Of a stretch of DNA of 39,467 nucleotides, positions 1 to 39,467 are shown one piece after another. How positions within the stretch are numbered: position 1 is the stretch's first letter; each line of letters starts with the position of its first letter. Both the position numbers and the translations under genes were made by a program. The stretch comes from a virus: UHGV virus genome UHGV-0285531; one strand, given 5' to 3'. The notes below the pieces were generated by a model. It ran no database searches. It had not been told where the DNA came from and saw nothing but the letters and a program-made list of their open reading frames with translations.

Positions 1-321
1 ATTGAAGATGATAGTGGCACCCAGTCTGAAGACACTGGTCGTCTACAGCTTCGTCGGGCTTGGGTCAACTACAAGGACACTGGCGCTCTGAGACTCATTG
101 TCAGAAACGGTGAGCGAGAGTTCGTTAACACCTTTAATGGGTACACCCTTGGTCAGCAAACCATAGGGACTACTAACATTGGTGACGGGCAGTATCGCTT
201 CGCTATGAATGGTAACGCATTAACCACAAGTCTAACCTTAGAGTCCGACTATCCTACCCCAGTGTCAATCGTTGGGTGTGGCTGGGAGGCGTCATACGCT
301 AAGAAAGCTCGTTCCGTCTAA
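1..321 (+). CDS. 12: tail tubular protein B (T7 gp12-like), C-terminal fragment; N-terminal part is at the other end of the window
   Basis: Frame-1 ORF open from base 1 to TAA 319-321 (ends ...GCGWEASYAKKARSV); in-frame continuation of the ORF that runs off the window end at 39467; lies between gp11 and gp13 as in T7. Confidence 0.8.
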   Translation: MEDDSGTQSEDTGRLQLRRAWVNYKDTGALRLIVRNGEREFVNTFNGYTLGQQTIGTTNIGDGQYRFAMNGNALTTSLTLESDYPTPVSIVGCGWEASYAKKARSV

Positions 322-345
322 CTTATTGAAGGGCCTATAGATTTA

Positions 346-368
346 CCTTAACTATCACTATAGGGACT
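346..368 (+). promoter_or_regulatory. phage RNAP promoter (phi13-like), +1 G at 363
   Basis: ccttaactatcactatagggact; one of 11 near-identical 23-nt sites sharing ACTATCACTATAGG; precedes gp13. Confidence 0.75.
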
Positions 369-397
369 ATAGGCCCTTAAGGTTATAAGGAGACTTT

Positions 398-874
398 ATG
401 TATATTCGCAAGGCTACGGAACCAGATGTCCACTACTTTCTGTGGCATCTTTCAGCAGATGATGTTAATGAGTGCAAAGCAAACTATGGGTCAACCGTTG
501 GTCTCTCTGAAAGACTGCTTAAGCACCTATCTCCGTCATCTGTGGTTTTAACGAACGGTGTAGGCGAAGTGTTTGCCTATGGTGGAAACCAAGGGGATAA
601 CGTATGGTTCTTGACTTCTGGTCTTGTCTATAAGCTGAGACCTAAAGAGAAGCGAGAGTTCATAAAGCGTATCTCTGAGTACAGGGACTTAATGTTAGAC
701 CAATACGGGACCATCTGGAACTACGTGTGGTCAGGCAATAAGTCTCACATTAAATTCTTGAAGTTGCTTGGGGCTAAGTTTCATGATGATTGGACTGTAA
801 GTCCGGTAACTGGTGAGCGTTTTCAATTATTCACTATCTCTAAGGAGGACGTATGTGCGAGCCAATTAGCATAG
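398..874 (+). CDS. 13: internal virion / core assembly protein (T7 gp13-like)
   Basis: ATG 398 with AGGAG 6 nt upstream; 158 aa; position between gp12 and gp14; overlaps gp14 start. Confidence 0.65.
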   Translation: MYIRKATEPDVHYFLWHLSADDVNECKANYGSTVGLSERLLKHLSPSSVVLTNGVGEVFAYGGNQGDNVWFLTSGLVYKLRPKEKREFIKRISEYRDLMLDQYGTIWNYVWSGNKSHIKFLKLLGAKFHDDWTVSPVTGERFQLFTISKEDVCASQLA

Positions 875-1440
875 GCATGGGTGTACTGTCTGTAGCCGGG
901 GCCACTATGTCCGCATCCCAACAGGCAAAGGCCGAAGGTGCAGCAATTGACGCTCAGAACCGACAGGCTCAGGAAATGGTTAAGCAGATGAACTACTCTG
1001 ACGCCAACCTGAAGATGCAGGAGCGATACATGAAGGAGCAGCAGATGGCTGAACTGACAGAGACCACGCTCAACGGTATTCGCAATCAGGGTATGGTCCG
1101 AGCTGCGGTGGCAGAGTCCGGTCTGGAAGGTAACTCTATGGACAGGATTGAACGTCAGGTCGAAGGAGATACAGTCAAGGAGCGAGCAGGTATTACCGAA
1201 AGTTACAACCGCGACTATGCGGCTATCTTCGGGAACCGTATCGCCAACATTGAGAACACCAAGTCTGCTATCCGTGGTCAAGGTAAAATCATCAAGACCA
1301 GTCCACTGGCCCATGCACTTAATGTTGCTAACGCCGGGATGCAAGGTTACGCCGCTGGTAAGTCAATCTCTGGAGCGTCAAGCTCTGGTGATGCTGCACC
1401 AATTAGTGCTGCTAAAGGCACACCTACAGGTCATAGCTAA
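853..1440 (+). CDS. 14: internal virion (core) protein B (T7 gp14-like)
   Basis: ATG 853 after AAGGAGGA; 195 aa starting MC..., Gln/Ala-rich like T7 gp14 (196 aa). Confidence 0.8.
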   Translation: MCEPISIGMGVLSVAGATMSASQQAKAEGAAIDAQNRQAQEMVKQMNYSDANLKMQERYMKEQQMAELTETTLNGIRNQGMVRAAVAESGLEGNSMDRIERQVEGDTVKERAGITESYNRDYAAIFGNRIANIENTKSAIRGQGKIIKTSPLAHALNVANAGMQGYAAGKSISGASSSGDAAPISAAKGTPTGHS

Positions 1441-1451
1441 GAGGAGGACTA

Positions 1452-3734
1452 ATGGCTAGTAATATTGAATCAGCTCTGGCTAATCGGACTATGGGTCGCG
1501 GCAGAGCGCCGGGTAAAACTATCGCCGTCAACTATCAAGCAGCCAACGTTCAGGCTCCGACTGGGGACTCCGGTCTTGCTCGTGCGTTAACCAACTTCGT
1601 TGAGTCTGGGACTGGATTGTACAAGCAGTTCAAGGACGAGGAGAAGACCAGAGCTGACGATCGGTCTAACGAGATTATCCGTAAACTGACACCTCAGCAA
1701 AGACGTGAGGCTATCCAGAACGGCACATTGCTGTATCAGGATGACCCTTACGCTATGGAAGCGCTTCGAGTCAAGACTGGTCGTAATGCTGCCTTTGCTG
1801 TAGACGACGAGATTAACGTTAAGATTCAGAACGGTGAGTTCCGTACACGTCAGGACATGGAAGAGTATCGCCACCAGCGACTTCAGGACGCCGCTAAGTC
1901 CTATGCTGAAGAGGCGGGTATCAACCCTACAGACGAGTTCTTCCAGCGTGGGTTCAACGATAACATCATAGACCGCAACATCGCTATCTATGGGTCTTTC
2001 AATAAGTATTTCAGCAAGCAGTCTGAAGAGACAGCAATGTTGAACACTCGTATTGAGATGAACTCATTCCTGAACGATGGCGACCTGATGCGTTCACCTG
2101 AGTCTGGCAAGACATTCACGGCCTACCTTCGTGATGGACTGACTACTGCTGCTATACCCTCGGACCAGCGAGCGCGGGAGGTCATTACCCAGACGGTCCG
2201 TGACGCAATCCAGAAGTCAGGCGGATCAAACTTCCTACAGCAAGTCCGTGGCGAGCGTATCACCCTTAACGGTGTTGACGCTACCATCGAAGAGATTGTA
2301 GGACCTGACGTCTTCAATGCTGCTATGGTTGAGGCCCAAGGTACTGAGTATAAACTGGTGGCTAAGTATCAGGAAGACTTGTCGTTAGGCGTTCAGTCTG
2401 CGATTCTTCAGGATGACCCAACCATCGGTCTGGCCCAGATTCAGAAACTCAAGGAGCAGAACAACCTGCTTCAGCCGGGTGAGGAACTAACGCCTCAGCG
2501 TCAGATGCTTATTAATGCCGAAGCCAGCTTACTGGAAGCGGTCAAGCGTAAGTCCGCTGAACAGGCTAAGGAGAACACTAAGTTAATCCAGACCCAGAAC
2601 AAGCAACTTGTCATCGACCAAGTGTATCAGCGACGTCTGGCTGGAGACAACGTGTCCACCAACTATGAGGACCTTCCGGTCTCTGAATCCACAGGAGAGT
2701 TCAAGCGTTCAGACATGAACAACTATGCGTCTGCTAAGCTACAGCAGATTGACCAGATGGACATCCCGGAGGCTGCTAAGGACGCCCAGAAGGTGGCATT
2801 GTTAAGGGCTGACACTAACAACGGTCCGTTCCGTAATGCCTTCCAGACTCTTACTCAGGACGCTGCTGGTGAGTGGCAAGCTGCCGTCATCCGTGGACAG
2901 TACGACCAAGACAAGATGCAACGCTTCGAGTCTCTTCGTCGTGCCTACACTCAGGACCCTTCAAGTTTTGCTGCTCTGTATCCTGACCAAGCTCAGTTGT
3001 TCTCTACGTTCGACCAGATGGACAAGATGGGTCTGGACCCTCAGACGATGATTGAAGCTGATAAGCAAGCTGCAAGTCAAAGCCGTGAGATGCGCATGGA
3101 GTCAGACAAGGCGTGGCAGGAGTTGAAGAACGACTCTCGGAATAAGGACCTTTCGCGGCTTCCTACGTCTCTGGACGCAAGTGCTCGTAAGGTCTGGGAC
3201 TCATGGTACTATCGTACAGGTAACGCTGACGCTGCAACTCAGCAGACTCAACGCTGGATGAATGAGAACACCGTAACGTTCCAGTCTGAAGGTTCTGATG
3301 GTAAGTCAATCGGCATGGTGTCCAAGCACCAGCTTATGGTCGGGGATAACCCAGAGTCGTGGCAGGTTGGTCGAGACATTATCGACACCGCCCGTAAGCA
3401 GCTCATTAAGGCCAACCCTTGGGTAGTGAACTCTCAGTTGTCCGTTGTTGAGCAGAACGGCTCTATCTTCCTCCAAGACGCTACAGGGACTATTCGTATT
3501 CGCTACGATAAAGAACTTGTAGGTAAACTCTACCGCGAACAACAGCAGAAGGCACAAGATGCCGCATACGCTCGGGCAGAACGTGACGCTAACAAGCGAG
3601 CGCGTATCGTCGGGACTAAAGCTGCTGGTGACAAACGTCGAGCTGACCGAGAGGCCAACATCGAGAAGCGCGGTGGGGTGTATAATGACGTCTCACTGGA
3701 GGGTATCGCAAACGTACTAATTGGTAAGGAGTAA
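1452..3734 (+). CDS. 15: internal virion (core) protein C (T7 gp15-like)
   Basis: ATG 1452 after GAGGAGGA; 760 aa; size and position as T7 gp15 (747 aa). Confidence 0.8.
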   Translation: MASNIESALANRTMGRGRAPGKTIAVNYQAANVQAPTGDSGLARALTNFVESGTGLYKQFKDEEKTRADDRSNEIIRKLTPQQRREAIQNGTLLYQDDPYAMEALRVKTGRNAAFAVDDEINVKIQNGEFRTRQDMEEYRHQRLQDAAKSYAEEAGINPTDEFFQRGFNDNIIDRNIAIYGSFNKYFSKQSEETAMLNTRIEMNSFLNDGDLMRSPESGKTFTAYLRDGLTTAAIPSDQRAREVITQTVRDAIQKSGGSNFLQQVRGERITLNGVDATIEEIVGPDVFNAAMVEAQGTEYKLVAKYQEDLSLGVQSAILQDDPTIGLAQIQKLKEQNNLLQPGEELTPQRQMLINAEASLLEAVKRKSAEQAKENTKLIQTQNKQLVIDQVYQRRLAGDNVSTNYEDLPVSESTGEFKRSDMNNYASAKLQQIDQMDIPEAAKDAQKVALLRADTNNGPFRNAFQTLTQDAAGEWQAAVIRGQYDQDKMQRFESLRRAYTQDPSSFAALYPDQAQLFSTFDQMDKMGLDPQTMIEADKQAASQSREMRMESDKAWQELKNDSRNKDLSRLPTSLDASARKVWDSWYYRTGNADAATQQTQRWMNENTVTFQSEGSDGKSIGMVSKHQLMVGDNPESWQVGRDIIDTARKQLIKANPWVVNSQLSVVEQNGSIFLQDATGTIRIRYDKELVGKLYREQQQKAQDAAYARAERDANKRARIVGTKAAGDKRRADREANIEKRGGVYNDVSLEGIANVLIGKE

Positions 3735-3738
3735 CATA

Positions 3739-6700
3739 ATGGCGACTCGTGGTATTCGCAATAACAATCCGGGTAACATCCGGATAAGTAAGGACCAATG
3801 GGAAGGAATGACTGGAGATGATGGTGCATTCGTCACCTTCGATAGCCCAGAGTCTGGCGTCCGAGCTTTAGGTAAAAACCTGCTGTCCTACGGTCGCCAA
3901 GGTTATGACTCCATCGAGAAGATTATCAACCGATGGGCGCCCCCTAACGAGAACGCCACTAAGGCTTATATTGACTCAGTGGTGGCTGCAACTGGTATTC
4001 CAGCTACCCAGAGTCTCGACCTATCGAACCCGGACACCCTGTCTTCTCTGGCTCAAGCTATCAGCTTCCATGAGACAGGCTCCCGGTACGACCCTGAAGT
4101 CTATCAGAAGGGAGTCGCACGAGCACTCAATGGCATTAGCCCAAAGACTCCACCAGTAAGCGCTAACGTATTTGACGCACTCACGGAAGGACTCAAGGCT
4201 AAACCTAAAGTAGCTCTGGGCGAGAACCTTCCGACCGCTGCTGGTCTAAACATTGAGGGTCAAGCACCTGAAGCTCCCAACGAATCGTTCGGTGAGATGT
4301 TCTATAAGTCTACTGGCGAGACCATGCAGGAACGAGAGGATCGCTCTACGTGGTTCGGTTTCGGCTCGGCTACAGAAGCTGAAGTGAAGAACTCTATGGT
4401 CGGCGTGGCTATCCGCGCTGGTCAGACCGAGGACTCACTTGATGTCATTGGCGATGTGTTCAACCCTACCCGCTGGAACAACCATAAGTGGTCTCGTGAG
4501 GAGCTGGACCAGATTCGTAACGCTGGAGTTCTCCCTCAGTATTACGGTGTCATTACTGGTGGCTCCCCTCAGAACCTGACCGAGCTTATTAACTTAGCGC
4601 TTGAGAACCAGAAGTTGGACCAAGAGAAGGCCAAGGCTGGGACTGGTGCTCAGTTAGCTGCTGGTGTGATTGGCGCTGGTGTGGACCCTCTGACCTACGT
4701 TCCTATCGCTGGACAGATTGGTAAGGGTGGCAAGCTGGTCAACAAGATGTTCACCGTGGCTGCTCAATCTGGAGCACTTGCTGGTGTATCAGAGATGGCC
4801 CGTACCTCAGTGGCTGGTGGTGATACTCATGTGGCTGAGGCTATCCTTGGTGGTGCTCTCTTCGGTGGCGGTATGACTGCTATCGCTGATGGCTTAGGTA
4901 GAGCCTTAGGCCGTAACACTAACGAGTTCGCTGGACCAGCCACACGTCTGGAAGCTCGTGAGACAGCCCGTAACGTTGATGGTCAGGACCTGTCTCGTCT
5001 ACCTATTCAAGAAGGTGAGGAGACCTTTAGACATCAAGGCGTTAAGTTCGCTGACGTTCCGAATGAGCCGGGTAGTGTACGACTGGAAGATGGTTCAATC
5101 CTGATTGGTGAAAACCCTCTGAACCCTAAGACACGTCAAGTCTTTGACGAAGTGATTGAGCCTGAACGGGCCGCTGCGGGTGTGAACCTTGGTGGTCTGA
5201 CTGAGATTGGCCTGAAGCTGCTTCGGTCTGAGAACCCTGAGATTCGTGGAGTAGCTTCTGACTTAGTGCGTTCACCAACTGGTATGCAGTCTGGGGCCTC
5301 AGGTAAAATCGGGACCACTGCGTCTGACGTATTCGAGAGACTTCGTGCTGTGGACCATCGGTTCTACAACGACATCGACGATGCGGTTACTGAGGCACTG
5401 AAGGACCCGTACTTCCAGACAGCATTCTGGCGAGACTCTGGAGCATTCCGTCAGGACATCTACCAGCGCGTGTCTATGGCTATCGAAGATGGCAGCGGAA
5501 ACCTGAAGGCTGAACTGACTCCGGGAGAACTGAAAGTCTATGACCTGCTGAAGAACCAGTTTGACGCCAAGCGTGAGATGATGGAGAACCCGGCGATGTT
5601 TGGTCGTCCAGACGCTCAGTCTATCTTTCCGGGTAGCCGCTTCAAGGGAACCTACGTCCCTCATGTGTATAGCAAACAGATGAAGGAGCTGTACACCAAG
5701 GAGCTTGGGAGTCCAGAGGCGTTGCAGGAGGCCATCAAGAAGTCATGGTTGACCAGCTATGCGTCTCGACCTGAAGTCAAGAAACGCGTGGACGAGGCAC
5801 TCTTAGAGTCTGACCCTACGTTGACTCCAGAGGGACTTGCTGCTGTGGTCGATAAGTACGCCAACGATAAGGCTTACGGTATCTCCCACACCGAGCAATT
5901 CGAACGTTCATCCGTAATGGAAGAGAACATCAACGGTCTGGTTGGTCTGGAGAACAACAGCTTCCTTGAGGCTCGTAACCTGTTCGATAGCGATATGTCA
6001 ATCGTCCTACCTAACGGTCAGACCTTCAGTGTCAACAACCTGCGTGAGTGGGACATGGACAAGATTGTCCCGGCCTACAACCGTCGAGTTAATGGCGATA
6101 TTGCTATCATGGCTGGTACAGGCAAAACCACGAAGGACATGAAGGACTTGGTTGAGACCATGATGAACAAGGCTGGGGATGACGGTAAGTTGAAAGGTGA
6201 AGTATCTACCTTACGTGACACCTTGAAGATTCTAACTGGTCGTGCTCGACGTGATGGTGCTGACGATGCAGCCTTCGCTACCGTGATGCGCACAATGACA
6301 GACCTATCGTTCTTCGCTAAGAATGCCTATATGGGTGTTCAGAACTTAACGGAGATTGGCGGTATGCTGGCCCGTGGTAACGTTCGTGCAATGCTGCATG
6401 GAGTCCCAATTTTCCGTGACCTAGCCTTCCGTAACAAGAAGGTTGGGGCCTCAGAGATTAAGGACCTGCACAATGTTATATTTGGTAAGGAACTTGATGA
6501 CTCAATCCGTCCGTCTAAACAGGATGTCATTGACCGTCTGCGATCTTACAGTGACCTCGGTCGTGGTACAGCTACAGCTCTGGGGACTGCCAAGTATTAC
6601 ACTGGCGAACTTGCAGCACGCTCTCCGTTCACTAAAGTCCTCAACGGTACGACCAACTACCTGTTAGATGCTGGACGTCAAGGCTTCCTGTCTGACATCG

Positions 6701-7626
6701 TGGAGCATAGCCTAACTGGTAGTAAGCGTAAGTTCGATGACCGCTGGCTGAAGACCGCTGGTATCTCTGACGAGCAGTGGAAGGGCATTAAGTCCCTCAT
6801 CCGTGAGTCAGTGACTCGTGGTCCAGACGGGAAGTATACCATCAATGATAAGAAGGCGTTCAGTCAGGACCCAAGGGCTATGGACCTATGGCGTATGGGT
6901 GATACCATCGCTGACGAAACGTTACTACGTCATCATAAGCTGTCCAACATGGACGCAAAGGCTTATGGTCCTCTCGCTAAGACTGTCCTTCAGTTTAAGA
7001 ACTTCGTCATCAAGTCCATCAATGGACGTACCATGCGAACCTTCTATAACGCCACGAAGAACAACCGAGCAATGGACGCTGCTCTGTCCACTGTGATCTC
7101 TATGGGTCTTGCTGGTATCTACTACATGGCTCAGGCGCACGTCAAGGCTTACGCTATGCAGGATGGTCGAGACCGTGACTACCTCAAGCAAGCTCTAGAC
7201 CCGACGATGATTGGATATGCAGCTCTTTCACGTAGTTCACATCTTGGTGGACCACTTGGGGTAGCTAACATTCTTGGTGGTATCGCTGGGTATGAGGACA
7301 CTAAGATGCTCCGTTCGTCTATCCTACCTCGTTCGCCAACAGAGAAGCCTGAACGTGCCATCGCGTATGGTGCAGCTACAAGCGACCCTGTGATGAATGT
7401 TGTTGGTAACTTCTTGGAGCAGGTTCCAGCTTTCGGATATGCTGCTAACGTTGGCGCTTCGGCTTACAACTTGGCTGGCTACCTCAAGGCTGATACTCGT
7501 GTCAACGAGCGTGACTACATGACCGGGATGTATAATACGTTCCGTGAACTGGTTCCGAACGACCCAATTACCCAGAAGCTGTTGCTTGGAACGTTTGAGG
7601 AGCAAGGTATCCACATCAAGGACTAA
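3739..7626 (+). CDS. 16: internal virion protein D (T7 gp16-like ejection protein) with a divergent N-terminal module
   Basis: Track ORF 3721-7626; likely start ATG 3739 (AAGGAG 8 nt upstream). Residues from about 200 onward align by recollection with T7 gp16 (e.g. ...PTRWN..., ARETARN, RSPTGMQSGASGK, GTYVPHVY, MPAYNRRVNGDIAIM); N-terminal ~150 aa (RGIRNNNPGNIR...) does not resemble the T7 SLT domain. Confidence 0.85.
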   Translation: MATRGIRNNNPGNIRISKDQWEGMTGDDGAFVTFDSPESGVRALGKNLLSYGRQGYDSIEKIINRWAPPNENATKAYIDSVVAATGIPATQSLDLSNPDTLSSLAQAISFHETGSRYDPEVYQKGVARALNGISPKTPPVSANVFDALTEGLKAKPKVALGENLPTAAGLNIEGQAPEAPNESFGEMFYKSTGETMQEREDRSTWFGFGSATEAEVKNSMVGVAIRAGQTEDSLDVIGDVFNPTRWNNHKWSREELDQIRNAGVLPQYYGVITGGSPQNLTELINLALENQKLDQEKAKAGTGAQLAAGVIGAGVDPLTYVPIAGQIGKGGKLVNKMFTVAAQSGALAGVSEMARTSVAGGDTHVAEAILGGALFGGGMTAIADGLGRALGRNTNEFAGPATRLEARETARNVDGQDLSRLPIQEGEETFRHQGVKFADVPNEPGSVRLEDGSILIGENPLNPKTRQVFDEVIEPERAAAGVNLGGLTEIGLKLLRSENPEIRGVASDLVRSPTGMQSGASGKIGTTASDVFERLRAVDHRFYNDIDDAVTEALKDPYFQTAFWRDSGAFRQDIYQRVSMAIEDGSGNLKAELTPGELKVYDLLKNQFDAKREMMENPAMFGRPDAQSIFPGSRFKGTYVPHVYSKQMKELYTKELGSPEALQEAIKKSWLTSYASRPEVKKRVDEALLESDPTLTPEGLAAVVDKYANDKAYGISHTEQFERSSVMEENINGLVGLENNSFLEARNLFDSDMSIVLPNGQTFSVNNLREWDMDKIVPAYNRRVNGDIAIMAGTGKTTKDMKDLVETMMNKAGDDGKLKGEVSTLRDTLKILTGRARRDGADDAAFATVMRTMTDLSFFAKNAYMGVQNLTEIGGMLARGNVRAMLHGVPIFRDLAFRNKKVGASEIKDLHNVIFGKELDDSIRPSKQDVIDRLRSYSDLGRGTATALGTAKYYTGELAARSPFTKVLNGTTNYLLDAGRQGFLSDIVEHSLTGSKRKFDDRWLKTAGISDEQWKGIKSLIRESVTRGPDGKYTINDKKAFSQDPRAMDLWRMGDTIADETLLRHHKLSNMDAKAYGPLAKTVLQFKNFVIKSINGRTMRTFYNATKNNRAMDAALSTVISMGLAGIYYMAQAHVKAYAMQDGRDRDYLKQALDPTMIGYAALSRSSHLGGPLGVANILGGIAGYEDTKMLRSSILPRSPTEKPERAIAYGAATSDPVMNVVGNFLEQVPAFGYAANVGASAYNLAGYLKADTRVNERDYMTGMYNTFRELVPNDPITQKLLLGTFEEQGIHIKD

Positions 7627-7644
7627 ACTATCACTATAGGAAAC
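7622..7644 (+). promoter_or_regulatory. phage RNAP promoter (phi17-like), +1 G at 7639
   Basis: actaaactatcactataggaaac directly after gp16 stop, upstream of the tail fibre gene. Confidence 0.75.
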
Positions 7645-7690
7645 GGGAGGCACTATCATAGGTCTCCTTTAATTCATAACAGGAGGCATA

Positions 7691-10600
7691 ATGTCCACGA
7701 TTACACAATTCCCTTCAGGAAACACTCAGTACAGGATTGAGTTCGACTACCTCGCCAGAACGTTTATTGTTGTTACGCTGGTGAATAGCTCTAACCCTAC
7801 CCTGAACCGTGTACTGGAAGTTGGTCGAGATTACCGATTCCTTAATCCAACGATGATTGAGATGTTGGTTGACCAATCAGGTTTTGACATCGTTCGTATT
7901 CACCGTCAGACTGGAACTGACTTAGTGGTAGACTTCAGGAATGGCTCAGTGTTGACAGCTAATGACCTGACCAATTCAGAGCTTCAGGCTATCCATATTG
8001 CAGAAGAAGGTCGAGACCAAACGGTTGACTTAGCGAAGGAATATGCCGATGCTGCTAGTAGCTCTGCTGGCAACGCTAAGGATAGCGAGGACGAAGCACG
8101 ACGAATCGCTGAGAGTATCAGGGAAGCTGGTCTAATTGGTTATATTACCCGTCGCTCCTTCGAGAAAGGCTACAACGTTACAACATGGAGCGAGGTCCTG
8201 CTATGGGAAGAGGATGGTGATTATTACCGCTGGGATGGTACGCTTCCAAAGAACGTTCCTGCTGGTTCAACTCCTGAAACTTCCGGTGGGATTGGATTAG
8301 GTGCGTGGGTTAGTGTTGGTGATGCTGCTTTAAGAAGTCAGATTTCAAATCCTGAAGGGGCAATACTCTACCCTGAATTACATAGAGCACGCTGGCTTGA
8401 TGAAAAAGATGTTCGTGGTTGGGGTGCTAAAGGTGATGGTGTCACTGATGATACAGCAGCGTTAACGAGCGCATTAAACGACATACCGGTTGGACAAAAG
8501 ATTAATGGCAATGGGAAGACATATAAGGTCACATCCCTGCCTGACATTAGTCGCTTCATCAACACTCGTTTCGTTTATGAGCGCATTCCCGGACAACCTC
8601 TTTATTATGCCTCTGAGGAATTTGTTCAGGGTGAGTTGTTCAAAATAACGGACACCCCTTATTACAATGCGTGGCCTCAGGATAAAGCGTTCGTATATGA
8701 TAATGTGATATATGCACCTTACATGGGTAGTGATCGTCATGGTGTTAGTCGTCTGCATGTATCATGGGTTAAGTCTGGTGATGATGGTCAAACATGGTCT
8801 ACTCCAGAGTGGTTAACTGATCTGCATCCAGATTACCCTACAGTGAACTATCACTGTATGAGTATGGGTGTATGTCGCAACCGTCTGTTTGCCATGATTG
8901 AAACACGTACTTTAGCCAAGAACGCATTAACCAATTGTGCATTGTGGGATCGCCCCATGTCTCGTAGCCTGCATCTTACTGGTGGTATCACTAAAGCTGC
9001 AAATCAGCAATATGCAACAATACATGTACCAGACCACGGACTATTCGTGGGTGATTTTGTTAACTTCTCTAATTCTGCGGTAACAGGTGTCTCCGGTGAT
9101 ATGACTGTTGCAACCGTAATAGATAAGGACAACTTCACGGTTCTTACACCCAACCAGCAGACTTCAGATTTGAATAACGCTGGAAAGAATTGGCACATGG
9201 GTACTTCTTTCCATAAGTCTCCATGGCGTAAGACAGACCTTGGTCTAATCCCTCGCGTCACAGAGGTGCATAGCTTTGCTACTATTGATAACAATGGCTT
9301 TGTTATGGGTTATCATCAAGGCGATGTAGCTCCACGCGAAGTTGGACTTTTCTATTTCCCTGACGCTTTCAATAGCCCATCTAGTTATGTTCGTCGTCAG
9401 ATACCATCTGAGTATGAACCAGATGCGTCAGAGCCGTGCATCAAGTACTATGACGGTGCATTATACCTTATCACTCGTGGCACTCGTGGGGATAGGCTAG
9501 GTAGCTCTTTGCATCGTAGTAGAGACATAGGTCAGACTTGGGAGTCACTGAGATTTCCACATAATGTTCATCATACTACATTACCTTTTGCTAAAGTAGG
9601 GGATGACCTTATTATGTTTGGTTCAGAACGTGCAGAAAATGAATGGGAAGCAGGTGCACCAGATGATCGTTACAAGGCATCTTATCCTCGCACCTTCTAT
9701 GCGCGCTTGAATGTAAACAATTGGAATGCAGATGATATTGAATGGGTTAACATCACTGACCAGATTTATCAGGGCGGAATAGTTAACTCAGGTGTAGGTG
9801 TTGGTTCGGTAGTTGTGAAGGATAATTACATCTACTACATGTTTGGTGGAGAGGACCATTTTAACCCATGGACCTATGGAGATAACTCAGCGAAGGACCC
9901 ATTCAAAGCGGATGGTCATCCCTCAGATTTGTATTGCTACAAAATGAAGATTGGCCCAAGCAATCATGTTTCCCGTGATTTCAGGTATGGTGCTGTACCT
10001 AACAGAGCTGTTCCCGTGTTTTTTGATACGAATGGGATTCGCACTGTTCCTGCGCCAATGGAATTTACAGGGGATTTGGGTTTAGGTCATGTGACTATTA
10101 GAGCCAGCACCAGTAGTAACATTCGCTCTGAAGTTTTAATGGAAGGTGAATATGGGTTTATCGGGAAATCTATACCGACTGATAACCCGGCAGGGCAGCG
10201 CACCATATTTTGCGGAGGCGACAGTACCAGTTCTTCTTCTGGTGCACAGATTACGCTTTATGGTGCAAATAATACCGACTCAAGGCGAATAGTTTACAAT
10301 GGTGCTGAGCATCTGTTCCAGACTGCTGACGTTAAGCCTTATAACGATAACGTCACTGCGCTTGGTGGGCCTAGCAACCGTTTCACCACTGCATACCTCG
10401 GAAGTAACCCTATTGTTACTTCTAACGGGGAGAGGAAAACAGAGCCGGTAGTTTTTGATGATGCTTTCCTTGATGCCTGGGGTGACGTTCACTACATCAT
10501 GTACCAGTGGTTAGATGCTGTTCAACTGAAAGGCAATGATGCTCGTATTCACTTCGGGGTTATTGCTCAGCAAATTCGTGATGTATTCATTGCACATGGT

Positions 10601-10885
10601 CTGATGGATGAAAACAGTACGAATTGTCGTTATGCTGTTCTGTGCTATGACAAGTATCCACGGATGACCGATACGGTATTTTCGCACAATGAAATCGTTG
10701 AACACACTGACGAGGAGGGTAATGTCACTACTACGGAAGAACCTGTATACACCGAGGTGGTTATTCACGAAGAGGGTGAGGAGTGGGGTGTTCGGCCTGA
10801 CGGAATTTTCTTTGCTGAAGCCGCTTATCAGAGAAGAAAACTGGAAAGAATCGAAGCCAGACTTTCTGCTCTTGAACAGAAGTAA
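7691..10885 (+). CDS. 17: tail fibre / tailspike with endo-N-acetylneuraminidase (endosialidase, K1 capsule depolymerase) and C-terminal intramolecular chaperone domain
   Basis: 1064 aa; N-terminal ~150 aa is T7 gp17-like adaptor ([25 protein letters not shown]...); remainder matches, by recollection, the phage K1F endosialidase including the C-terminal auto-cleaved chaperone segment; ATG 7691 after AGGAGG. Confidence 0.88.
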   Translation: [1064 protein letters not shown]

Positions 10886-11016
10886 TAAACAAACCCTTTG
10901 CCCTTAAGTTGGTTGGGTAGATGTTAGAAGGTTGTGGAGGTAGAGGCTAACTACACGCTAACCAACGTATGTAACAACTTTGGGTCATGGACGACCCGCT
11001 TTAAACTGGAGGTTTT

Positions 11017-11211
11017 ATGATTGAGTTAGACTTCAAGAATGAGGTCCTTAAAGCCTCTCCTATCGTCGGGACCGCTGCGGCTGATGGTGCCAGTCGGTTC
11101 TTCTTTGGACTTACACTGAACGAATGGTTCTACGTTGCAGCTATCGCGTACACCGTTGTCCAGATTGGTGTGCTAGTCTACAAAACGATTAAAGGAGGTG
11201 GTAAAACATGA
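11017..11211 (+). CDS. 17.5: holin (T7 gp17.5-like)
   Basis: 64 aa with a hydrophobic segment (WFYVAAIAYTVVQIGVLVY) and basic C-terminus; strong resemblance to T7 gp17.5 (…PIVGT…FFGL.LNEWFYVAAIAYTVVQIG…); RBS GGAGG. Confidence 0.8.
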   Translation: MIELDFKNEVLKASPIVGTAAADGASRFFFGLTLNEWFYVAAIAYTVVQIGVLVYKTIKGGGKT

Positions 11212-11471
11212 CGCAGATGGACTTAGAGAAGTTCCTCTTGATGCTTGATACTGAACGTGCTCGACTCATGCTGCAAGACTTGCGGGATGACACTAAGCGT
11301 TCACCTCAGCTTTACAACGCCATTGAGAAGCTACTGGCTCGTCACAACTTTGTGTTAAGCAAGGTGTCTGTGGACGAGAAGACGCTGGCTGATATGGAGG
11401 CCCTGAACGCAGAGTACGATAAGGTGCTTTCAGCGACTGAGGATAATGACACAGGGTATGGTGTTCAATAA
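11208..11471 (+). CDS. 18: terminase small subunit / DNA maturation protein A (T7 gp18-like)
   Basis: 87 aa; ATG overlaps holin stop; position between holin and Rz-like gene as in T7. Confidence 0.6.
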   Translation: MTQMDLEKFLLMLDTERARLMLQDLRDDTKRSPQLYNAIEKLLARHNFVLSKVSVDEKTLADMEALNAEYDKVLSATEDNDTGYGVQ

Positions 11472-11475
11472 GTGT

Positions 11476-11520
11476 TAGACTCAAGGTCATTACTATATGT
11501 AGTGGCCTTTATGGTTAACA
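11476..11520 (+). promoter_or_regulatory. conserved hairpin element, putative RNase III processing site (R18.5-like)
   Basis: tagactcaaggtcat-N12-gtggccttt; 8-bp stem (AAGGUCAU / GUGGCCUU with G-U pairs); one of three copies of the same element (also 19754 and 27515). Confidence 0.5.
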
Positions 11521-11572
11521 CTAACTAGTGGAGGCGACTCTACGTGAAATCTGATAAACCGGGAGGGCAACT

Positions 11573-12022
11573 ATGCTCGAATTTTTAAAGAGAGCGGCTC
11601 CGTGGTTACTTGCAGCAGTGATGTTTGCTGGTGGCTACCACACCGCTAACAATAAGTGGGAGGCTAAGGTCAATGCAGAATACACCTCGAATCTTAAGGC
11701 ATCGGAAGATACAAGGCTTGCTGTCCAAGCTGAAGTCAACAAAGTGTCCAAACGGTTTCAGGACGAAATGTCATCGCTGGAAGGCAGCACTGATAGGATT
11801 ATTGCTGACCTTCAGTCTGACAATAAGCGGCTGCTCATCCGAGTCAAACCTACGAGTGGAACCACGCAAAGTGACGGTCGATGCTTCATTGATGGTTACG
11901 CCGAACTTGACGAACGAGATGCTAAACGTCTTATCGCCATCGGAGTGAAAGGAGACAAGTGGATTAAGGCCCTTCAAGACACTGTGAGAGCCTTACAGCA
12001 AGAGAAGGAGGTGACGCATTGA
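11573..12022 (+). CDS. 18.5: Rz-like i-spanin (T7 gp18.5-like)
   Basis: 149 aa; N-terminal TM segment ([15 protein letters not shown]) then charged/coiled region; ATG 11573 after GGGAGGG. Confidence 0.7.
11673..11948 (+). CDS. 18.7: Rz1-like o-spanin lipoprotein embedded in +1 frame of gp18.5 (T7 gp18.7-like); start uncertain
   Basis: Embedded ORF with lipobox L-T-I-S-G-C preceded by hydrophobic stretch [12 protein letters not shown]; candidate starts ATG 11625 or ATG 11673. Confidence 0.45.
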   Translation: MQNTPRILRHRKIQGLLSKLKSTKCPNGFRTKCHRWKAALIGLLLTFSLTISGCSSESNLRVEPRKVTVDASLMVTPNLTNEMLNVLSPSE

Positions 12023-13782
12023 GTAAAGACTTAGTGGCGCGTCAGGCGCTAATGACTGCCCGTATGAAGGCAGACTTCGTGTTCTTCCTGTTCGTCCTGT
12101 GGAAAGCTCTGTCACTACCCGTCCCGACTCGCTGTCAGATTGACATGGCGAAGAAACTATCGGCTGGGGACAACAGGCGTTTCATCCTACAGGCGTTCCG
12201 TGGTATCGGGAAGTCATTCATTACGTGCGCATTCGTGGTATGGAAACTGTGGAACAACCCAGACTTGAAGTTCATGATTGTGTCGGCCTCAAAGGAACGA
12301 GCCGATGCGAACTCCATCTTCATCAAGCGAATCATCGACCTCATGCCTCAGCTTCAGGAACTTAAACCTAAGCAGGGACAGCGAGATGCGGTTATCAGCT
12401 TCGACGTTGGGCCAGCCAAGCCAGACCACTCACCTTCGGTTAAGTCCGTTGGTATCACTGGTCAGTTGACTGGTAGTCGTGCTGACATCCTGATTGCCGA
12501 TGACGTTGAGGTTCCTAACAACTCAGCGACTCAGGCTGCACGAGACCGACTATCAGAGCTTGTGAAAGAGTTCGACGCTATCCTGAAGCCGGGAGGTACA
12601 ATCATCTATCTGGGCACTCCTCAGAACGAGATGACCCTGTATCGTGAGTTGGAAGGTCGTGGGTATACCACTACTATCTGGCCAGCTCGTTATCCACGTG
12701 ATAAGAAGGACTGGCAGTCCTACGGCGACCGTCTGTCTCCTATGCTTCAGGCAGAGCTGGAAGAGGACCCTGAGTCCTTCTACTGGCGTCCTACCGATGA
12801 AGTACGATTCGATGATACGGACCTGAAGGAACGTGAGCTGTCCTATGGTAAAGCTGGCTTCGCTCTACAGTTCATGCTTAACCCTAACCTGAGTGATGCC
12901 GAGAAGTACCCTCTGAAGCTCCGTGACCTTATCGTAGCAGACTTGGACCCAGCGTCTAGCCCAATGGTCTACCAATGGCTTCCTAACCCTCAGAACAAGC
13001 GTGAGGACGTTCCTAACGTTGGACTCATGGGTGACTCATACCACACGTATCAGACTGTAGGTTCTGCCTTCAGTTCGTACACCCAGAAGATTCTAGTCAT
13101 TGACCCTAGCGGTCGTGGTAAGGATGAAACTGGTTATGTGGTACTGTACCAGCTAAACGGCTACATCTTCGCTATGGAAGTTGGCGGTATGCGAGGTGGC
13201 TATGAAGACTCTACGCTGGAAGCCTTGGCTAAGATTGGTCGTAAGTGGAAGGTCAACGAATACGTCATTGAGGGTAACTTCGGTGATGGTATGTACCTTG
13301 AGCTATTCAAGCCTGTAGCTTCCCGTATTCATCCTGCTGCTGTAACTGAAGTGAAGAGTAAGGGTCAGAAGGAACTCCGCATCTGTGACGTTCTGGAGCC
13401 TATCATGGGGTCTCACCGACTTATCGTCAACGCTGCTGCTATCGTCCAAGATTACCAGTCTGCCTCTGATAAGGATGGTGTTCGTAATCCTATCTACTCT
13501 CTCTTCTACCAGATGACACGTATCTCTCGTGAACGTGGAGCATTGGCACATGATGACCGACTTGATGCGCTGGCTATCGGTGTACAGTTCTTCGTTGAGT
13601 CTATGGCGAAGGATGCCAACAAAGGCGAACGTGAAGTCACTGAGGAGTGGCTGGAAGAACAGATGGAGAACCCACGGAAAGGCTTCGAGTCCATCCACAC
13701 TGAGTTCTGGGACAATGGGGTCCGGGTAACTCACAATACGGACGACGAGCTGGGACTAGGGTCCTACGTTACGTTCCACTAG
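12019..13782 (+). CDS. 19: terminase large subunit (T7 gp19-like)
   Basis: 587 aa; TTG start at 12019 with AGGAGGT 7 nt upstream (alternatives GTG 12034, ATG 12052); strong recollected identity to T7 gp19 ([89 protein letters not shown]). Confidence 0.9.
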
Positions 13783-13876
13783 CTGAATGAATAACTATAG
13801 GCGAAAACTGAATTAATAAGTAGTTAGTAACCTATAGTTACTACCAGTCTAACCTACTGTTTTATAAGGAGTTTGG

Positions 13877-13899
13877 ACTTAACTATCACTATAGGGAAG
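13877..13899 (+). promoter_or_regulatory. phage RNAP promoter (phiOR-like), +1 G at 13894
   Basis: ggacttaactatcactatagggaagac, downstream of terminase, upstream of gp19.5-like ORF and genome right end. Confidence 0.75.
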
Positions 13900-14078
13900 A
13901 CCCCCGGTTACTTATAGTATTACTGTAGTGAATATACATATGCAGACTTTATGCAAGACCTTAGGAGGCAGACTCCGAGTTCTTACCTAAGGCTTGCACC
14001 GATGGAAGGAGGTGATATTAATCATAATACCTCCAATACAGATAGTCACCGACCATAGATACAGGAGGTATGTAGCAT

Positions 14079-14237
14079 ATGGCAAAGACCAAAGCTGTAC
14101 TTAAAGCTCTGGCGACCAATCGAGCTACATACAGGTTTCTTGCTACTGTTCTACTTGCTGCTGGCGTTACTGCTGGAAGTCAGTGGGTCGGGAGGGTCGA
14201 GACTCTCGTATGTTCTCTGGTGTCTCAGTGTAATTAA
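14079..14237 (+). CDS. small hydrophobic protein (T7 gp19.5 position)
   Basis: 52-aa ORF not in track (below size cutoff); ATG 14079 with AGGAGGT upstream; hydrophobic core LATVLLAAGVTAG; last ORF before terminal region. Confidence 0.35.
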   Translation: MAKTKAVLKALATNRATYRFLATVLLAAGVTAGSQWVGRVETLVCSLVSQCN

Positions 14238-14397
14238 CGCAATCATGGTAACGATTCATGAGAGGAAGACCTAAGGTCAGTTCATAGCTGACGCTACTCT
14301 ACTGACCTTAGCTACTGTAGTCAAGGACTTTAGGTAACACCTTAAGAGAAGCTCACTTAGGGTCATCCTACTTATTGGTCTATCCTAGTGTCGCCTG

Positions 14398-14436
14398 ACC
14401 TACGGTCCTTAACCTACAGTGGCTGTGGCCTACAGT
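14398..14436. repeat. short direct repeats (CCTACGG / CCTACAGT x3) near genome right end
   Basis: acctacgg..acctacagt..gcctacagt; analogous to T7 CCTAAAG-type heptamer arrays flanking the terminal repeat. Confidence 0.5.
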
Positions 14437-14474
14437 AGTGACGATGAGTTTTGGACCAAAAGTTTGAGACCACA

Positions 14475-14670
14475 TCTCACAGTTCAAGAACCTCAAGTCT
14501 CCCCCATAGGCCCTCTTTAAGTCCAGACCAAAGGCCCTACCCCAGTCTGTCATAAGGTTGGACCGATGGTCAAGACTTCAGGTCAACGATAGGTATAGGC
14601 TATGGCTTAGGGAAGGACGATAGGTAGGGGCTATAGGTCTGTCTCTGAGTCTCTATCTGTATAGTGTTAT
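14475..14670. repeat. genome terminus and direct terminal repeat (single collapsed copy); extent approximate
   Basis: tctcacagttcaagaacctcaagtctcccccatagg resembles the T7 left end as I recall it (TCTCACAGTGTACGG...CCCCCATAGG); noncoding; flanked on both sides by heptamer repeat arrays. Confidence 0.45.
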
Positions 14671-14684
14671 AGTATAACATTACG

Positions 14685-14757
14685 TCCTACACCTACAGTC
14701 TCACTAACCTACAGTCTCAACCATAAGACACCAACACCTACAGTCAGAGACCTACGG
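14685..14757. repeat. heptamer direct-repeat array (CCTACAC, CCTACAGTC x3, CCTACGG)
   Basis: tcctacacctacagtctcactaacctacagtctcaacc...acacctacagtcagagacctacgg; equivalent position to the T7 left-end CCTAAAG array. Confidence 0.6.
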
Positions 14758-14869
14758 TTAATAGACACAAAGGCTATAGACTTAAGGTCTAAGACATGTT
14801 AGTCAAAGACTATATCCTCTTACACCATGGGGCCGACGATAGCTTAATCAATATTATTTAAATAACCTA

Positions 14870-14898
14870 TTGACTATAGGTCCAGACTATGGCCTAAT
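14870..14898 (+). promoter_or_regulatory. candidate host sigma70 early promoter (A1-like)
   Basis: TTGACT at 14870-14875 preceded by AT-rich UP-like tract; 17-bp spacer then CCTAAT (poor -10); arrangement resembles T7 A1. Confidence 0.4.
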
Positions 14899-15009
14899 AG
14901 CTTCCGTCAACACGACACGGCAACAACCGGATAGTGAAGACGCCGGTCCGGTCCGGTTAAGTAGTCAGCCTGTAAGACATACGAACAACAGGCAACCGAC
15001 AGAAAGTAG

Positions 15010-15039
15010 TTGACAAGATGTAACGATAAGATGTAAGAT
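15010..15039 (+). promoter_or_regulatory. host sigma70 early promoter (A2/A3-like)
   Basis: TTGACA (15010-15015), 18-bp spacer, TAAGAT (15034-15039), followed by GTACCACAT as in T7 A3 by recollection. Confidence 0.55.
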
Positions 15040-15163
15040 GTACCACATCGAAACAACGGTGATGACCAACACTGAAACGGTCTACCTGAAGTCCTCTGAC
15101 TGAAGGGAATGCTCTTTAACAATCTGGATAAACTCTTAATGTGCGCCGATAGCGACTAACTAC

Positions 15164-15210
15164 AGGGCCTTTGAGTCTACATCTGAAGGCCCTGACTGAT
15201 AGTCACTAAC
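15164..15210 (+). promoter_or_regulatory. hairpin plus GACTGATAGTCACTAAC box, putative RNase III site (R0.3-like)
   Basis: AGGGCCTT-N14-AAGGCCCT perfect 8-bp inverted repeat followed by gactgatagtcactaac; related copies at 15487 and 16048. Confidence 0.5.
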
Positions 15211-15226
15211 TTAAAGGATGGACACT

Positions 15227-15472
15227 ATGAAACACTTAAGCACAATCACTAATCACAATGAAGTATTCGTGAACACTAAAGGTTATGCGTGGATTCAGCT
15301 TAAAGAGATGACAGGAGCGCGTCACCGTGTGGTAGTGCGCAAGGTCTCAAGCAAGCCGTTCAGCAACTACAGCGTAGATACTGTGCGTATAGACAACGAG
15401 ACCTACCTGATAGACTCGCAGATAACCGTGAGTCCTACAGCGGGCGTCTCAGCTCCTTATTTCGCTAACTGA
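15227..15472 (+). CDS. hypothetical early protein, first gene of the early operon (upstream of ocr)
   Basis: Track ORF 15218-15472; preferred start ATG 15227 (AAGGA 8 nt upstream); 81 aa; no homologue recognised. Confidence 0.55.
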   Translation: MKHLSTITNHNEVFVNTKGYAWIQLKEMTGARHRVVVRKVSSKPFSNYSVDTVRIDNETYLIDSQITVSPTAGVSAPYFAN

Positions 15473-15486
15473 GAGTGATTAACTAC

Positions 15487-15527
15487 AGGTCGTTAGACTC
15501 ATAGCGGCCTGACTGATAGTCACTAAC
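15487..15527 (+). promoter_or_regulatory. hairpin plus GACTGATAGTCACTAAC box, putative RNase III site
   Basis: AGGUCG-N12-CGGCCU stem then gactgatagtcactaac; near-duplicate of element at 15164. Confidence 0.5.
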
Positions 15528-15555
15528 ACATACTTAACTTTGAGAGGATATAACT

Positions 15556-15891
15556 ATGGAACGTAACGCTAACGCATACTATGAGCTGCTGGCTGCAACC
15601 GTTGAGCTGTTCAATGAGCGTATTCAGTGCGACGAAATAGCTGAAGGCGATGACTACAGCGATGCGCTACATGAGGTCGTAGACGGTAATGTTCCGCACT
15701 ATTACCACGAGATTTTCACGGTGATGGCTGCTGATGGTATTGACCATGAGTTCGAAGACTCTGGGCTGATGCCTGAGACCAAGGACGTAACGCGTATACT
15801 ACAAGCTCGCATCTATGAGGCACTGTATAACGATGTGTCTAATAGCTCTGAGGTGGTCTGGTTTGAGGCTGAAGAGGAGGACTGCGAGTGA
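15556..15891 (+). CDS. ocr: Ocr, DNA-mimic anti-restriction protein (T7 gp0.3-like)
   Basis: 111 aa, acidic; motif block VPHYYHEIFTVMAADGIDHEFEDSGLMPETKDVTRILQARIYEAL closely matches recollected T7 Ocr; RBS GAGAGGA. Confidence 0.88.
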   Translation: MERNANAYYELLAATVELFNERIQCDEIAEGDDYSDALHEVVDGNVPHYYHEIFTVMAADGIDHEFEDSGLMPETKDVTRILQARIYEALYNDVSNSSEVVWFEAEEEDCE

Positions 15892-16040
15892 TGGTAACTT
15901 ATGGTCTCTGCCAGCACCACGTCACCATCGCCCGGCTTATGGTCAAGACCGGGCGATTAAACCACGAGGAGTCTATGCGTCTCCTGAAGGTGGTCTATAA
16001 GCGCCGCAAACGTATGCACGACAGCTTACACACTGAGTGA
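15891..16040 (+). CDS. hypothetical small basic protein (49 aa), start overlapping ocr stop
   Basis: ATGA overlap with ocr stop; not in track (short); competes with 61-aa alternate-frame track ORF 15815-16000. Confidence 0.3.
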   Translation: MVTYGLCQHHVTIARLMVKTGRLNHEESMRLLKVVYKRRKRMHDSLHTE

Positions 16041-16047
16041 TAGACGA

Positions 16048-16072
16048 GAGGTCACGACTGATAGGTGGCCTC
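16048..16072 (+). promoter_or_regulatory. hairpin with GACTGATAG loop, putative RNase III site
   Basis: GAGGUCAC-gacugauag-GUGGCCUC, 8-bp stem including one G-U pair. Confidence 0.45.
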
Positions 16073-16105
16073 AAAGATTATCACTTAAATTGATAGGAGT
16101 TAACT

Positions 16106-16195
16106 ATGAACATCGGTTACTGGGTATGTCTAGCGCCAGTTATCTTGATGATAGGTTATGGGGTATACGATTGTATTAAACGGAAATCACTATGA
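16106..16195 (+). CDS. hypothetical 29-aa hydrophobic micro-protein
   Basis: ATG 16106 after TAGGAG; MNIGYWVCLAPVILMIGYGVYDCIKRKSL; stop overlaps next ATG (ATGA). Confidence 0.3.
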   Translation: MNIGYWVCLAPVILMIGYGVYDCIKRKSL

Positions 16196-16389
16196 TATCT
16201 GCATTATTGATAGCCATAGGCTATGGACTTATCGCCTACGTGCTGGTGAGAGACATCAACAAAGCTCGTAAAGTCTATAAATTCAACTATGTACGTCTGG
16301 GCCGCTGGACTGTACGTCAACCTAACGGACGATTTATGCGCAACTTAGCGAACGTCTGGGATATAGCAACTATTGGGAGCAAACTGTAA
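16192..16389 (+). CDS. hypothetical early membrane protein (65 aa)
   Basis: N-terminal hydrophobic helix ISALLIAIGYGLIAYVLV then basic region; translationally coupled to neighbours. Confidence 0.5.
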   Translation: MISALLIAIGYGLIAYVLVRDINKARKVYKFNYVRLGRWTVRQPNGRFMRNLANVWDIATIGSKL

Positions 16390-16649
16390 TGAAAACCGTA
16401 TACATTAACAAACCATCTATCCGTAGCCGTGTAGAGCAAATAGAGCGTGACGTGTTCTTACATCGCCGCATGGAGGCTGAGGGCCATAAGTACGAACTGA
16501 TGTGTCTGGCGTATGGTGGACGACCGATCACTGACGATGGTAAACTTTTAGTCTCAGGCTGGAAGGCGCTAGACCATCGGTCAGCCATCAAGCACACGAC
16601 TCACGGTGACTTCAGTCATCTTCACGCTAACCCACTGATATGCAAGTAA
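16389..16649 (+). CDS. hypothetical early protein (86 aa)
   Basis: ATG overlaps upstream stop (TAATG); no homologue recognised. Confidence 0.5.
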   Translation: MKTVYINKPSIRSRVEQIERDVFLHRRMEAEGHKYELMCLAYGGRPITDDGKLLVSGWKALDHRSAIKHTTHGDFSHLHANPLICK

Positions 16650-16654
16650 TTATG

Positions 16655-16677
16655 ACTTAACTATCACTATAGGACTC
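16655..16677 (+). promoter_or_regulatory. phage RNAP promoter immediately upstream of the RNAP gene, +1 G at 16672
   Basis: gacttaactatcactataggact; full consensus core; ~74 nt upstream of the RNAP start codon. Confidence 0.7.
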
Positions 16678-16745
16678 AAGGTCTAAGACTCCAAGTGAAA
16701 GACCAAAGAGATTTAAGTGAAAGACTAATAACAAGGACTTTAAGT

Positions 16746-19427
16746 ATGAGCGTCATCTCTATTGATAAACACGACTTCTCTGATGTGTCGAACGCCATTG
16801 AGCCGTTTAACCTGCTGGCAGACCACTACGGGCAAGACCTTGCAGTCAAACAGCTTCAGCTTGAGCATGAGGCCTACACAGAAGGCGAGCGACGTTTCAT
16901 CAAGAACCTTGAGCGCCAGACCGAGCGCGGGGAACTGGCAGACAATCAGGTCGCCAAGCCTTTGATGCAGACTCTGGTGCCTAAGATTGCGCAAGCAGTC
17001 AAGGAGTGGCACGAAGGCCAAGACGGGAAGCTGTCAACCTCTCGTCCTAGCGTAGCGTTCACCACGTTGAGCACTGAAGAGAAGGCCGTCAAGGACCGCT
17101 CTATGCGCATCTCCTGTGAGTCCGCTGCGGTTATCATACTGAAGGTCATACTCTCCAAGCTGGTCAAGCCTGAAGGGGTACCGATTACACCTATGGCCTC
17201 AGCGTTAGGTCGCACACTTGAGGACGAAATCCGCTTCGGTCGCATCCGTGACAAGGAGAAGGAGCACTTCAAGAAGGCGATAGCTGAGAACCTGAACAAG
17301 CGAGCTGGGGCATCCTACAAGAAAGCCTACATGCAAGCTGTAGAGGCATCCATGCTGGAGCAAGGCCAACTGGAAGATGCGTGGGGGACTTGGAGTCCGA
17401 CCGAAGCGGTGCACGTTGGCATCAAGATGCTCGAGATTGTCATCCAGTCCACACAACTGGTCGAGCTTAAGCGTTATGGTGCTGGCAATGCGGCGGCTGA
17501 CGTTGAGATGGTCCACCTGTCAGACTTCTGGGTAAAGAAGATGGCACAACGTGGATTCAGCCTTGCGGGTATTGCGCCAGTCTATCAGCCTTGCGTCGTT
17601 CCACCTAAACCGTGGACTGGTGTAGTAGGCGGTGGGTACTGGGCCAAAGGTCGCAGACCGTTACCATTGATTCGCTTAGGGTCTAAGTCTGCGGTAGCAC
17701 GTTATGAAGACGTGTACATGCCTGAAGTCTATGACGCTGTGAACATCATTCAAAATACACCTTGGAAAGTGAACAAGAAGGTATTGAACGTGGTGAACAT
17801 GGTCGAGAAGCTGAACAACACGCCTATTGATGACATCCCTCAGATGGAACCGCTGAAGCCTGAGGACTATGCTGGTGAGACCGAGGAGGAACTCAAGGCA
17901 TGGAAGAAGGCTGCTGCTGGTATCTATCGCCGCGAGAAGGCCCGACAGTCACGCAGATTATCACTGAGCTTTATCATCAACCAAGCGAATAAGTTCTCTC
18001 AGTTCAAGGCCATCTGGTTTCCATACAACATGGACTGGCGCGGTCGAGTCTACGCTGTGCCGATGTTCAACCCTCAGGGTAACGACATGCAGAAGGGTCT
18101 CCTGACTCTGGCAGTCGGTAAGCCTATTGGTGCTGACGGTTTCAAATGGCTGAAGGTCCATGGTGCAAACTGCGCGGGTGTTGATAAAGTCACCTTCGAG
18201 GAGCGCATCAAGTGGGTGGAAGACAACCACGAAAACATCATGGCTGCTGCTAAGGCACCGATGGATAGTATTGAGTGGTGGGGCAAGTTAGACTCTCCGT
18301 TCTGCTTCCTTGCGTTCTGCTTCGAGTATGCTGGCGTAATGCACCACGGCCTGTCTTACTCCTGCTCGCTGCCGATAGCGTTCGATGGGTCCTGCTCTGG
18401 TATTCAGCACTTCAGTGCGATGCTTCGTGACCACATCGGTGGCCATGCAGTAAACCTGACGCCATCCGGCATGGTACAAGACATCTACCGCATTGTGTCT
18501 GACCGCATTGAGGAGGAGCTTAAAGTCCTGCTGATTAACGGTACTGACAACGAGATGGTCACTCACGAGGATAAGAAAACTGGTGAGATTACCGAACGTA
18601 TCAAGCTGGGGACACGAGAGCTGGCCCGTCAGTGGCTGACATACGGTATGTCACGCAAGGTCACTAAGCGTTCAGTCATGACTCTGGCATACGGGTCGAA
18701 AGAGTACGGCTTCGCAGACCAAGTTTACGAGGACATCGTGATGCCAGCGATTGACTCAGGGTCTGGCGCTATGTTCACAGAGCCAAGCCAAGCGTCCCGC
18801 TTCATGGCTAAGATGATTTGGGAAGCTGTGAGCGTGACCGTAGTTGCTGCGGTTGACGCGATGAAGTGGCTTCAAGGTGCTGCCAAGCTGCTGGCTGCTG
18901 AAGTGAAGGACAAGAAGACTGGAGAAATCCTGAAGCCTTGCCTTCCGGTACACTGGGTAACACCTGATGGTTTCCCGGTCTGGCAGGAATACCGCAAGAA
19001 GGATACCACTCGTCTGAACCTGATGTTCTTAGGGTCATTCAACCTTCAACCTACGGTCAACAAAGGTATGAAGAAAGAGCTGGACAAGCACAAGCAGGAG
19101 TCAGGCATTAGCCCGAACTTCGTCCACTCACAAGATGGTAGCCACCTACGCAAGACTGTAGTCCACACGCATCGCAAGTATGGCGTGATGTCATTCGCAG
19201 TGATTCACGATAGCTTCGGGACCATCCCGGCTGACGCTGAGTATCTGTTCCGTGGTGTCCGTGAGACGATGGTCGAGACCTACCGCGACAACGATGTGCT
19301 GCTTGACTTCTACGAGCAGTTTGAATACCAGCTTCATGAGAGCCAGCGCGACAAGTTGCCTGAGCTTCCGAAGAAAGGTAAACTGAATATCGAGGACATC
19401 TTGTCTTCAGACTTTGCATTCGCTTAA
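16746..19427 (+). CDS. 1: single-subunit DNA-dependent RNA polymerase (T7 gp1-like)
   Basis: Track ORF 16695 (GTG) to 19427; preferred ATG 16746 (MSVISIDKHDFSD..., AAGGA upstream) giving 893 aa; extensive recollected identity to T7 RNAP incl. WFPYNMDWRGRVYAV, AFDGSCSGIQHFSAMLRD, NFVHSQDGSHLRKTV, IHDSFGT, C-terminal FAFA. Confidence 0.97.
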   Translation: MSVISIDKHDFSDVSNAIEPFNLLADHYGQDLAVKQLQLEHEAYTEGERRFIKNLERQTERGELADNQVAKPLMQTLVPKIAQAVKEWHEGQDGKLSTSRPSVAFTTLSTEEKAVKDRSMRISCESAAVIILKVILSKLVKPEGVPITPMASALGRTLEDEIRFGRIRDKEKEHFKKAIAENLNKRAGASYKKAYMQAVEASMLEQGQLEDAWGTWSPTEAVHVGIKMLEIVIQSTQLVELKRYGAGNAAADVEMVHLSDFWVKKMAQRGFSLAGIAPVYQPCVVPPKPWTGVVGGGYWAKGRRPLPLIRLGSKSAVARYEDVYMPEVYDAVNIIQNTPWKVNKKVLNVVNMVEKLNNTPIDDIPQMEPLKPEDYAGETEEELKAWKKAAAGIYRREKARQSRRLSLSFIINQANKFSQFKAIWFPYNMDWRGRVYAVPMFNPQGNDMQKGLLTLAVGKPIGADGFKWLKVHGANCAGVDKVTFEERIKWVEDNHENIMAAAKAPMDSIEWWGKLDSPFCFLAFCFEYAGVMHHGLSYSCSLPIAFDGSCSGIQHFSAMLRDHIGGHAVNLTPSGMVQDIYRIVSDRIEEELKVLLINGTDNEMVTHEDKKTGEITERIKLGTRELARQWLTYGMSRKVTKRSVMTLAYGSKEYGFADQVYEDIVMPAIDSGSGAMFTEPSQASRFMAKMIWEAVSVTVVAAVDAMKWLQGAAKLLAAEVKDKKTGEILKPCLPVHWVTPDGFPVWQEYRKKDTTRLNLMFLGSFNLQPTVNKGMKKELDKHKQESGISPNFVHSQDGSHLRKTVVHTHRKYGVMSFAVIHDSFGTIPADAEYLFRGVRETMVETYRDNDVLLDFYEQFEYQLHESQRDKLPELPKKGKLNIEDILSSDFAFA

Positions 19428-19441
19428 CAGGGGAGAGAGTT

Positions 19442-19657
19442 ATGAAATTTGCACATAAGCAGGCTGGCGTTACGGGCGGGACTCAAATCGTGACCGTAAC
19501 AGAACACAACGGCAAGGGTCTGGTGAAGACCACGGTCATCCCGACCAAGATGTCCAAGCAGCTTAACATCCCGTTCAAGACTCTTGTAGATCTGGTCGAG
19601 TCCAGCCACGAGAAATACCTGAAAGACGCAGTGTCCAAGCTGGAGCAGACCAAATGA
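19442..19657 (+). CDS. hypothetical protein (71 aa) following RNAP
   Basis: ATG 19442 after GGGGAGAGAG; no homologue recognised. Confidence 0.5.
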   Translation: MKFAHKQAGVTGGTQIVTVTEHNGKGLVKTTVIPTKMSKQLNIPFKTLVDLVESSHEKYLKDAVSKLEQTK

Positions 19658-19732
19658 CAGACCTACAGTTACTGGCCTTGTGGCTGGGAGCACTAGCAGT
19701 ATTCACTTTAATCCAACGCAGAAGAGGTTAAC

Positions 19733-19755
19733 CCTAAACTATCACTATAGGATTA
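19733..19755 (+). promoter_or_regulatory. phage RNAP promoter (phi1.1-like), +1 G at 19750
   Basis: ccctaaactatcactataggatt. Confidence 0.75.
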
Positions 19756-19800
19756 GACTCAAGGTCATGACTCAAAGTCGTGGCCTTCATGATTAACCCT
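19754..19800 (+). promoter_or_regulatory. conserved hairpin element, putative RNase III site (R1.1-like)
   Basis: tagactcaaggtcat-N11-gtggccttcatgattaaccc; second copy of the 11476 element. Confidence 0.5.
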
Positions 19801-19825
19801 AACTCATTCAATCAGGAGCTACACC

Positions 19826-20005
19826 ATGTATCAGAACACTATCAACTTCGAGCGCATCCGTGAACGTCAGCAGACTGAAGATTATATTCCGAAGGGACGC
19901 AAGCTGAACAAGACCAAGCGTGGTGGAGGTGTCAAGGGTGCTTTCCGTAACGCTGAAGGAAAAGACTCTATGGTCAACCAAGAGAAGTATTTCGTAGGAG
20001 CATAA
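19826..20005 (+). CDS. 1.1: gp1.1-like small basic protein (59 aa)
   Basis: Not in track (59 aa); ATG 19826 after AGGAG; contains KGRKLNKTKR as recalled for T7 gp1.1. Confidence 0.55.
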   Translation: MYQNTINFERIRERQQTEDYIPKGRKLNKTKRGGGVKGAFRNAEGKDSMVNQEKYFVGA

Positions 20006-20009
20006 CGCT

Positions 20010-20273
20010 ATGGGCCGACTTTATAGTGGCAACCTAAACGCTTTCAAAGCAGCGTGTAACAGGCTCTATCAGTTAGACTTCGCTGTCATATCTCAGGAGT
20101 TTCAAGACCTTGCGTCACGCCAAGAGTGTATGAGACTCAGGGTGGAGGACCGAGCTGGTAACATCTTCGCGCTTGTAACCTTCGCACGCTACGATGAAGA
20201 CGTGCTGTATAACACTGCAACCGACTACCTCAACGGTCTCGCTGACCATCTCGACACATGGAGCAAATCATAA
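20010..20273 (+). CDS. 1.2: gp1.2-like protein (dGTPase inhibitor homologue)
   Basis: 87 aa starting MGRLYSGNL..AFKAA, matching recollected T7 gp1.2 N-terminus and length. Confidence 0.75.
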   Translation: MGRLYSGNLNAFKAACNRLYQLDFAVISQEFQDLASRQECMRLRVEDRAGNIFALVTFARYDEDVLYNTATDYLNGLADHLDTWSKS

Positions 20274-21328
20274 TGACTACGACTATTAAAACTAACCCGC
20301 ACCGCGCTGTAGATTACTCTGAGTCTGGCGTTAAGAAGGCACTGGAAGCAGCCGGGTCTCTGGAAGCTGAAGTGAAGTACGACGGTGTGCGCCTGAATCT
20401 CCCGGTCTTCCCTACTGGTGAGACTCAATGGTTGAGCCGTGAGTCTAAAGAGCTTCCGGCCCTAAGCTGGCTGGGCACATCCGGTGACGACATCGGTGCT
20501 GCCAAGGCTAGCGACTGGCGATGGTTCCTTAAACAGGCTGGATACGAAGGTACTGGCCTGATGATTGACGGCGAGGTGATGGTAAAGGGTGTAGACTTCA
20601 ACACATCCTCAGGACTTATTCGCACGAAGTGGCTGAAGCCTGATAACCTAAAGTTCAATGACGTAAAGTTTGACGAGATGCCTCGTAAGTCTACAGGCGC
20701 TAAGTCTAAACTTCCGTTCCTACTGGCAGCCGAGCACATCCAAGTGGTTGTATACGGGATTATTGACCTTAACGTCATCCTCGACCCAAAAGCTGAAGGG
20801 CCTATCCACAGCGTAACGCGACTGAAGGCCGAAGCTGTCGTCCCTCTCCTCCAGAAATACTTCCCGGAAATCGACTGGGTGCTATCTGAGAGTCATACAG
20901 TGTTTAGCTTAGACGAGCTTACTGACTTGTATGAGAAGAAGAGAGAAGAGGGCCATGAGGGTCTGGTAGTTAAAGACCCACTGGGACGCTGGAAGCGTGG
21001 CAAGAAGTCAGGTATGTTCAAGATGAAACCAAGCGAAGAGGCAGACGGTCACGTTGTACGGCCTATATGGGGAACAGAAGGTCTAGCCAACGAAGGTATG
21101 GTCATCGGCTTTGACGTTATGCTTGAGAACGGGATGGAGGTCTCCGCAACTAACATTAGTCGCGCCCTAATGTCCGAGTTCACCGAAAACGTTAAGTCCG
21201 ACCCTGATTATTATAAAGGCTGGGCCTGCCAGATTACCTACATGGAGGAGACACCAAGTGGCTTACTACGGCATCCCTCGTTCGACCAGTGGCGTGGAAC
21301 TGAGGACGACCCTACGGTCAAGATTTAA
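20273..21328 (+). CDS. 1.3: ATP-dependent DNA ligase (T7 gp1.3-like)
   Basis: Track ORF 20258-21328; preferred ATG 20273 (MTTTIKTNP... aligns with T7 start); KYDGVR adenylation motif, EGHEGLVVKDP, KSGMFKMKP, C-terminal LRHPSF. Confidence 0.9.
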   Translation: MTTTIKTNPHRAVDYSESGVKKALEAAGSLEAEVKYDGVRLNLPVFPTGETQWLSRESKELPALSWLGTSGDDIGAAKASDWRWFLKQAGYEGTGLMIDGEVMVKGVDFNTSSGLIRTKWLKPDNLKFNDVKFDEMPRKSTGAKSKLPFLLAAEHIQVVVYGIIDLNVILDPKAEGPIHSVTRLKAEAVVPLLQKYFPEIDWVLSESHTVFSLDELTDLYEKKREEGHEGLVVKDPLGRWKRGKKSGMFKMKPSEEADGHVVRPIWGTEGLANEGMVIGFDVMLENGMEVSATNISRALMSEFTENVKSDPDYYKGWACQITYMEETPSGLLRHPSFDQWRGTEDDPTVKI

Positions 21329-21719
21329 AGCAGACAGGGCGGCTCCCTCTGGAGTCTCCAACCTAAACGGTAGACATCTTGGCTATAGACGAAAGGATGG
21401 GTACTGGATTCTAAGTACGACAAAGGGCCAACTGCTGGCCCACCGAGTAGTCTGGGAACTAACCAACGGTCCTATACCAGAAGGGATGGTGATTGACCAT
21501 ATCAACCGGGACCCTTCGGATAACAGGATTGAGAACCTCAGGTGTGTGACTCAGGCGGTGAACCTAACTAACGTTCCAACCCGTAGTCACTGCCAATCTG
21601 GAGAGAAATACGTTCAATACCAGAAATCAACTGGTCGCTGGCAACTGCGGATAAAGCGTAAGTCATACGGTACGTTCGATACCATAGCCGAGGCAGTAGC
21701 CTTAAGAGATTCATTATAA
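21258..21719 (+). CDS. HNH homing endonuclease with C-terminal AP2-like DNA-binding domain; start uncertain, overlaps ligase 3' end
   Basis: HNH motif MVIDHINRDPSDNRIENLRCVTQAVN; C-terminal KYVQYQKSTGRWQLRIKRKSYGTFDTIAEAVALRD is AP2-like; only in-frame starts are GTG 21258 or GTG 21294, both inside the ligase gene. Confidence 0.75.
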   Translation: MAYYGIPRSTSGVELRTTLRSRFKADRAAPSGVSNLNGRHLGYRRKDGYWILSTTKGQLLAHRVVWELTNGPIPEGMVIDHINRDPSDNRIENLRCVTQAVNLTNVPTRSHCQSGEKYVQYQKSTGRWQLRIKRKSYGTFDTIAEAVALRDSL

Positions 21720-21725
21720 CGTCAA

Positions 21726-21757
21726 CCCAGTGGTCTTCGGACTGCTGGGTTTATTTG
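21726..21757 (+). terminator. intrinsic terminator (TE-like early terminator)
   Basis: CCCAGUGGUC-UUCG-GACUGCUGGG 10-bp stem with UUCG tetraloop followed by UUUAUUUG; after ligase/HNH, before next phage promoter. Confidence 0.7.
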
Positions 21758-21778
21758 CGTCTGGGCCACAAGCCTGAC

Positions 21779-21801
21779 CCTAAGCTATCACTATAGGACA
21801 A
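21779..21801 (+). promoter_or_regulatory. phage RNAP promoter (phi1.5/1.6-like), +1 G at 21796
   Basis: ccctaagctatcactataggaca (one substitution upstream of core). Confidence 0.7.
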
Positions 21802-21829
21802 CCATAACTTCGACCTAAGGAGGCCGACC

Positions 21830-22090
21830 ATGTTTAAGAACTTAATGTTCAACCGTTATTCAAATACCTTCCACCTGTCCAACAACCCGTTCGCTTGCAT
21901 TAAGCGCAACGAGAAGCTGGGCTACTTCGGGAAGGCCGTTAAGCTGTCACCTACAGTCTTCGCTCTGGTTACTCCAGGCAAAGCTGAAGAGGCTCGCCAG
22001 AAGCGTGAGACCAACGTACCCGTGGTCTACACTAAGTGGCCTCGCGTTCGTCTGTTCGTTGAGTTCGTGAAGGAGGTGATCAATGGTTAA
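21830..22090 (+). CDS. gp1.6-like hypothetical protein (86 aa)
   Basis: ATG 21830 after AAGGAGG; position equivalent to T7 gene 1.6. Confidence 0.5.
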   Translation: MFKNLMFNRYSNTFHLSNNPFACIKRNEKLGYFGKAVKLSPTVFALVTPGKAEEARQKRETNVPVVYTKWPRVRLFVEFVKEVING

Positions 22091-22523
22091 GGTGGGGGAT
22101 ACAGTTAACTATGTTGGACCAGTTGGAGCCCACACGGGACGCTCCTGTGGCAAGGTGATAGTGGTTAAGAATGAGCATGTGGCTGTTGTTAAGTGGCCCC
22201 GTTTATCTGAACCACTCACTCACTCCATTAGTTCCTTAAGTATTACCAAGCAGGCGCAGTCCGAGCCGACAACCATAGGTCAGGAAGATAGCGTCCGTAA
22301 GCCATCTCACTATCAGGTCTTTGACGGTGTGGAATCAATTGAGATTATCGCTCGGTCAATGACTGTCAGCGAGTTCCGTGGGTTCTGCATGGGTAACGTC
22401 CTGAAGTATCGACTCCGAGCTGGTAAGAAGTCAGAGCTAGCAACTATGGAGAAGGACCTAAACAAAGCGGCCTTCTATCAGGAGCTGTTCGACCTGCATA
22501 AAGGTAAGTGCTATGACGTATGA
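22083..22523 (+). CDS. 1.7: gp1.7-like nucleotide kinase with divergent N-terminus
   Basis: C-terminal KPSHYQVFDGVESIEIIARSMTVSEFRGFCMGNVLKYRLRAGKKSELATMEKDLNKAAFYQELF matches recollected T7 gp1.7 C-terminus; 146 aa vs 196 in T7. Confidence 0.7.
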   Translation: MVKVGDTVNYVGPVGAHTGRSCGKVIVVKNEHVAVVKWPRLSEPLTHSISSLSITKQAQSEPTTIGQEDSVRKPSHYQVFDGVESIEIIARSMTVSEFRGFCMGNVLKYRLRAGKKSELATMEKDLNKAAFYQELFDLHKGKCYDV

Positions 22524-22740
22524 AGAACTTAAAGCTGTAGGGGTGAAGCGTGGATCACTCAGGTTTTATCAAGCATATAAGGCGCTGCGTACGGGTATGT
22601 TAGAGATCTCATTAGGACACAGCGAATATTGTGACTATGACCTCCTACCGTTTGCTTATACGAAGACTCCTAGTATTATTATTAAGGTAGAGGAGTATGA
22701 CCATTCTGACGACTGTGTAATGGTGAACAGATATGCTTAA
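22513..22740 (+). CDS. hypothetical protein (75 aa), gp1.8 position
   Basis: ATG 22513 overlapping upstream gene end; no homologue recognised. Confidence 0.4.
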   Translation: MTYEELKAVGVKRGSLRFYQAYKALRTGMLEISLGHSEYCDYDLLPFAYTKTPSIIIKVEEYDHSDDCVMVNRYA

Positions 22741-22827
22741 ACCTAGTGAGTGGTGCCGGGAGATGTACGAGAAGACTCTCAACCCGGACTACATTACGTT
22801 ATACAACTTATGGAAGGAGCGTGGTCT

Positions 22828-22986
22828 ATGACTGACGTAGAGAAGAAATACATCGTGGAGCTTGAGGGTCGCGTTCAGTCCTTCGAGGTTCCGGTGTACG
22901 CAAAGTCTCTTGAAGAGGCTACCCTGAAGTCACAAGAGTATGAGGACGCTGGGTTTGTGGTCGGACGGATTCGTCCTGAGACCTAA
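22828..22986 (+). CDS. 2: Gp2-like inhibitor of host RNA polymerase
   Basis: Track ORF 22750-22986; preferred ATG 22828 (AGGAG 9 nt upstream); [14 protein letters not shown]...[10 protein letters not shown] matches recollected T7 Gp2 (SFEVPIYAETLDEA...AGFEVTRVRP). Confidence 0.75.
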
Positions 22987-23004
22987 ACTATCACTGTAGG
23001 ACAG
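22982..23004 (+). promoter_or_regulatory. phage RNAP promoter variant (phi2.5-like), +1 G at 22999
   Basis: cctaaactatcactGtaggacag: G instead of A at -3. Confidence 0.6.
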
Positions 23005-23043
23005 ACGTCCAGTTCGTAACTTTAAATTAGGAGATTTACACCA

Positions 23044-23742
23044 ATGGCTAAAGAGCAGTTGAAGACTTTCACCACTCCGGTAGCTGGTATCGTTGAGCCT
23101 TACGCATGGCTGAACAAAGCAGACACCAAGTTTAATGATCGCGGTGAGCATAAGGTTAACCTGACTTTCGACCTGAGCAACCCGAAGGTCCGTAAGATGA
23201 TTGATGTCTTACAGAAGATTCACGACGATGCGTATGCGAAAGCACTCGCAGACCACGAGAAGAACCCGCCTCAGGTTCAGCGTGGCAAGAAGCCTATCGA
23301 GCCGCGTGAAGGCGATATGCCGTGGATTGAGAATGGTGACGGTACTGTTACCCTGAAGTTTAAATGCTTTGCGTCTTACCTTAAAGATGGCAAGTCAGAG
23401 CCTATCGTATTACGGTTCTACGACACCGATGCTAAGTTAATCCGTGACGTCCCGAATATTGGCTCTGGCTCAAAGCTGAAGGTCAAGTTTAAAGTACTAC
23501 CGTTCAAGTGGAACGCTGCTACTGGTGCAAGCGTTAAGCTCCAGCTTGAGTCCTGCCTTCTGGTAGAACTGAAGGAGTGGAAAGGTGATGGTGCTGGTGG
23601 CGATGGTGGCTGGGGTGATGATGAAGACCTCGGTACTGGCTACAAAGCGTCAACCGATGGTGACTTCGGTGACGATGACTTCGGTGACGATGGTTCCGAA
23701 GGCGGTGACGACTCCAACTCTGGTGGCGATTACGACTTCTAA
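23044..23742 (+). CDS. 2.5: single-stranded DNA-binding protein (T7 gp2.5-like)
   Basis: 232 aa (same as T7 gp2.5); acidic Gly/Asp-rich tail ending ...DYDF. Confidence 0.9.
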   Translation: MAKEQLKTFTTPVAGIVEPYAWLNKADTKFNDRGEHKVNLTFDLSNPKVRKMIDVLQKIHDDAYAKALADHEKNPPQVQRGKKPIEPREGDMPWIENGDGTVTLKFKCFASYLKDGKSEPIVLRFYDTDAKLIRDVPNIGSGSKLKVKFKVLPFKWNAATGASVKLQLESCLLVELKEWKGDGAGGDGGWGDDEDLGTGYKASTDGDFGDDDFGDDGSEGGDDSNSGGDYDF

Positions 23743-24194
23743 TGGCCCAATGGTCTGCAAAACGGGGGCACTCTGTGGGTGCCTACCGCTCTGGACTTGA
23801 AGCCAAGAACCAGCAGTGGCTGGAACAGAACGGCGTCAAAGCGGAGTACGAAAGCCATTATATCAACTATGTGATTCCGGCTTCCGACCACAAGTACACA
23901 CCAGATTTTATCCTTCCTAACGGTATTATCGTGGAGACCAAAGGTATCTTCGATAGTGATGACCGTAAGAAGCACCTTCTGGTACGAGAACAGCACCCAG
24001 AGTTAGACATCAGGTTCGTGTTCTCAAGTTCCCGCTCCAAGCTATACAAAGGGTCTCCGACCACGTATGGCGCATGGTGCGAAAAGAACGGCTTTAAGTA
24101 TGCCGACAAGTTTATCCCAGTTGAGTGGCTGAGAGAGGTGACTGTACGTCTTCCTTCCGGCATCCTCATCCCTAAGAAGAAAGGAGTTAAGTGA
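23742..24194 (+). CDS. 3: endonuclease I, Holliday-junction resolvase (T7 gp3-like)
   Basis: 150 aa; AYRSGLE, YVIPAS.HKYTPDF.LPNGI.VETKG, DRKKHLLVREQHPELDIRFVFSSSRSKLYKGSPT match recollected T7 endonuclease I. Confidence 0.9.
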   Translation: MAQWSAKRGHSVGAYRSGLEAKNQQWLEQNGVKAEYESHYINYVIPASDHKYTPDFILPNGIIVETKGIFDSDDRKKHLLVREQHPELDIRFVFSSSRSKLYKGSPTTYGAWCEKNGFKYADKFIPVEWLREVTVRLPSGILIPKKKGVK

Positions 24195-24649
24195 TGATTA
24201 CCTGTAAAGACCTTGAAGTTGGAACACGTTACAGATTCTCAAAGAACACCCTGATGAATAACCCTCAATTCACTGATGCTGTTTTCGAAAAGCGAGAAGA
24301 CCATAGCGTAATTGTGGAGAAGGGGTGGCATCCTGAGGATTACATTGGTGAGACTACCAGCTGGAATGGTCACGAGAACTACAGTGTAGAAGTTGTTGAA
24401 CAGCCTCAAGTCCTGCCAGCCTCAAGCGTCCCTCCTGTCACCGTTAAACGTGAAGTCCTGACCATCAACAAGATTGGTGTAGGCCAGACGTTCATCGTCC
24501 ACGGTAAGCCTGACGAAGTGTACGTGAAGATTAGCAACTCTCACGTATTCAACCACAAGCGACTCCAGATGCACACGACTGACGCACAGCGCTTCCAGTC
24601 ACATCTGAATCTGGTGGTAGTAGAACTGGTGGTGTACAATGGGAAGTAA
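24194..24649 (+). CDS. hypothetical protein (151 aa) between endonuclease I and lysozyme
   Basis: Track ORF 24191 (GTG) / ATG 24194 overlapping gp3 stop; no homologue recognised; T7 has no gene at this position. Confidence 0.55.
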   Translation: MITCKDLEVGTRYRFSKNTLMNNPQFTDAVFEKREDHSVIVEKGWHPEDYIGETTSWNGHENYSVEVVEQPQVLPASSVPPVTVKREVLTINKIGVGQTFIVHGKPDEVYVKISNSHVFNHKRLQMHTTDAQRFQSHLNLVVVELVVYNGK

Positions 24650-25097
24650 GGTCAAGTTCAACCCACGGTCCCGTACTGACGCTATCTTCGTTCACTGTTC
24701 GGCTACAAAGCCAGATATGGACATCGGGGTAGAGACCATCCGTATGTGGCACAAGCAGCAAGGCTGGCTGGACGTAGGCTACCATTTTATCATCAAGCGC
24801 GATGGCACTGTGGAAGAGGGTCGCCCGGTAAATGTCGTAGGGTCACACGTTAAGGATTGGAACTCCCGGTCCGTAGGCGTCTGCCTTGTAGGGGGAATTG
24901 ACGCTAAGGGTCAGTTTGAAGCTAACTTCACTACAGCCCAGATGAACTCCCTGCGCAACAAGCTGGCTGACCTGAAGTCCATGTATCCTCAGGCAGAAAT
25001 CAAAGCACACCATGACGTAGCACCTAAGGCGTGTCCAAGTTTCGACTTGCAACGCTGGCTGTCTACCAATGAACTGGTCACTTCCGACCGTGGTTAA
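24639..25097 (+). CDS. 3.5: N-acetylmuramoyl-L-alanine amidase / T7 lysozyme (gp3.5-like)
   Basis: 152 aa; TDAIFVHCSATKP, QGWLDVGYHFIIKRDGTVE, VGVCLVGGID, HHDVAPKACPSFDL, C-terminal NELVTSDRG match recollected T7 lysozyme. Confidence 0.92.
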   Translation: MGSKVKFNPRSRTDAIFVHCSATKPDMDIGVETIRMWHKQQGWLDVGYHFIIKRDGTVEEGRPVNVVGSHVKDWNSRSVGVCLVGGIDAKGQFEANFTTAQMNSLRNKLADLKSMYPQAEIKAHHDVAPKACPSFDLQRWLSTNELVTSDRG

Positions 25098-25122
25098 TAA
25101 AACTCTAAAGGAGAATAACTCA

Positions 25123-25338
25123 ATGATTAAACTTATTGAATTTCTTGGTCGTCTGGTGGTGCGTGGTTATCGTCGTGCTGCGGTACTGGAACGAAAGGTA
25201 GAAAAGAAGACTGCTGACAGTGCGGCTGATGCTGCTGCTCTGGCTGACAAGCTGACAATAGCGTCACTGGAAGCTGGCATGAAGGCACGTCAAGCTGACA
25301 CCAAAGCTGACCAGTTGGCTCAGTTCTTCAAAGCCTAA
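25123..25338 (+). CDS. hypothetical protein (71 aa)
   Basis: Track ORF 25069-25338; preferred ATG 25123 (AAAGGAG upstream, downstream of lysozyme stop); Ala/Lys-rich, likely helical. Confidence 0.45.
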   Translation: MIKLIEFLGRLVVRGYRRAAVLERKVEKKTADSAADAAALADKLTIASLEAGMKARQADTKADQLAQFFKA

Positions 25339-25356
25339 ACTATCACCTTAGGGATG
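25334..25356 (+). promoter_or_regulatory. phage RNAP promoter variant (phi4-like), +1 G at 25351
   Basis: cctaaactatcacCTtagggatg: two substitutions at -4/-3; transcript begins with a GGGAC...GUCCC hairpin. Confidence 0.5.
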
Positions 25357-25406
25357 GGACCACTAGTCCTGTCCCTTTGTTCGCATTATTGATTAAGGAG
25401 TGACCA

Positions 25407-25586
25407 ATGGTTACAGTTATTCTAGTTCTAACGCTGATCAGTGGTAGTGGGCAAACTATCAGCCAAGTACCTATAACAGCACCGACATTACAGGACGCAT
25501 TCACAATATGTGACCAGTCCGGCTCAAAGTGGGCCGACAAGTTTGGCGATGTCTCAAACGTTGCAGCAGGGTATGAGTGTATTTAA
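25407..25586 (+). CDS. hypothetical small protein (59 aa) with N-terminal signal-peptide-like segment
   Basis: Not in track; ATG 25407 preceded by ttaaggagtgacca (identical to the primase RBS); MVTVILVLTLISGSG hydrophobic N-terminus. Confidence 0.4.
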   Translation: MVTVILVLTLISGSGQTISQVPITAPTLQDAFTICDQSGSKWADKFGDVSNVAAGYECI

Positions 25587-25593
25587 GGAGTGA

Positions 25594-27297
<1,704 letters not shown>

Positions 27298-27348
27298 ATG
27301 TCAATGCCCTGAGTGCGACTGGAAGTCACCATACGGAGGACACCATTA

Positions 27349-27513
27349 GTGTTAAAGAAACTTAAAGCTCGATACCATCGGTTCATGTACAAATGGTGGA
27401 GTGACGAAGCAACCTTCCTGTCCAACATTCTGGGAGACCAGAGGTTCGACTCTAAGGCATGGAAGAAAGCTAACCGGAAGTTTATGTATCACTTCTTGCG
27501 TACAGACTTCTAG
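27349..27513 (+). CDS. hypothetical small basic protein (gp4.x position); start uncertain
   Basis: Track ORF 27313-27513 (GTG); in-frame GTG 27349 has ACGGAGGA upstream. Confidence 0.35.
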   Translation: MLKKLKARYHRFMYKWWSDEATFLSNILGDQRFDSKAWKKANRKFMYHFLRTDF

Positions 27514-27514
27514 G

Positions 27515-27560
27515 TCTAGACTCAAGGTCATTCACATCGAGTGGCCTTTATGATTAGACT
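27515..27560 (+). promoter_or_regulatory. conserved hairpin element, putative RNase III site (R4.7-like)
   Basis: tagactcaaggtcat-N9-gtggcctttatgattagac; third copy of the element. Confidence 0.5.
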
Positions 27561-27576
27561 AAACGGAGGATTAACC

Positions 27577-29748
27577 ATGTTTGACCTTAAGAGTATCTGG
27601 GGTTCTGACATCGAGACCAACGGTCTCCTTGATACAGTCTCCCAGTTCCACTGTGGGGTCCTGATTAACGCCGAGTCGAATGAGACCCTTAAGTACGGGG
27701 TAGCTCCGATGGTCGGTATCGTCGGTGGCTTCAAAGAGTATGTTCATAAAGTTGAAGAGATTGCCGCATCGCCTGATGGTATGCTGGTATTCCACAACGG
27801 TATCAACTATGACGTCCCGGCTATAGACAAGCTGAAGCGTTTGTACTTTGGGAAACGCTTTAACTTCCCGAAACATAAGATGATTGATACCTTGGTACTG
27901 GGACGCTTGCTGTATCCAAACATTAAGTTCTCAGACATGGGCGCAGTGAAAGCTGGTCGTCTGCCACCTAAGATGATGGGACGCCAGTCTCTTGAGGCTT
28001 GGGGCTATCGTCTCGGTGAGATGAAAGGTGAGTACAAACACGATTACGTTGCCAAGTGCAAGGCTGAAGGTATCGAATATAAGGCTGGGGACGAATGGTT
28101 GTTCCCGTCTCAGGAGATGCTGGACTATAACGTTCAAGACGTTGTGGTCACACTGGCGTTGTTCAAGAAGTTCCTGACTGACAAGTATTACTTCCAGTCT
28201 GAACAGTTCGCTTTCGACCAGATTTATGCGTTGCGTCTGGAACATGATGCTGCGTGGACCTGTGCGAAGATGGAACGTAACGGCTATCCGATGAACACCG
28301 AGATGGTCGAAGGCTTATATCGTGAACTCACCGTCAAACGTGCAGAGCTGCTGGACAAGCTGCGTTCGACTTTCGGTAGCTGGTACGCACCAAAGGGAGG
28401 CAAGGAGTTCTTCAGGCATCCACGGACAGGCAAGGACCTTCCGAAGTACCCACGAGTCGTGTATCCTAAGGTCGGGTCAGTATTCAAGAAGCCGAAGAAC
28501 AAAGCTCAACGCTTAGGTCTGGAGCCTTGCGAGTTTGACTCACGAGACACGATGGAGGGAGCACCGTTCACACCTATCACTTACGTTGAGTTTAATCCGG
28601 GAAGCGGAGACCACTTAGCGAAAGTCTTGATGGAGCGTGGTTGGGAGCCTGTGGACTTCACTGACACTGGGAAACCTGTAGTCGATGATGAGACGTTAGA
28701 GCACGTTAAGTTACCGGACGCAGAGGCTCAGGATTGCGTAGAGCTGGTCCGTGAGTATCTGGTAGTCCAGAAGCGCATAGGTCAGGCGGCTGAAGGTAAT
28801 AACGCATGGTTGAAACTTGTAGGTCCAGACGGACGTATGCACGGTTCAATCAACCCTTGTGGAGCAGTAACCGGACGTGCGACCCATAGTTCACCAAACA
28901 TGGCTCAGGTCCCTGCTAACGGTGCTCCGTATGGTGAGATTTGCCGTGGTGCTTTCGGTGCAGCTTGGAACAAGACGGATGGTAAGCCAGACCCTTGGAT
29001 TCAAGTGGGTGTGGATGCTTCAGGTCTTGAGCTTCGTTGTCTTGGGAACCGAGCGGCTCCGTTTGATGGTGGTGCCTATGCGAAGACTGTGGTCGAAGGT
29101 GACATCCACTGGGCCAATGCAGTAAACGCTGGGTTAGCACCTAACGTCCCACGCGATAAGTCGAGCCACGACCATGATGCTTTCCGTAACAACGCTAAGA
29201 CGTTCATCTATGCGTTCCTATATGGTGCAGGGGCCGCTAAGATTGGACTGATAGTAGGCGGTGGGAAGAAGGAAGGTTCAGCTCTCATGAAGAAATTCAT
29301 TGAGGGTACACCAGCCATCAAAGACCTCAGGGAAGCTGTGAGTAATACGTTAATCTCAGACTCTAAGTGGGTGGACGGAGAGAACATCGTTAAGTGGAAA
29401 CGCCGTTGGCTGCGTGGACTTGATGGTCGCCGTATCCACATCCGGTCGCCACACTCAGCACTGAACGCCTTACTTCAAGGCGATGGTGCGGTAGTCTGTA
29501 AGCACTGGATTGTCGAGACTGAACGTATGCTCGAAGAGGCAGGGTATGTTCACGGCTGGGAAGGTGACTTTGCGTACATGGCTTGGGTGCATGATGAATT
29601 GCAGATTGCGTGTCGTACTCAGGAGATTGCCGAAGAAGTCGTCAAGATTGCGCAACTTGCTATGCGTAAGGTGGGTGAGTTCTATAACTTTAAATGTGTC
29701 CTTGATACCGAAGGTAAGATTGGACCAACGTGGAAGGAGTGTCACTAA
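27577..29748 (+). CDS. 5: DNA polymerase (T7 gp5-like, family A with 3'-5' exonuclease)
   Basis: Track ORF 27541 (GTG, inside hairpin element) to 29748; preferred ATG 27577 (ACGGAGGA upstream; MFDLKSIWGSDIETNGL); recollected identity to T7 gp5 throughout (VFHNG..YDVPA, YNVQDVVVT, GAVTGRATH, GIDASGLELRCL, DNAKTFIYGFLYGAG, AWVHDE). Confidence 0.95.
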   Translation: MFDLKSIWGSDIETNGLLDTVSQFHCGVLINAESNETLKYGVAPMVGIVGGFKEYVHKVEEIAASPDGMLVFHNGINYDVPAIDKLKRLYFGKRFNFPKHKMIDTLVLGRLLYPNIKFSDMGAVKAGRLPPKMMGRQSLEAWGYRLGEMKGEYKHDYVAKCKAEGIEYKAGDEWLFPSQEMLDYNVQDVVVTLALFKKFLTDKYYFQSEQFAFDQIYALRLEHDAAWTCAKMERNGYPMNTEMVEGLYRELTVKRAELLDKLRSTFGSWYAPKGGKEFFRHPRTGKDLPKYPRVVYPKVGSVFKKPKNKAQRLGLEPCEFDSRDTMEGAPFTPITYVEFNPGSGDHLAKVLMERGWEPVDFTDTGKPVVDDETLEHVKLPDAEAQDCVELVREYLVVQKRIGQAAEGNNAWLKLVGPDGRMHGSINPCGAVTGRATHSSPNMAQVPANGAPYGEICRGAFGAAWNKTDGKPDPWIQVGVDASGLELRCLGNRAAPFDGGAYAKTVVEGDIHWANAVNAGLAPNVPRDKSSHDHDAFRNNAKTFIYAFLYGAGAAKIGLIVGGGKKEGSALMKKFIEGTPAIKDLREAVSNTLISDSKWVDGENIVKWKRRWLRGLDGRRIHIRSPHSALNALLQGDGAVVCKHWIVETERMLEEAGYVHGWEGDFAYMAWVHDELQIACRTQEIAEEVVKIAQLAMRKVGEFYNFKCVLDTEGKIGPTWKECH

Positions 29749-30032
29749 TGGCTATTACTAAACGTATTCGTGTGAGTTTTGACCTGAAGATGGTTGTTAG
29801 CTCAGAGGAAGAAGAGACCATTTGTCGTCAGCTTGCTAAGATGACTAAAACCTACGCTGAGGGTGAGAAGCTGGATGGACTTCAGTTGGCTGTGGCCAAA
29901 ACAGCAATCGAGTCAGGCCCTGAGTCTGCCCTTGAAATTGTCGCCAAGAAGAACATCAAGAAGGAGCTGGTAGGCGCCTTTGGTGATGGCCAGTTCGGTG
30001 TGTCCAACCTGCGATTCGAGGTCAAGCAATGA
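29748..30032 (+). CDS. 5.5: gp5.5-like protein (H-NS-binding protein homologue)
   Basis: Track ORF 29730-30032; preferred ATG 29748 overlapping gp5 stop (GGAAGGAG upstream); MAITKRIRVSFD resembles recollected T7 gp5.5 start. Confidence 0.55.
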   Translation: MAITKRIRVSFDLKMVVSSEEEETICRQLAKMTKTYAEGEKLDGLQLAVAKTAIESGPESALEIVAKKNIKKELVGAFGDGQFGVSNLRFEVKQ

Positions 30033-30238
30033 GTGAATACTTACGGGTCCTAGCGGCCCTTAAGTCCTGCCCGAAGACCTTCCAGTCCAACTATGTGCGC
30101 AACAACGCTGCACTGGTGGCTGAGGCTGCGAGTCGTGGACATCTAAGCTGCCTGTCTATGGACGGGCGTAACAACGGTGCGTGGGAGATTACTGCTGCTG
30201 GCACCAAGTTCCTGAACCAACACGGAGGCTGTTTATGA
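30029..30238 (+). CDS. 5.7: gp5.7-like protein
   Basis: 69 aa; LKSCPKTFQSNYVRNNAALVAEAASRGH.SCL...GAWEITAAGTKFL matches recollected T7 gp5.7. Confidence 0.7.
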   Translation: MSEYLRVLAALKSCPKTFQSNYVRNNAALVAEAASRGHLSCLSMDGRNNGAWEITAAGTKFLNQHGGCL

Positions 30239-30453
30239 GTCAAGACGTATCAGGCAGAGAACTTAAGGTAGGTCAAAAAGTTGCTTTCTGCCTAGCTGGT
30301 AAGTCATACGCTATGTGTATAGGCAAAGTCATCCGAGTAATGCCAAAGACGGTAGCCATCAAACACGAGACGTATACCCGCTGGAATGGAATGACTGAGG
30401 AAGTCGAAACGGTACGTGCCTTCTCTTCAGTTTGCATCGTTGAGGAGGCATAA
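30235..30453 (+). CDS. hypothetical protein (72 aa) at the T7 gp5.9 position
   Basis: Track ORF 30181-30453; preferred ATG 30235 overlapping gp5.7 stop, GGAGG upstream; no resemblance to recollected T7 gp5.9. Confidence 0.45.
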   Translation: MSQDVSGRELKVGQKVAFCLAGKSYAMCIGKVIRVMPKTVAIKHETYTRWNGMTEEVETVRAFSSVCIVEEA

Positions 30454-31319
30454 TGTCAGAGAAGAAAATAGCTCTGGTTCTGGATGGTGACTACTTAGTG
30501 TTTTCGTCTATGGCTGCTGCCGAGGAAGAGACAGACTGGGGTGATGACATCTGGACCCTTATCTGCGACCACGCCAAGGCTCGTCGTATCCTTGAGAACA
30601 CCATCGCTGAAATCGTTAAGAAGCGCAAGGCGTGGAAAGACTCTAAGATTGTGATGTGCTTTACTGACGATAACAACTGGCGTAAGGACGTTCTGCCTAC
30701 CTATAAGGCCAACCGTAAAGGTTCTCGCAAGCCTGTAGGTTACAAGAAGTTCGTAGCCGAAGTGATGGCTGACCCACGGTTCAACAGCTTCTTGCGTCCT
30801 ACGCTTGAGGGTGATGACTGTATGGGCATCATCGGGACCCGACCTCAGATTGTCGGATGTGACCATGCGGTTCTGGTGTCCTGTGACAAGGACTTCAAGA
30901 CCATCCCAAACTGTGAGTTCTTCTGGTTAACCACTGGTGAAATCCTGAGTCATACGACTGCTGAGGCAGACTACTGGCACATGGAGCAGACCATCAAGGG
31001 TGACACTACAGATGGCTATGGCGGGATTCCGGGGATGGGTGAGGACACTACTCGTGTGTTCCTTGACGAGCCGTACTACTTCGTGCAGGAGAGCCGTGAG
31101 CTTAAGACTGGCAAGAACAAAGGCCAGATTAAGACTGAGTGGAAGAAGTATCCAAAGCGTGAAGACATGACGCTGTGGGACTGCATGGTTACTCTGGCTG
31201 CTAAAGCTGGGATGACCGAGGAGGAACTTCTGGTCCAAGCTCAGGTCGCTCGTATTTGTCGAGCCTCCGACTATGACCCTAAGTCCAAGGAGGTCATCCT
31301 GTGGACACCATCCATGTAA
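30453..31319 (+). CDS. 6: 5'-3' exonuclease (T7 gp6-like)
   Basis: 288 aa; position and size as T7 gp6; FEN-type acidic residue clusters (LDGDYL, DDN, CDKDF). Confidence 0.85.
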   Translation: MSEKKIALVLDGDYLVFSSMAAAEEETDWGDDIWTLICDHAKARRILENTIAEIVKKRKAWKDSKIVMCFTDDNNWRKDVLPTYKANRKGSRKPVGYKKFVAEVMADPRFNSFLRPTLEGDDCMGIIGTRPQIVGCDHAVLVSCDKDFKTIPNCEFFWLTTGEILSHTTAEADYWHMEQTIKGDTTDGYGGIPGMGEDTTRVFLDEPYYFVQESRELKTGKNKGQIKTEWKKYPKREDMTLWDCMVTLAAKAGMTEEELLVQAQVARICRASDYDPKSKEVILWTPSM

Positions 31320-31445
31320 TATACTGGGCCGGACTTCTGGTCCTTTACTGCATGTACAAGTGGTTCGGGTCGAACAACCGTCCTAAACACTGAGTCTAAC
31401 CGATAGTCATATCCTATCAATCCAACAGTCATCCATAGGTGGAAC

Positions 31446-31468
31446 ACTAAACTATCACTATAGGGACT
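31446..31468 (+). promoter_or_regulatory. phage RNAP promoter (phi6.5-like), +1 G at 31463
   Basis: cactaaactatcactatagggactt. Confidence 0.75.
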
Positions 31469-31529
31469 TTAGGACCTAAGATATGACTATAAGATAGACT
31501 TTAGTCTTAACTTAAAGAGGAGATTCAAG

Positions 31530-31802
31530 ATGGCTCTTAATGCTATTGAAAACGTTGTTAAGCAGTTACAGGAAGAAAGACTCGATGTCCCTAACATCTC
31601 CCAGTCTGCCATCCAGTTCCTGCACGTATTGTTCAACGCAAGCTATGCTGAGAAGATGGGAGTTATCAGTCTCCTCAAGCAGCAAGGCTACAGCGATGCG
31701 TTCATTGCCGGGTTCATCAAGGGTCTCCAGTATTGTTCTGACACTCTCGACTCTGCGATTGCTATGCGTCGTGAGCTGAAAGATACCGTTCAGTTCGATT
31801 AA
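31530..31802 (+). CDS. gp6.5-like hypothetical protein
   Basis: 90 aa; position after phi6.5 promoter. Confidence 0.5.
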   Translation: MALNAIENVVKQLQEERLDVPNISQSAIQFLHVLFNASYAEKMGVISLLKQQGYSDAFIAGFIKGLQYCSDTLDSAIAMRRELKDTVQFD

Positions 31803-31816
31803 CTGTAGGAGGGACT

Positions 31817-32041
31817 ATGTGTTTCAGTCCAAAGATTAGCACTCCGAAGCCTTCGGTCCAAGCGCCTGAACCAGCACCTCTGAGTGAGGAAGTTGCGTCA
31901 GTTGACATCGGGGCTGAATCGGATGTGGGCACCAACGAGACCAAAGGTATCAAAGACCTGAAGGTCAAGAAGGAGTCTGCACCTAAAGATAAATCGTCAG
32001 TAAGTCGCGCTATGCGTAACTCTGGCGTCAACATGGGGTAA
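31817..32041 (+). CDS. 6.7: gp6.7-like small virion protein
   Basis: Starts MCFSPKI as recalled for T7 gp6.7; Pro/Ser-rich, basic C-terminus. Confidence 0.7.
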   Translation: MCFSPKISTPKPSVQAPEPAPLSEEVASVDIGAESDVGTNETKGIKDLKVKKESAPKDKSSVSRAMRNSGVNMG

Positions 32042-32045
32042 GACA

Positions 32046-32450
32046 ATGCTACCATATCTCAACTCACGCGAAGGTCGCCACATGTGCGCTTGTCGCCTCT
32101 GGGAAGACGGGCAGTCTAACTTCAAGTCATTCGAGGACTTCAAGGCTCATACTTACCGTATGGCTGACGAGTTCGACGGTGAAGAATACACAATCTACGA
32201 TGTATCAGGTCAACCAGTAGCGTATCTCTACATGCTGGCTACCGCATCTTGGCACAGACCGACTCCCGGTCTTGACCTTTCAATCGTCGCTATTCGTCGT
32301 GACTCGCAGTCCTCCCGCAAGGTTCTTGAGACTGTCAGACACATCATAGACGAAGAGTGCAAGCGTTGGGGTCTTGGCTGGTATTCTCGTGTCAAGCATG
32401 TTTCTGGGTCGGTAGACATCGTAACAACTAAGGAGATTAACCGTGGGTAA
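32046..32450 (+). CDS. gp7-like host-range/virion protein
   Basis: 134 aa vs 133 in T7 gp7; positional. Confidence 0.5.
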   Translation: MLPYLNSREGRHMCACRLWEDGQSNFKSFEDFKAHTYRMADEFDGEEYTIYDVSGQPVAYLYMLATASWHRPTPGLDLSIVAIRRDSQSSRKVLETVRHIIDEECKRWGLGWYSRVKHVSGSVDIVTTKEINRG

Positions 32451-32691
32451 ATCAATCAGTAAGGCTTTCAAGAAAGTGGTGAAAAGTACGTTAGGGACAG
32501 TAGGTCTTGGCTCTGACGATGCACCTAAGGTTGTTGAGGCCCAGACCCCAGCAGCACCAGTGGAAGTACCGAACGATAAAGTGGAAGATGTGGATACCGA
32601 AGCAACCGCATCTGACGAGAAGAAAGTGAAGCGTTCAGGTAAGCGTAGCCTTCAGGTCTCTCGCACCTCTGGTGGCGGTATTTCTATTTAA
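32443..32691 (+). CDS. 7.3: gp7.3-like tail/adsorption protein
   Basis: GTG start after AAGGAG; begins MGKS..KAFKKVVKS and ends SGGGISI as recalled for T7 gp7.3 (…SSGGGINI). Confidence 0.65.
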   Translation: MGKSISKAFKKVVKSTLGTVGLGSDDAPKVVEAQTPAAPVEVPNDKVEDVDTEATASDEKKVKRSGKRSLQVSRTSGGGISI

Positions 32692-32702
32692 GGAGGTGAC
32701 TA

Positions 32703-34271
32703 ATGGCTGAACGTGAAGGGTTCGCTGCTGAAGGAGCCAAAGCGGTCTATGACCGCCTGAAGAACGGTAGACAGCCATATGAGACACGCGCTCAGAATTG
32801 TGCTGCTGTCACTATCCCGTCACTGTTTCCTAAGGAGTCCGACAACTCGTCTACTGAGTACACCACTCCGTGGCAAGCTGTAGGTGCTCGATGTTTGAAC
32901 AACTTGGCTGCAAAGCTGATGTTGGCATTATTCCCCCAGTCACCGTGGATGCGACTTACAGTCTCCGAATATGAGGCTAAGACCTTGAGTCAGGACTCAG
33001 AGGCTGCTGCTCGTGTTGACGAGGGGCTTGCTATGGTCGAGCGTGTGTTGATGGCCTACATGGAGACAAACAGTTTCCGTGTGCCATTGTTCGAAGCTCT
33101 GAAGCAGCTTATAGTCTCCGGTAACTGTCTGCTCTACATTCCAGAGCCTGAACAGGGAACCTACAGTCCCATGCGAATGTACCGCTTAGTGTCTTACGTT
33201 GTTCAACGTGATGCGTTCGGTAACATCTTGCAGATTGTGACTCTCGACAAGGTAGCGTTTAGTGCTCTACCGGAAGACGTTAAGTCACAACTAAACGCAG
33301 ACGACTATGAGCCTGACGCAGAGCTGGAAGTATATACGCACATCTACCGTCAAGACGACGAGTATCTACGTTATGAGGAAGTGGAAGGCATTGAGGTAGC
33401 AGGGACCGAGGGTTCCTACCCACTGACTGCATGTCCATACATCCCGGTACGAATGGTTCGACTGGATGGTGAAGACTATGGTCGTTCTTACTGCGAGGAG
33501 TATCTGGGAGACCTGAACTCGCTGGAGACGATTACAGAAGCTATCACCAAAATGGCTAAGGTAGCCTCCAAGGTGGTGGGCCTCGTTAACCCGAACGGTA
33601 TCACGCAACCTCGTCGTCTGAACAAGGCGGCTACAGGTGAGTTCGTTGCCGGTCGCGTTGAGGACATCAACTTCCTGCAACTGACTAAGGGTCAGGACTT
33701 TACGATTGCCAAGTCGGTGGCTGATGCTATCGAGCAACGTTTAGGCTGGGCCTTCCTTCTTAATAGTGCTGTTCAGCGTAATGCCGAGCGAGTCACTGCT
33801 GAAGAGATTCGTTATGTTGCTGGCGAACTGGAGGCGACCTTAGGTGGCGTGTACTCAGTACAATCCCAAGAGCTTCAGTTACCTATCGTACGTGTGCTGA
33901 TGAACCAACTTCAGTCTGCTGGCATGATTCCTGACCTTCCGAAAGAAGCGGTAGAGCCTACTGTCTCCACCGGTCTGGAAGCGTTAGGTCGTGGTCAGGA
34001 CTTGGAGAAGCTAACTCAGGCGATTAACATGATGACTGGTCTTCAGCCTCTATCTCAGGACCCGGACATAAACTTGCCGACCCTTAAGCTACGACTCCTG
34101 AACGCTCTGGGTATCGACACCGCTGGCCTACTCCTGACGCAAGACGAGAAGACTCAGCGCATGGCTGAGCAGTCGTCTCAACAGGCAGTTGTCCAAGGTG
34201 CTAGTGCTGCTGGTGCTAACATGGGTGCTGCTGTAGGTCAGGGAGCTGGTGAGGACATGGCTCAAGCCTAA
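32703..34271 (+). CDS. 8: portal (head-to-tail connector) protein (T7 gp8-like)
   Basis: 522 aa; ATG after AAGGAGGTG; size and position as T7 gp8. Confidence 0.9.
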   Translation: MAEREGFAAEGAKAVYDRLKNGRQPYETRAQNCAAVTIPSLFPKESDNSSTEYTTPWQAVGARCLNNLAAKLMLALFPQSPWMRLTVSEYEAKTLSQDSEAAARVDEGLAMVERVLMAYMETNSFRVPLFEALKQLIVSGNCLLYIPEPEQGTYSPMRMYRLVSYVVQRDAFGNILQIVTLDKVAFSALPEDVKSQLNADDYEPDAELEVYTHIYRQDDEYLRYEEVEGIEVAGTEGSYPLTACPYIPVRMVRLDGEDYGRSYCEEYLGDLNSLETITEAITKMAKVASKVVGLVNPNGITQPRRLNKAATGEFVAGRVEDINFLQLTKGQDFTIAKSVADAIEQRLGWAFLLNSAVQRNAERVTAEEIRYVAGELEATLGGVYSVQSQELQLPIVRVLMNQLQSAGMIPDLPKEAVEPTVSTGLEALGRGQDLEKLTQAINMMTGLQPLSQDPDINLPTLKLRLLNALGIDTAGLLLTQDEKTQRMAEQSSQQAVVQGASAAGANMGAAVGQGAGEDMAQA

Positions 34272-34289
34272 ACTATCACTATAGGAACA
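34267..34289 (+). promoter_or_regulatory. phage RNAP promoter (phi9-like), +1 G at 34284
   Basis: cctaaactatcactataggaaca overlapping gp8 stop; 5' leader forms long-range stem GGAACAACACAAC / GUUGUUGUGUUUUCC. Confidence 0.75.
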
Positions 34290-34380
34290 ACACAACTTGA
34301 GTGAGTGAACGCATAGCCAGCCGTAACTGGATGGCAGGTTGTTGTGTTTTCCTATTAACGACTTAAAGGAGAATGACTTA

Positions 34381-35265
34381 ATGTCTCAATCAGTTTATGC
34401 CGAGTTCGGCGTTAGCTCTAATGCAATCACTGGTTCCGTTGAGGACCTGAACGAACACCAAAAGTCTATGCTTGAACAGGACGTAGCTGTTCGTGATGGC
34501 GACGACGCTATTACCTTCAAGCAACTGGAAGCCGAAAACGAAGAGGCTACCGAAGAAGACGAGAACGTCGAAGAGATTGAAGGTGAAGAAGACCACGAGT
34601 CAGATGACGAAGAGTCTGAGACCGATGGTGAGCAGCCTGAGTTCATCGAACTGGGTGATGCACCGAAAGAGCTGACTGAAAGTGTCACCGCTCTGGATGA
34701 AAACGAAGCTGCATTCGACGACATGGTGTCTTCTGCTGTAGAAGCTGGCAAGGTCACTGCTGATGAAATTACCGCTATCAAGGCTGAATACGCCAAGGAC
34801 GGTAAGCTGTCTGACGCATCCTACGCTAAGTTGCAGGAAGCAGGTTACACCAAGCGTTTCGTAGATTCGTTTGTCCGTGGTCAGGAAGCTCTTGCTGAAC
34901 AGTATGCTGCTGGTGTGGTTCGCTACGCTGGTGGTGCTGAACAGTTTAATCGCATCCTGTCACACCTTGAGTCCAATGACCCGTCAACTCGTGAAGCACT
35001 GGAAGCTGCTATCGTTCGTAAGGACATTGCTACTACCAAGGCTCTGCTGAATCTGGCTGGCAAGACTCTGGGTAAAGCTGTGGGTGTTAAACCTCAGCGT
35101 ACCATCACCACTCAGGCTAAACCTGTGGTCGCACCTAAGGCTCCTCAGACAGAAGCATTCAGCTCCAAGGCTGACATGATTAAGGCTATGAGTGACCCGC
35201 GATACCTGCGTGACGCTAAGTACACGATGGAAGTCCGCGCTAAGGTAGCTGCCTCAAGCCTGTAG
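34381..35265 (+). CDS. 9: capsid assembly (scaffolding) protein (T7 gp9-like)
   Basis: Track ORF 34339-35265; preferred ATG 34381 (AAAGGAGAATG upstream); highly acidic, Glu/Asp-rich centre. Confidence 0.8.
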   Translation: MSQSVYAEFGVSSNAITGSVEDLNEHQKSMLEQDVAVRDGDDAITFKQLEAENEEATEEDENVEEIEGEEDHESDDEESETDGEQPEFIELGDAPKELTESVTALDENEAAFDDMVSSAVEAGKVTADEITAIKAEYAKDGKLSDASYAKLQEAGYTKRFVDSFVRGQEALAEQYAAGVVRYAGGAEQFNRILSHLESNDPSTREALEAAIVRKDIATTKALLNLAGKTLGKAVGVKPQRTITTQAKPVVAPKAPQTEAFSSKADMIKAMSDPRYLRDAKYTMEVRAKVAASSL

Positions 35266-35266
35266 G

Positions 35267-35289
35267 ACTAAACTATCACTATAGGGAGA
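35267..35289 (+). promoter_or_regulatory. phage RNAP promoter (phi10-like), full consensus incl. GGGAGA, +1 G at 35284
   Basis: ctaaactatcactatagggagac; transcript starts with GGGAGACC...GGUUUCCC 5' hairpin (35284-35315). Confidence 0.85.
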
Positions 35290-35391
35290 CCAAGAGATAG
35301 ACTAAAGGTTTCCCTATTACTTCAGTCCATACGGATTGGGCATACAGTAAGTAATAAACTTTATCTTTCAATTGAATAGGAGAATTATCAT

Positions 35392-36441
35392 ATGGCAAAC
35401 GTTCCGGGTCAGAAAATTGGTACAGACCAAGGTAAAGGTAAATCCAGTTCCGACGCTCTGGCGTTGTTCCTGAAGGTATTTGCTGGTGAAGTCCTGACCG
35501 CATTCACTCGCCGCTCTGTAACTGCTGACAAGCATATTGTCCGTACCATTCAGAACGGTAAGTCTGCTCAGTTCCCGGTCATGGGTCGCACATCTGGTGT
35601 GTATCTGGCTCCTGGTGAGCGACTGTCCGATAAGCGTAAAGGTATCAAACATACCGAGAAAGTGATTACCATTGATGGTCTGCTGACTGCCGATGTGATG
35701 ATTTTCGACATTGAAGACGCGATGAACCACTACGACGTGGCTGGCGAGTATTCCAACCAGTTGGGCGAAGCTCTGGCTATCGCTGCTGATGGTGCGGTGC
35801 TGGCTGAAATGGCGATCCTGTGTAACCTCCCGGCTGCATCCAACGAGAACATCGCTGGTCTGGGTACTGCGTCCGTCCTACAAGTTGGTAAGAAAGCTGA
35901 CCTCGACACCCCGGCTAAACTGGGCGAAGCAATCATCGGTCAACTGACCATTGCTCGTGCGAAGCTGACCTCCAACTACGTTCCTGCTGGCGACCGTTAC
36001 TTCTACACCACGCCAGACAACTACTCTGCAATCCTCGCGGCTCTGATGCCGAACGCTGCTAACTATGCTGCGCTGATTGACCCAGAGACTGGTAACATCC
36101 GTAACGTGATGGGCTTCGTTGTTGTTGAAGTTCCGCATCTGGTACAGGGTGGTGCTGGTGAGACCCGTGGTGCTGATGGTGTCACTATCGCTTCCGGCCA
36201 GAAACACGCATTCCCGGCAACTGCTACTGGCGACGTTAAAGTTGCTATGGACAACGTTGTGGGTCTGTTCTCTCACCGTTCTGCTGTGGGTACTGTGAAG
36301 CTGCGTGACTTGGCGCTGGAACGTGACCGTGACGTCGATGCTCAGGGCGACCTGATTGTTGGTAAATACGCTATGGGTCACGGCGGTCTGCGTCCAGAAG
36401 CGGCAGGCGCACTGGTTTTCACAGCGGCGTCAGCGGGTTAA
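35392..36441 (+). CDS. 10A: major capsid protein (T7 gp10A-like)
   Basis: 349 aa; RBS AGGAGA; recollected identity to T7 gp10A. Confidence 0.95.
   Translation: MANVPGQKIGTDQGKGKSSSDALALFLKVFAGEVLTAFTRRSVTADKHIVRTIQNGKSAQFPVMGRTSGVYLAPGERLSDKRKGIKHTEKVITIDGLLTADVMIFDIEDAMNHYDVAGEYSNQLGEALAIAADGAVLAEMAILCNLPAASNENIAGLGTASVLQVGKKADLDTPAKLGEAIIGQLTIARAKLTSNYVPAGDRYFYTTPDNYSAILAALMPNAANYAALIDPETGNIRNVMGFVVVEVPHLVQGGAGETRGADGVTIASGQKHAFPATATGDVKVAMDNVVGLFSHRSAVGTVKLRDLALERDRDVDAQGDLIVGKYAMGHGGLRPEAAGALVFTAASAG
36414..36420 (+). other. candidate -1 programmed ribosomal frameshift site (G GUU UUC) near end of gp10A
   Basis: Heptamer GGTTTTC 7 codons before gp10A stop; the -1 frame is open from here to 36704. 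Confidence 0.55.
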
Positions 36442-36704
36442 CGACCTTTAAGGCCCTCTCTACAGAGGGTCCTACCTTAGAGACATACAGTTCTACGGTG
36501 GGAACCAGCTTGAAGGTTGACTTCCCTGAGCTTTCAGACGTGACCGATTGGTCGCTGCTTGAGGTGACTACGCCTGATGGTGTTAGCTACTCCCGTAGAA
36601 CCAACAGTCTCTACTTCAAGGCCACCTCTGGCGTGGAAGGTCTGGTGATTGTTGGGTATGACGGTTCGCCTGTGCGTTCCTTCAACGTATCTTTCACAAA
36701 CTAA
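36420..36704 (+). CDS. 10B: C-terminal extension of minor capsid protein (gp10B-like) reached by -1 frameshift
   Basis: -1 frame has no stop between 36414 and TAA 36702-36704; track shows only the 3' part as ORF 36498-36704; T7 makes gp10B the same way. Confidence 0.55.
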   Translation, partial: HSGVSGLTTFKALSTEGPTLETYSSTVGTSLKVDFPELSDVTDWSLLEVTTPDGVSYSRRTNSLYFKATSGVEGLVIVGYDGSPVRSFNVSFTN

Positions 36705-36710
36705 TTGAAA

Positions 36711-36748
36711 CCCCTTGGGTACCTTCGGGTGCTTGAGGGGTTTTTTTT
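36711..36748 (+). terminator. Tphi-like transcription terminator
   Basis: CCCCUUGGGUACC-UUCG-GGUGCUUGAGGGG followed by U8; closely resembles the T7 Tphi sequence as I recall it. Confidence 0.85.
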
Positions 36749-36763
36749 GCTTAAGGAGGGACT

Positions 36764-36853
36764 ATGTTCCTTATTTACACAGGGTTAGCACTATTCGTCT
36801 TATTCTGGGCGTACCTGCTGTCCAGCTCGCCGTCTAGCCCCTATGACCATTAA
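36764..36853 (+). CDS. hypothetical 29-aa hydrophobic micro-protein between Tphi and gp11
   Basis: ATG 36764 after TTAAGGAGGG; MFLIYTGLALFVLFWAYLLSSSPSSPYDH; not in track (short). Confidence 0.3.
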   Translation: MFLIYTGLALFVLFWAYLLSSSPSSPYDH

Positions 36854-36864
36854 GGAGTAAACCT

Positions 36865-37431
36865 ATGGCTCAGTACATTCCACTGAATGCTAACGATGAC
36901 TTAGACGCCATCAACGATATGTTAGCAGCTATCGGTGAACCAGCAGTCCTACAGCTTGACGAGGGGAACGCTGACGTATCGAACGCTCAACGTATCCTGC
37001 ATCGTGTCAATCGTCAGGTCCAAGCTAAAGGATGGAACTTTAACATTAATGAAGCTGCTGTCCTGACACCTGATGTCCAAGACAACAGGATTCGATTCTT
37101 GCCGTCATACCTTCGTGTAATGACCGCTGGGGCCACCAGCTACTACAGCAACATGGGTGGATACCTGTACGACCTGTCCACTCAGTCCACCACTTTCACC
37201 GACCCTATCACGGTAGAGCTTGTGGAGATGAAGCCATTCTCCGAGATGCCTGTGGTCTTCAGGGACTACATCGTCACTAAAGCTAGCCGTGAGTTCAACG
37301 CTAAGTTCTTCGGTAGCCCAGAGTCTGAACTGTACCTTCGTGAGCAGGAAGCAGAACTCTATCAGCAGGTCATGGAATACGAGATGGATACTGGTCGCTA
37401 CAACATGATGTCCGACATTGGGAGGGACTAA
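36865..37431 (+). CDS. 11: tail tubular protein A (T7 gp11-like)
   Basis: 188 aa; RBS TAAGGAG; position between capsid and gp12. Confidence 0.85.
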   Translation: MAQYIPLNANDDLDAINDMLAAIGEPAVLQLDEGNADVSNAQRILHRVNRQVQAKGWNFNINEAAVLTPDVQDNRIRFLPSYLRVMTAGATSYYSNMGGYLYDLSTQSTTFTDPITVELVEMKPFSEMPVVFRDYIVTKASREFNAKFFGSPESELYLREQEAELYQQVMEYEMDTGRYNMMSDIGRD

Positions 37432-39467
37432 TGCCGCTTATTACTCAATCAATCAAGAACCTTAAAGGTGGCATTAGCCAACAGCCTGATATACTTAGGT
37501 TCTCAGACCAAGGCGAGGAACAGGTTAACTGCTGGTCATCAGAGAGTGATGGCCTCCAGAAGCGCCCACCTACAGTCTTCAAGCGACGTCTTAACATCGA
37601 CGTTGGAAGCAACCCTAAGTTCCACCTGATTAACCGTGATGAGCAGGAGCAGTATTACATCGTGTTCAATGGGTCAAACATTCAGGTAGTTGACTTGAGT
37701 GGTAATCAATACTCAGTGTCAGGTTCGGTAGACTACGTTAAGTCCTCCAACCCACGAGATGACATCCGTGTCGTTACCGTGGCAGACTATACGTTCGTCG
37801 TTAACCGTAAGGTTGTCGTCAAAGGTGGAAGCGAGAAGTCACACTCTGGTTATAACCGCAAAGCACGAGCTTTAATTAACCTACGTGGTGGACAGTATGG
37901 TCGAACCCTTAAGGTGGGAATCAACGGTGGCGTTAAGGTCTCGCATAAGCTACCAGCAGGTAATGATGCCGAGAATGACCCACCTAAGGTGGACGCTCAA
38001 GCCATTGGTGCAGCTCTGAGAGACCTTCTTGTTGCTTCCTATCCTACCTTCACGTTTGACCTTGGGTCTGGCTTCCTGCTAATCACAGCTCCTTCAGGGA
38101 CAGACATTAACTCAGTGGAGACGGAGGATGGCTACGCTAACCAGCTAATAAGCCCAGTCCTAGACACTGTGCAGACAATCTCTAAACTACCTCTTGCCGC
38201 TCCTAATGGGTATATCATTAAGATTCAAGGTGAGACAAACAGTAGCGCCGATGAATACTACGTGATGTATGACTCCAACACTAAGACGTGGAAGGAGACA
38301 GTGGAGCCGGGAGTTGTCACTGGGTTCGATAACACCACAATGCCACACGCTCTGGTACGACAATCTGATGGCTCCTTTGAGTTCAAGACTCTGGATTGGT
38401 CCAAGCGTGGTGCTGGTAACGATGACACAAACCCTATGCCTAGCTTCGTGGATGCTGCGATTAATGATGTGTTCTTCTACAGGAACAGGCTAGGGTTCTT
38501 GTCGGGTGAGAACCTAATCATGAGCCGTTCAGCCAGCTACTTTGCGTTCTTCCCTAAGAGTGTGGCGACACTGAGTGATGATGACCCTATTGATGTAGCT
38601 GTAAGTCACCCTCGAATCTCAATCCTTAAGTATGCCGTTCCGTTTAGCGAGCAGCTACTACTTTGGTCTGATGAGGTTCAGTTCGTGATGACAAGCTCAG
38701 GGGTCCTTACCTCGAAGTCTATCCAGCTTGATGTAGGCTCAGAGTTTGCCTTAGGAGATAATGCCAGACCGTTCGCTGTAGGACGCTCAGTCTTCTTCTC
38801 AGCGCCTCGTGGGTCATTCACCAGCATTAAGCGATACTTCGCTGTAGCAGATGTGTCTGACGTGAAGGATGCCGATGATACCACTGGTCACGTACTATCC
38901 TATATCCCTAACGGGGTGTTTGACATTCAGGGGACAGGGACTGAGAACTACATCTGCGTCAACTCTACAGGTGCATACAACCGAATCTACCTCTACAAGT
39001 TCTTGTTTAAAGACGGCGTACAGCTTCAAGCCTCTTGGTCTCACTGGGAGTTCCCTAAAGCTGATAAGATTCTGGCGTCTGCGTCGATTGGCTCTACCAT
39101 GTTCATTGTTCGTCAGCACCAAGGCGGCGTGGACCTTGAGCACCTTAAGTTCATCAAGGAGGCAACTGACTTTCCGTCAGAGCCATATAGACTCCACGTT
39201 GACTCCAAGGTGTCTATGGTCATCCCAATTGGCTCGTTTAATGCTGACACATATAAGACTACGGTTGACATTGGTGCTGCTTATGGTGGTAATGCTCCGT
39301 CTCCCGGTCGGTACTATCTGATTGACAGTCAGGGTGCTTATTTGGACCTTGGGGACTTGACCAGTATCTCTACTGTGATTACCCTCAACGGCGATTGGTC
39401 AGGACGTACAGTTTTCATCGGGCGGCCCTATCTGATGTCCTACAAGTTCTCACGGTTCCTGATTAAG
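37431..39467 (+). CDS. 12: tail tubular protein B (T7 gp12-like), N-terminal 679 codons; ORF runs off the window end
   Basis: ATG 37431 overlapping gp11 stop (TAATG); frame open to last base (679 complete codons); continues in frame at base 1. Confidence 0.9.
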   Translation, partial: MPLITQSIKNLKGGISQQPDILRFSDQGEEQVNCWSSESDGLQKRPPTVFKRRLNIDVGSNPKFHLINRDEQEQYYIVFNGSNIQVVDLSGNQYSVSGSVDYVKSSNPRDDIRVVTVADYTFVVNRKVVVKGGSEKSHSGYNRKARALINLRGGQYGRTLKVGINGGVKVSHKLPAGNDAENDPPKVDAQAIGAALRDLLVASYPTFTFDLGSGFLLITAPSGTDINSVETEDGYANQLISPVLDTVQTISKLPLAAPNGYIIKIQGETNSSADEYYVMYDSNTKTWKETVEPGVVTGFDNTTMPHALVRQSDGSFEFKTLDWSKRGAGNDDTNPMPSFVDAAINDVFFYRNRLGFLSGENLIMSRSASYFAFFPKSVATLSDDDPIDVAVSHPRISILKYAVPFSEQLLLWSDEVQFVMTSSGVLTSKSIQLDVGSEFALGDNARPFAVGRSVFFSAPRGSFTSIKRYFAVADVSDVKDADDTTGHVLSYIPNGVFDIQGTGTENYICVNSTGAYNRIYLYKFLFKDGVQLQASWSHWEFPKADKILASASIGSTMFIVRQHQGGVDLEHLKFIKEATDFPSEPYRLHVDSKVSMVIPIGSFNADTYKTTVDIGAAYGGNAPSPGRYYLIDSQGAYLDLGDLTSISTVITLNGDWSGRTVFIGRPYLMSYKFSRFLIK

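Follow-up and report, generated by a model that had tools for sequence, protein, structure and literature searches.

The stretch of DNA analysed here, 39,467 nucleotides long and referred to as the window, is almost certainly one unit of a K1F-like genome that was assembled in circular form and linearised at an arbitrary point within gene 12. Judged by its sequence, it belongs to a K1F-like phage of the genus Kayfunavirus (Autographiviridae, Studiervirinae). The initial annotation had described the window as a complete T7-like genome, rotated relative to its physical ends, and this description holds: the homologues of the K1F genes are colinear and the terminal repeat lies in the middle of the window. 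The opening point in gene 12 is a routine outcome of assembly and no biological oddity, the permutation itself brings no new biology, and the phage is biologically ordinary.

The Two Window Ends Join Within Gene 12

Gene 12 encodes tail tubular protein B (the nozzle) and is divided between the two ends of the window, with both parts on the + strand. The N-terminal part starts with an ATG at 37431 and is open to the last base of the window (37431-39467, 2037 nt, exactly 679 codons), while the C-terminal part (1-321) continues from 39467 in frame 1 with 106 more codons at bases 1-318, followed by a TAA stop at 319-321. The initial annotation had given 679 codons at the 3' end and about 106 at the start of the window in the same frame, and had stated that the two ends join seamlessly; all three statements agree with these coordinates and with the joined translation. 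When the two fragments are joined they yield a protein of 785 amino acids plus the stop, which is the same length as K1F gp12, is 98.2% identical to it, and aligns without a gap at the join.

The Pfam profile PF25675 (Phage_nozzle, 794 positions) is split in the same manner, with positions 1-685 matched by the 3' fragment and positions 689-793 by the 5' fragment. At the nucleotide level the alignment to K1F is contiguous over the join, window base 39467 corresponding to K1F 24975 and window base 1 to K1F 24976. BUCT788 is likewise contiguous over the join, and an exact 36-mer spanning it is present in an IMG/VR relative. No overlap between the two window ends was found when they were compared with each other. 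An in-frame and gapless join of this kind is far beyond what would be expected by chance, and gene 12 should be annotated as one intact gene and not as two fragments.

The Same Sequence Opened at Another Position

The strongest support for a circularised assembly comes from a Logan contig, SRR6504847_7255 (39,497 bp). As judged from about 3.3 kb of aligned DNA, two complete proteins and the length calculation, it is the same sequence with a different opening point, in gene 16 at window position 6098. The contig is 100% identical to the window for 1500 nt on either side of the window join (3 kb compared). It contains an intact gp12 spanning the window junction, and it encodes exactly the gp17 and gp15 found in the window. 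The terminal repeat homologue described below is single-copy in this contig too.

A 30-mer inside gene 16 (6098-6127, + strand), which occurs once in the window, is found at both ends of the Logan contig and marks the opening point of this other copy of the circle. The end overlap is 30 nt, corresponding to k-1, and 39,497 - 30 = 39,467, which is the length of the window. Taken together, the overlap and the length match imply that an assembly graph built with k=31 contained this sequence as a closed loop.

Terminal Repeat Homologue and Predicted Genome Ends

The two ends of the K1F genome are formed by exact copies of a 178-bp repeat, and both copies map to window 14475-14653 (+ strand, 179 bp); by homology this would be the only copy left of the sequence repeated directly at the termini of the linear virion DNA. 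Window 14475 is the counterpart of K1F base 1, and window 14653 that of the last K1F base. The window repeat is 95.5% identical to the terminal repeat of K1F, and the DNA flanking both boundaries is identical in the alignment. The K1F termini were taken from the exact 178-bp repeat of the K1F record, with AM084414, another independent K1F record, and the annotated relatives as further sources. The repeat boundaries in the window were set by homology to K1F, EcoDS1, Vec13, Penshu1, Peacock and T7 and are accurate to about ±1-3 nt. In the predicted linear DNA, TCTCACAGTTC would be the first bases at the left end and GAGTCTC the last at the right end. A search of the whole window found no second copy of 14475-14653.

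The related phages give a consistent picture. The records of at least ten of them start at the base matching window 14475, a terminal repeat is annotated at the equivalent of 14475-14653 both in Penshu1 (as a PhageTerm prediction) and in EcoDS1, and the repeats of relatives are 177-181 bp long. Fixed direct terminal repeats have been predicted by PhageTerm in the close relatives Penshu1 and Peacock. The initial annotation had placed the physical termini around 14475, which is exact for the left end. It had also let the repeat region extend from 14475 to 14700; here the left end stands, but the right end has to be moved, as the homologue stops at 14653 and the repeat is slightly shorter than proposed.

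Short repeats of the form CCTACAG/CCTACGG are found on both sides of the terminal repeat, all on the + strand. Those just upstream of it (14396-14436) belong to the right-hand end of the unique sequence and resemble the T7 SRR array in their position, while those just downstream (14686-14760) belong to its left-hand end and are placed like the T7 SRL array. Eight of the 44 copies of this motif in the window fall within 14270-14757.

Origin of the Circular Assembly

With these boundaries the virion DNA would be a linear molecule of about 39,646 bp, starting at 14475, running through 39467 into position 1 and ending at 14653, and the 179 bp at 14475-14653 would be found at both of its ends. Two identical repeat copies that are longer than the k-mer of the assembler would make the graph close on itself; one copy would then be kept, and the loop would be opened at a random place. 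For the window sequence such an opening is seen in the k=31 contig with its 30-nt end overlap and its different opening point. The initial annotation had proposed that the terminal repeat was collapsed in a circularised assembly, and it is supported in this both by the lone copy at 14475-14653 and by the k-1 end overlap of the Logan contig. Deletion of terminal repeats and opening of contigs at mid-genome positions have been described for short-read assemblies of T7-like phages (PMC10438801). That study dealt with Klebsiella przondoviruses and confirmed the ends with reads, whereas the direct evidence in the present case is the overlap of k-1 between the two ends of the assembler's contig.

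A single repeat copy between genome units would also be expected in the replicative concatemers of T7-type phages, which would be cut by the gp18/gp19 terminase, with the repeat being duplicated during packaging (established T7 knowledge; PMC10438801). It is conceivable, although rather unlikely, that the circle stems from sequenced intracellular concatemers with one real repeat copy between the units and not from collapse by the assembler. The layout of window 14441-14690 agrees at every base with that of a reconstructed concatemer junction of K1F, and T7-type concatemers have a single repeat copy per junction (PMC10438801). The sample furthermore looks metagenomic or complex, as the Logan contig bears the number 7255 in its run, and two sister runs contain the same gp15. 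However, the sequence by itself does not separate such an origin from graph collapse, as a k=31 graph closes on the 179-bp repeat either way. The genome structure would also be identical and only the cause would change, which makes this a variant of the circularised-assembly explanation.

Headful packaging, which would give a truly circularly permuted and terminally redundant genome without fixed ends, is very improbable. The sole observation in its favour is the closure of the sequence into a circle, but the large terminase belongs to the T7 type (PF22530) and not to the pac or headful type. The fixed terminal repeat of K1F, EcoDS1 and T7 also has a conserved homologue in the window, together with its flanking arrays, and the PhageTerm predictions for Penshu1 and Peacock likewise speak against genomes without fixed ends. 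Least probable of all is that the two ends of the window are genuine, being those of the physical DNA or of a contig, with gene 12 truncated or sequence missing at the join, as nothing beyond the gene 12 reading frame leaving the window end suggests it, while the join is in frame and gapless relative to K1F gp12 with complementary PF25675 positions, the Logan contig is contiguous over it and no K1F gene is absent there. The T7-type terminase, the conserved repeat and the seamless join led to the rejection of headful permutation, of true ends within gene 12 and of an incomplete genome. The sequence should be annotated after rotation to start at 14475 and addition of a second copy of 14475-14653.

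Gene Content and Regulatory Elements

Of 42 K1F proteins compared with the window rotated to 14475, 39 have a colinear homologue encoded on the + strand. The three K1F proteins without a homologue in the window come from two small ORFs and from the HNH ORF located within gene 5. The gene order had been read as that of T7 in rotated form, and it is indeed the T7/K1F order, with all genes on the + strand.

Gene 1 (16746-19427) encodes a single-subunit RNA polymerase of 893 amino acids that is 98.2% identical to K1F gp1 and contains PF00940 and PF14700, and gene 5 (27577-29748) encodes an uninterrupted DNA polymerase of 723 amino acids (PF00476). The portal protein, gene 8 (32703-34271), and the major capsid protein, gene 10 (35392-36441), were assigned by K1F homology and Pfam. 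The terminase consists of a small subunit encoded by gene 18 (11208-11471; K1F homology, PF11123) and a T7-type large subunit encoded by gene 19 (12052-13782), the latter being 98.8% identical to its K1F counterpart and matching PF22530 (Terminase-T7_RNaseH-like).

Nine matches to TTAACTATCACTATAGGGA were found on the + strand, compared with none expected from shuffled sequences, and these are predicted to be promoters for the phage RNA polymerase. They start at 348, 7624, 13879, 16657, 19735, 25336, 31448, 34269 and 35269. The first (348-366) lies upstream of gene 13, while the exact match at 13879-13897 lies downstream of gene 19, at the position of phiOR in T7. A candidate host sigma-70 early promoter (TTGACA-18-TAAGAT, 15010-15039, + strand) is located between the terminal repeat and gene 0.3, and was assigned by its consensus match (10 of 12 bases). 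A strong terminator-like hairpin with a 17-pair stem and a T run (36707-36744, + strand) follows the capsid gene, at the position of T-phi in T7. The total counts from the sigma-70 and terminator scans are at background level, and only the promoter at 15010 and the hairpin at 36707 are individually outstanding. EcoDS1 has an annotated host RNA polymerase promoter in the left-end region equivalent to that of the candidate at 15010. The tRNA and Rfam scans of the window found no RNA genes, as expected for this group of phages.

The Endosialidase Tailspike

Gene 17 (7691-10885, + strand) encodes a tailspike endosialidase of the K1F endoNF type, identified by comparison with K1F gp17, PDB and Pfam. 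The tail fibre had been recognised as that of K1F in the initial annotation, and the comparison bears this out: gp17 and K1F gp17 are both 1064 amino acids long and 97.6% identical, with 26 substitutions. The protein matches the crystal structures of endoNF (1v0e/3gvl, residues 245-910) with E=0, and its C-terminal part, residues 790-1064, matches 3gw6. The precomputed Pfam assignments for exactly this gp17 are PF03906, PF18668, PF12218, PF12217, PF12195, PF12219 and PF13884. The architecture comprises a T7-tail-binding N-terminus, a beta-propeller, a beta-barrel, a stalk and a C-terminal Peptidase_S74 chaperone.

Ser911, which we take to be the self-cleavage site of the C-terminal chaperone of endosialidases, is conserved in gp17, and this predicted cleavage site is identical to K1F also in its context. 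The catalytic residues of endoNF are H350, R549, E581, R596 and R647 (PMC12632334). None of the 26 substitutions is found at any of these five positions or at S911, and E581, R596 and R647 were also checked directly. A K1F-type tailspike with intact catalytic residues leads to K1-encapsulated E. coli as the predicted host. The enzyme adds one more natural variant, with 26 substitutions, of the K1F-type endosialidase, and phages with such enzymes attract interest as therapeutic agents against K1-encapsulated E. coli.

Relationship to Known Phages

According to the ICTV, members of a genus share at least 70% nucleotide similarity over the genome. The genome-wide similarity of the window is about 89% to K1F and about 91.5% to vB_EcoP_LNA3, both of which are above this line. 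The species line is 95% genome-wide similarity, and about 92.5% is the upper bound for the similarity of any record in the August 2025 INPHARED release to the window. As no INPHARED record reaches 95%, the phage probably represents a new species of Kayfunavirus. We lean towards regarding the window as a metagenome-assembled genome of an undeposited Kayfunavirus species that may combine a nearly unchanged K1F endosialidase with reshuffled accessory genes. Its HNH endonuclease is found not in gene 5 but after the ligase gene, as would fit a turnover of homing endonucleases in the K1-specific phages.

K1F (NC_007456/DQ111067; Kayfunavirus K1F) has the same gene content and order as the window and is 95.2% identical to it over 93.4% of the window. 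K1F gene 5 contains a 598-bp segment carrying the HNH gene, which is lacking in the window, where 29592/29593 aligns to K1F 14936/15535; in the window, unlike in K1F, the ligase gene is followed by an HNH endonuclease ORF. Gene 0.3 encodes 111 amino acids in the window and 169 in K1F, and genes 1.3, 1.7 and 5.5 as well as the region after gene 10 have diverged between them. The K1F record is linear with both copies of the repeat, whereas the window is rotated and contains one.

The nearest whole genome found is that of vB_EcoP_LNA3 (MZ311862, an unverified record deposited as circular), with about 95.7% identity over 95.6% of the window. It shares the K1F-type tail-fibre region with the window, and it is also rotated, with the repeat homologue occurring once in the middle of the record, at 16676-16852. 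The overall similarity to the window is nevertheless below 95%, and the host listed for it is E. coli K-12 MG1655.

T7 (NC_001604) is a more distant relative that belongs to another genus, Teseptimavirus, but it has the gene order, the single-subunit RNA polymerase with promoters of its own and the T7-type terminase in common with the window. The left end of T7 begins TCTCACAGT, the same as the predicted left end of the window. In both genomes the repeat ends beside a conserved TCTCTG...ATCTGT motif, and short arrays of 7-mers flank the repeat. The T7 repeat is 160 bp, compared with about 179 bp in the window. T7 further differs in its promoter consensus, and it has a fibre where the window encodes the endosialidase tailspike.

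Genome Organization and Relationship to K1F

A megablast search of the window against 50,697 phage records returned hundreds of Kayfunavirus (K1F-like, Autographiviridae) genomes, the best matching at 93-97% identity. When aligned to Escherichia phage K1F (NC_007456) the window falls into two colinear blocks, window 1-14252 to K1F 24976-39229 and window 14475-39467 to K1F 1-24975, and it thus represents the K1F map rotated. K1F bases 24975/24976 are exactly the window end and start, and BUCT788 is likewise unbroken across this join, at its bases 15072/15073. Colinear homologues on the + strand were found for 39 of the 42 K1F proteins tested, spanning gene 0.3, RNAP, ligase, SSB, primase-helicase, exonuclease, portal, scaffold, capsid, tail genes, core proteins, tailspike, holin, both terminase subunits, and 19.5; the three that lack one comprise the HNH ORF located in K1F gene 5 and two further, small ORFs. 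The key genes were also identified by Pfam, independently of K1F. The description in the initial annotation of a complete genome with T7-like gene order in rotated form is thereby borne out. Nine TTAACTATCACTATAGGGA-like phage-type promoters are predicted on the + strand, with zero expected, while scans of the window for tRNAs and Rfam families gave no matches.

The overall similarity to K1F is about 89% (95.2% identity over 93.4% coverage), and to Escherichia phage vB_EcoP_LNA3 (MZ311862), the closest whole genome found, about 91.5%. Among the 50,697 records, coverage multiplied by identity reached at most ~0.907 for 1-25000 and ~0.955 for 25001-39467, and therefore no record in the collection can lie above ~92.5% overall. 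Since this ceiling is under the species line of 95% overall similarity, the window probably represents a new species within a genus that is itself well known.

Gene 12 Across the Join

Gene 12 encodes the nozzle protein gp12 (tail tubular protein B). Its N-terminal piece (37431-39467, + strand) starts with ATG and is open to the last base, 2037 nt or exactly 679 codons, while the C-terminal piece (1-321, + strand) continues in frame 1 with 106 open codons and a TAA at 319-321. Translation from the window end into its start, as had been proposed, gives a single ORF of 785 aa whose one stop is terminal, and the product aligns without gaps to K1F gp12 (785 aa) at 98.2% identity. The residues flanking the join, …SRFLIK|IEDDSG…, are common to the two phages. 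A check independent of K1F is provided by PF25675 (Phage_nozzle, 794 positions), of which the 3' fragment matches positions 1-685 and the 5' fragment 689-793. No common bases were found between the two window ends.

The Assembly as a Closed Loop

Exact-sequence look-ups of gp17 and gp15 led to an assembler contig, Logan SRR6504847_7255 (39,497 bp), that encodes an unbroken 785-aa gp12. When 1500 nt to either side of the join were sampled, the contig proved 100% identical to the window, with no break at the join. Both ends of this contig lie in gene 16 and have the 30-mer ATATTGCTATCATGGCTGGTACAGGCAAAA in common, of which the window has a single copy (6098-6127). An end overlap of 30 nt corresponds to k-1 when k=31, and subtracting it from 39,497 leaves 39,467, the window length. 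Because the contig is identical across the join, ends elsewhere, and has this overlap and length, the two are one and the same closed loop of a de Bruijn graph, cut open in each case at a different and arbitrary position. The contig also has one internal homologue of the terminal repeat, so that the circularized assembly with a collapsed repeat suggested in the initial annotation is supported. Assemblies of T7-like phages are known in which the repeats have been deleted and the contigs linearized mid-genome (PMC10438801). Records rotated in this way exist for many of the database relatives; that of LNA3, for instance, is listed as circular and has the repeat in its middle. Such a permutation is a known artefact; the finding is correct, well explained, and ordinary.

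The exact same gp15 is found on shorter Logan contigs of two sister runs, SRR6504857 and SRR6504882, and the phage therefore recurs across the samples of that study.

Terminal Repeat and Genome Ends

The K1F record contains an exact 178-bp direct repeat, one copy at each end, and each of them maps to window 14475-14653, a stretch of 179 bp owing to one extra C. No second match to this segment was found elsewhere in the window, in agreement with the proposal of termini at about 14475 and a repeat present once mid-window. Window 14441-14690 is laid out like a reconstructed K1F concatemer junction, with right unique sequence, one repeat, and left unique sequence. At least ten related phage records start at the base equivalent to 14475. 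These include two K1F records, Kaz2018, 216Ecol046PP, HC12, HC13, and YZ1, as well as Vec13 (annotated "long terminal repeat"), EcoDS1 ("terminal repeat," with a "concatemeric junction" at 177-184), and Penshu1 and Peacock ("direct terminal repeat predicted by PhageTerm"). T7 has the same TCTCACAGT start as the predicted left end, and the end of its repeat adjoins a similar motif. Runs of the heptamer CCTACAG/CCTACGG are found on both sides of the repeat, with eight of the 44 window copies within 14270-14757, and they resemble the SRL and SRR arrays of T7. By its Pfam match, the large terminase belongs to the T7 type. From the repeat homologue, the record starts of the relatives, the flanking heptamers, and the terminase we infer that the virion DNA would be linear and ~39,646 bp, running from 14475 round through the join to 14653. 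The exact borders of the repeat and a doubling of coverage are predicted by homology.

Between gene 19 and the repeat lies a 52-aa ORF (14079-14237) with a hydrophobic stretch. It is a gene call in the Logan contig and unannotated in K1F, and by position it may be the counterpart of T7 gene 19.5.

The Tailspike Endosialidase

Gene 17 (7691-10885, + strand) encodes a K1F-type endosialidase tailspike of 1064 aa, which equals K1F gp17 in length and is 97.6% identical to it, so the match to the K1F endosialidase given in the initial annotation is correct. The protein matches the endoNF crystal structures 1v0e, 3gvl, 3gvj, and 3gvk (E=0) and the chaperone-domain structure 3gw6, and its precomputed Pfam matches make up the full endosialidase architecture. 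None of the 26 substitutions relative to K1F is found at S911 or at the catalytic residues H350, R549, E581, R596, and R647 (PMC12632334), while N565S is at a position reported to be tolerant (PMC12632334). The tail-fibre region of LNA3 is ~96% identical to this gene, despite a listed host, E. coli K-12 MG1655, that is non-encapsulated; the LNA3 record is flagged UNVERIFIED.

Differences from K1F

In the K1F annotation, the DNA polymerase gene is a join of two pieces that encloses an HNH endonuclease ORF. In the window, gene 5 (27577-29748) is uninterrupted and encodes 723 aa, as was confirmed separately; the 598-bp K1F segment (K1F 14937-15534) is missing at 29592-29593. The polymerase gene of SR04 has the same length, 2172 nt. 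The window instead carries an HNH endonuclease ORF (21258-21719; PF13392, phrog_99) in an insertion of ~400 bp located after the ligase gene and before gene 1.6, a site where K1F has none. Its GTG start may lie at either 21258 or 21294, in both cases within the end of the ligase gene, and the product is 35% identical to that of the HNH ORF inside K1F gene 5.

The Ocr-like product of gene 0.3 (15556-15891) is 111 aa, while that of K1F is annotated as 169 aa, of which only the first 109 residues align. The window product is close in length to T7 Ocr (~117 aa). The region 36421-36855, after the capsid gene, is also unlike K1F. It contains a 68-aa ORF (36498-36704, phrog_7473) and, after this and the capsid gene, a strong hairpin terminator (36707-36744); SR04 annotates a 207-nt ORF of the same length at the equivalent position.

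While the structural genes are 95-100% identical to those of K1F, the ligase (20258-21328; 79.7% amino acid identity), gp1.7 (22083-22523; ~51% in a partial alignment), and the gp5.5-like protein (29748-30032; 34%) are far more diverged, a pattern suggesting that the early and middle regions have undergone mosaic exchange.

Follow-up and report, generated by a model that had tools for sequence, protein, structure and literature searches.

What does a T7-like phage make alongside Ocr before its own RNA polymerase appears, and are the small proteins encoded next to ocr further anti-defense factors or do they take over the host in other ways? This question is raised by the early region of the virus genome UHGV-0285531, of which we analyzed a 39,467-nt stretch (here, the window). 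A first-pass annotation reported six small plus-strand ORFs ahead of the RNA polymerase gene, and the ORF list agrees exactly with their coordinates (Table 1). In a nucleotide search, a 2-kb block from this region matched 275 phage records, and the block is 94 to 97% identical to K1F-type Kayfunavirus genomes. The early block is, in fact, already known: relatives annotate its genes as 0.2, 0.3, 0.35, 0.36, 0.37, and 0.38, and the K1F record AM084414 names the five non-ocr genes gp0.2, 0.35, 0.36, 0.37, and 0.38. We consider it probable that this region represents a K1F-type Kayfunavirus class I (early) operon, explained as a whole by three processed messages with gene 0.2 as a cassette. The five genes around ocr had been described as uncharacterized. 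This description does not fit the sequences as such, which are annotated in K1F, nor the 49-aa protein, which belongs to the gp0.4 family, nor the 65-aa protein, which is a homolog of T3 gp0.6; it stands for the 81-aa and 86-aa proteins, for which sequence, profile, and structure searches detected no relative of known function or fold.

Table 1. Features of the early region and of its boundaries in the window
Feature	Position	Strand	Description
Sigma-70-type host promoter candidate, T7 A2-like	15010..15039	+	TTGACA-18-TAAGAT, 10/12 consensus matches
RNase III-type hairpin A, before gene 0.2	15147..15212	+	MFE -25.6 kcal/mol, z -4.4; covariance model 63.7 bits
Gene 0.2, 81 aa, orphan	15227..15472	+	97.5% identical to K1F gp0.2; phrog_10124
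RNase III-type hairpin B, before ocr	15470..15529	+	MFE -23.8 kcal/mol, z -3.75; covariance model 66.5 bits
Gene 0.3, predicted Ocr DNA-mimic anti-restriction protein, short form, 111 aa	15556..15891	+	Pfam PF08684
Gene 0.35, 49 aa, T7 gp0.4 (FtsZ inhibitor) family by profile	15891..16040	+	Start overlaps ocr stop (TGATG)
RNase III-type hairpin C, before gene 0.36	16032..16090	+	MFE -20.1 kcal/mol, z -4.0; covariance model 58.7 bits
Gene 0.36 (window type), 29-aa hydrophobic peptide	16106..16195	+	Good SD (TAGGAG)
Gene 0.37, 65 aa, T3 gp0.6 homolog	16192..16389	+	N-terminal TM helix and basic tail; ATGA overlap with 0.36
Gene 0.38, 86 aa, orphan, last before gene 1	16389..16649	+	phrog_7066; TAATG overlap with 0.37
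Phage's own promoter consensus, exact copy	16657..16673	+	~90 nt 5' of gene 1
Gene 1, phage RNA polymerase, downstream boundary	16746..19427	+	ORF list; K1F annotation; MSVISIDKHDF...

The six genes had been proposed to form one translationally coupled block. We find overlapping start and stop codons only at ocr/0.35 (TGATG, positions 15889-15893), 0.36/0.37 (ATGA), and 0.37/0.38 (TAATG); 83 nt lie between 0.2 and ocr and 65 nt between 0.35 and 0.36, and coupling is confined to two units, ocr-0.35 and 0.36-0.37-0.38. Similarly, only three of the six genes (0.2, ocr, and 0.36) are preceded by a hairpin, not each gene as had been claimed, and neither the leader of gene 1 nor any of the three coupled junctions folds better than shuffled sequences. 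Hairpin A can be aligned with annotated RNase III sites of T7 and T3, with compensatory changes in 10 of 15 hairpin pairs, and hairpin C can be aligned with T7 R0.5; a two-tier stem, an internal loop, and covariation were found for all three hairpins. A covariance model recovers T7 R0.3, R0.5, R1, and R1.1 and T3 R0.3, R0.5, and R1, some of which were in its training alignment, with T7 R1.1 and three further sites in the window lying outside it; of its 96 hits, none falls on the noncoding strand. We regard hairpins A, B, and C as predicted T7-type RNase III sites homologous to those of T7 and T3, at which the transcript would be cleaved. The hairpins define the three units 0.2, ocr-0.35, and 0.36-0.37-0.38 rather than allowing for the individual processing of each gene that had been suggested. 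The covariance model finds no RNase III site before gene 1, and an Rfam scan of positions 13780-17000 (E ≤ 1) returned no family; Rfam evidently has no entry for T7 phage RNase III sites.

On the 5' side, the sigma-70-type candidate, the position of which we compared with the early promoters of K1F and T7, is a putative host promoter. On the 3' side, the consensus of the phage's own promoter occurs at 12 sites in the window (0.07 expected), and 21 of 25 relatives have a copy with at most two mismatches ~91 to 97 nt before gene 1. By analogy with T7, host RNA polymerase would transcribe the early operon from A-type promoters during DNA entry, and the polycistronic RNA would be cut by RNase III at the three T7-type hairpins. 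The resulting messages would carry 0.2; ocr and 0.35; and 0.36, 0.37, and 0.38, the last probably running on into gene 1. Genes on one message would be translationally coupled, and their start and stop codons are indeed observed to overlap. From this operon, the phage would obtain the restriction-blocking DNA mimic Ocr; gp0.35, which as a diverged gp0.4 would most likely sequester FtsZ and arrest cell division; two small membrane proteins, i.e., the 29-aa peptide and the T3 gp0.6 homolog; and the two orphans gp0.2 and gp0.38.

The product of gene 0.3 scores 109.9 bits against PF08684 (cutoff 25; E = 9.3e-32), is 52% identical to T7 Ocr over 101 aa, and is strongly acidic and DNA-like in charge (pI 4.05; net charge -24 over 111 aa). 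From its sequence, we assign it to the Ocr family and predict that it inhibits restriction. The view that anti-restriction functions occupy the first-expressed slot agrees with our data, as this slot is the host-promoter-driven early region of a T7-like phage and holds Ocr. The corresponding slot of relatives is mosaic, with swappable genes that include the known anti-restriction or anti-defense functions Ocr, T3-type SAM lyase, and gp0.7-type kinase. A gp0.7-like kinase had been noted as missing here, and the best tblastn match in the whole window has an E value of 4.2; a kinase-only homolog of 242 to 244 aa is present in relatives L017, L018, L020-L022, L025, and L027. JSS1_004, considered as a candidate relative of the window genes, is instead a gp0.7 homolog.

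Published BLAST searches judged K1F to lack gp0.4, and K1F infection mislocalizes FtsZ, although gene 0.4 was reported absent from this phage; an unknown peptide was blamed for the FtsZ block. Several lines of evidence point to gp0.35 as a diverged member of the gp0.4 family. Gene 0.35 has the same synteny as gene 0.4 in T7, where position 1278 is both the end of 0.3 and the start of 0.4. Using hhalign, gp0.35 matched gp0.4 with a probability of 91.5 to 92% (E ~7e-7; 40 columns), albeit with shallow families (Neff ~1.4), while 40+ controls with reversed, shuffled, or unrelated sequences gave at most 2.5%. PHROG matches are reciprocal (T7 gp0.4 to phrog_5058, E = 9e-5; gp0.35 to phrog_7202, E = 0.018), and pairwise BLAST of gp0.35 against gp0.4 alone was not significant (E = 0.006 to 0.08). 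Five of the six FtsZ-contact residues of gp0.4 (V15, V22, M32, L35, and Y39) are identical in gp0.35 and invariant or nearly so in the family. The sixth, the W28 that is essential in T7, is replaced in gp0.35 by a His that is invariant, and none of the five CapRel-contact residues is retained. Thus, the 49-aa protein is homologous to a known T7 early protein of unrelated function, a cell division inhibitor, which is the type of homology named beforehand as speaking against an anti-defense island. Gp0.35 is likely the "unknown" division inhibitor of K1F, and FtsZ inhibition by gp0.35 is predicted from its sequence. The literature statement that K1F is without gene 0.4 can be corrected: K1F encodes a diverged gp0.4, namely the syntenic gp0.35. 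The retention of FtsZ contacts together with the replacement of CapRel contacts suggests a route by which a phage effector could evade an immune sensor yet keep its target.

In agreement with the first-pass annotation, T7 has nothing upstream of gene 0.3 according to its own annotation. Gene 0.2 is found in 5 of 26 related loci and is outside the conserved backbone of the early operon. Loci without 0.2 have a single hairpin before ocr, and two or three hairpins are present in loci with 0.2, with a 58-aa gene, or with a 92-aa gene plus 0.2. The 3' arms of hairpins A and B are identical at 20 of 20 positions (15191-15210 and 15508-15527; repeat family D7), and this common 20-nt 3' arm forms the cassette junction. 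Hairpins also lie on both sides of the Klebsiella gp0.2 homolog, and the 92-aa cassette (51% identical) is found, again between hairpins, in another slot of a T7-type phage. We conclude that 0.2 is a mobile accessory cassette gene bounded by RNase III hairpins and one of several unrelated single-gene cassettes between duplicated hairpins. As judged from the boundaries only, such cassettes would most likely be gained and lost through recombination between the identical 3' arms of the hairpins. This layout provides a simple rule for locating accessory early genes in T7-like phages.

Homologs of gp0.2 are present in 119 phage records from four phage groups, including the early regions of Klebsiella T7-likes, phiKT, N4-like Gamaleyavirus, and Phapecoctavirus, and in early regions they adjoin Ocr or SAM lyase; the phiKT homolog is coupled to the gene for an anti-restriction SAM lyase. 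The AlphaFold2 (AF2) model of gp0.2 (pLDDT 71) is all-beta with six strands, and structure searches with this model gave no fold match; Foldseek against BFVD returned only uncharacterized small Autographiviridae proteins (E ≥ 1.2e-3). A second deep search with a diverse gp0.2 profile gave 70 clusters, none of them named and each on contigs of phage size. Gp0.38 has three predicted helices followed by an invariant tail, TTxGDF[ST]HLH (AF2 model, pLDDT 68), and is present in 224 phage records, nearly all of them ~40-kb T7-likes. An exhaustive profile search of 1.84 billion representatives gave only 12 clusters, all of the same family; a match of the gp0.38 tail in a 56-kb "Enterobacter phage" was discarded as a frameshift-riddled Kayfunavirus assembly. 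Sequence-profile searches of the PDB gave nothing below E = 0.19, NCBIfam and PADLOC gave no match, and profile comparisons linked no window family to T3 gp0.65 or T7 gp0.6A. Because the two models are only of moderate confidence, the absence of fold matches for gp0.2 and gp0.38 is weak evidence.

We considered four explanations for the small genes around ocr. It is quite possible, if somewhat short of probable, that gp0.2, gp0.36, gp0.37, and gp0.38 are host-takeover factors that act on division, the envelope, transcription, or metabolism and raise burst size or competitiveness in the manner of T7 gp0.4, with no role in anti-defense. This explanation is in line with the neighboring gp0.4 homolog, with the membrane-anchored nature of the gp0.36 and gp0.37 peptides (T7 gp0.5 is similar by hydropathy), with the sharing of gp0.37 with T3, and with the near-universal presence of gp0.37 and gp0.38 in the clade; moreover, the invariant and apparently unstructured motif of gp0.38 is of a type that binds a conserved host partner. 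Gene 0.38 always adjoins gene 1 as the last gene before the RNA polymerase gene and is conserved across the clade rather than variable, a pattern more in keeping with a core takeover role than with an arms race. By contrast, the patchy cross-family spread of gp0.2 is better explained by conditional usefulness than by a general takeover function.

Alternatively, gp0.2 and/or gp0.38 may be new anti-defense proteins that act beside Ocr during the initial minutes of infection, which we offer tentatively as a possibility of limited likelihood. The 81-aa and 86-aa proteins had been put forward as anti-defense or host-shutoff candidates; this proposal holds insofar as both are encoded by real uncharacterized genes in such a slot, while nothing directly links either of them to defense. 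Gene 0.2 would enter the cell and be expressed first, before ocr, and its accessory distribution, its spread to the early regions of four phage groups, its coupling to the SAM-lyase gene in phiKT, and the occurrence of Ocr, SAM lyase, and kinase in the same slot of relatives all argue for this possibility. There is also a precedent: orf24, likewise small and early and from an ocr accessory region, interacts with host immunity. The phage studied here lacks the broad anti-defense kinase and may compensate for its absence. On the other hand, gp0.2 and gp0.38 have no sequence or fold similarity to characterized anti-defense proteins or annotated families, are not in the EVADES catalogue, and are not among the 200 accessory genes of a published screen. 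Moreover, the conservation and fixed position of gp0.38 do not match an arms-race pattern, and the characterized slot neighbor gp0.4 of T7 targets the host cytoskeleton and not defense. T7 gp0.6 also targets the host cytoskeleton, not defense. We regard anti-defense roles of the 81-aa and 86-aa proteins as plausible. Gp0.2 and gp0.38, which earlier anti-defense screens did not include, are well-defined, short candidates that are cheap to test. A more far-reaching combination, which we consider rather unlikely as a whole, is that T7-group hairpins double as recombination joints that make the early operon a set of exchangeable single-gene cassettes, that gp0.2, made first, before Ocr, and common to N4-like and rV5-like phages, is a new broad-range anti-defense or immune-evasion factor, and that gp0.35 keeps its FtsZ-binding face and sheds the surface sensed by CapRel-type immunity.

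A third explanation takes gp0.38 for a diverged form of the gp0.7 C-terminal shutoff (DNA-binding) domain that is encoded on its own. It would account for the observation that, among the genomes sampled, 0.38 is missing from T7 and T3, which have the shutoff domain, while Kayfunavirus-type loci have 0.38 and a kinase that, if present, is kinase-only; both the domain in T7/T3 and gp0.38 here are also encoded directly upstream of gene 1. However, we rejected it as very improbable given a profile-profile probability of 0.2%, the lack of a match between gp0.38 and the kinase PHROG 2828, and a different gene order, with 0.36 and 0.37 between kinase and 0.38.

Finally, that some of the ORFs, above all the 29-aa one, occur by chance might be suspected from their great shortness, from the different 55-aa ORF annotated at 0.36 in K1F, and from the lack of annotation of the 29-aa ORF in SR04, but is extremely unlikely in view of in-frame dN/dS values of 0.19 for the 29-aa ORF (10 pairs) and 0.16 to 0.53 for all six ORFs across relatives (two informative pairs for gene 0.2) compared to ~0.8 to 3 in shifted frames for the five ORFs other than 0.2, and of the strong SD of the 29-aa ORF, its ATGA overlap with 0.37, and its retention in ~2/3 of relatives. 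All six ORFs are under purifying selection and are real genes; for gene 1 read from the ATG at 16746, dN/dS is 0.07. The 29-aa ORF, with a maximum 19-residue hydropathy of 1.74, is predicted to encode a conserved membrane peptide that is unrelated to the 55-aa K1F gp0.36, and both are present in some relatives. Gp0.37 is 40% identical to T3 gp0.6 over 60 aa (E = 1e-9), and the two resemble each other in hydropathy from residue 1 (2.35 for residues 1-19 of gp0.37; 1.95 for T3 gp0.6) and in pI (11.0 and 10.5, respectively). Gene 0.37 is found in 25 of 26 related loci, and its product is assigned on these grounds to the T3 gp0.6 family as a predicted membrane-anchored basic protein. K1F-type phages are in therapeutic use against K1 Escherichia coli, which gives knowledge of this early toolkit practical value.

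Among known systems, the early region of K1F (AM084414 and DQ111067) agrees with the window in gene order, junctions, hairpins, and the promoter before gene 1, with a nucleotide identity of 96% and protein identities of 97.5% (gp0.2), 84% (gp0.35), 95% (gp0.37), and 92% (gp0.38). It differs in that Ocr has 169 aa in K1F, with a 58-aa insert, and 111 aa here, in that the 0.36 slot holds an unrelated 55-aa peptide in K1F and the 29-aa peptide here, and in that the K1F "gp0.1" ORF is broken here. The class I operon of T7 (0.3, 0.4, 0.5, 0.6, 0.7, and 1; R0.3, R0.5, and R1) shares the succession of host promoters, Ocr with a coupled gp0.4-family gene, an RNase III site, small hydrophobic or basic proteins, and gene 1, and its hairpins are homologous. 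However, the operon in the window has an extra hairpin-bounded gene, 0.2, before ocr, lacks a gp0.6A homolog, the gp0.7 kinase, and the R1 site, has a phage promoter before gene 1 instead of R1, and encodes gp0.38, which has no T7 counterpart. Gp0.35 resembles T7 Gp0.4, an FtsZ inhibitor and trigger of CapRel(Ebc), in length (49 versus 51 aa), position after ocr, start/stop overlap, and profile match (92%), whereas the two proteins are only ~33% identical, W28 is replaced by His, and five of five CapRel contacts differ. Gp0.37 has the 65 aa, TM helix, basic tail, and early-operon position after an RNase III site of T3 gp0.6, which precedes 0.65 and the kinase, while gp0.37 precedes 0.38. Lastly, the accessory regions and anti-defense hotspots of Silas et al. 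similarly have variable small genes between conserved anchors, with Ocr or SAM lyase; the window proteins are absent from that screen, and the cassette boundaries here differ from those regions in coinciding with RNase III hairpins.

A 2-kb stretch of the window around the early genes at 15227-16649 shares 94-97% identity with K1F-type coliphages (Kayfunavirus); it matched 275 phage records, of which 66 covered at least 80% of its length. The K1F record AM084414 labels the genes 0.2, 0.3, 0.35, 0.36, 0.37, and 0.38, followed by gene 1, and other records list them as hypothetical. The block is a K1F-type early operon, a kind already known, and its gene arrangement has been publicly annotated for some twenty years; we found no functional studies of gp0.2, gp0.36, gp0.37, or gp0.38 in the searchable literature. 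With ~39.5 kb, the window appears to represent a whole genome in circularly permuted form. The end of the large terminase gene is at 13782, and K1F position 1 maps to approximately 14445; between these positions lie a gp19.5-like ORF of 52 aa and a copy of the phage promoter. The 71-aa gp0.1 ORF of the K1F and SR04 annotations, which overlaps the host promoter region, is cut here by a stop codon into pieces of 21 and 47 aa and is probably not a gene.

The ORF list reproduced the coordinates and sizes of the six ORFs in the first-pass annotation. The 81-aa ORF correctly starts at 15227, as its Shine-Dalgarno sequence AAGGA overlaps with the other possible ATG, at 15218, and members of the family begin with MKHLS. 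Across related loci, in-frame dN/dS was 0.16-0.53 for all six ORFs compared to ~0.8-3 in shifted frames and 0.07 for the RNA polymerase control, with the value for gene 0.2 coming from two informative pairs and lacking a shifted-frame control. All six ORFs, including that of 29 aa, are genes. The translational coupling proposed for the block is partial: the stop and start codons overlap at ocr/0.35 (TGATG), 0.36/0.37 (ATGA), and 0.37/0.38 (TAATG), whereas gaps separate 0.2/ocr (83 nt), 0.35/0.36 (65 nt), and 0.38/gene 1 (96 nt). As had been pointed out, T7 has no gene upstream of 0.3, and no gp0.7-like kinase is encoded in the whole window.

Gene 0.3 encodes Ocr (Pfam E value of 9e-32; 52% identity to T7 Ocr; pI 4.05). 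Ocr occurs in a short form of 110-114 aa, as in the window, and a long form of 166-169 aa, as in K1F, with a 58-aa insert directly ahead of the C-terminal EEDCE; close relatives include both forms. The 49-aa gp0.35 is a diverged gp0.4. The pairwise BLAST match is marginal (36% identity over 39 aa), and T7 gp0.4 matched the gp0.35 PHROG with an E value of 9e-5 (reverse match, 0.018). Family profiles of 13 and 8 sequences aligned with 91.5-92% probability over 40 columns, while reversed, 40 column-shuffled, and unrelated-family controls gave at most 2.5%. Moreover, the gp0.35-ocr junction is the same as the gp0.4-ocr junction of T7. A 2026 study reported that V15, V22, W28, M32, L35, and Y39 of Gp0.4 are required for FtsZ inhibition and that A12, T14, L16, S19, and R23 contact the immune sensor CapRel(Ebc). 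In the profile alignment, gp0.35 retains five of the six FtsZ residues, all (near-)invariant in its family, and none of the five CapRel residues (Fisher p ~0.01); the sole exception among the FtsZ residues is W28, which is an invariant His. Dhanoa et al. observed that FtsZ is mislocalised and cells filament during K1F infection, and stated that gene 0.4 is absent from K1F by BLAST and that the responsible peptide was unknown. The obvious candidate for that peptide is gp0.35. One relative (L014) contains two copies of gene 0.35, one of them frameshifted after ~25 codons, pointing to a recent episode of duplication and decay at this position.

A hairpin had been proposed ahead of each gene; however, stable hairpins are present only in the 0.2 leader and in two gaps within the block (hairpins A, B, and C; z-scores of -3.75 to -4.4), while the coupled junctions and the gene 1 leader folded no better than shuffled sequences. 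The three hairpins align with T7 R0.3, R0.5, and R1 and have in common an upper stem, an asymmetric internal loop, and a lower stem. RNAalifold, run on an alignment of 24 non-identical copies (this clade, T7-type phages, and the annotated stem-loops of T3), predicted 15 pairs, of which 10 retain pairing via double changes. With a covariance model from this alignment, six strong sites were identified in the window, each of them on the coding strand: the three early hairpins and three independent sites. Over 29 loci, the coding strand accounted for 96 of 96 matches. Sites recovered by the model include T7 R0.3, R0.5, R1, and R1.1 and T3 R0.3, R0.5, and R1; some of these are in its training alignment, from which T7 R1.1 is absent. 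The block hairpins are, therefore, predicted T7-type RNase III sites. In T7, host RNase III cuts the early polycistronic RNA; by analogy, cleavage here would yield RNAs for 0.2, for ocr-0.35, and for 0.36-0.37-0.38, the last probably including gene 1.

Coordinates of features in the window and in compared loci from other phages or contigs (L numbers)
Feature	Sequence	Coordinates	Strand	Remark
RNase III-type hairpin	Window	11467-11527	Coding	58 bits; outside training set
Phage promoter copy	Window	13879-13895
gp19.5-like ORF	Window	14079-14237
gp0.1 ORF	Window	14796-15013
Hairpin A	Window	15147-15212	Coding	Before 0.2
3' arm of hairpin A	Window	15191-15210		20 nt
Shine-Dalgarno of 0.2	Window	15214-15218
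Hairpin B	Window	15470-15529	Coding	Before ocr
3' arm of hairpin B	Window	15508-15527		20 nt
ocr	Window	15556-15891		Short form
Hairpin C	Window	16032-16090	Coding	Before 0.36
Phage promoter copy	Window	16657-16673		Exact consensus
Gene 1	Window	16746-19427	+	RNA polymerase
Phage promoter	Window	19735-19751
RNase III-type hairpin	Window	19745-19805	Coding	38 bits; outside training set; directly after promoter
RNase III-type hairpin	Window	27509-27565	Coding	44 bits; outside training set
ocr, long form	L001	1114-1623
Gene 0.35, two copies	L014	1828-2360
Kinase gene	L022	2482-3216
Cluster c15 ORF	L022	3567-4001
gp1.1-family gene	L045	4218-4370
gp1.1-family gene	L046	4577-4729

Gene 0.2 appears to be a mobile cassette bounded by these hairpins. 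Among the window and 25 distinct relatives, it is present in five loci, in the order hairpin A, 0.2, hairpin B, ocr; loci without it have a single hairpin immediately upstream of ocr. An unrelated 58-aa gene fills the position in three loci, and one locus has the order hairpin, 92-aa gene, hairpin, 0.2, hairpin, ocr. Hairpins A and B have an identical 20-nt 3' arm, and divergence into the 0.2 leader or the ocr leader starts right after it, as would be expected if the two arms had recombined. This layout also holds elsewhere: a Klebsiella T7-like phage has a gp0.2 homolog as its first early gene between two model-predicted hairpins, and a T7-type locus (L036) has the order hairpin, ocr-0.4, hairpin, 94-aa gene, hairpin, 66-aa gene, hairpin, 0.5, in which the 94-aa protein is 51% identical (E value of 4e-33) to the 92-aa cassette protein encoded upstream of ocr in the Kayfunavirus locus. 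We found no description of hairpin-bounded modularity in the searchable literature, which is not proof of novelty. The AF2 model of gp0.2 has six beta strands (pLDDT 71). Its family comprises 119 phage records and 70 protein clusters, none of them named. Beyond T7-like phages, homologs with 35-75% identity are encoded directly after, and coupled to, a SAM-lyase-family gene in phiKT, in the early block upstream of RNAP1 in N4-like Gamaleyavirus, and in arrays of small genes in Phapecoctavirus and in corresponding metagenomic contigs of ~140 kb. In these contigs, the same array contains a T7 gp1.1-family gene (PF08200); several small early genes of T7 type are therefore in circulation among large myovirus genomes.

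The moderately hydrophobic 29-aa peptide gp0.36 is unrelated to the 55-aa gp0.36 of K1F, and several relatives have both in tandem. The 65-aa gp0.37 occurs in 25 of the 26 related loci and is homologous to T3 gp0.6 (40% identity over 60 aa; E value of 1e-9); each has a TM helix at the N terminus and a highly basic tail. The 86-aa gp0.38 was found in 224 phage records, nearly all from ~40-kb T7-like phages, and forms 126 clusters at 90% identity and only 12 at 50% identity among 1.84 billion representatives. Its AF2 model has three helices and a low-confidence tail (pLDDT 68); in this tail lies the family's most conserved motif, TTxGDF[ST]HLH, which is retained in the remotest members. Fold and sequence searches with gp0.38 gave no informative match, and a relationship to the gp0.7 shutoff domain was rejected by profile comparison. 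Many homologs are longer (108, 130, or 139 aa, e.g., proteins P0084, P0085, and P0114) due to N-terminal extensions that represent true isoforms or different start calls; one extension type has a conserved FTDKNGVEWKYVGxDSRGRNYWEKTG segment.

In relatives, the ocr position is alternatively occupied by a T3-type SAM lyase (phrog_2226) or an unknown 142-174-aa protein. Seven (L017, L018, L020, L021, L022, L025, and L027) encode a gp0.7-type kinase of 242-244 aa (phrog_15752/2828) between the 0.35 slot and 0.36-0.38, which stops just past the kinase domain and lacks the shutoff domain. Because the gp0.7 kinase is a broad anti-defence factor, its absence from the window is biologically meaningful; its presence or absence is a clade-level polymorphism and not peculiar to this phage. 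In L017, L019, L022, and L025, an ORF of 140-144 aa (cluster c15), judged by eye from its Cys/His pattern to be a putative HNH-type endonuclease, is inserted between 0.37 and 0.38.

As a description of the slot, the label of an early anti-defence/host-takeover island is fair, and for T7-like phages it reflects established knowledge. Among the five genes considered uncharacterised, one belongs to the characterised gp0.4 family and another to the named T3 gp0.6 family, itself uncharacterised. That gp0.2 and gp0.38 are general host-takeover factors falls a little short of an even chance in our estimate. We rate it slightly less likely that one or both of them counteract a defence system. The evidence for the latter is position and distribution: gp0.2 makes a reasonable case, being accessory, mobile, first expressed, and adjacent to anti-restriction genes, but the case for the clade-conserved gp0.38 is weaker. 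Neither appears in the set of 200 accessory genes that Silas et al. screened or in the EVADES catalogue, as checked with positive controls. The new points are modest, i.e., a gp0.4-family gp0.35 with conserved target and diverged sensor residues, hairpin-bounded cassettes, and the cross-family spread of gp0.2; they hold little surprise for a T7 specialist, and each is cheaply testable.

An exact copy of the phage promoter consensus TTAACTATCACTATAGG, which has 12 sites in the window versus 0.07 expected, lies ~90 nt ahead of the RNA polymerase gene and would let the polymerase amplify its own gene. With up to two mismatches allowed, 21 of 25 relatives have such a promoter ~91-97 nt before gene 1. 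The covariance-model scan of the window found no site before gene 1; T7 and T3 have RNase III site R1 at that position, whereas the K1F-type clade lacks it.

Follow-up and report, generated by a model that had tools for sequence, protein, structure and literature searches.

A predicted promoter for the phage RNA polymerase directly upstream of the polymerase gene in a K1F-like virus genome

The virus genome analyzed here (UHGV-0285531; the window, that is, the whole stretch of 39,467 nucleotides) is permuted and K1F-like (Kayfunavirus), and directly ahead of gene 1, which encodes the single-subunit RNA polymerase (RNAP), it carries a site whose sequence supports its identification as a genuine cognate phage-RNAP promoter, conserved in position and co-evolving with the specificity of the polymerase. 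We consider it likely that the RNAP of the phage uses this site as a functional, class II-like promoter within a host-transcribed early operon and in this way amplifies its own mRNA. A promoter ahead of gene 1 is already known, and such layouts are frequent in phages other than T7, T3, and K11. All promoters, genes, and other expression signals described below for this genome lie on the plus strand.

The promoter, its leader, and gene 1

The promoter spans positions 16655-16677 (-17 to +6) and reads ACTTAACTATCACTATA followed by GGACTC, with the G at 16672 as predicted +1. It is intergenic, located between a stop codon (16647-16649) and the ATG of gene 1 (16746-16748), is oriented like the gene, and shows TATA followed by GG at +1/+2. 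The preliminary description, which had placed a phage promoter with this start site about 74 nt before the RNAP start codon and in the same orientation, is thus borne out by the sequence and by its matrix score. The genome contains ten strong promoter copies, all on the same strand, and this site is among them. A search with an 18-mer allowing up to 3 mismatches yielded 11 matches, all on the plus strand, compared to 0.04 expected by chance. Leave-one-out scoring with a weight matrix gives 32.4-39.1 bits for the ten strong sites and 24.1 bits for the next-best site, against a genome background of -51 ± 12. With 32.4 bits, the gene 1 promoter has the lowest score among the ten. Its segment from -13 to +2 corresponds to the invariant core of the promoter family, and to this extent the initial characterization as a full-consensus promoter holds; it was slightly generous with respect to the T at -14, a minority variant present in just 2 of the 9 other sites, and to positions +3 to +6 (ACTC), which differ from the GGGAGA/GGAAAC type of the late promoters. 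The initially transcribed GGAC resembles the middle promoters of this genome (GGAT/GGAC) and not the late ones (GGGA/GGAA). Overall, the 23-bp element matches the genome's own repeated consensus, and its specificity bases at -12 to -7 (ACTATC) are paired with an RNAP specificity loop of the K1F type (RLNLMFLGSFNLQPTVN). The published K1F promoter consensus, (A/C)CTAAACTATCACTATAGGRAAA, is quoted in the ASO2B record.

A transcript starting at 16672 is predicted to begin with a 74-nt 5' leader (16672-16745). This leader is A-rich, with AAGAC/AAGTGAAAGAC motifs occurring repeatedly, and shows conservation throughout the K1F clade. A Shine-Dalgarno sequence (AAGGA, 16733-16737, read from the sequence) precedes the ATG by 8 nt; of the 22 K1F-clade sequences in the alignment, 21 keep it and only that of CR8 differs. 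RNA structure, including an RNase III-type hairpin, was considered for the leader and across the promoter and was rejected, with fold z-scores (0.44 and 0.38) no better than those of shuffled sequences; furthermore, no match to Rfam families was found in the whole window. Gene 1 itself (16746-19427) encodes a protein of 893 aa with matches to Pfam families PF00940 (E = 7e-106) and PF14700, and the region is approximately 95% identical to its K1F counterpart at the nucleotide level.

Conservation and co-variation within the K1F clade

The comparison with related genomes that had been suggested at the outset speaks in favor of the promoter. All 21 metagenomic IMG/VR loci whose RNAP is at least 78% identical carry it, at -75 to -102 nt (20 detected by the automatic screen and one, L016, by alignment), K1F, EcoDS1, CR44b, and CR8 have it at the same position, and the 111-nt region is carried by 219 phage records. 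Within 17 K1F-type sequences, the 23-mer is invariant, and 22 of 100 upstream columns vary. Additional promoter calls in three loci (L004, L015, and L040), which resulted from a CACT-based screen, were excluded after they had turned out to be unrelated repeats (CTGACTGATAGTCACTAAC and others).

The site co-varies with the specificity of the polymerase. Three promoter specificities occur in the clade at -12 to -7 (ACTATC, ACCCTC, and AGGTAC), and in every case the gene 1 site agrees with the consensus of the other promoters of the same genome. The specificity loop of the RNAP shifts in parallel, from the N..N pattern of the K1F type to D..R, as in T3, for the ACCCTC type, and the loop of CR8, with its AGGTAC promoters, differs from both. 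T7 RNAP equipped with the K1F loop has been shown to drive a promoter with the K1F consensus at -12 to -7 (PMC3458549). One sub-clade exhibits an A at -2 at the gene 1 promoter only, and the strength of this promoter may therefore be low or tuned down. No Kayfunavirus promoter or transcriptome study was found in our literature search.

This pattern bears on the trivial explanation that the site is a chance match or a relic unused by the polymerase. While it is the lowest scoring of the strong sites and deviates from the consensus at +3 to +6, the small number of matches expected by chance, the conserved position in every member of the clade, and the co-variation with three polymerase specificities, which neither chance nor a relic can account for, render this explanation extremely improbable.

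Genomic context and a potential feedback loop

Besides the gene 1 promoter, the strong copies include a phiOR-type promoter (13877-13899, +1 at 13894), which precedes the terminal repeat (14475-14653) and is identical to the gene 1 promoter from -17 to +2, and a phi1.1-type promoter (19733-19755, +1 at 19750), which is the next phage promoter 3' of gene 1 and shares with it the GACTCAAGGTC motif just past the start site. The remaining seven copies span positions 346-35289, with +1 at 363, 7639, 21796, 22999, 31463, 34284, and 35284, the last being of the phi10 type. Between the phiOR-type promoter and 16655, no phage promoter is present, and a phiOL-type left-end promoter between the left end (14475) and gene 1 was found neither in this genome (no site above the reporting threshold of 0 bits used for the window) nor in the related loci (no site above the 8 bits applied there). 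The gene 1 promoter itself follows the host promoters and early genes at a distance of 2198 nt from the left end, whereas a phiOL-type promoter would lie ahead of the host early promoters, between these and the left terminal repeat.

The early region comprises only small ORFs and an ocr homologue. Its last gene before the promoter, a gp0.38 homologue (16389-16649) for which no Pfam match was obtained, ends with its stop codon 5 nt upstream of the promoter. A host-type (sigma-70) early promoter is predicted at 14870-14906, with 3 mismatches to positions 469-505 of EcoDS1, where the first of the annotated host RNAP promoters is located; a second candidate (15010-15039, TTGACA-18-TAAGAT, 10 of 12 consensus positions) matches the place of the second one annotated in EcoDS1. 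Both are consensus-level matches homologous to these annotations, and the first gene 1 transcripts presumably originate from the promoter at 14870-14906. The host-transcribed early unit containing gene 1 probably ends at a TE-like intrinsic terminator (21724-21757; read from the sequence as a 12-bp stem, TTCG loop, and T-rich tail), the position of which we take to be analogous to that of T7 TE. Between the early promoters and gene 1, no intrinsic terminator was found, nor was a sigma-70 promoter overlapping the gene 1 promoter.

This layout suggests that the promoter probably lets the polymerase boost its own synthesis. We infer feedback because neither a terminator nor significant structure is found between +1 and the ATG and because a Shine-Dalgarno sequence is present. 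E. coli RNAP would start at the left-end promoters at about 14870 and 15010 and transcribe the small early genes and gene 1 up to the TE-like terminator at about 21750, giving rise to the first polymerase molecules. These would then initiate at G16672 and produce transcripts with the unstructured 74-nt leader and its good Shine-Dalgarno sequence, followed by gene 1 and the genes beyond. Since initiation at this position reads gene 1, the gene would become both an early and a middle gene, with the polymerase amplifying its own mRNA. Moreover, because the K1F clade lacks phiOL, the gene 1 promoter would be the leftmost phage promoter and therefore the earliest site where transcription can pass from the host to the phage enzyme; by analogy with T7, transcription-driven DNA entry might also be taken over here first. 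Again by analogy with T7, the loop could be capped by the phage lysozyme (gp3.5), a polymerase inhibitor whose effect is strongest at class II-type promoters. What the analysis shows is that the site belongs to the promoter family, is conserved, and co-varies with polymerase specificity; that it is active in vivo, how large the feedback would be, and that lysozyme acts as a brake is what we infer.

However, conservation of the promoter is no proof that autoamplification is the selected function, as transcription takeover, DNA entry, or the priming of replication would conserve it equally. In T7, replication origins consist of phage promoters followed by A+T-rich DNA. The gene 1 promoter could accordingly prime DNA replication, being associated with an origin like T7 phi1.1A/B (primary) or phiOL (secondary), with gene 1 expression not being its main role. 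The A-rich leader (62% A+T over +1 to +80) and the fact that the gene 1 and phi1.1-type promoters flank gene 1 and have the same motif right after the start site would fit this. Yet this A+T content falls within the range of 0.54-0.65 that follows the other promoters, and instead of the tandem promoters downstream of gene 1 and the distinctly A+T-rich stretch of the T7 primary origin, there is a single promoter upstream of the gene. Furthermore, the leader ends in a conserved Shine-Dalgarno sequence and a start codon and is therefore that of a normal mRNA. Hence, we regard a role mainly in replication priming as improbable.

Comparison with other lineages and known systems

The contrast with T7 that had been drawn initially, namely that gene 1 is reached only by the distant phiOL among the phage promoters, was confirmed across the related groups: a promoter within 400 nt of gene 1 was found in 0 of 18 T7/T3-like and 0 of 39 K11/KP32-like loci, where phiOL is located approximately 2.5-3.3 kb upstream of gene 1, whereas the K1F clade is devoid of phiOL. 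T7, T3, and K11 manage without a gene 1 promoter. T7 phiOL and the gene 1 promoter described here have in common that each is the leftmost phage promoter, that transcription from them runs rightward through gene 1, and that the phage RNAP can thereby reach its own gene; however, phiOL is flanked by the terminal repeat and the host promoters, while the site in the window comes after all other early genes, at 2.2 kb from the left end and only 74 nt before the ATG. In other lineages, promoters with their own consensus precede gene 1 by 57-190 nt, including 8 of 8 loci of Ghunavirus (gh-1-like Pseudomonas phages) as well as ALEA, MR1, a Providencia phage, and several metagenomic lineages. In Ghunavirus and other Studiervirinae, this consensus differs from the one in the window (TAAAAACCCTCACTGTGG and others), and, unlike in the K1F clade, a left-end promoter is additionally present in several of these genomes. 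In the main texts of the papers on phi15, phiPsa17, and phiIBB-PF7A, no promoter ahead of gene 1 is discussed.

These distributions are relevant to another explanation, according to which the promoter is active and has been selected as a replacement for phiOL, providing the leftmost start for the takeover of middle genes and for genome internalization, with additional gene 1 mRNA as a minor by-product. T7 DNA entry is reportedly driven by transcription by the phage RNAP, as described by the Molineux laboratory. In line with such a replacement, no K1F-clade locus has a phage promoter between the left end and the gene 1 site, and every T7/T3- or K11-type locus has phiOL and lacks the gene 1 site, which amounts to a clean either/or within these groups. 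In addition, the sequence at 14773-14810, about 300 nt from the left end, resembles -5 to +32 of the gene 1 promoter and might be what is left of a phiOL after decay. On the other hand, left-end and gene 1 promoters are not strict alternatives, since the gh-1-like phages and the Providencia phage carry both. The phi1.1-type promoter, just 3 kb beyond, could serve the takeover as in T7, and any transcript from 16672 necessarily carries gene 1 together with its Shine-Dalgarno sequence. We therefore consider replacement of phiOL as the main selected role rather unlikely.

Self-amplification of the polymerase remains our preferred explanation, and a stronger version of it can be put forward only tentatively: the K1F/GW1/CR8 clade might have lost phiOL, with the gene 1 promoter as the sole phage promoter in the left 5 kb, making gene 1 an obligate natural autogene whose feedback, tuned by the minority T at -14, the A at -2, and the GGACTC start, would time both the early-to-middle switch and genome entry. 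If so, these phages would offer a naturally occurring model of circuits in which a single-subunit polymerase amplifies itself, and the textbook layout of T7 might be a derived state.

The preliminary description had implied that the arrangement is unusual, and this does not hold, as the promoter is annotated in relatives, the idea of feedback has been published for LUZ100, and the layout recurs in many Studiervirinae. The importance of our finding is therefore modest and adds no discovery. It does illustrate that the textbook rule derived from T7, with gene 1 as a purely host-transcribed early gene, fails across the Studiervirinae, in which many lineages place a cognate promoter directly before the polymerase gene, among them the K1F group, which finds use in phage therapy and synthetic biology. 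Those who engineer K1F-type phages, or work with the RNAP and promoter parts of K1F, would have to expect that gene 1 cassettes including the native upstream region are self-activating.

The closest precedents are annotations within the same phage group. EcoDS1 (NC_011042, 2244-2266) has an annotated promoter with the note 'phi' whose 23-mer is identical to 16655-16677, and promoters upstream of gene 1 are predicted in CR44b (HG818823, 1814-1836) and, in the same place but with its own consensus, in CR8 (HG818824, 3356-3378). All three occupy the same intergenic position, between gp0.38/0.42 and gene 1, and do not differ substantively from the site in the window, although the records provide annotation only; in neither K1F GenBank record are promoters annotated.

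A further precedent is Pseudomonas phage LUZ100, where phi1 is located directly upstream of the RNAP gene and its start site has been mapped experimentally, and where host read-through has been proposed to prime a positive-feedback loop in which the polymerase amplifies its own transcription (PMC10134795). The window shares this architecture, in that a phage-specific promoter precedes the phage RNAP gene by 74 nt, the interval contains no terminator-like site, and the leader is unstructured, although the +1 at 16672 is predicted from sequence. It should be noted that LUZ100 is a distant, temperate-like relative in which phi1 adjoins an integrase/MarR cassette and repression by MarR has been proposed (PMC10134795), whereas neither integrase nor MarR was found in the early region of the window or in either K1F annotation.

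The same topology characterizes the engineered T7 autogene. In this construct, reportedly built by Dubendorff and Studier in 1991, T7 gene 1 is placed behind its cognate T7 promoter, with trace polymerase priming the loop and lysozyme restraining it. While the T7 autogene is a synthetic plasmid, the arrangement described here is natural and is embedded in a host-transcribed operon during lytic infection.

The promoter ahead of the polymerase gene

The window is the genome of a K1F-like podovirus (Kayfunavirus, Studiervirinae) in circularly permuted form, with many K1F-group phages being 93-98% identical to its 15-20 kb stretch (K1F itself approximately 95%). Aligning the K1F ends to the window placed the natural left end at approximately 14475, in mid-window, together with the 179-bp terminal repeat, collapsed into one copy (14475-14653). 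The + strand carries every large ORF, including that of the single-subunit RNA polymerase (RNAP; gene 1, 16746-19427, +; Pfam PF00940, E=7e-106, and PF14700). A mechanical ORF call starts gene 1 earlier, at an in-frame GTG at 16695 (910 aa; extra stretch 16695-16745); the ATG at 16746 (893 aa) is supported as the start because the Shine-Dalgarno sequence AAGGA (16733-16737, +) is conserved and the annotations of relatives agree.

The gene 1 promoter (16655-16677, +), ACTTAACTATCACTATA followed by GGACTC, has its +1 at the G at 16672, 74 nt upstream of the polymerase ATG and on the same strand, so that sequence, start site, spacing, and orientation all match the preliminary description. The window contains 11 matches to the 18-mer core at up to 3 mismatches, all on the + strand (0.04 expected). 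Scored with a weight matrix built without it, the gene 1 promoter reaches 32.4 bits and is among ten strong sites spanning 32.4-39.1 bits, the next best genome position having 24.1 bits and the background -51 +/- 12. Calling it full consensus is slightly generous, since it scores lowest among the ten, carries a minority base at -14 (T, otherwise found at the 363 and 13894 sites), and reads ACTC at +3 to +6. Its GGAC start places it with the middle-gene promoters of the window (GGAT/GGAC) and not with the late ones (GGGA/GGAA).

A weaker promoter-like site, CCTAAACTATCACCTTA followed by GGGATG (25334-25356, +1 at 25351; 24 bits), precedes the primase/helicase gene; K1F has it too, at 10883, and it probably acts as a weak middle promoter. 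Furthermore, the 11-mer GACTCAAGGTC has 14 sites in the window at up to 1 mismatch (1.0 expected), including 16673, 19756, 19769, 11478, 27519, and 32981 (- strand), and directly follows the start sites of two promoters, that of gene 1 and the phi1.1-type one.

Conservation and co-variation with polymerase specificity

For 80 IMG/VR loci encoding polymerase relatives, each genome's own repeated promoter was located. All 21 usable loci with an RNAP identity of at least 78% keep an own-type promoter 75-102 nt upstream of gene 1 (20 found by automatic screen, L016 by an alignment showing the exact site), and K1F, EcoDS1, CR44b, and CR8 likewise carry one. In contrast, no promoter was found within 400 nt of gene 1 in T7/T3-like (0/18) or K11/KP32-like loci (0/39), which instead have a phiOL-type promoter approximately 2.5-3.3 kb upstream; the contrast with T7 drawn from the sequence alone therefore holds. 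The 111-nt region is present in 219 records of the phage collection. Among 17 K1F-type sequences, a comparison biased by the choice of set though leaving out no locus of that identity class, the 23-mer is invariant, compared to 22 variable columns out of 100 upstream, which supports a promoter function.

Three promoter specificities occur within the clade, and in each, the site at gene 1 has the version of the phage genome it lies in. Positions -12 to -7 read ACTATC in the K1F type, ACCCTC in the L017/L043 lineage (88% RNAP identity; closest to phage Ro103C3lw, Shigella phage SFP21B, and Cronobacter phage GW1), and AGGTAC in Citrobacter phage CR8. The RNAP specificity loop shifts along with the promoter type, from RLNLMFLGSFNLQ in the K1F type to RLDLMFLGTFRLQ in the lineage with ACCCTC, where loop residues and promoter bases are both T3-like, with the CR8 loop differing from both. 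Experimentally, a T7 polymerase with the K1F loop activates a promoter bearing the K1F -12 to -7 consensus (PMC3458549). This co-variation is the strongest argument that the site is a cognate, functional phage promoter, which we consider strongly supported. A relic or chance match is very unlikely, as it would not change in step with the polymerase.

Five loci with 92-94% RNAP identity (L011, L012, L013, L019, and L020) have an A at -2 of the gene 1 promoter (CACTAAAGG), located -81 nt from gene 1. This variant is confined to that promoter, their others reading TATAGG or TGTAGG, and may represent a tuned-down autoregulatory promoter.

Transcription of gene 1

Two host-type promoters (14870-14906 and 15010-15039), homologous to 'host RNAP promoter' annotations of EcoDS1, precede the small early genes, the last of which is a gp0.38 homologue (16389-16649). 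No intrinsic terminator was found between these promoters and gene 1; a TE-like terminator (21724-21757) lies between the ligase/HNH-like ORF region and the promoter at 21796, directly ahead of the latter, and a strong Tphi-like one (36707-36744; 17-bp stem, T8 tail) follows the capsid gene. The 74-nt leader has no significant secondary structure (z = 0.44; larger stretch, z = 0.38) and no Rfam match. Host-type promoters, an uninterrupted path to gene 1, and an unstructured leader together point to host-primed self-transcription as the most likely mechanism: the first gene 1 mRNA would be made by the host RNAP as part of the early operon, new polymerase would initiate at 16672 and transcribe its own gene and those beyond, and the phage lysozyme, by analogy with T7, would limit the loop. 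Positive feedback of the polymerase on its own synthesis, as initially suggested, would follow from this layout and is a reasonable interpretation, supported in part through the evidence for promoter function.

No other phage promoter lies between the left end and gene 1, either in the window or in any K1F-type locus, which also makes the gene 1 promoter the first point at which transcription and, judging from T7, DNA entry can pass to the phage enzyme. A role in priming replication is weakly argued against by an undistinctive A+T content after the promoter (0.62) and a leader resembling an ordinary mRNA leader. Sequence data cannot separate self-amplification from take-over or from replication priming.

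The best genome-wide match to the -5 to +32 part of the gene 1 promoter (14773-14810; score 44 versus 14.8 +/- 3.7; CTATA-GACTTAAGGTCTAAGAC...AGTCAAAGAC versus CTATAGGACTCAAGGTCTAAGAC...AGTGAAAGAC) lies approximately 300 nt from the natural left end, the place of phiOL in T7. It lacks the -17 to -6 recognition part and may have arisen by decay of a phiOL or by duplication of the leader. A 19-nt sequence, CTGACTGATAGTCACTAAC, is repeated exactly at 15192-15210 and 15509-15527, just upstream of early ORFs (15218 and 15556), with a degenerate copy at 15465 and three copies in locus L004; it could serve in the processing or regulation of early mRNA.

Comparison with known systems

The EcoDS1 record annotates a 'promoter, note phi' directly upstream of gene 1 (2244-2266), with a 23-mer identical to that of the window, and in the GenBank records of CR44b and CR8 a predicted promoter is marked at this position; both K1F GenBank records are devoid of promoter annotation. 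In the distantly related Pseudomonas phage LUZ100, a phage-specific promoter directly upstream of the RNAP gene (phi1) was mapped by ONT-cappable-seq, and the same positive-feedback loop was proposed, coupled to a MarR/integrase cassette (PMC10134795). This cassette is missing from the window phage.

A generic screen for any 18-mer upstream of gene 1 recurring elsewhere on the same strand did not find the arrangement in ICP3, Erwinia L1, SP6-like VEc3, T7, T3, K11, or KP32. It was found in gh-1-like Pseudomonas phages (ALEA, MR1, and 8/8 metagenomic loci), a Providencia phage, a Ralstonia phage, and several further lineages (L105, L107, L126, L127, and L130). Furthermore, the T3-type locus L041 has T3-type promoters in its early region (CAATCACCCTCACTAAAGGGAAT and AATTAACCCTCACTAAAGGGAGA, -617 and -1569 nt from gene 1); therefore, in some T3-like phages, the phage polymerase could likewise reach gene 1 from a start site nearer than phiOL. 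The difference from T7 is genuine, yet a promoter before gene 1 is common in the family. The arrangement is nothing new: the window phage adds one more member to a group with existing annotations of this promoter, and the mechanism has already been put forward elsewhere.

Follow-up and report, generated by a model that had tools for sequence, protein, structure and literature searches.

A gene 1.45-family HNH endonuclease at the ligase 3′ end of a Kayfunavirus genome, with a probable translation start inside the ligase gene

In the permuted genome of a K1F-like phage of the T7 group, genus Kayfunavirus (UHGV virus genome UHGV-0285531; 39,467 nt, hereafter the window), an open reading frame (ORF) of 153 codons runs out of the 3′ end of the ATP-dependent DNA ligase gene. 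Ahead of its internal ATG at 21486 the only in-frame ATG, GTG or TTG codons are GTG 21258 and GTG 21294, and both lie within the ligase. Where, then, does translation of this frame begin, and is the frame a recent arrival, a gene in decay, or an established gene that takes its start from its neighbor? A first-pass annotation had placed a free-standing HNH-AP2 homing endonuclease at 21258-21768, between ligase and the early terminator, and had taken its overlap with the ligase as the mark of a recent insertion. The position at the ligase 3′ end and the pair of start codons held up on re-analysis, although the interval takes in the terminator and the ORF itself ends at 21719. Comparison with related phages suggests that 21258-21719 probably encodes a free-standing endonuclease of the homing type, intact and functional, which belongs to the gene 1.45 family of T7-like phages and is started inside the ligase. 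It lends no support to a recent insertion.

The features of the locus are collected in Table 1. The endonuclease frame is +1 relative to ligase 20258..21328, so that initiation at GTG 21258 would give a 71-nt overlap and initiation at GTG 21294 one of 35 nt. With the former, the last 71 nt of the ligase gene double, in the +1 frame, as the N-terminal leader of the HNH protein, and the TTT codon for F23 (21324-21326) takes in the first base of the ligase stop. The Shine-Dalgarno-like GGAGGAG precedes GTG 21258 with a spacing of 7-9 nt. The gene sits just upstream of a TE-like terminator, as first described: a stem-loop at 21724-21751, with UUUAUUU after it, has a folding energy of -20.6 kcal/mol (z -3.9, ViennaRNA), and alignment shows it to be kept both in phages that carry the gene and in phages with an empty site. 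A consensus terminator scan of the + strand left this hairpin (21724-21757) unflagged. Because the gene lies upstream of the TE-like terminator, it would be co-transcribed with ligase as an early gene. The core of the phage RNA-polymerase promoter beyond it, TCACTATAGGA, has 10 matches in the window with one mismatch or fewer, against 0.76 expected by chance; its full 23-bp extent was set by analogy with the T7 promoter. No paralogues of the HNH protein were found elsewhere in the window (best E 2.1).

Table 1. Features of the ligase-gene 1.6 interval, in window coordinates.
Feature	Position	Strand	Basis or remark
ATP-dependent DNA ligase (gene 1.3)	20258..21328	+	Pfam DNA_ligase_A_M and DNA_ligase_C; ORF list
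GGAGGAG, Shine-Dalgarno-like, from ligase codons Met-Glu-Glu	21244..21250	+	Sequence reading; putative ribosome-binding site
HNH-AP2 endonuclease ORF, 153 aa including leader, stop TAA 21717-21719	21258..21719	+	
Ligase/HNH overlap, 71 nt (leader residues 1-23)	21258..21328	+	
Ligase stop	21326-21328	+	TAA
Insert relative to K1F-type empty site, 391 nt	21329..21719	+	Alignment with K1F; junction listing
Hairpin/palindrome GGCTCC-CTCT-GGAGTC, coding A-P-S-G-V	21341..21356	+	13 nt past ligase stop
HNH_3 nuclease core (beta-beta-alpha-metal fold), residues 60-102	21435..21563	+	
AP2-type DNA-binding tail, residues about 114-152	21597..21713	+	
TE-like intrinsic terminator	21724..21757	+	12-bp stem, UUCG loop, U-rich tail
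Phage RNA-polymerase promoter, phi1.5/1.6 position, upstream of gene 1.6	21779..21801	+	
Gene 1.6	21830..22090	+	

By sequence and predicted fold, the 153-aa product is an HNH nuclease domain of the H-N-N kind with an N-terminal beta-sheet, followed by an AP2-type tail. Pfam HNH_3 (PF13392) matched residues 60-102 with E 1.4e-22 (79.5 bits against a cut-off of 24.8), and PHROGs assigned the protein to HNH endonuclease families. In an alignment of 38 homologues, D80, H81, N89, N93 and N105 are invariant and N102 nearly so, and the DH...N...N residues of the window protein, the catalytic Asp-His pair together with the asparagines of structural and metal-binding role, align with those of I-HmuI, an enzyme that was found from sequence alone (E 9.5e-4). 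The motif had initially been called canonical; the strong HNH_3 match and the invariant catalytic residues bear this out as to family, while the motif type is the H-N-N variant seen in I-HmuI and not a literal H-N-H. An AlphaFold model made with the 38 homologues as input (mean pLDDT 88) has the beta-beta-alpha fold of HNH_3 nucleases, and its predicted fold matches I-HmuI with an AP2-type tail added. The C-terminal DNA-binding part of I-HmuI itself is helical (helix-turn-helix), not AP2. Furthermore, I-HmuI of Bacillus phage SPO1 (PDB 1u3e) is an intron-encoded HNH homing enzyme that nicks its target, whereas the window gene is free-standing.

The tail, described as AP2-like in the first-pass annotation, keeps that assignment on other grounds than a domain match. 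Pfam AP2 (PF00847) gave no match to the full protein or the isolated tail at E<=10, and the assignment was therefore made by fold comparison and aligned homologues. The model shows a three-stranded sheet packed on a C-terminal helix, which is the AP2 fold. With 35.1 and 39.3 bits, two homologues (P0058 and P0023) pass the AP2 cut-off, and both can be aligned column by column to the tail of the window protein; a family profile matched the AP2 domain of WRI1 with E 1e-6. The tail is a diverged AP2 domain that is recognised by its fold and its homologues and falls below the Pfam AP2 model. Phage endonucleases that join HNH_3 to AP2 (PF13392 and PF00847) are widespread and have the same two-domain order; homologues that score on both models align with the window protein over its whole length. 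The window tail differs from theirs in that its strands 2 and 3 are joined by a shorter loop and that Pfam AP2 does not detect it, and these homologues, unlike the window gene, have an ATG of their own.

The gene is an orthologue of gene 1.45 of Yersinia phage phiYeO3-12. A tblastn search found the same gene straight after the ligase stop in several phages, among them phiYeO3-12, CLB_P1 (gp1.45), KP32 (gp9), Ebrios and LL2. Over the 129 residues past the stop, the window protein shares 87% amino acid identity with gp1.45 of CLB_P1 (AGD81040) and 70% with the product of phiYeO3-12 gene 1.45 (CAB63597), both encoded at the same position after ligase. The phiYeO3-12 record, whose GenBank annotation is our source for gene content there, describes gene 1.45 as “homologous to HNH endonuclease” and already shows the same +1 frame and 71-nt overlap, with an ATG as start codon where the window clade has GTG. 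Hence both the gene family and its overlap with ligase are already annotated in phiYeO3-12, and in this respect the finding is ordinary. A literature search for gp1.45 or gene 1.45 found no relevant paper. Automatic annotation has treated the gene unevenly. In Escherichia phage SR04, which is 99.8% identical to the window over 20900-22100 and 100% identical downstream of the ligase stop, the gene is unannotated; in CLB_P1 it is annotated from a downstream ATG that the window does not have; and across the GenBank carriers it is skipped or shortened in 13 of 20. The truncated versions are 77 aa long and start at M76. Such calls, and the absent ones, are probably wrong, because they remove the N-terminal DNA-contacting sheet that is common to I-HmuI-type enzymes.

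How old the overlap is can be judged from its spread. We compared 26 carriers (20 from GenBank and 6 from IMG/VR) with 22 non-carriers, a sample kept small by the low number of T7-like ligase loci that two protein-based IMG/VR scans and one DNA pattern scan yielded. The carriers span Kayfunavirus, Teetrevirus, Teseptimavirus, Przondovirus and Ningirsuvirus as well as Erwinia phage vB_EamP-L1, whose protein has the same leader. All 26 have homology to the gene directly past the ligase stop, with the HNH frame at +1 and the same 71-nt overlap; in each the +1 frame is open into the ligase and a start codon stands 70 nt before the last base of the ligase stop (position -70). This codon is ATG everywhere except in the window clade, where it is GTG. 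Both the start and GGAGGAG derive from ligase codons, ATG GAG GAR ... GAT GG, and GGAGGAG is invariant in carriers and also present in most non-carriers because the ligase peptide is conserved. Non-carriers have ATG at -70 in 12 of 22 cases and ACG in 9 of 22, the latter because their ligase uses the synonymous GAC; T3, closely related to phiYeO3-12, and CR44b, from which the gene has been lost, are among those with ACG. In addition, 9 of the 22 have a +1-frame stop ahead of the ligase stop. A start codon and an open frame occur together in 26/26 carriers against 9/22 non-carriers (Fisher p = 2.6e-6, with shared ancestry ignored). The Shine-Dalgarno sequence and the ATG at -70 arise as a side effect of the conservation of a ligase peptide, and their presence alone proves little.

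Synonymous divergence also bears on the age of the gene. Between the two Kayfunavirus HNH clades, that of the window and that of JSS1, dS in the HNH core is about 1.1-1.6, with synonymous sites saturated, and this falls inside the ligase range of 0.5 to >1.5 obtained from a protein-guided alignment. Since the dS of the core lies within that of the ligase, the gene is, on this sequence comparison, either long resident at its site or moving among carriers that diverged long ago, and the overlap is a trait of the family. The reading of the overlap as a sign of recent insertion, put forward in the first-pass annotation, is not supported: the same 71-nt overlap is present in every carrier, and synonymous sites are saturated. 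For the same pair of clades, dN/dS is 0.01-0.04 in the HNH core, 0.15-0.44 in the tail and, with saturated dS, 0.07-0.17 in codons 25-47. By contrast with these values the overlap gives about 1.1-1.4 in the HNH frame, and the leader sequence is therefore dictated by the ligase.

These values bear directly on where translation begins. Codons 25-47 are under purifying selection and lie upstream of every canonical start past the ligase stop, and translation must therefore enter the frame at or before that stop. A second argument comes from the N-terminus. Distant homologues that are encoded away from ligase have a conserved aromatic motif, [FY]-x-[YF]...PSG, with an ATG of their own 4-10 residues ahead of it; F23 of the window protein aligns with this N-terminal motif, and AlphaFold places a confident strand at residues 23-25. 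Thirdly, a protein started at M76, as in the truncated annotations, would lack the whole N-terminal sheet. The only start codon common to all carriers is the one at -70. On sequence grounds the start is most likely GTG 21258, with ATG in its place in other clades, using the ligase-encoded GGAGGAG. The gene would then have no translation initiation region of its own, and its first 23 residues would be a leader set by the ligase sequence.

It is unlikely, though not negligibly so, that the window clade translates the same gene from another point, either GTG 21294 or, by termination-reinitiation or non-canonical initiation, somewhere near the ligase stop. GTG 21294 does exist, and for the free-standing endonuclease genes of T4 coupling to, or scanning near, the upstream stop has been proposed (PMC2988022). 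Moreover, ATGs stand at +11 past the ligase stop in PH1061 and at +35 in CLB_P1, which indicates that other initiation sites can arise. However, GTG 21294 (-34) occurs in the window clade only, other clades having no start at that position, and no Shine-Dalgarno-like sequence precedes it, while the ATGs of PH1061 and CLB_P1 correspond to GCG and CTA in the window; a start shared by all carriers is found at -70 and nowhere else.

The distribution of the gene bears on its mobility. The gene is a stand-alone ORF between the ligase stop and the terminator, not part of an intron or intein. Region 20900-22100 of the window has matches in 217 phage records, and only 12 of these related GenBank records cover the whole interval and carry the gene. 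Alignment with relatives that lack the ORF defined the insertion site: K1F is a precise empty site in which the 5 nt CTAAA lie between the ligase TAA and the terminator hairpin, against 391 nt (21329-21719) in the window. The K1F-type empty-site sequence reads ...AAGAGCTAA CTAAATGTCAACCCAGTGG..., and in phages of this type both ligase and terminator are intact. In Teetrevirus the 3′ junction is different. Where T3 has a 47-nt spacer containing its terminator TE, phiYeO3-12 has the gene instead, and the gene extends into promoter phi1.5, whereas the window gene stops upstream of an intact TE-like terminator. Deletion remnants were found in four further genomes. Two non-carrier Kayfunaviruses (L101 and L103, the latter taken as Citrobacter phage CR44b) retain 13 nt of the HNH 5′ end and 23 nt of its 3′ end, and two Przondovirus-like contigs (L123 and L134) retain the first 14 codons past the ligase stop. 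One contig (L107) has at the same site a different HNH core with a canonical SENNQN motif, and shares with the window allele the last ~40 nt and part of the first 13 nt. Finally, no difference separates the window from Zappy over 780 nt of ligase, but the two differ within the HNH gene and downstream, and divergence declines toward the ligase 3′ end; the pattern is suggestive of exchange at the junction, or else of general mosaicism.

The patchy presence of the gene, its empty sites and its remnants support reading it as a mobile, dispensable element. The locus displays the full life cycle of a homing endonuclease gene within one subfamily, with intact alleles, an allele swap, remnants and clean empty sites. 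The initial identification of a free-standing homing-type endonuclease fits the stand-alone ORF, the patchy presence and the empty sites, with homing itself proposed by analogy; moreover, two observations that could have spoken against it did not, given that empty-site alleles exist (K1F) and the HNH catalytic residues are present. By analogy with I-HmuI and the seg and mob enzymes of T4, the enzyme would nick or cut relatives that lack the gene near the junction of ligase stop and terminator, and repair by recombination with the carrier genome would then introduce the gene into the cut relative.

A nuclease may also be kept because it benefits the phage, for example by shutting out T7-like competitors or through an action on host DNA or replicating DNA, and not because it homes. 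We consider such a domesticated role decidedly unlikely here. Purifying selection on the gene is strong, and the gene has long stayed at one locus in several genera, both of which speak for such a role, but most close relatives do without the gene, which has been deleted repeatedly, and this fits a dispensable selfish element; in practice, besides, excluding a competitor and homing into it would be the same cleavage event.

The hairpin past the ligase stop adds a second feature to be explained. Its stem codons GCT, GGA and GTC are identical in 8 carriers from four genera, with the two loop codons varying, whereas a single codon is used at only 10% of the 58 other positions where the amino acid is invariant. 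A covariation test of 21341-21356 found none, as the pairs scarcely vary and shuffles equal the observed values, and the single-sequence fold is not better than that of shuffles (z -0.49). W2B has no hairpin and L107 a different one. In the phiYeO3-12 record the equivalent hairpin is annotated as a putative TE (early terminator), and the hairpin is similar to the TE of T3 in its location and, in part, its sequence. The window copy lacks a U tract, and the gene there is followed by a complete terminator.

Such a structure could in principle stimulate a +1 shift at or near the ligase stop and so yield a ligase-HNH fusion in place of a separate endonuclease. Every carrier has its HNH frame at +1 to the ligase, the hairpin stands 13 nt past the stop with its stem codons frozen across genera, and selection on the linker demands only that the frame be entered at or before the stop. 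Nevertheless, a programmed frameshift was judged highly unlikely because no slippery site is held in common: the last ligase codons vary between genera (ATT TAA, GTA TAA, ATA TAA). A shift at the stop would need neither a +1 frame open from -70 nor an NTG there, yet both are present in 26/26 carriers, while 9/22 non-carriers have a stop inside the -70 stretch. The hairpin, for its part, lacks covariation and is missing in W2B.

It is scarcely credible that the gene is a homing endonuclease in decay, a pseudogene heading to deletion which has lost its own start and whose frame into ligase is accidental: between 21294 and 21486 the window frame lacks ATG, GTG and TTG, annotation skips or truncates the gene in most GenBank carriers and the remnants show that the locus does decay, but dN/dS is 0.01-0.17 over linker and core between clades with saturated synonymous sites, the catalytic residues are invariant, and the frame is intact with its start at the same place in all 26 carriers.

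Initiation within the ligase thus remains the preferred reading, and a broader proposal, which we hold tentatively, can be built on it. The gene 1.45 family may be a lineage of homing endonucleases that has no start of its own and relies obligately on a start and Shine-Dalgarno sequence within conserved ligase codons (Met-Glu-Glu...Asp-Gly). Carriage of the gene would then constrain a synonymous site of the ligase (GAT and not GAC, or AGT in the window clade), and the gene would be translatable only where it is joined in the +1 frame to the ligase 3′ end. The frozen hairpin might likewise act in cis and limit expression, for instance as an attenuator or in place of TE. A modest new point appears to be contained in this, namely that the family depends on a start site lying within ligase codons and that the sequences compared show a corresponding bias at a synonymous ligase site.

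Free-standing endonuclease genes of T4 offer a parallel for the arrangement. The T4 seg and mob genes are likewise selfish nuclease genes that lie between other genes and have initiation regions that are weak or missing, although the seg genes encode GIY-YIG nucleases. Five of the 12 free-standing T4 endonuclease genes overlap the upstream ORF, by 1-24 bp, which has been read as keeping their expression low (PMC2988022). Expression of the window gene would likewise be low. The overlap described here is longer, at 71 nt, and differs in that the start and the Shine-Dalgarno sequence are made by conserved codons of the host gene.

The annotation of the window gene can be regarded as settled: it is real, intact and 153 codons long. 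The locus does not change what is known of HNH endonucleases. It provides a testable example of a selfish gene that would borrow its translation start from the host gene it abuts, and as such is of interest for the genome evolution of T7-like phages and for phage engineering.

The ligase gene (20258-21328) is strongly mosaic when the window is compared with five other Kayfunavirus ligase loci (L001, L004, and L007-L009), with dS falling from more than 1.5 in the 5′ third to approximately 0.5 in the 3′ third and standing at 0.2 over the last 72 nt. Against phage Zappy (L006), 780 nt of the ligase are identical, followed by about a dozen differences within the HNH gene and a 15-nt indel beyond the terminator; this pattern would fit a breakpoint of recombination located where the ligase and HNH genes meet, or close by.

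Two short elements occur at and around the HNH locus (see table). A hairpin equivalent to that found after the ligase stop occupies the same position in L007, L011, L012, L014, and L098-L100, and is labeled a putative TE in the phiYeO3-12 record. The three four-fold-degenerate codons of its stem are invariant in four genera, whereas those of the loop are variable; no covariation was found within the hairpin. In alignment A1, which includes the K1F empty site, a CTTTGTGCTAGCAAGCTAT-type segment is present in EFA-1, Zappy, PH1061, JSS1, and the loci L101, L103, and L106, and is missing from the window, SR04, CHRF_30111, and K1F.

Coordinates of features at and around the HNH locus
Feature	Position	Location or description
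Ligase stretch identical to Zappy	window 20477-21256	
Hairpin/palindrome GGCTCC-(TTCG/CTCT)-GGAGTC	window 21341-21356	13 nt past ligase stop
17-19-nt segment CTTTGTGCTAGCAAGCTAT and variants	after window 21759; A1 columns 564-582	between terminator and promoter
HNH-gene remnant, L101	L101:1327-1362	
HNH-gene remnant, L103 (CR44b)	L103:1327-1362	
HNH-gene remnant, L123		past ligase stop
HNH-gene remnant, L134		past ligase stop
Different HNH core, L107	L107:1327-1738	same site as window allele

Annotation of the HNH gene is inconsistent across the GenBank carrier records inspected. Its start is placed inside the ligase in four records, and in two at an ATG farther downstream, close to where the ligase ends. 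Another eight begin the gene at an internal Met, leaving a truncated product of 77-99 aa, and five have no matching CDS. One compared locus (L005; MT350292.1, "Enterococcus phage EFA-1", flagged UNVERIFIED_ORG) was deposited as an Enterococcus faecalis phage. EFA-1 belongs to Kayfunavirus and shares 96% identity with the window over the HNH-locus region; its host assignment is probably wrong.

In four of the compared loci, internal deletions have reduced the HNH gene to short remnants, and apart from these remnants the four resemble loci without the gene; in CR44b the HNH-frame codon 70 nt before the last base of the ligase stop is also altered, to ACG. In L107 (IMGVR_UViG_3300045988_000160), the HNH core carries a SENNQN motif and has low identity to the window protein, while the last ~40 nt are the same as in the window allele and the first ~13 nt are similar. 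Judged from these sequence comparisons, L107 looks like a cassette-like replacement of the HNH allele.

Follow-up and report, generated by a model that had tools for sequence, protein, structure and literature searches.

Gene 3.2 of a K1F-like phage: a constant core with an exchangeable N-terminal domain, encoded between endonuclease I and lysozyme

In bacteriophage T7, gene 3 (10257-10706) abuts gene 3.5 (10706-11161), position 10706 being both the end of the former and the start of the latter; nothing lies in between. In the stretch of DNA analysed here (virus genome UHGV-0285531, 39,467 nucleotides, hereafter the window), the same two genes are separated by an open reading frame of 151 codons, which the initial annotation, having correctly stated the T7 arrangement, described as an unassigned gene inserted between endonuclease I and lysozyme. 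What is this gene, how did it come to occupy this slot and what might its product do? The locus is laid out as follows.

23742..24194, + strand: gene 3, endonuclease I, upstream neighbour, translationally coupled (Pfam PF05367, E 1.6e-81)
24181..24196, + strand: translation start region, with the Shine-Dalgarno sequence AAGGAG (24181-24186) and the stop/start overlap TGATG (24192-24196), from the sequence
24194..24649, + strand: gene 3.2 coding sequence, 151 aa plus TAA stop (24647-24649), ortholog of K1F gp3.2 (ORF list, PHROG, tblastn)
24639..24649, + strand: 11-nt overlap of genes 3.2 and 3.5 (sequence; same overlap in 29/32 related loci)
24639..25097, + strand: gene 3.5, T7-lysozyme-type amidase, downstream neighbour, translationally coupled (PF01510, E 3e-16; PHROG 822, E 1.7e-79)

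The open reading frame is indeed well formed, coupled to the stop codon of gene 3 and overlapping the start of the lysozyme gene, as first described: base 24194 belongs both to the TGA of gene 3 (24192-24194) and to the ATG of gene 3.2 (24194-24196), and the Shine-Dalgarno sequence AAGGAG lies 7 nt upstream of this ATG. An alternative in-frame GTG at 24191 appears a less likely start, because the homologues begin with M-I/T-T-C. The final eight codons (ELVVYNGK) overlap the Shine-Dalgarno sequence and the ATG of gene 3.5, and these start signals probably explain why the tail is conserved despite its unmodelled structure; in a divergent, Providencia-type subfamily described below, another open reading frame follows the gp3.2-like gene and the tail differs. 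In Escherichia phage PH1061, gene 3.2 and the amidase gene are kept apart by an inserted HNH endonuclease gene (locus L001, 2946-3317), showing that the 3.2/3.5 overlap is not obligatory. Just upstream of the locus, a 71-aa open reading frame in another frame (23585-23800) overlaps gene 2.5 at its 3' end and gene 3 at its beginning, a position that matches K1F gene 2.55.

The gene is almost certainly the ortholog of K1F gene 3.2, that is, a catalogued gene and no new insertion. Its product matches PHROG 16385 (E 6.3e-52, aa 66-151) and PHROG 15211 (E 1.8e-40, aa 82-151), two phage families of unknown function, the former corresponding to K1F gp3.2 itself and the latter to a 74-aa form of the protein. 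By tblastn, homologues are present in about 220 deposited T7-like phage records, the closest full-length relatives being those of PH1061 (98%) and of BDX03P1 and PhiNW-B1 (94% each); T7 has none. The homologue is called gene 3.2 in the K1F record (YP_424930), gp3.2 in Dev2 and 3.01 in CR8/CR44b. In the window and in 32/32 related loci examined, the gene lies directly after gene 3 and upstream of the amidase gene. Thus, the description as an unassigned, inserted gene has to be corrected. An identical protein is already found in public assemblies, where all named cluster members are "hypothetical", and the gene tables of published genomes list gp3.2 in the same way, including a December 2025 genome paper with a 151-aa protein in the same slot. 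The literature on gp3.2 or gene 3.2, and that on anti-defence and accessory genes of Kayfunavirus, yielded only such hypothetical-protein listings, with no function given.

The statement that the protein has no recognisable motif holds for Pfam (E up to 1), NCBIfam, PADLOC and PDB sequences, none of which gave a match with the single protein or with profiles of the full protein or its core, and fails for PHROG. The PADLOC defence-system models were also run, without a match, on a homologue with a different N-terminal domain (type B, see below) and on one from the Providencia-type subfamily. A profile search of 1.84 billion cluster representatives returned 14 matches, and the core motif of gp3.2 is present in all those whose sequences were inspected; no relative of either half of the protein outside the family was found there. 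Searches of 5.8 billion proteins gave 254 and 84 matches, on contigs that, where they could be judged, had the length of a T7-like genome (about 39-41 kb), and IMG/VR holds 23 gp3.2 loci. As far as these sequence searches reach, the family is narrow and confined to a few T7-like lineages. The recommended homology search placed the protein in a family, PHROG 16385/15211; a function was obtained neither from sequence nor from structure.

The window is the complete, circularly permuted genome of a K1F-like phage of the genus Kayfunavirus, and the 3-kb region around gene 3.2 is 94-97% identical to the corresponding regions of phages Pipis, Vec13, PhiNW-B1 and others. A phage-RNA-polymerase promoter of about 24 nt occurs in eleven copies across the genome, from which we conclude that the T7-like genome is complete and circularly permuted.

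344-367, 7620-7643, 13875-13898, 16653-16676, 19731-19754, 21777-21800, 22980-23003, 25332-25355, 31444-31467, 34265-34288, 35265-35288: copies of the phage-RNA-polymerase promoter, core CTAAACTATCACTATAGG
22980..23003, + strand: nearest promoter upstream of gene 3.2, located upstream of gene 2.5 (11-copy repeat family)
25332..25355, + strand: next promoter copy downstream of gene 3.2 (11-copy repeat family)

No copy of this family lies within genes 3-3.5, and no sigma-70-like promoter was found on the + strand of the gene 3.2 stretch, whose sole terminator-like site (25400-25414) lies downstream of gene 3.7. Gene 3.2, without a promoter of its own, shares a promoter-bounded block with genes 2.5, 3, 3.5 and 3.7. 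By this position, behind a phage-RNA-polymerase promoter and within the DNA-metabolism block, it would be a class II (middle) gene of the T7 group. Elsewhere in the window, we noticed an Ocr-like gene (15556-15891), a gp1.2-like gene (dGTPase inhibitor; 20010-20273) and a gp5.5-like gene (H-NS inhibitor; 29730-30032), and saw no open reading frame of the size of the T7 gp0.7 kinase in the early region ahead of the RNA polymerase gene. An HNH homing-endonuclease open reading frame (21258-21719; PHROG 99, E 1.7e-42) has a listed GTG start that overlaps the 3' end of the DNA ligase open reading frame (20258-21328), and its true start is probably further downstream. Finally, a 52-nt direct repeat of 85% identity, containing TAGACTCAAGGTCAT, is found at 11475-11526 and at 19753-19804, with a partial third copy at 27511-27531; one copy is directly downstream of the promoter at 19731, and the repeat might be an RNA processing site or an origin-associated element.

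That gene 3.2 might be a chance or decaying open reading frame filling the space between two genes could be argued from the fact that all records call it hypothetical and that the copy of Shigella phage ESh23 is annotated as nonfunctional due to mutation. The substitution pattern refutes this. In comparisons with homologues, dN/dS is 0.05-0.1 at dS 0.4-1.4; against seven related phages, the C-terminal 70 codons, referred to below as the core, give dN/dS values of 0.06-0.23 at dS 0.6-1.4, resembling those of genes 2.5, 3 and 3.5. Such purifying selection together with abundant synonymous change means that the gene is translated. The Shine-Dalgarno sequence and the coupled starts, as well as the occurrence of the gene in some 220 phage records and two divergent lineages, also speak against a filler, which is scarcely conceivable. 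We looked for a housekeeping match and for any sign that the gene is untranslated, either of which would have told against the reading first proposed, and found neither. Among 29 distinct enterobacterial DNA sequences, 36 of the 68 residues of the C-terminal domain are invariant, and 27 of these 36 are specified by more than one codon, which places the constraint on the protein and not on the DNA. An RNA element, or another constraint at the nucleotide level, was accordingly discarded as the cause of the conservation: no Rfam family matches the window at any point, folding of the 3' portion is weaker than that of shuffled sequence (z +1.5) and synonymous variation is plentiful. A local dip in this variation was seen at codons Y110-N115 (24521-24538, YVKISN), which have only one or two codon variants in the 29 distinct sequences where neighbouring invariant residues have two to six; it lies just upstream of the invariant SNSH motif and extends into its first two codons.

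The two halves of the protein behave differently, and it is nearly certain that gp3.2 consists of a constant C-terminal core preceded by an exchangeable N-terminal domain. Its parts are given below.

24194..24397, + strand: exchangeable N-terminal domain, type A (aa 1-68), a predicted SH3-like beta-barrel; acidic, pI 5.0; 43.1% GC
24398..24442, + strand: Pro-rich linker (aa 69-83, EQPQVLPASSVPPVT) and inter-domain recombination breakpoint; low pLDDT, conserved across N types, recovery of DNA identity
24443..24646, + strand: conserved C-terminal core (aa 84-151), from alignments, stand-alone genes, dN/dS and AlphaFold
24533..24595, + strand: invariant motif S114-N-S-H117, F119-N120, Q125-M-H-T-T129, R133-F134, the presumed binding site (57- and 8-sequence alignments)

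In many phages, among them Dev2, MopsHU1 and Penshu1, the core is the entire gene (74 aa); in the window and many other phages, an N-domain of 55-75 aa and a Pro-rich linker, PQVLPASSVPPVT, stand ahead of it. An internal start for a core-only product was sought in the window gene, and no in-frame ATG, GTG or TTG is present at aa 69-96. The N-domains fall into at least six multi-member families plus four singletons, between which, or between N-domains and the core (as expected from an internal duplication), no profile-profile similarity was detected (hhalign probability <8%). Three proteins carry two N-domains in tandem. Nine other N types and the tandem form, run against Pfam and PHROG, matched the gp3.2 PHROGs only. 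K1F gp3.2 illustrates the point: as in the window, its gene follows gene 3 and overlaps gene 3.5 by 11 nt, and its C-terminal domain, with 94% identity to that of the window protein, has the same invariant motif, yet its N-domain (type B) is unrelated to the type A domain of the window (17% identity in a forced alignment, hhalign probability 0.1%). In the phage collection, types A, B, C and D are represented by 27, 56, 10 and 2 records, respectively, and none of the four was seen anywhere but immediately next to the endonuclease gene. No specificity for a host genus was seen, A, B and D each being shared by phages from several genera.

The divergent subfamily mentioned above has the same organization. 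It is found, directly after endonuclease I, in T7-like phages that have Providencia phage PSTRCR_120 as their sole close deposited relative. Its core, of about 40% identity, has the same motif, and the subfamily has a linker (WYDEKSAMRE) and a set of N-domains of its own. When its members are included, the residues invariant in 57 sequences are G97, F100, Y110, S114, N115, S116, H117, F119, N120, Q125, M126, H127, T128, T129, R133 and F134, so residues 114-134 of the window protein carry the family motif SNSHxFN..QMHTT..RF. A small enzyme was also considered, for instance a degenerate NlpC/P60-like or another His-dependent hydrolase. Such an activity is very improbable for a domain of only ~70 residues whose core contains no invariant cysteine or acidic residue and for which neither Pfam nor PDB sequences gave a match, even at E=1-10; an NlpC/P60 peptidase in particular was rejected, as the catalytic Cys, the helix that bears it and any sequence signal are all missing.

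Several observations show that the locus is mosaic. The first 204 nt (24194-24397) have a GC content of 43.1%, the 4.7th percentile of 204-nt windows in a genome of 49.7% GC, whereas the C-terminal half, at 48.8%, is ordinary; the impression that the gene is more AT-rich than its neighbours is thus accurate for its N-terminal half only. N types combine freely with core subtypes. Compared with one related locus (L012), the window has pS 0.10 in the N-domain and 0.40 in the core, while comparison with another (L017) gives 0.80 and 0.31. With respect to K1F and MopsHU1, the flanking genes have a dS of ~0.16 and the core of gene 3.2 a dS of 0.7-1.4, and DNA identity to these two phages collapses exactly at the stop of gene 3 and recovers at the linker, at ~24392-24492. 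This discordant divergence, the free association of N-domains and cores and the collapse and recovery of identity mean that the gene 3.2 locus is a mosaic hot spot, with the linker as a breakpoint, in a backbone that is otherwise conserved. The N-domain also accumulates nonsynonymous changes 4-10 times faster than the core (pN 0.2-0.48 versus 0.02-0.08). Where synonymous sites are unsaturated, omega is typically 0.06-0.5 for the N-domain and 0.05-0.1 for the core, which indicates relaxed constraint on the former rather than demonstrable positive selection.

These data bear on the idea that gp3.2 serves a neighbouring gene product as an accessory or regulatory subunit, modulating endonuclease I, assisting the amidase in binding the phage RNA polymerase or acting as an SH3b-like, cell-wall-binding partner. 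The invariant position and the coupling of the gene are what one would expect of such a subunit. We nevertheless consider it quite unlikely: T7 runs both enzymes without such a protein, gene 3.2 alleles do not co-diverge with their flanks (as seen with K1F and MopsHU1), and an HNH gene in PH1061 or another open reading frame in Providencia phages can separate gene 3.2 from gene 3.5. As for the cell-wall variant, the peptidoglycan of Gram-negative bacteria is too uniform to explain ten types of N-domain.

AlphaFold was used to model the window protein. With an alignment of 31 sequences, the N-domain was predicted with a pLDDT of ~90 and the core was poorly modelled; with 57 sequences, the divergent subfamily having been added, pLDDT reached 85-90 over aa 90-140 of the core, the linker and the last seven residues remaining below 50. 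In these models, the N-domain would be a small SH3-like beta-barrel and the core a beta-rich domain of ~70 aa. In the viral structure library BFVD, the matches were limited to members of the family and to small, uncharacterised proteins of phages. The resemblances to FeoA, to the C-terminal domain of DtxR/IdeR and to KapB have structural scores at the level of a generic fold, with 7-17% sequence identity and an unrelated gene context, and no FeoA-related or other Pfam model matches gp3.2 (E up to 1). The structural matches, all weak and generic, suggest a small binding module and nothing more specific. One of the BFVD matches, also weak (TMt 0.61, E 0.1), is to a 74-aa protein of Morganella phage MP2. 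MP2 gp20 (locus L034, 6040-6264) is a 74-aa orphan open reading frame that, in another genus, occupies the same slot between endonuclease I and endolysin and overlaps the endolysin start; it has one relative only in 5.8 billion proteins. It was rejected as a relative of gp3.2, having neither significant sequence similarity nor the SNSH/QMHTT motif.

Taken with the two-module architecture, these models lead us to favour, tentatively, the view that gp3.2 is a non-enzymatic binding or adaptor protein with two modules, belonging to the middle class of genes. With its invariant polar patch, the core would bind a partner that does not differ among these phages and would be either one of their own proteins or a highly conserved component of the host. 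The N-domain, held by the tether, would supply another specificity, a variable one, most plausibly directed at a host factor that differs between strains. The tether is kept in both subfamilies, the core suffices alone and both predicted folds are typical of binding modules. Against an adaptor, the N type does not track the host genus, there is no signal of positive selection, and a site for a nucleotide or a nucleic acid could be formed just as well by the invariant patch, with its S, N, S, H, N, Q, H, T, T and R and its aromatic residues. In tethering adaptors such as SspB, a flexible linker joins a small beta-barrel to another binding element. By analogy, gp3.2 would resemble them in having two binding elements and a flexible, low-confidence linker; it differs in that its constant element is a folded domain and not a short peptide, no homology was detected, and no protease or partner is implicated.

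In another reading, the conserved core is itself a ligand or nucleic-acid binder and the N-domains are add-ons. The core might form a small oligomeric sponge for a signalling nucleotide or, as a part of DNA metabolism, a barrel like those of Sm, KOW or Sso7d that binds DNA or RNA. We regard this as a minor possibility. Positive charge is not conserved, the core of the Providencia-type subfamily having a pI of ~7.6 and a net charge of +0.4, which weakens any deduction of nucleic-acid binding from a basic pI; the structural matches are generic, as said above; and the sequence searches connected the core with no known family of sponges or nucleic-acid binders. The sponges that are known have a wide phylogenetic distribution, unlike the gp3.2 family with its few T7-like lineages.

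The adaptor model that we favour can be extended, in the direction of the host-interaction or anti-defence role initially suggested, to a plug-and-play scaffold for counter-defence or host takeover: the core would anchor to a fixed phage or host machine, each N cassette would neutralise a different strain-variable host factor, and recombination at the linker would re-arm the phage. In this strong form the proposal seems unlikely to us, even if a swappable N-domain is compatible with an anti-defence or host-interaction role and the cassettes are of at least ten types, sometimes two in tandem, at least one being shared with a neighbouring gene. The analysis gave no direct support to such a role. 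A survey with AntiDefenseFinder names Ocr as the only anti-defence protein of Kayfunavirus. Ocr (gp0.3), gp1.2, gp2 and gp5.5 of the T7 group are small non-structural proteins, encoded by early or middle genes, whose mode of action is to bind a protein of the host; gp3.2 is likewise small, non-structural and, by position, probably middle. It has no sequence relationship to any of them in the profile search of 1.84 billion representatives, and is absent from T7. The gene for gp2 is annotated in records of related phages.

As a gene, then, 3.2 is known, an ordinary "hypothetical" of many K1F-like phages; what stands out is a cassette-like N-domain that recombines independently of the core and of the flanking backbone, a pattern typical of loci engaged with variable host factors. 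With such a cassette, exchanging domains would be a simple test of the anti-defence idea. Therapy-oriented studies of capsulated E. coli make use of Kayfunaviruses, and if the adaptor model is true, a small swappable host-interaction module would offer a practical handle for host-range engineering and a tractable system for finding a new phage-host interaction.

In gp2.5 and gp3.5, T7 is nearer to the window phage than the Providencia-type lineage is, and in gp3 the two are about equally distant. The absence of gene 3.2 from T7 may reflect either loss by T7-type phages or horizontal movement of the gene. An informative exception among the N-domains is that of a metagenomic protein, P0176: it has 79% identity to the beginning of another open reading frame, located after the gp3.2-like gene in PSTRCR_120, which points either to the capture of a domain from a neighbouring gene or to an assembly chimera, the contig being 551 nt long. 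The PSTRCR_120 open reading frame (locus L035, 1659-2012) encodes 117 aa, the first 72 of which form the part similar to P0176; the C-terminal half of P0176 is a gp3.2 core. In the metagenomic Providencia-type lineage (loci L008/L009), a 79-aa open reading frame (L009, 6438-6677) lies between the gp3.2-like gene and the amidase gene. Its BLAST similarity to the product of gene 3.7 of the window (25069-25338) is not significant; the two are alike in composition, each having an N-terminus that is both hydrophobic and basic and, after it, a probably helical segment.

Follow-up and report, generated by a model that had tools for sequence, protein, structure and literature searches.

A predicted beta-barrel protein of the DUF7205 family at the gp5.7-gene 6 junction of a K1F-like phage, and its recurrence beside and fused to gp5.9 in other T7-like phages

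Introduction

RecBCD occupies a central place in bacterial immunity, and the phage proteins that inhibit it, Gam, gp5.9 and Abc2, are recombineering tools as well as triggers of retron-type defences. Gp5.9 of phage T7 inhibits MukBEF besides RecBCD, and Abc2 of phage P22 leaves DNA binding unblocked and requires host PpiB. To our knowledge, a recognisable RecBCD inhibitor is missing from many T7-like phages, among them the K1F group, which has therapeutic relevance.

The described inhibitors work in different ways. Gp5.9 is an acidic (pI 4.0) DNA mimic that forms a dimeric parallel coiled coil, and in the structure of the RecBCD-gp5.9 complex its N-terminus lies near the RecB/RecC core, DNA mimics being known as structurally diverse (PMC9836394). 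Abc2 is no DNA mimic; it acts on RecBCD through protein contact with RecC (PMC9836394). In T7, gp5.9 (PF25708; PDB 8B1R) is a small class II accessory protein encoded between genes 5.7 and 6. In this study, the ORF that takes the same position in a virus genome of 39,467 nucleotides (UHGV-0285531; the whole stretch is hereafter called the window) was analysed by comparative genomics, profile searches and structure prediction.

Results and discussion

The 72-aa ORF is a real gene at the gp5.7-gene 6 junction

The window is a K1F-like T7 relative (Kayfunavirus) and appears to be a complete, circularly permuted genome beginning inside the structural genes. The 1.9-kb region around the ORF matches 267 phage records, mostly from Escherichia and Salmonella Kayfunavirus, with best identities of 95-97%. 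The ORF lies on the plus strand at 30235..30453, from an ATG at 30235 to a TAA ending at 30453 (72 codons plus stop), with a Shine-Dalgarno sequence GGAGG (30224..30228, plus strand) 6 bases 5' of the ATG. Upstream are a gp5.5-like gene (29748..30032, plus strand; phrog_1452, E 6e-25), which we take to belong to the H-NS inhibitor family, and a 69-aa gp5.7 homologue (30029..30238, plus strand; phrog_1334, E 7e-39; phrog_17900, E 4.5e-46), whose TGA stop shares bases with the ORF start (ATGA). Downstream is the 288-aa 5'-3' exonuclease of gene 6 (30453..31319, plus strand; phrog_107, E 2e-80; PF02739), whose ATG shares bases with the TAA of the ORF (TAATG). An earlier note on this DNA had placed a 72-aa gene in the gp5.9 slot, with gp5.7 upstream and the exonuclease downstream; the ribosome-binding site, the coupled ends and the profile matches of both neighbours bear this out. 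A longer version of the ORF starting from a GTG (30181, 90 aa) is not supported, because its homologues begin at the ATG-equivalent position.

The orthologues from EcoDS1, P762 and BUCT788 are 89-97% identical to the 72-aa protein and occupy the same slot. Compared with them, the ORF has a dN/dS of 0.07-0.43, and the most diverged pairs (dS about 0.6-0.7) give 0.07-0.09. The 72-aa ORF is a real gene under purifying selection. Its small size and its dispensable slot could also fit a chance ORF or a decaying remnant, but a non-functional ORF is hardly credible given the strong ribosome-binding site, the coupled start and stop, the low dN/dS, the homologues of ~40% identity in distant phage groups and the confidently predicted fold.

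To place the gene in its transcriptional context, the window was scanned with the core of the EcoDS1 phi6.5 promoter, ACTATCACTATAGGGA, allowing up to 3 mismatches. As a result, 11 phage-RNAP promoter-like sites were found, all on the plus strand (351, 7627, 13882, 16660, 19738, 21784, 22987, 25339, 31451, 34272 and 35272), against 0.33 expected by chance. The nearest site upstream of the ORF is at 25339..25354 (plus strand), and a phi6.5-type promoter with an exact match lies 3' of gene 6 at 31451..31466 (plus strand). The ORF thus probably belongs to a class II polycistronic unit that extends from 25339 to the next promoter, the class II timing being deduced from the promoter positions and the known class II genes of T7. 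No sigma-70 promoter, terminator or Rfam family was found in or beside the ORF. Between 29000 and 32000, sigma-70-like matches were below the number expected by chance, and the sole promoter-like match is weak, on the minus strand at ~31400, 3' of gene 6.

The 72-aa protein is not a diverged gp5.9

The T7 gp5.9 sequence used for comparison agrees with PDB 8b1r_P over all 52 residues. BLASTP of the 72-aa ORF against it returned no alignment at E<=100, and tblastn for gp5.9 in the window returned nothing below E 0.17. A gp5.9-family HMM made from T7 gp5.9 and 86 database members (87 sequences in all), which recovers the gp5.9 proteins of T7, JSS2 and 536_P3, reached at best 6.6 bits over all frames of the window and detected no homologue there. 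In the reverse direction, a profile of the 72-aa protein's own family (alignment A2) scores gp5.9 at -1 bit. A diverged gp5.9 is therefore ruled out as the identity of the ORF by BLASTP, tblastn and HMM, and tblastn and HMM reveal no gp5.9 elsewhere in the window. The earlier note had seen no resemblance to gp5.9 and had named homology to a diverged gp5.9 as a result that would refute its reading; its observation stands, and no such homology was found.

The two proteins also differ in nature. T7 gp5.9 is an acidic alpha-helical coiled coil (computed pI 4.08, net charge -8.5), whereas the 72-aa protein is slightly basic (pI 8.53, net charge +1.6; 8 D+E versus 10 K+R), predicted to be all-beta and without sequence similarity to gp5.9. 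In tblastn searches, T7-type gp5.9 was found only in phages of the T7/T3/Yersinia type; a diverged gp5.9 of the YeO3-12/Berlin type was found in Teetrevirus, Berlinvirus and Przondovirus. Kayfunavirus is absent from both of these listings.

The protein belongs to DUF7205, a family of predicted small barrels

The 72-aa protein matches phrog_2251 ("unknown function") with an E value of 7.8e-22 over residues 2-71. PF23835.2, which is DUF7205, is the precomputed Pfam annotation of a database protein with 100% identity (P0001) and of all relatives; this assignment depends on the model version, because the older local model PF23835.1 misses the 72-aa protein at E<=1. The family is small, with 40 cluster representatives among 1.84 billion at E<=1e-3 when searched with a profile of close orthologues. 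Its members are single-domain proteins of 60-85 aa that have in common an N-terminal motif D-x-x-G-R-x-L-x-V-G-D/Q-x-V-A-F-C, a P-K-T-V turn and a conserved Arg ahead of the last strand. The 72-aa protein carries the N-terminal motif as D-x-x-G-x-x-L-x-V-G and has the P-K-T-V turn, and conservation reaches 90% or more at D4, G7, G13, V16, K38, V40 and R61 over the 43 sequences of alignment A2. It resembles other members, for example AS9_0028 of EcoDS1, ASC_0027 of K11 and gp165c of PAK_P1, in size, predicted barrel and early/middle DNA-metabolism setting, and nothing material differs. The ORF belongs to a family that is catalogued but uncharacterised, and annotations of the ORF's orthologues have read 'unknown product' since the EcoDS1 genome. 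Literature searches for DUF7205, PF23835, phrog_2251 or PF24203 by name, and for Kayfunavirus with gp5.9 or K1F with RecBCD, found nothing, and the protein is absent from the accessory genes in the preprint supplements of Silas et al. No second DUF7205 copy was found in the window, and T7 has no paralogue of the barrel. A sub-threshold Pfam match of the 72-aa protein to CusF_Ec was dismissed.

AlphaFold2, run on the 43-sequence alignment, predicts a stand-alone barrel of five strands with no helix of four residues or more (mean pLDDT 93.9). The earlier note had proposed a search for DNA-mimic features by structure prediction; such features did not appear, the protein being slightly basic (pI 8.5) and a predicted all-beta barrel. 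The predicted barrel can be superposed on solved Tudor/KOW/SH3-like members and resembles KOW, Tudor and ribosomal eL21/eL27 barrels at the level of fold. With Tudor, KOW, PWWP and SH3-like barrels (KOW of Spt5 and NusG; Tudor of SMN and TDRD3) it has 8-21% identity, a likeness at fold level only. Foldseek of the 72-aa protein model against the PDB gave nothing below E 1e-3, and its matches in BFVD are all uncharacterised phage proteins. Single-sequence and profile searches of PDB sequences were uninformative, the sole match below E 0.01 being a 33-residue stretch of 3fzx, a putative exported protein. No family member matches Pfam KOW at E<=1, and the sole Tudor-type Pfam match among the members is sub-threshold (Tudor_1_RapA, E 0.18).

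The C-terminal domain (CTD) of ProQ is also grouped with the Tudor/KOW/SH3-like small barrels. Matches to Pfam Phage_ProQ_C_like (PF24203) were found for 14 of the 43 members, all short of the gathering threshold of 27 bits (15.6-19.4 bits for the listed scores; best E 1.6e-4), and the 72-aa window protein itself gave no match to this model. Homology to the ProQ CTD was rejected: a likeness of motifs is visible, but the hhalign comparison with the E. coli ProQ CTD, the sequence of which was confirmed against PDB 5nbb, is not significant (E 0.18). The 72-aa barrel has no catalytic features, and its putative action is almost certainly to bind something.

DUF7205 is found in replication modules of diverse phages

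A locus search with the close alignment recovered three near-identical loci only, and the wider family extends to distant phages. Proteins of ~40% identity are present in about 170 records of Pseudomonas Pakpunavirus myophages; in PAK_P1 the DUF7205 gene lies in a run of small ORFs near the genes for dCMP deaminase and ligase. In the Drulisvirus phiKpS2 the member is located between the exonuclease and endonuclease VII genes, in Ralstonia phage RSB2 and Pseudomonas phage phTUNSv between the RNAP/ligase region and the SSB gene, and in metagenomic phages among replication genes. Moreover, distant phrog_2251 members hold the 5.7-6 junction in other Studiervirinae, including 68-aa proteins in K11 and other Przondovirus and in the Teseptimavirus KKE5P, and a 69-aa protein in the Berlinvirus JSS2. 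A 91-aa phrog_2251 form occurs in CY1-type Kayfunavirus (32% identity, pairwise E 7e-7). The A2 profile scores the CY1, K11 and JSS2 barrels at 33-43 bits.

DUF7205 occurs beside gp5.9 and fused to it

In several phages a DUF7205 gene is accompanied by gp5.9. The gene order is 5.7, gp5.9 (61 aa, pI 4.1), barrel and 6 in JSS2, and 5.7, barrel, ORF58, gp5.9 (55 aa) and 6 in BIS33 (L044:1495-2034). At a different locus, in OR687459.1, the order is gp2, barrel (67 aa), gp5.9 (81 aa), ORF112 and gp2.5. DUF7205 and gp5.9 are thus not mutually exclusive, since an intact gp5.9 occurs together with a DUF7205 member in JSS2, BIS33 and OR687459.1. The order 5.7, barrel, gp5.9 and 6 is also found in 536_P3, a record flagged UNVERIFIED, in which an in-frame TGA interrupts the gp5.9-like ORF (L014:1725-1892) at the position of a Trp in its relatives (GVDN*), which points either to a pseudogene or to a sequencing error.

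In uncultured T7-like phages the two proteins are fused, with the barrel N-terminal and gp5.9 C-terminal. A 126-aa fusion (P0059) is located at the gene 2 locus in 5 contigs from 5 sequencing runs (L029-L033), and Pfam PF25708 matches its gp5.9 half with 42.9 bits (cut-off 24.5). Two other fusions occupy the 5.7-6 slot, one of 104 aa (P0109; L039-L041) in 6 contigs and one of 101 aa (P0170; L042) in a 40.4-kb contig. P0109 and P0170 are 64% identical and have the junction in common, indicating that this fusion has been kept through divergence. Both halves of the fusions score on independent HMMs and are opposite in charge, the barrel part being basic at pI 9.6-9.8 and the gp5.9 part acidic at about 4.1, and AlphaFold2 predicts for P0109 a confident barrel that runs straight into a helix. 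The barrel-gp5.9 fusions comprise at least three proteins in two or more independent lineages. Fusion to gp5.9 is not specific to the barrel, because deletion fusions gp5.5::5.9 (P0146) and gp5.7::5.9 (P0065) also exist. Nevertheless, the occurrence of this neighbourhood at two loci together with the recurrent fusion makes a role of DUF7205 in the process in which gp5.9 acts plausible. We found no description of a link between DUF7205 and gp5.9 in the searchable literature.

The gp5.7-gene 6 slot is a hot-spot of cassette exchange

The contents of the slot were surveyed with the empty junction of ST1749 as query, in a sample of 60 records spread over the 223 that matched. Five or more alternative contents, the empty slot included, were found at the position corresponding to 30224-30466 of the window (L003, L004, L016, L017 and L018). 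The slot is empty, with 5.7 and 6 contiguous, in K1F itself and others (about 15 records of the sample), and holds 218 additional bp with the 72-aa gene in EcoDS1, P762, GA2A and others (about 8 records). An insert of 325 bp encodes a 110-aa protein (pI 4.3, net charge -15) in ST66 (about 7 records), and one of 442 bp encodes the 151-aa gp28 (pI 4.4, net charge -17) of phiYIO1-1 (about 11 records); a few records have the 91-aa barrel (CY1 type) or a 127-bp remnant (TM1). The cassette boundaries are exact in the junction alignment (A3), with a shared start GGAGG-N6-ATGAG and an end just before gene 6 ...AGTGAGAAGAAAAT, so that the 3' end of the cassette directly precedes codon 2 of gene 6. In the empty-slot phages gene 6 has a GTG start at the shared GGAGG, and the sequence at 30224..30228 corresponds to what in these relatives is the direct ribosome-binding site of gene 6. 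Given that the slot is a cassette hot-spot and is empty in K1F, its occupation by a gene is a weak indication of what that gene does.

In Przondovirus, all combinations of the barrel, the basic 58-aa ORF58 and the gp5.9-like 55-aa ORF are found in the 5.7-6 slot, the full set of three in only 9 of the 164 records that matched. The adjacency of barrel and gp5.9 in this genus may therefore be coincidental. Whatever the function of the barrel, the 5.7-6 junction lends itself to use as a natural insertion site and offers a compact model for accessory-gene exchange in Studiervirinae.

The slot proteins of ST66 (L016:457-789) and phiYIO1-1 (gp28, L017:457-912) are unrelated and strongly acidic; they fall in phrog_18166/phrog_2294 and phrog_4382 and have no Pfam match. 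By composition, these two cassettes are better candidates for a DNA mimic or gp5.9 analogue than the 72-aa barrel.

Possible functions of the barrel

We tentatively favour a role of the 72-aa protein as a binder, other than a DNA mimic, in the arena of RecBCD and DNA ends, a reading that is possible though short of probable. In this proposal, the ORF would be a dispensable, horizontally exchanged accessory gene of class II, the DNA-metabolism phase, translated from the polycistronic message between gp5.7 and gene 6. Its product would be a stoichiometric binder, neither an enzyme nor a DNA mimic, and the candidate target would be the host double-strand DNA end machinery, with RecBCD as the prime candidate. 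Where gp5.9 is present, the barrel would complement it through a different contact surface and would not substitute for it, and in the window phage it would act on its own, gp5.9 being absent there. The role of a partner rather than a substitute is suggested because the family co-occurs with gp5.9 instead of replacing it. By analogy with the RecBCD-gp5.9 structure, a barrel fused to gp5.9 would be placed near the RecB/RecC core. P22 Abc2, as a small phage binder of RecBCD, may be regarded as a precedent for such a mechanism; PDB sequence searches detected no homology between it and the barrel. Several findings run counter to the proposal. Besides the free combination of genes in Przondovirus, the fusions of gp5.9 with other neighbours and the lack of an informative solved homologue, most DUF7205 members are found without gp5.9 and at varied positions of the replication module (Pakpunavirus, Drulisvirus, and Ralstonia and Pseudomonas podoviruses), and the barrel fold is generic, being equally typical of RNA or ssDNA binders. 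The more specific idea that DUF7205 proteins are previously unrecognised non-mimic antagonists of RecBCD or another DNA-end complex, docking near the RecB/RecC core through protein-protein contact and working either alone, as in the window phage, or beside or fused to gp5.9 as a bipartite inhibitor, is speculative and rather unlikely as it stands.

Among the alternatives, the barrel could be a host-takeover or anti-defence cassette that has nothing to do with gp5.9 and has another host target, for example a defence component or a transcription or translation factor of the kind contacted by KOW or Tudor domains, its link with gp5.9 merely reflecting hot-spots that both use. The hypervariability of the slot, with its five or more alternative contents, the free combination of genes in Przondovirus and the occurrence of DUF7205 within runs of small uncharacterised ORFs at differing positions all agree with this, as does the report that highly variable accessory regions of phages cluster anti-defence genes (bioRxiv 10.1101/2023.04.06.535777). 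We nevertheless place it on the unlikely side, since barrel and gp5.9 are also neighbours at a second, unrelated locus and there are two or more independent fusion lineages, one of them kept through 36% divergence; PADLOC gave no match for the 72-aa protein, though its library is without anti-defence genes. The barrel might instead bind RNA or ssDNA in the manner of the ProQ CTD, KOW or Sm-like proteins and modulate RNA of phage or host, or replication/recombination intermediates. Its fold matches KOW, Tudor and eL21/eL27 barrels, a third of the members (14 of 43) show the sub-threshold similarity to Phage_ProQ_C_like, the domain is mildly basic and more so in the fusions (pI 9.6-9.8), the genes lie in replication modules, often within a few kb of DNA ligase, a proximity that is given no weight here, and one relative has a CxxC...CxxC zinc-ribbon-like tail. 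Against these stand the hhalign E value of 0.18 for the ProQ CTD, the lack of any PDB profile match or KOW Pfam match, and a net charge of just +1.6, some relatives being neutral or even acidic, and we consider a nucleic-acid binder of this kind unlikely.

A strict substitute for gp5.9, blocking RecBCD by DNA mimicry in the same manner with a different fold, is very improbable. The T7 gene 5.9 position is occupied in a phage that has no gp5.9, and DNA mimics are diverse in structure (PMC9836394), but the pI of 8.5 and net charge of +1.6 contrast with a pI of about 4 for gp5.9 and Gam (PMC9836394), the family co-occurs with intact gp5.9 in several phages, the slot is empty in K1F and many relatives, and the acidic cassettes (pI 4.3-4.4, net charge -15 to -17) fit mimicry better. 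The earlier suggestion of an analogous nuclease inhibitor of a different fold thus keeps its different fold, as predicted here, and gains from the link with gp5.9, but loses the role of substitute. If DUF7205 does act on RecBCD or a related complex, as in the proposal that we favour, this would explain how T7-like phages lacking a known inhibitor cope, would represent a new structural solution, a beta-barrel binder instead of an acidic mimic, and would provide a function for a widespread family.

Architectural variants and gene neighbourhood

Some relatives deviate from the single-domain form. In P0018 the barrel is followed by the C-terminal CxxC...CxxC zinc-ribbon-like tail, and in P0024 and P0034 it is preceded by an N-terminal extension of about 75 aa. 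On the side of gp5.9, the motif LEAGGVDNW[DE][GW]Y is present in two tandem copies in acidic proteins of 135-221 aa (P0145, P0163, P0168 and P0176), which suggests that the YeO3-12/Berlin branch within the gp5.9 family contains a module that can be repeated; T7 gp5.9 is without this motif. In addition, a DNA ligase gene lies 0-4 kb from the DUF7205 gene in several unrelated phages (L024, L009, L008, L027 and L025), which may simply reflect their common residence in the replication module.

Follow-up and report, generated by a model that had tools for sequence, protein, structure and literature searches.

Gene 10 of the T7-like podophage analyzed here most probably encodes two capsid proteins on one mRNA, the second of which, a 437-aa gp10B, would be produced by a programmed -1 frameshift of the T7 type; we put the probability of this reading at about 0.88. 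The window, that is, the whole stretch of 39,467 nucleotides under analysis, is a circularly permuted genome of the K1F group (Kayfunavirus) with gene 10 at 35.4 kb, and its gene 10 region shows 99.4% identity with Escherichia phage SR04 and 94-97% identity with dozens of Kayfunavirus records. The site is orthologous to a classic recoding site for which close relatives already carry an annotation, and it involves no new mechanism; the only fresh elements are the uncharacterized Ig-like cargo and the cassette-like behavior of the slot in which it resides.

Under the proposed mechanism, the majority of ribosomes would read G GUU UUC through and terminate at the stop codon at 36439-36441, yielding the 349-aa 10A, and a minority would slip back one base with tRNA-Val and tRNA-Phe on GUU UUC, after which the Phe tRNA would re-pair with UUU and the Val tRNA would pair partly with GGU. 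The slipped ribosomes would then go on with CAC AGC GGC for 94 codons to the UAA at 36702-36704. The resulting 45.9-kDa subunit would co-assemble with 10A, such that a flexible linker of ~17 residues and an Ig-like domain of 77 residues would be displayed on the head exterior. Tandem or A-site tRNA slippage on GUU UUC is the most likely mechanism. By analogy with experiments on T7, Kvp1 and K1F, the shift would be ribosomal, would operate at a level of roughly 10%, and its product would enter the capsid. Judging from the predicted fold and from other phage Ig-like domains, the displayed domain could perhaps bind weakly to surface carbohydrates or mucus.

Table 1. Features of the gene 10 region, in window coordinates
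Feature	Position	Strand	Basis
Phage RNA polymerase promoter core CACTATAGGGAGA	35277..35289	+	One exact match in the window
Gene 10A, major capsid protein, 349 aa, 36.4 kDa, 0 frame	35392..36441	+	ORF list; Pfam; phrog
Slippery heptamer G GTT TTC (Val342-Phe343), next base A	36414..36420	+	Frame reading; comparison
-1 frame extension, 94 codons plus TAA	36420..36704	+	Frame reading; dN/dS; phrog_7473, E 3e-37
Linker, extension residues 1-17, predicted disordered	36420..36470	+	AlphaFold2 pLDDT <50 for most of residues 1-16
Branched RNA structure, candidate stimulator, predicted	36442..36519	+	MFE -39.2 kcal/mol, z -2.9 to -3.2
Ig-like beta-sandwich, extension residues 18-94 (77 residues), seven strands, predicted	36471..36701	+	AlphaFold2; Foldseek
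Tphi-type intrinsic terminator, 17-pair hairpin and T-run	36707..36748	+	Homologous to T7 Tphi

The slip site and the open -1 frame

The product of gene 10A belongs to the Gp10A-like family (Pfam PF21703, E 2.4e-105; phrog_267) and is a T7-type major capsid protein of the HK97 fold. The gene shares 94-99% DNA identity with Kayfunavirus capsid genes, the C-terminal 60 aa of the protein can be aligned with the capsid proteins of T7 and K1F, and the promoter core CACTATAGGGAGA occupies the same position relative to gene 10 as the phi10 promoter of T7. Elsewhere in the window, the tail-spike position is taken by an ORF of 1064 aa (7691-10885), which is the size of the K1F endosialidase.

Given the final codons of gene 10A (CTG GTT TTC ACA GCG GCG TCA GCG GGT TAA), the GGTTTTC at 36414-36420 is phased as G GTT TTC, with six sense codons between the heptamer and the stop. 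The earlier note, made from the sequence, had pointed to this heptamer near the gp10A stop, to about 94 further codons in the -1 frame, and to the end of that frame just before Tphi, and all three statements hold: the -1 frame comprises exactly 94 sense codons, and 2 bases separate its stop from the terminator hairpin. It was also right in that the ORF list presents the extension solely as a 68-aa ORF, namely, the GTG ORF at 36498-36704. The -1 frame is open for another 17 codons 5' of the slip site. The heptamer does not conform to the canonical X XXY YYZ pattern, given that G GU is not XXX, and is non-canonical in the same manner as the T7 site. The predicted gp10B consists of 343 + 94 = 437 aa, with the predicted fusion junction YAMGHGGLRPEAAGALVF followed by HSGVSGLTTFK; the tryptic peptide spanning this junction, YAMGHGGLRPEAAGALVFHSGVSGLTTFK, would have an average mass of 2932 Da, and another peptide expected from the extension is ALSTEGPTLETYSSTVGTSLK.

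Within the 22 long plus-strand ORFs of the genome, an open -1 frame of at least 94 codons is encountered at 0.7% of the positions. Among 9,380 codons, there are just two instances of in-frame GTT TTC, and in the second (24281) the -1 frame closes after 6 codons. The combination of the slip site with the long -1 frame is no chance arrangement.

Downstream of the heptamer, no stable hairpin or pseudoknot was found at the usual spacing of 5-9 nt (z of 0.3 for +1..+45), and in the window, K1F, KP32, Ninurta and PP47 alike, the +1..+45 stretch is no more stable than shuffled sequences; T7 alone among the phages compared has a predicted hairpin, at +14. The candidate branched structure of the present phage begins 21 nt 3' of the heptamer (+22). 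Stable hairpins or branched structures with z about -3 are predicted to begin at +20 to +28 in several lineages, among them KP32 and Ninurta (+28..+56), but they differ in sequence, and their spacing from the heptamer is too long for a classical stimulator. The terminator, located 290 nt 3' of the slip site, contains CCCC at 36711-36714, and that of Dickeya phage Ninurta has CCC only. The Rfam search of positions 35000-37200 (E <=1) detected no family, the two sub-threshold matches (to a snoRNA and, on the terminator, to NsiR1) being due to chance. Between Tphi and gene 11, there is an additional ORF of 29 codons, MFLIYTGLALFVLFWAYLLSSSPSSPYDH (36764-36853, plus strand), with a strong Shine-Dalgarno sequence, AAGGAGGG (-12.6 kcal/mol), the product of which resembles a small membrane peptide; some relatives share this ORF (as a hypothetical protein in phi1_146013), and it is absent from Peacock and K1F.

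Selection on the extension and its route of expression

A tblastn search with the 94-aa extension retrieved 455 phage records, with the matching sequence always directly after the capsid gene, from phages of Escherichia, Salmonella, Enterobacter, Kosakonia, Klebsiella, Pectobacterium and Dickeya; identity to the present extension is ~45% in the Klebsiella KP32 group and ~41% in the Dickeya phages. In a codon alignment of 22 loci, the Nei-Gojobori dN/dS values for the -1 frame range from 0.08 to 0.45 (14 pairs, down to 41% amino-acid identity), and those for the other two frames over the same columns from about 0.4 to 3.3. As judged from these substitution patterns, the extension evolves under purifying selection in the -1 frame only. 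The constraint is apparent already in codons 8-26 of the extension (pN/pS 0.0-0.5, with one pair of nine at 0.77), which lie past the 10A stop and upstream of the first possible start, a GTG. There is no ATG in the -1 frame of the extension in this window, and the Shine-Dalgarno pairing of the GTG and TTG candidates is -1.9 to -6.1 kcal/mol, compared with -7.3 to -12.6 kcal/mol for real genes nearby; by these sequence measures, the extension has no credible start of its own. The start chosen by gene callers varies from phage to phage. Given the constraint in the -1 frame upstream of the candidate starts, the weakness or absence of these starts, and the variation among the called ones, ribosomes have to reach the extension at or near the end of 10A.

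The same evidence makes it very unlikely that the extension is a separate small protein that is not fused to the capsid protein, for example, one of 68 aa translated from the GTG at 36498. Such a protein is what many GenBank records imply by listing an ORF of 54-87 aa on its own, as 'hypothetical' or 'minor capsid', and in LS2-like phages, where a -1 frame ATG overlaps with the stop codon of 10A (GGT TAA TGA CC), termination-reinitiation is possible. In the window, however, the frame lacks this ATG, and a start at 36498 would eliminate strand 1 of the predicted fold (residues 21-26); furthermore, a separate protein leaves unexplained why GTT TTC tracks the presence of the cassette (see below). 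In the Escherichia virus LS2 group itself (L131; proteins P0001-P0003), the TAATG overlap leads into an 87-aa ORF, and GGTTTTC is kept too. The annotation of the extension in public databases is uneven. In the Kayfunavirus Peacock (GenBank MK903279), the gene 10 region of which is 94% identical to that of the window, the same joined CDS with the same end points is annotated and is labeled as a minor capsid protein resulting from -1 frameshifting, so the frameshift mechanism was already known. In most of the public records, among them that of SR04, the closest relative, the extension stands apart as a 'hypothetical protein'. The proteomic data for the near-identical phages SH3 and SH4 were obtained with a database that lacked the extension and hence are uninformative on it.

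The GTT TTC codon pair does not vary among T7, K1F, KP32, PP47, Ninurta and the rest of the extension-bearing loci examined, and the capsid C-terminus ...RPEAAGA(L/V)VF together with GTT TTC is common to T7, K1F and 22 other loci. The codons neighboring GTT TTC vary synonymously among the loci, the first base of the heptamer can be G, A or C, and the heptamer is followed by A in 100 of 109 contexts. We searched IMG/VR for capsid C-termini using a degenerate pattern in which any Val and Phe codons were accepted, which yielded 104 non-redundant contexts, and defined a cassette as at least 100 nt between the 10A stop and the terminator. A cassette is present in 79 of the 80 contexts with GTT TT[CT] and in 4 of the 24 with GTC, GTG or GTA (Fisher p 1.7e-16, with contexts counted irrespective of shared ancestry), that is, in the sequences surveyed the slippery codon is linked to the cassette. 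Three of the four exceptions (L041, L044 and L058) have a Big_2 extension with GTG TTY ACA AAG at the site, and two other loci with the same Big_2 cargo (L040 and L114) read GTT TTC ACA GCG. It looks as though, in the three exceptions, the T7-type slip site was swapped for an A AAG site of the T3 type, one codon further 3', and this apparently compensatory pattern of GTT TTC and ACA AAG is hard to explain without selection for slippage. In phages with GTC TTC, the terminator begins within ~35-50 nt of the capsid stop, and the apparent '-1 ORF' is nothing but a translation of the terminator. Where there is an extension, its ORF invariably comes to an end shortly before the terminator; in 75 of 79 loci, the gap from its end to the final G/C-rich stem segment and T-run of the terminator is 32-43 nt.

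These comparisons also bear on two other explanations of the open frame. A change of frame in the RNA, with the polymerase slipping on the T run so that a base is lost or gained in some transcripts, appears even less likely than a separate protein. There is a T4 run at the site, phage polymerases can stutter on homopolymers, and sequence analysis alone cannot tell this route from the ribosomal one; nevertheless, four T fall well short of the run length at which such slippage becomes appreciable, and re-pairing of tRNA is consistent both with the exact codon phase required of GTT TTC and with the switch to ACA AAG in some phages. A review that covers both routes lists T7 gene 10 as ribosomal (PMC5009743). 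The least probable explanation is that the -1 frame is an unexpressed leftover or a chance spacer before the terminator. In its favor are the absence of the extension from many T7-like phages (the GTC TTC group) and the truncation of the extension in L013/L034 and L053 (see below), from which it follows that the extension is not essential to the lineage, but a leftover would hardly combine purifying selection confined to the -1 frame with conservation of the domain across the 455 records from phages of such hosts as Escherichia, Klebsiella, Pectobacterium and Dickeya, a confident compact fold model, and an open frame with a chance frequency of 0.7% per position.

The Ig-like domain and the diversity of cargos

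The frameshift, as favored here, would append to the capsid protein a linker, the first 7 codons of which overlap the 10A tail, and a compact domain with the conserved motifs DVTDWS, RRTNSLYFK and YDGS. In two PP47-like loci (L016 and L020), the linkers differ within ~10 residues (PVAMVTIAES vs. SMTMEAATEA) by nine non-synonymous and no synonymous substitutions, which, from the sequences, may reflect local hypervariability or a short double frameshift. For residues 18-94, AlphaFold2 run with 24 homologues predicts a seven-strand beta-sandwich with a pLDDT of about 90, and this modeled two-sheet sandwich of approximately seven strands matches solved Ig-like domains. When solved structures were searched with Foldseek, the C-terminal Ig-like domain of lambda gpV ranked first (2L04; E 1.3e-3, TM 0.55-0.57), and the sole strong match in BFVD is a homologue of the extension itself, the 'minor capsid protein' of Pectobacterium phage PP81.

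At the sequence level, a Pfam scan of the extension (E <=1) yielded no acceptable family and no Big_2 (PF02368), and the lone match, to Peptidase_M14 at E 0.14, was dismissed. A PDB sequence search with the extension profile returned nothing, and kinship to the Big_2 extension of T3 was ruled out (hhalign probability 0.6%). An exhaustive profile search retrieved small phage ORFs along with multi-repeat surface proteins of the He_PIG, BACON and Big_1 types, with E values that, for the latter, are sums over 4-7 weak stretches; hhalign comparison with single He_PIG (PF05345) or BACON (PF13004) repeats gave probabilities of 74-76%, and a direct Pfam scan of the domain was negative. The extension domain is an Ig-like domain of an uncharacterized family (phrog_7473), possibly a distant relative of He_PIG and BACON. 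In L013/L034 (IMGVR_UViG_2974604219_000001), 53 residues of the extension are intact and are then fused into the frame of a small hydrophobic ORF, and Tphi is missing, which suggests either that phages can lose the Ig-like domain and the terminator or that there is an error in the assembly; given that half of the domain is lost in this case, the domain may be dispensable.

Downstream of the same G GTT TTC, the stretch between the slip site and the terminator holds different cargos in different T7-like phages: a short T7/K1F tail of 44-59 aa with the motif LTPxQKAARTRAAN; the Ig-like domain with the DVTDWS motif, in extensions of 87-103 aa that include the one described here; or a Big_2 domain (L040, L114 and L065). 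In some T7-like phages, the slot is empty. There are also two unusual loci. In L082 (IMGVR_UViG_3300034127_000003), the -1 frame downstream of G GTT TTT A is open for >220 codons and starts with a Big_2-like domain followed by further sequence, which would make an unusually long capsid extension. In L053 (IMGVR_UViG_2974615076_000001), GGTTTTC and a 162-nt spacer precede the terminator and the -1 frame stops after 15 codons; either decay of a K1F-type extension or an error in sequencing may account for this. On a tentative note, we suggest that the stretch from the slip site to Tphi could be an exchangeable 'display slot' that accommodates at least three unrelated cargos or none, in which case Val is encoded by the non-slippery GTC, and that the DVTDWS domain could represent an undescribed Ig-like family, distantly akin to He_PIG and BACON, that confers weak adherence to glycans or mucus on podophages of Escherichia, Klebsiella, Pectobacterium and Dickeya.

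With regard to annotation, the correct product of the extension is the 437-aa capsid fusion rather than a separate hypothetical protein. The K1F slot already displays foreign proteins, and the natural Ig-like cargo with its conserved flanks suggests where and how payloads could be inserted; a possible role of the domain in adhesion would bear on phage therapy. In recoding research, the co-occurrence of GTT TTC and the cassette, together with the ACA AAG replacement, amounts to a clean natural experiment.

Comparison with known frameshift and display systems

Ig-like domains, such as the C-terminal domain of lambda gpV and Hoc-like decorations, are found on other phage structural proteins, in some cases via frameshifting; the domain described here differs from these in that it matches no Pfam family and shows weak profile similarity to He_PIG and BACON. 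The gp10B of T3 likewise carries an Ig-like capsid extension of ~90 aa that is reached via a -1 shift (PMC5009743). However, T3 slips at C CCA AAG rather than at G GTT TTC, its domain is Big_2, and its -1 stop is located about 160 nt before Tphi.

The closest mechanistic parallel is the 10A/10B pair of T7, which is encoded by a homologous capsid gene with an identical G GTT TTC A at the corresponding Val-Phe codons, a stop in the 0 frame within the next few codons, and a -1 ORF that ends just before the homologous CCCC-bearing Tphi; the joined 10B CDS is annotated in the T7 record. In T7 gene 10, G_GU U_UUC is a ribosomal frameshift site with tRNA re-pairing, to which the CCCC in Tphi, >200 nt downstream, contributes (PMC5009743), and about 10% of translations yield 10B (PMC1635266). 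The distance between the heptamer and the 10A stop is 3 codons in T7, 4 in K1F and 6 in the present phage, and that between the site and the terminator is 179 nt in T7 vs. 290 nt here; the predicted hairpin at +14 in T7 has no counterpart before +22 in the present phage. The T7 extension is 56 aa long, is not Ig-like and is unrelated in sequence to the present one. Thus, the likeness to the T7 gene 10 frameshift proposed in the earlier note stands with respect to the site, the homologous gene and selection, but the description of the product as 'gp10B-like' does not extend to its sequence.

Among other phages with a gp10B, peptides of 10B were detected in Kvp1 by mass spectrometry, with the shift assigned to TTTTCA (PMC2579914). 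In K1F, the type species of Kayfunavirus, the genus of the closest relatives of the present phage, a g10b::gfp fusion enters virions, which fluoresce (PMC6277420), and the gene10b slot is in use for display (PMC13370021). The K1F site has the same heptamer, with 3 differences in the 39 nt upstream of it, and the terminator hairpin differs at one base, 36722 (A in the window, G in K1F). The K1F extension, in contrast, is a T7-type tail of 48 codons (QPSGVSTFSQ...AARTRAAN...), such that one cassette stands in place of the other between the slip site and 'AAC TAA TTGAAACCCC', a swap flanked on both sides by sequence that the two phages share.
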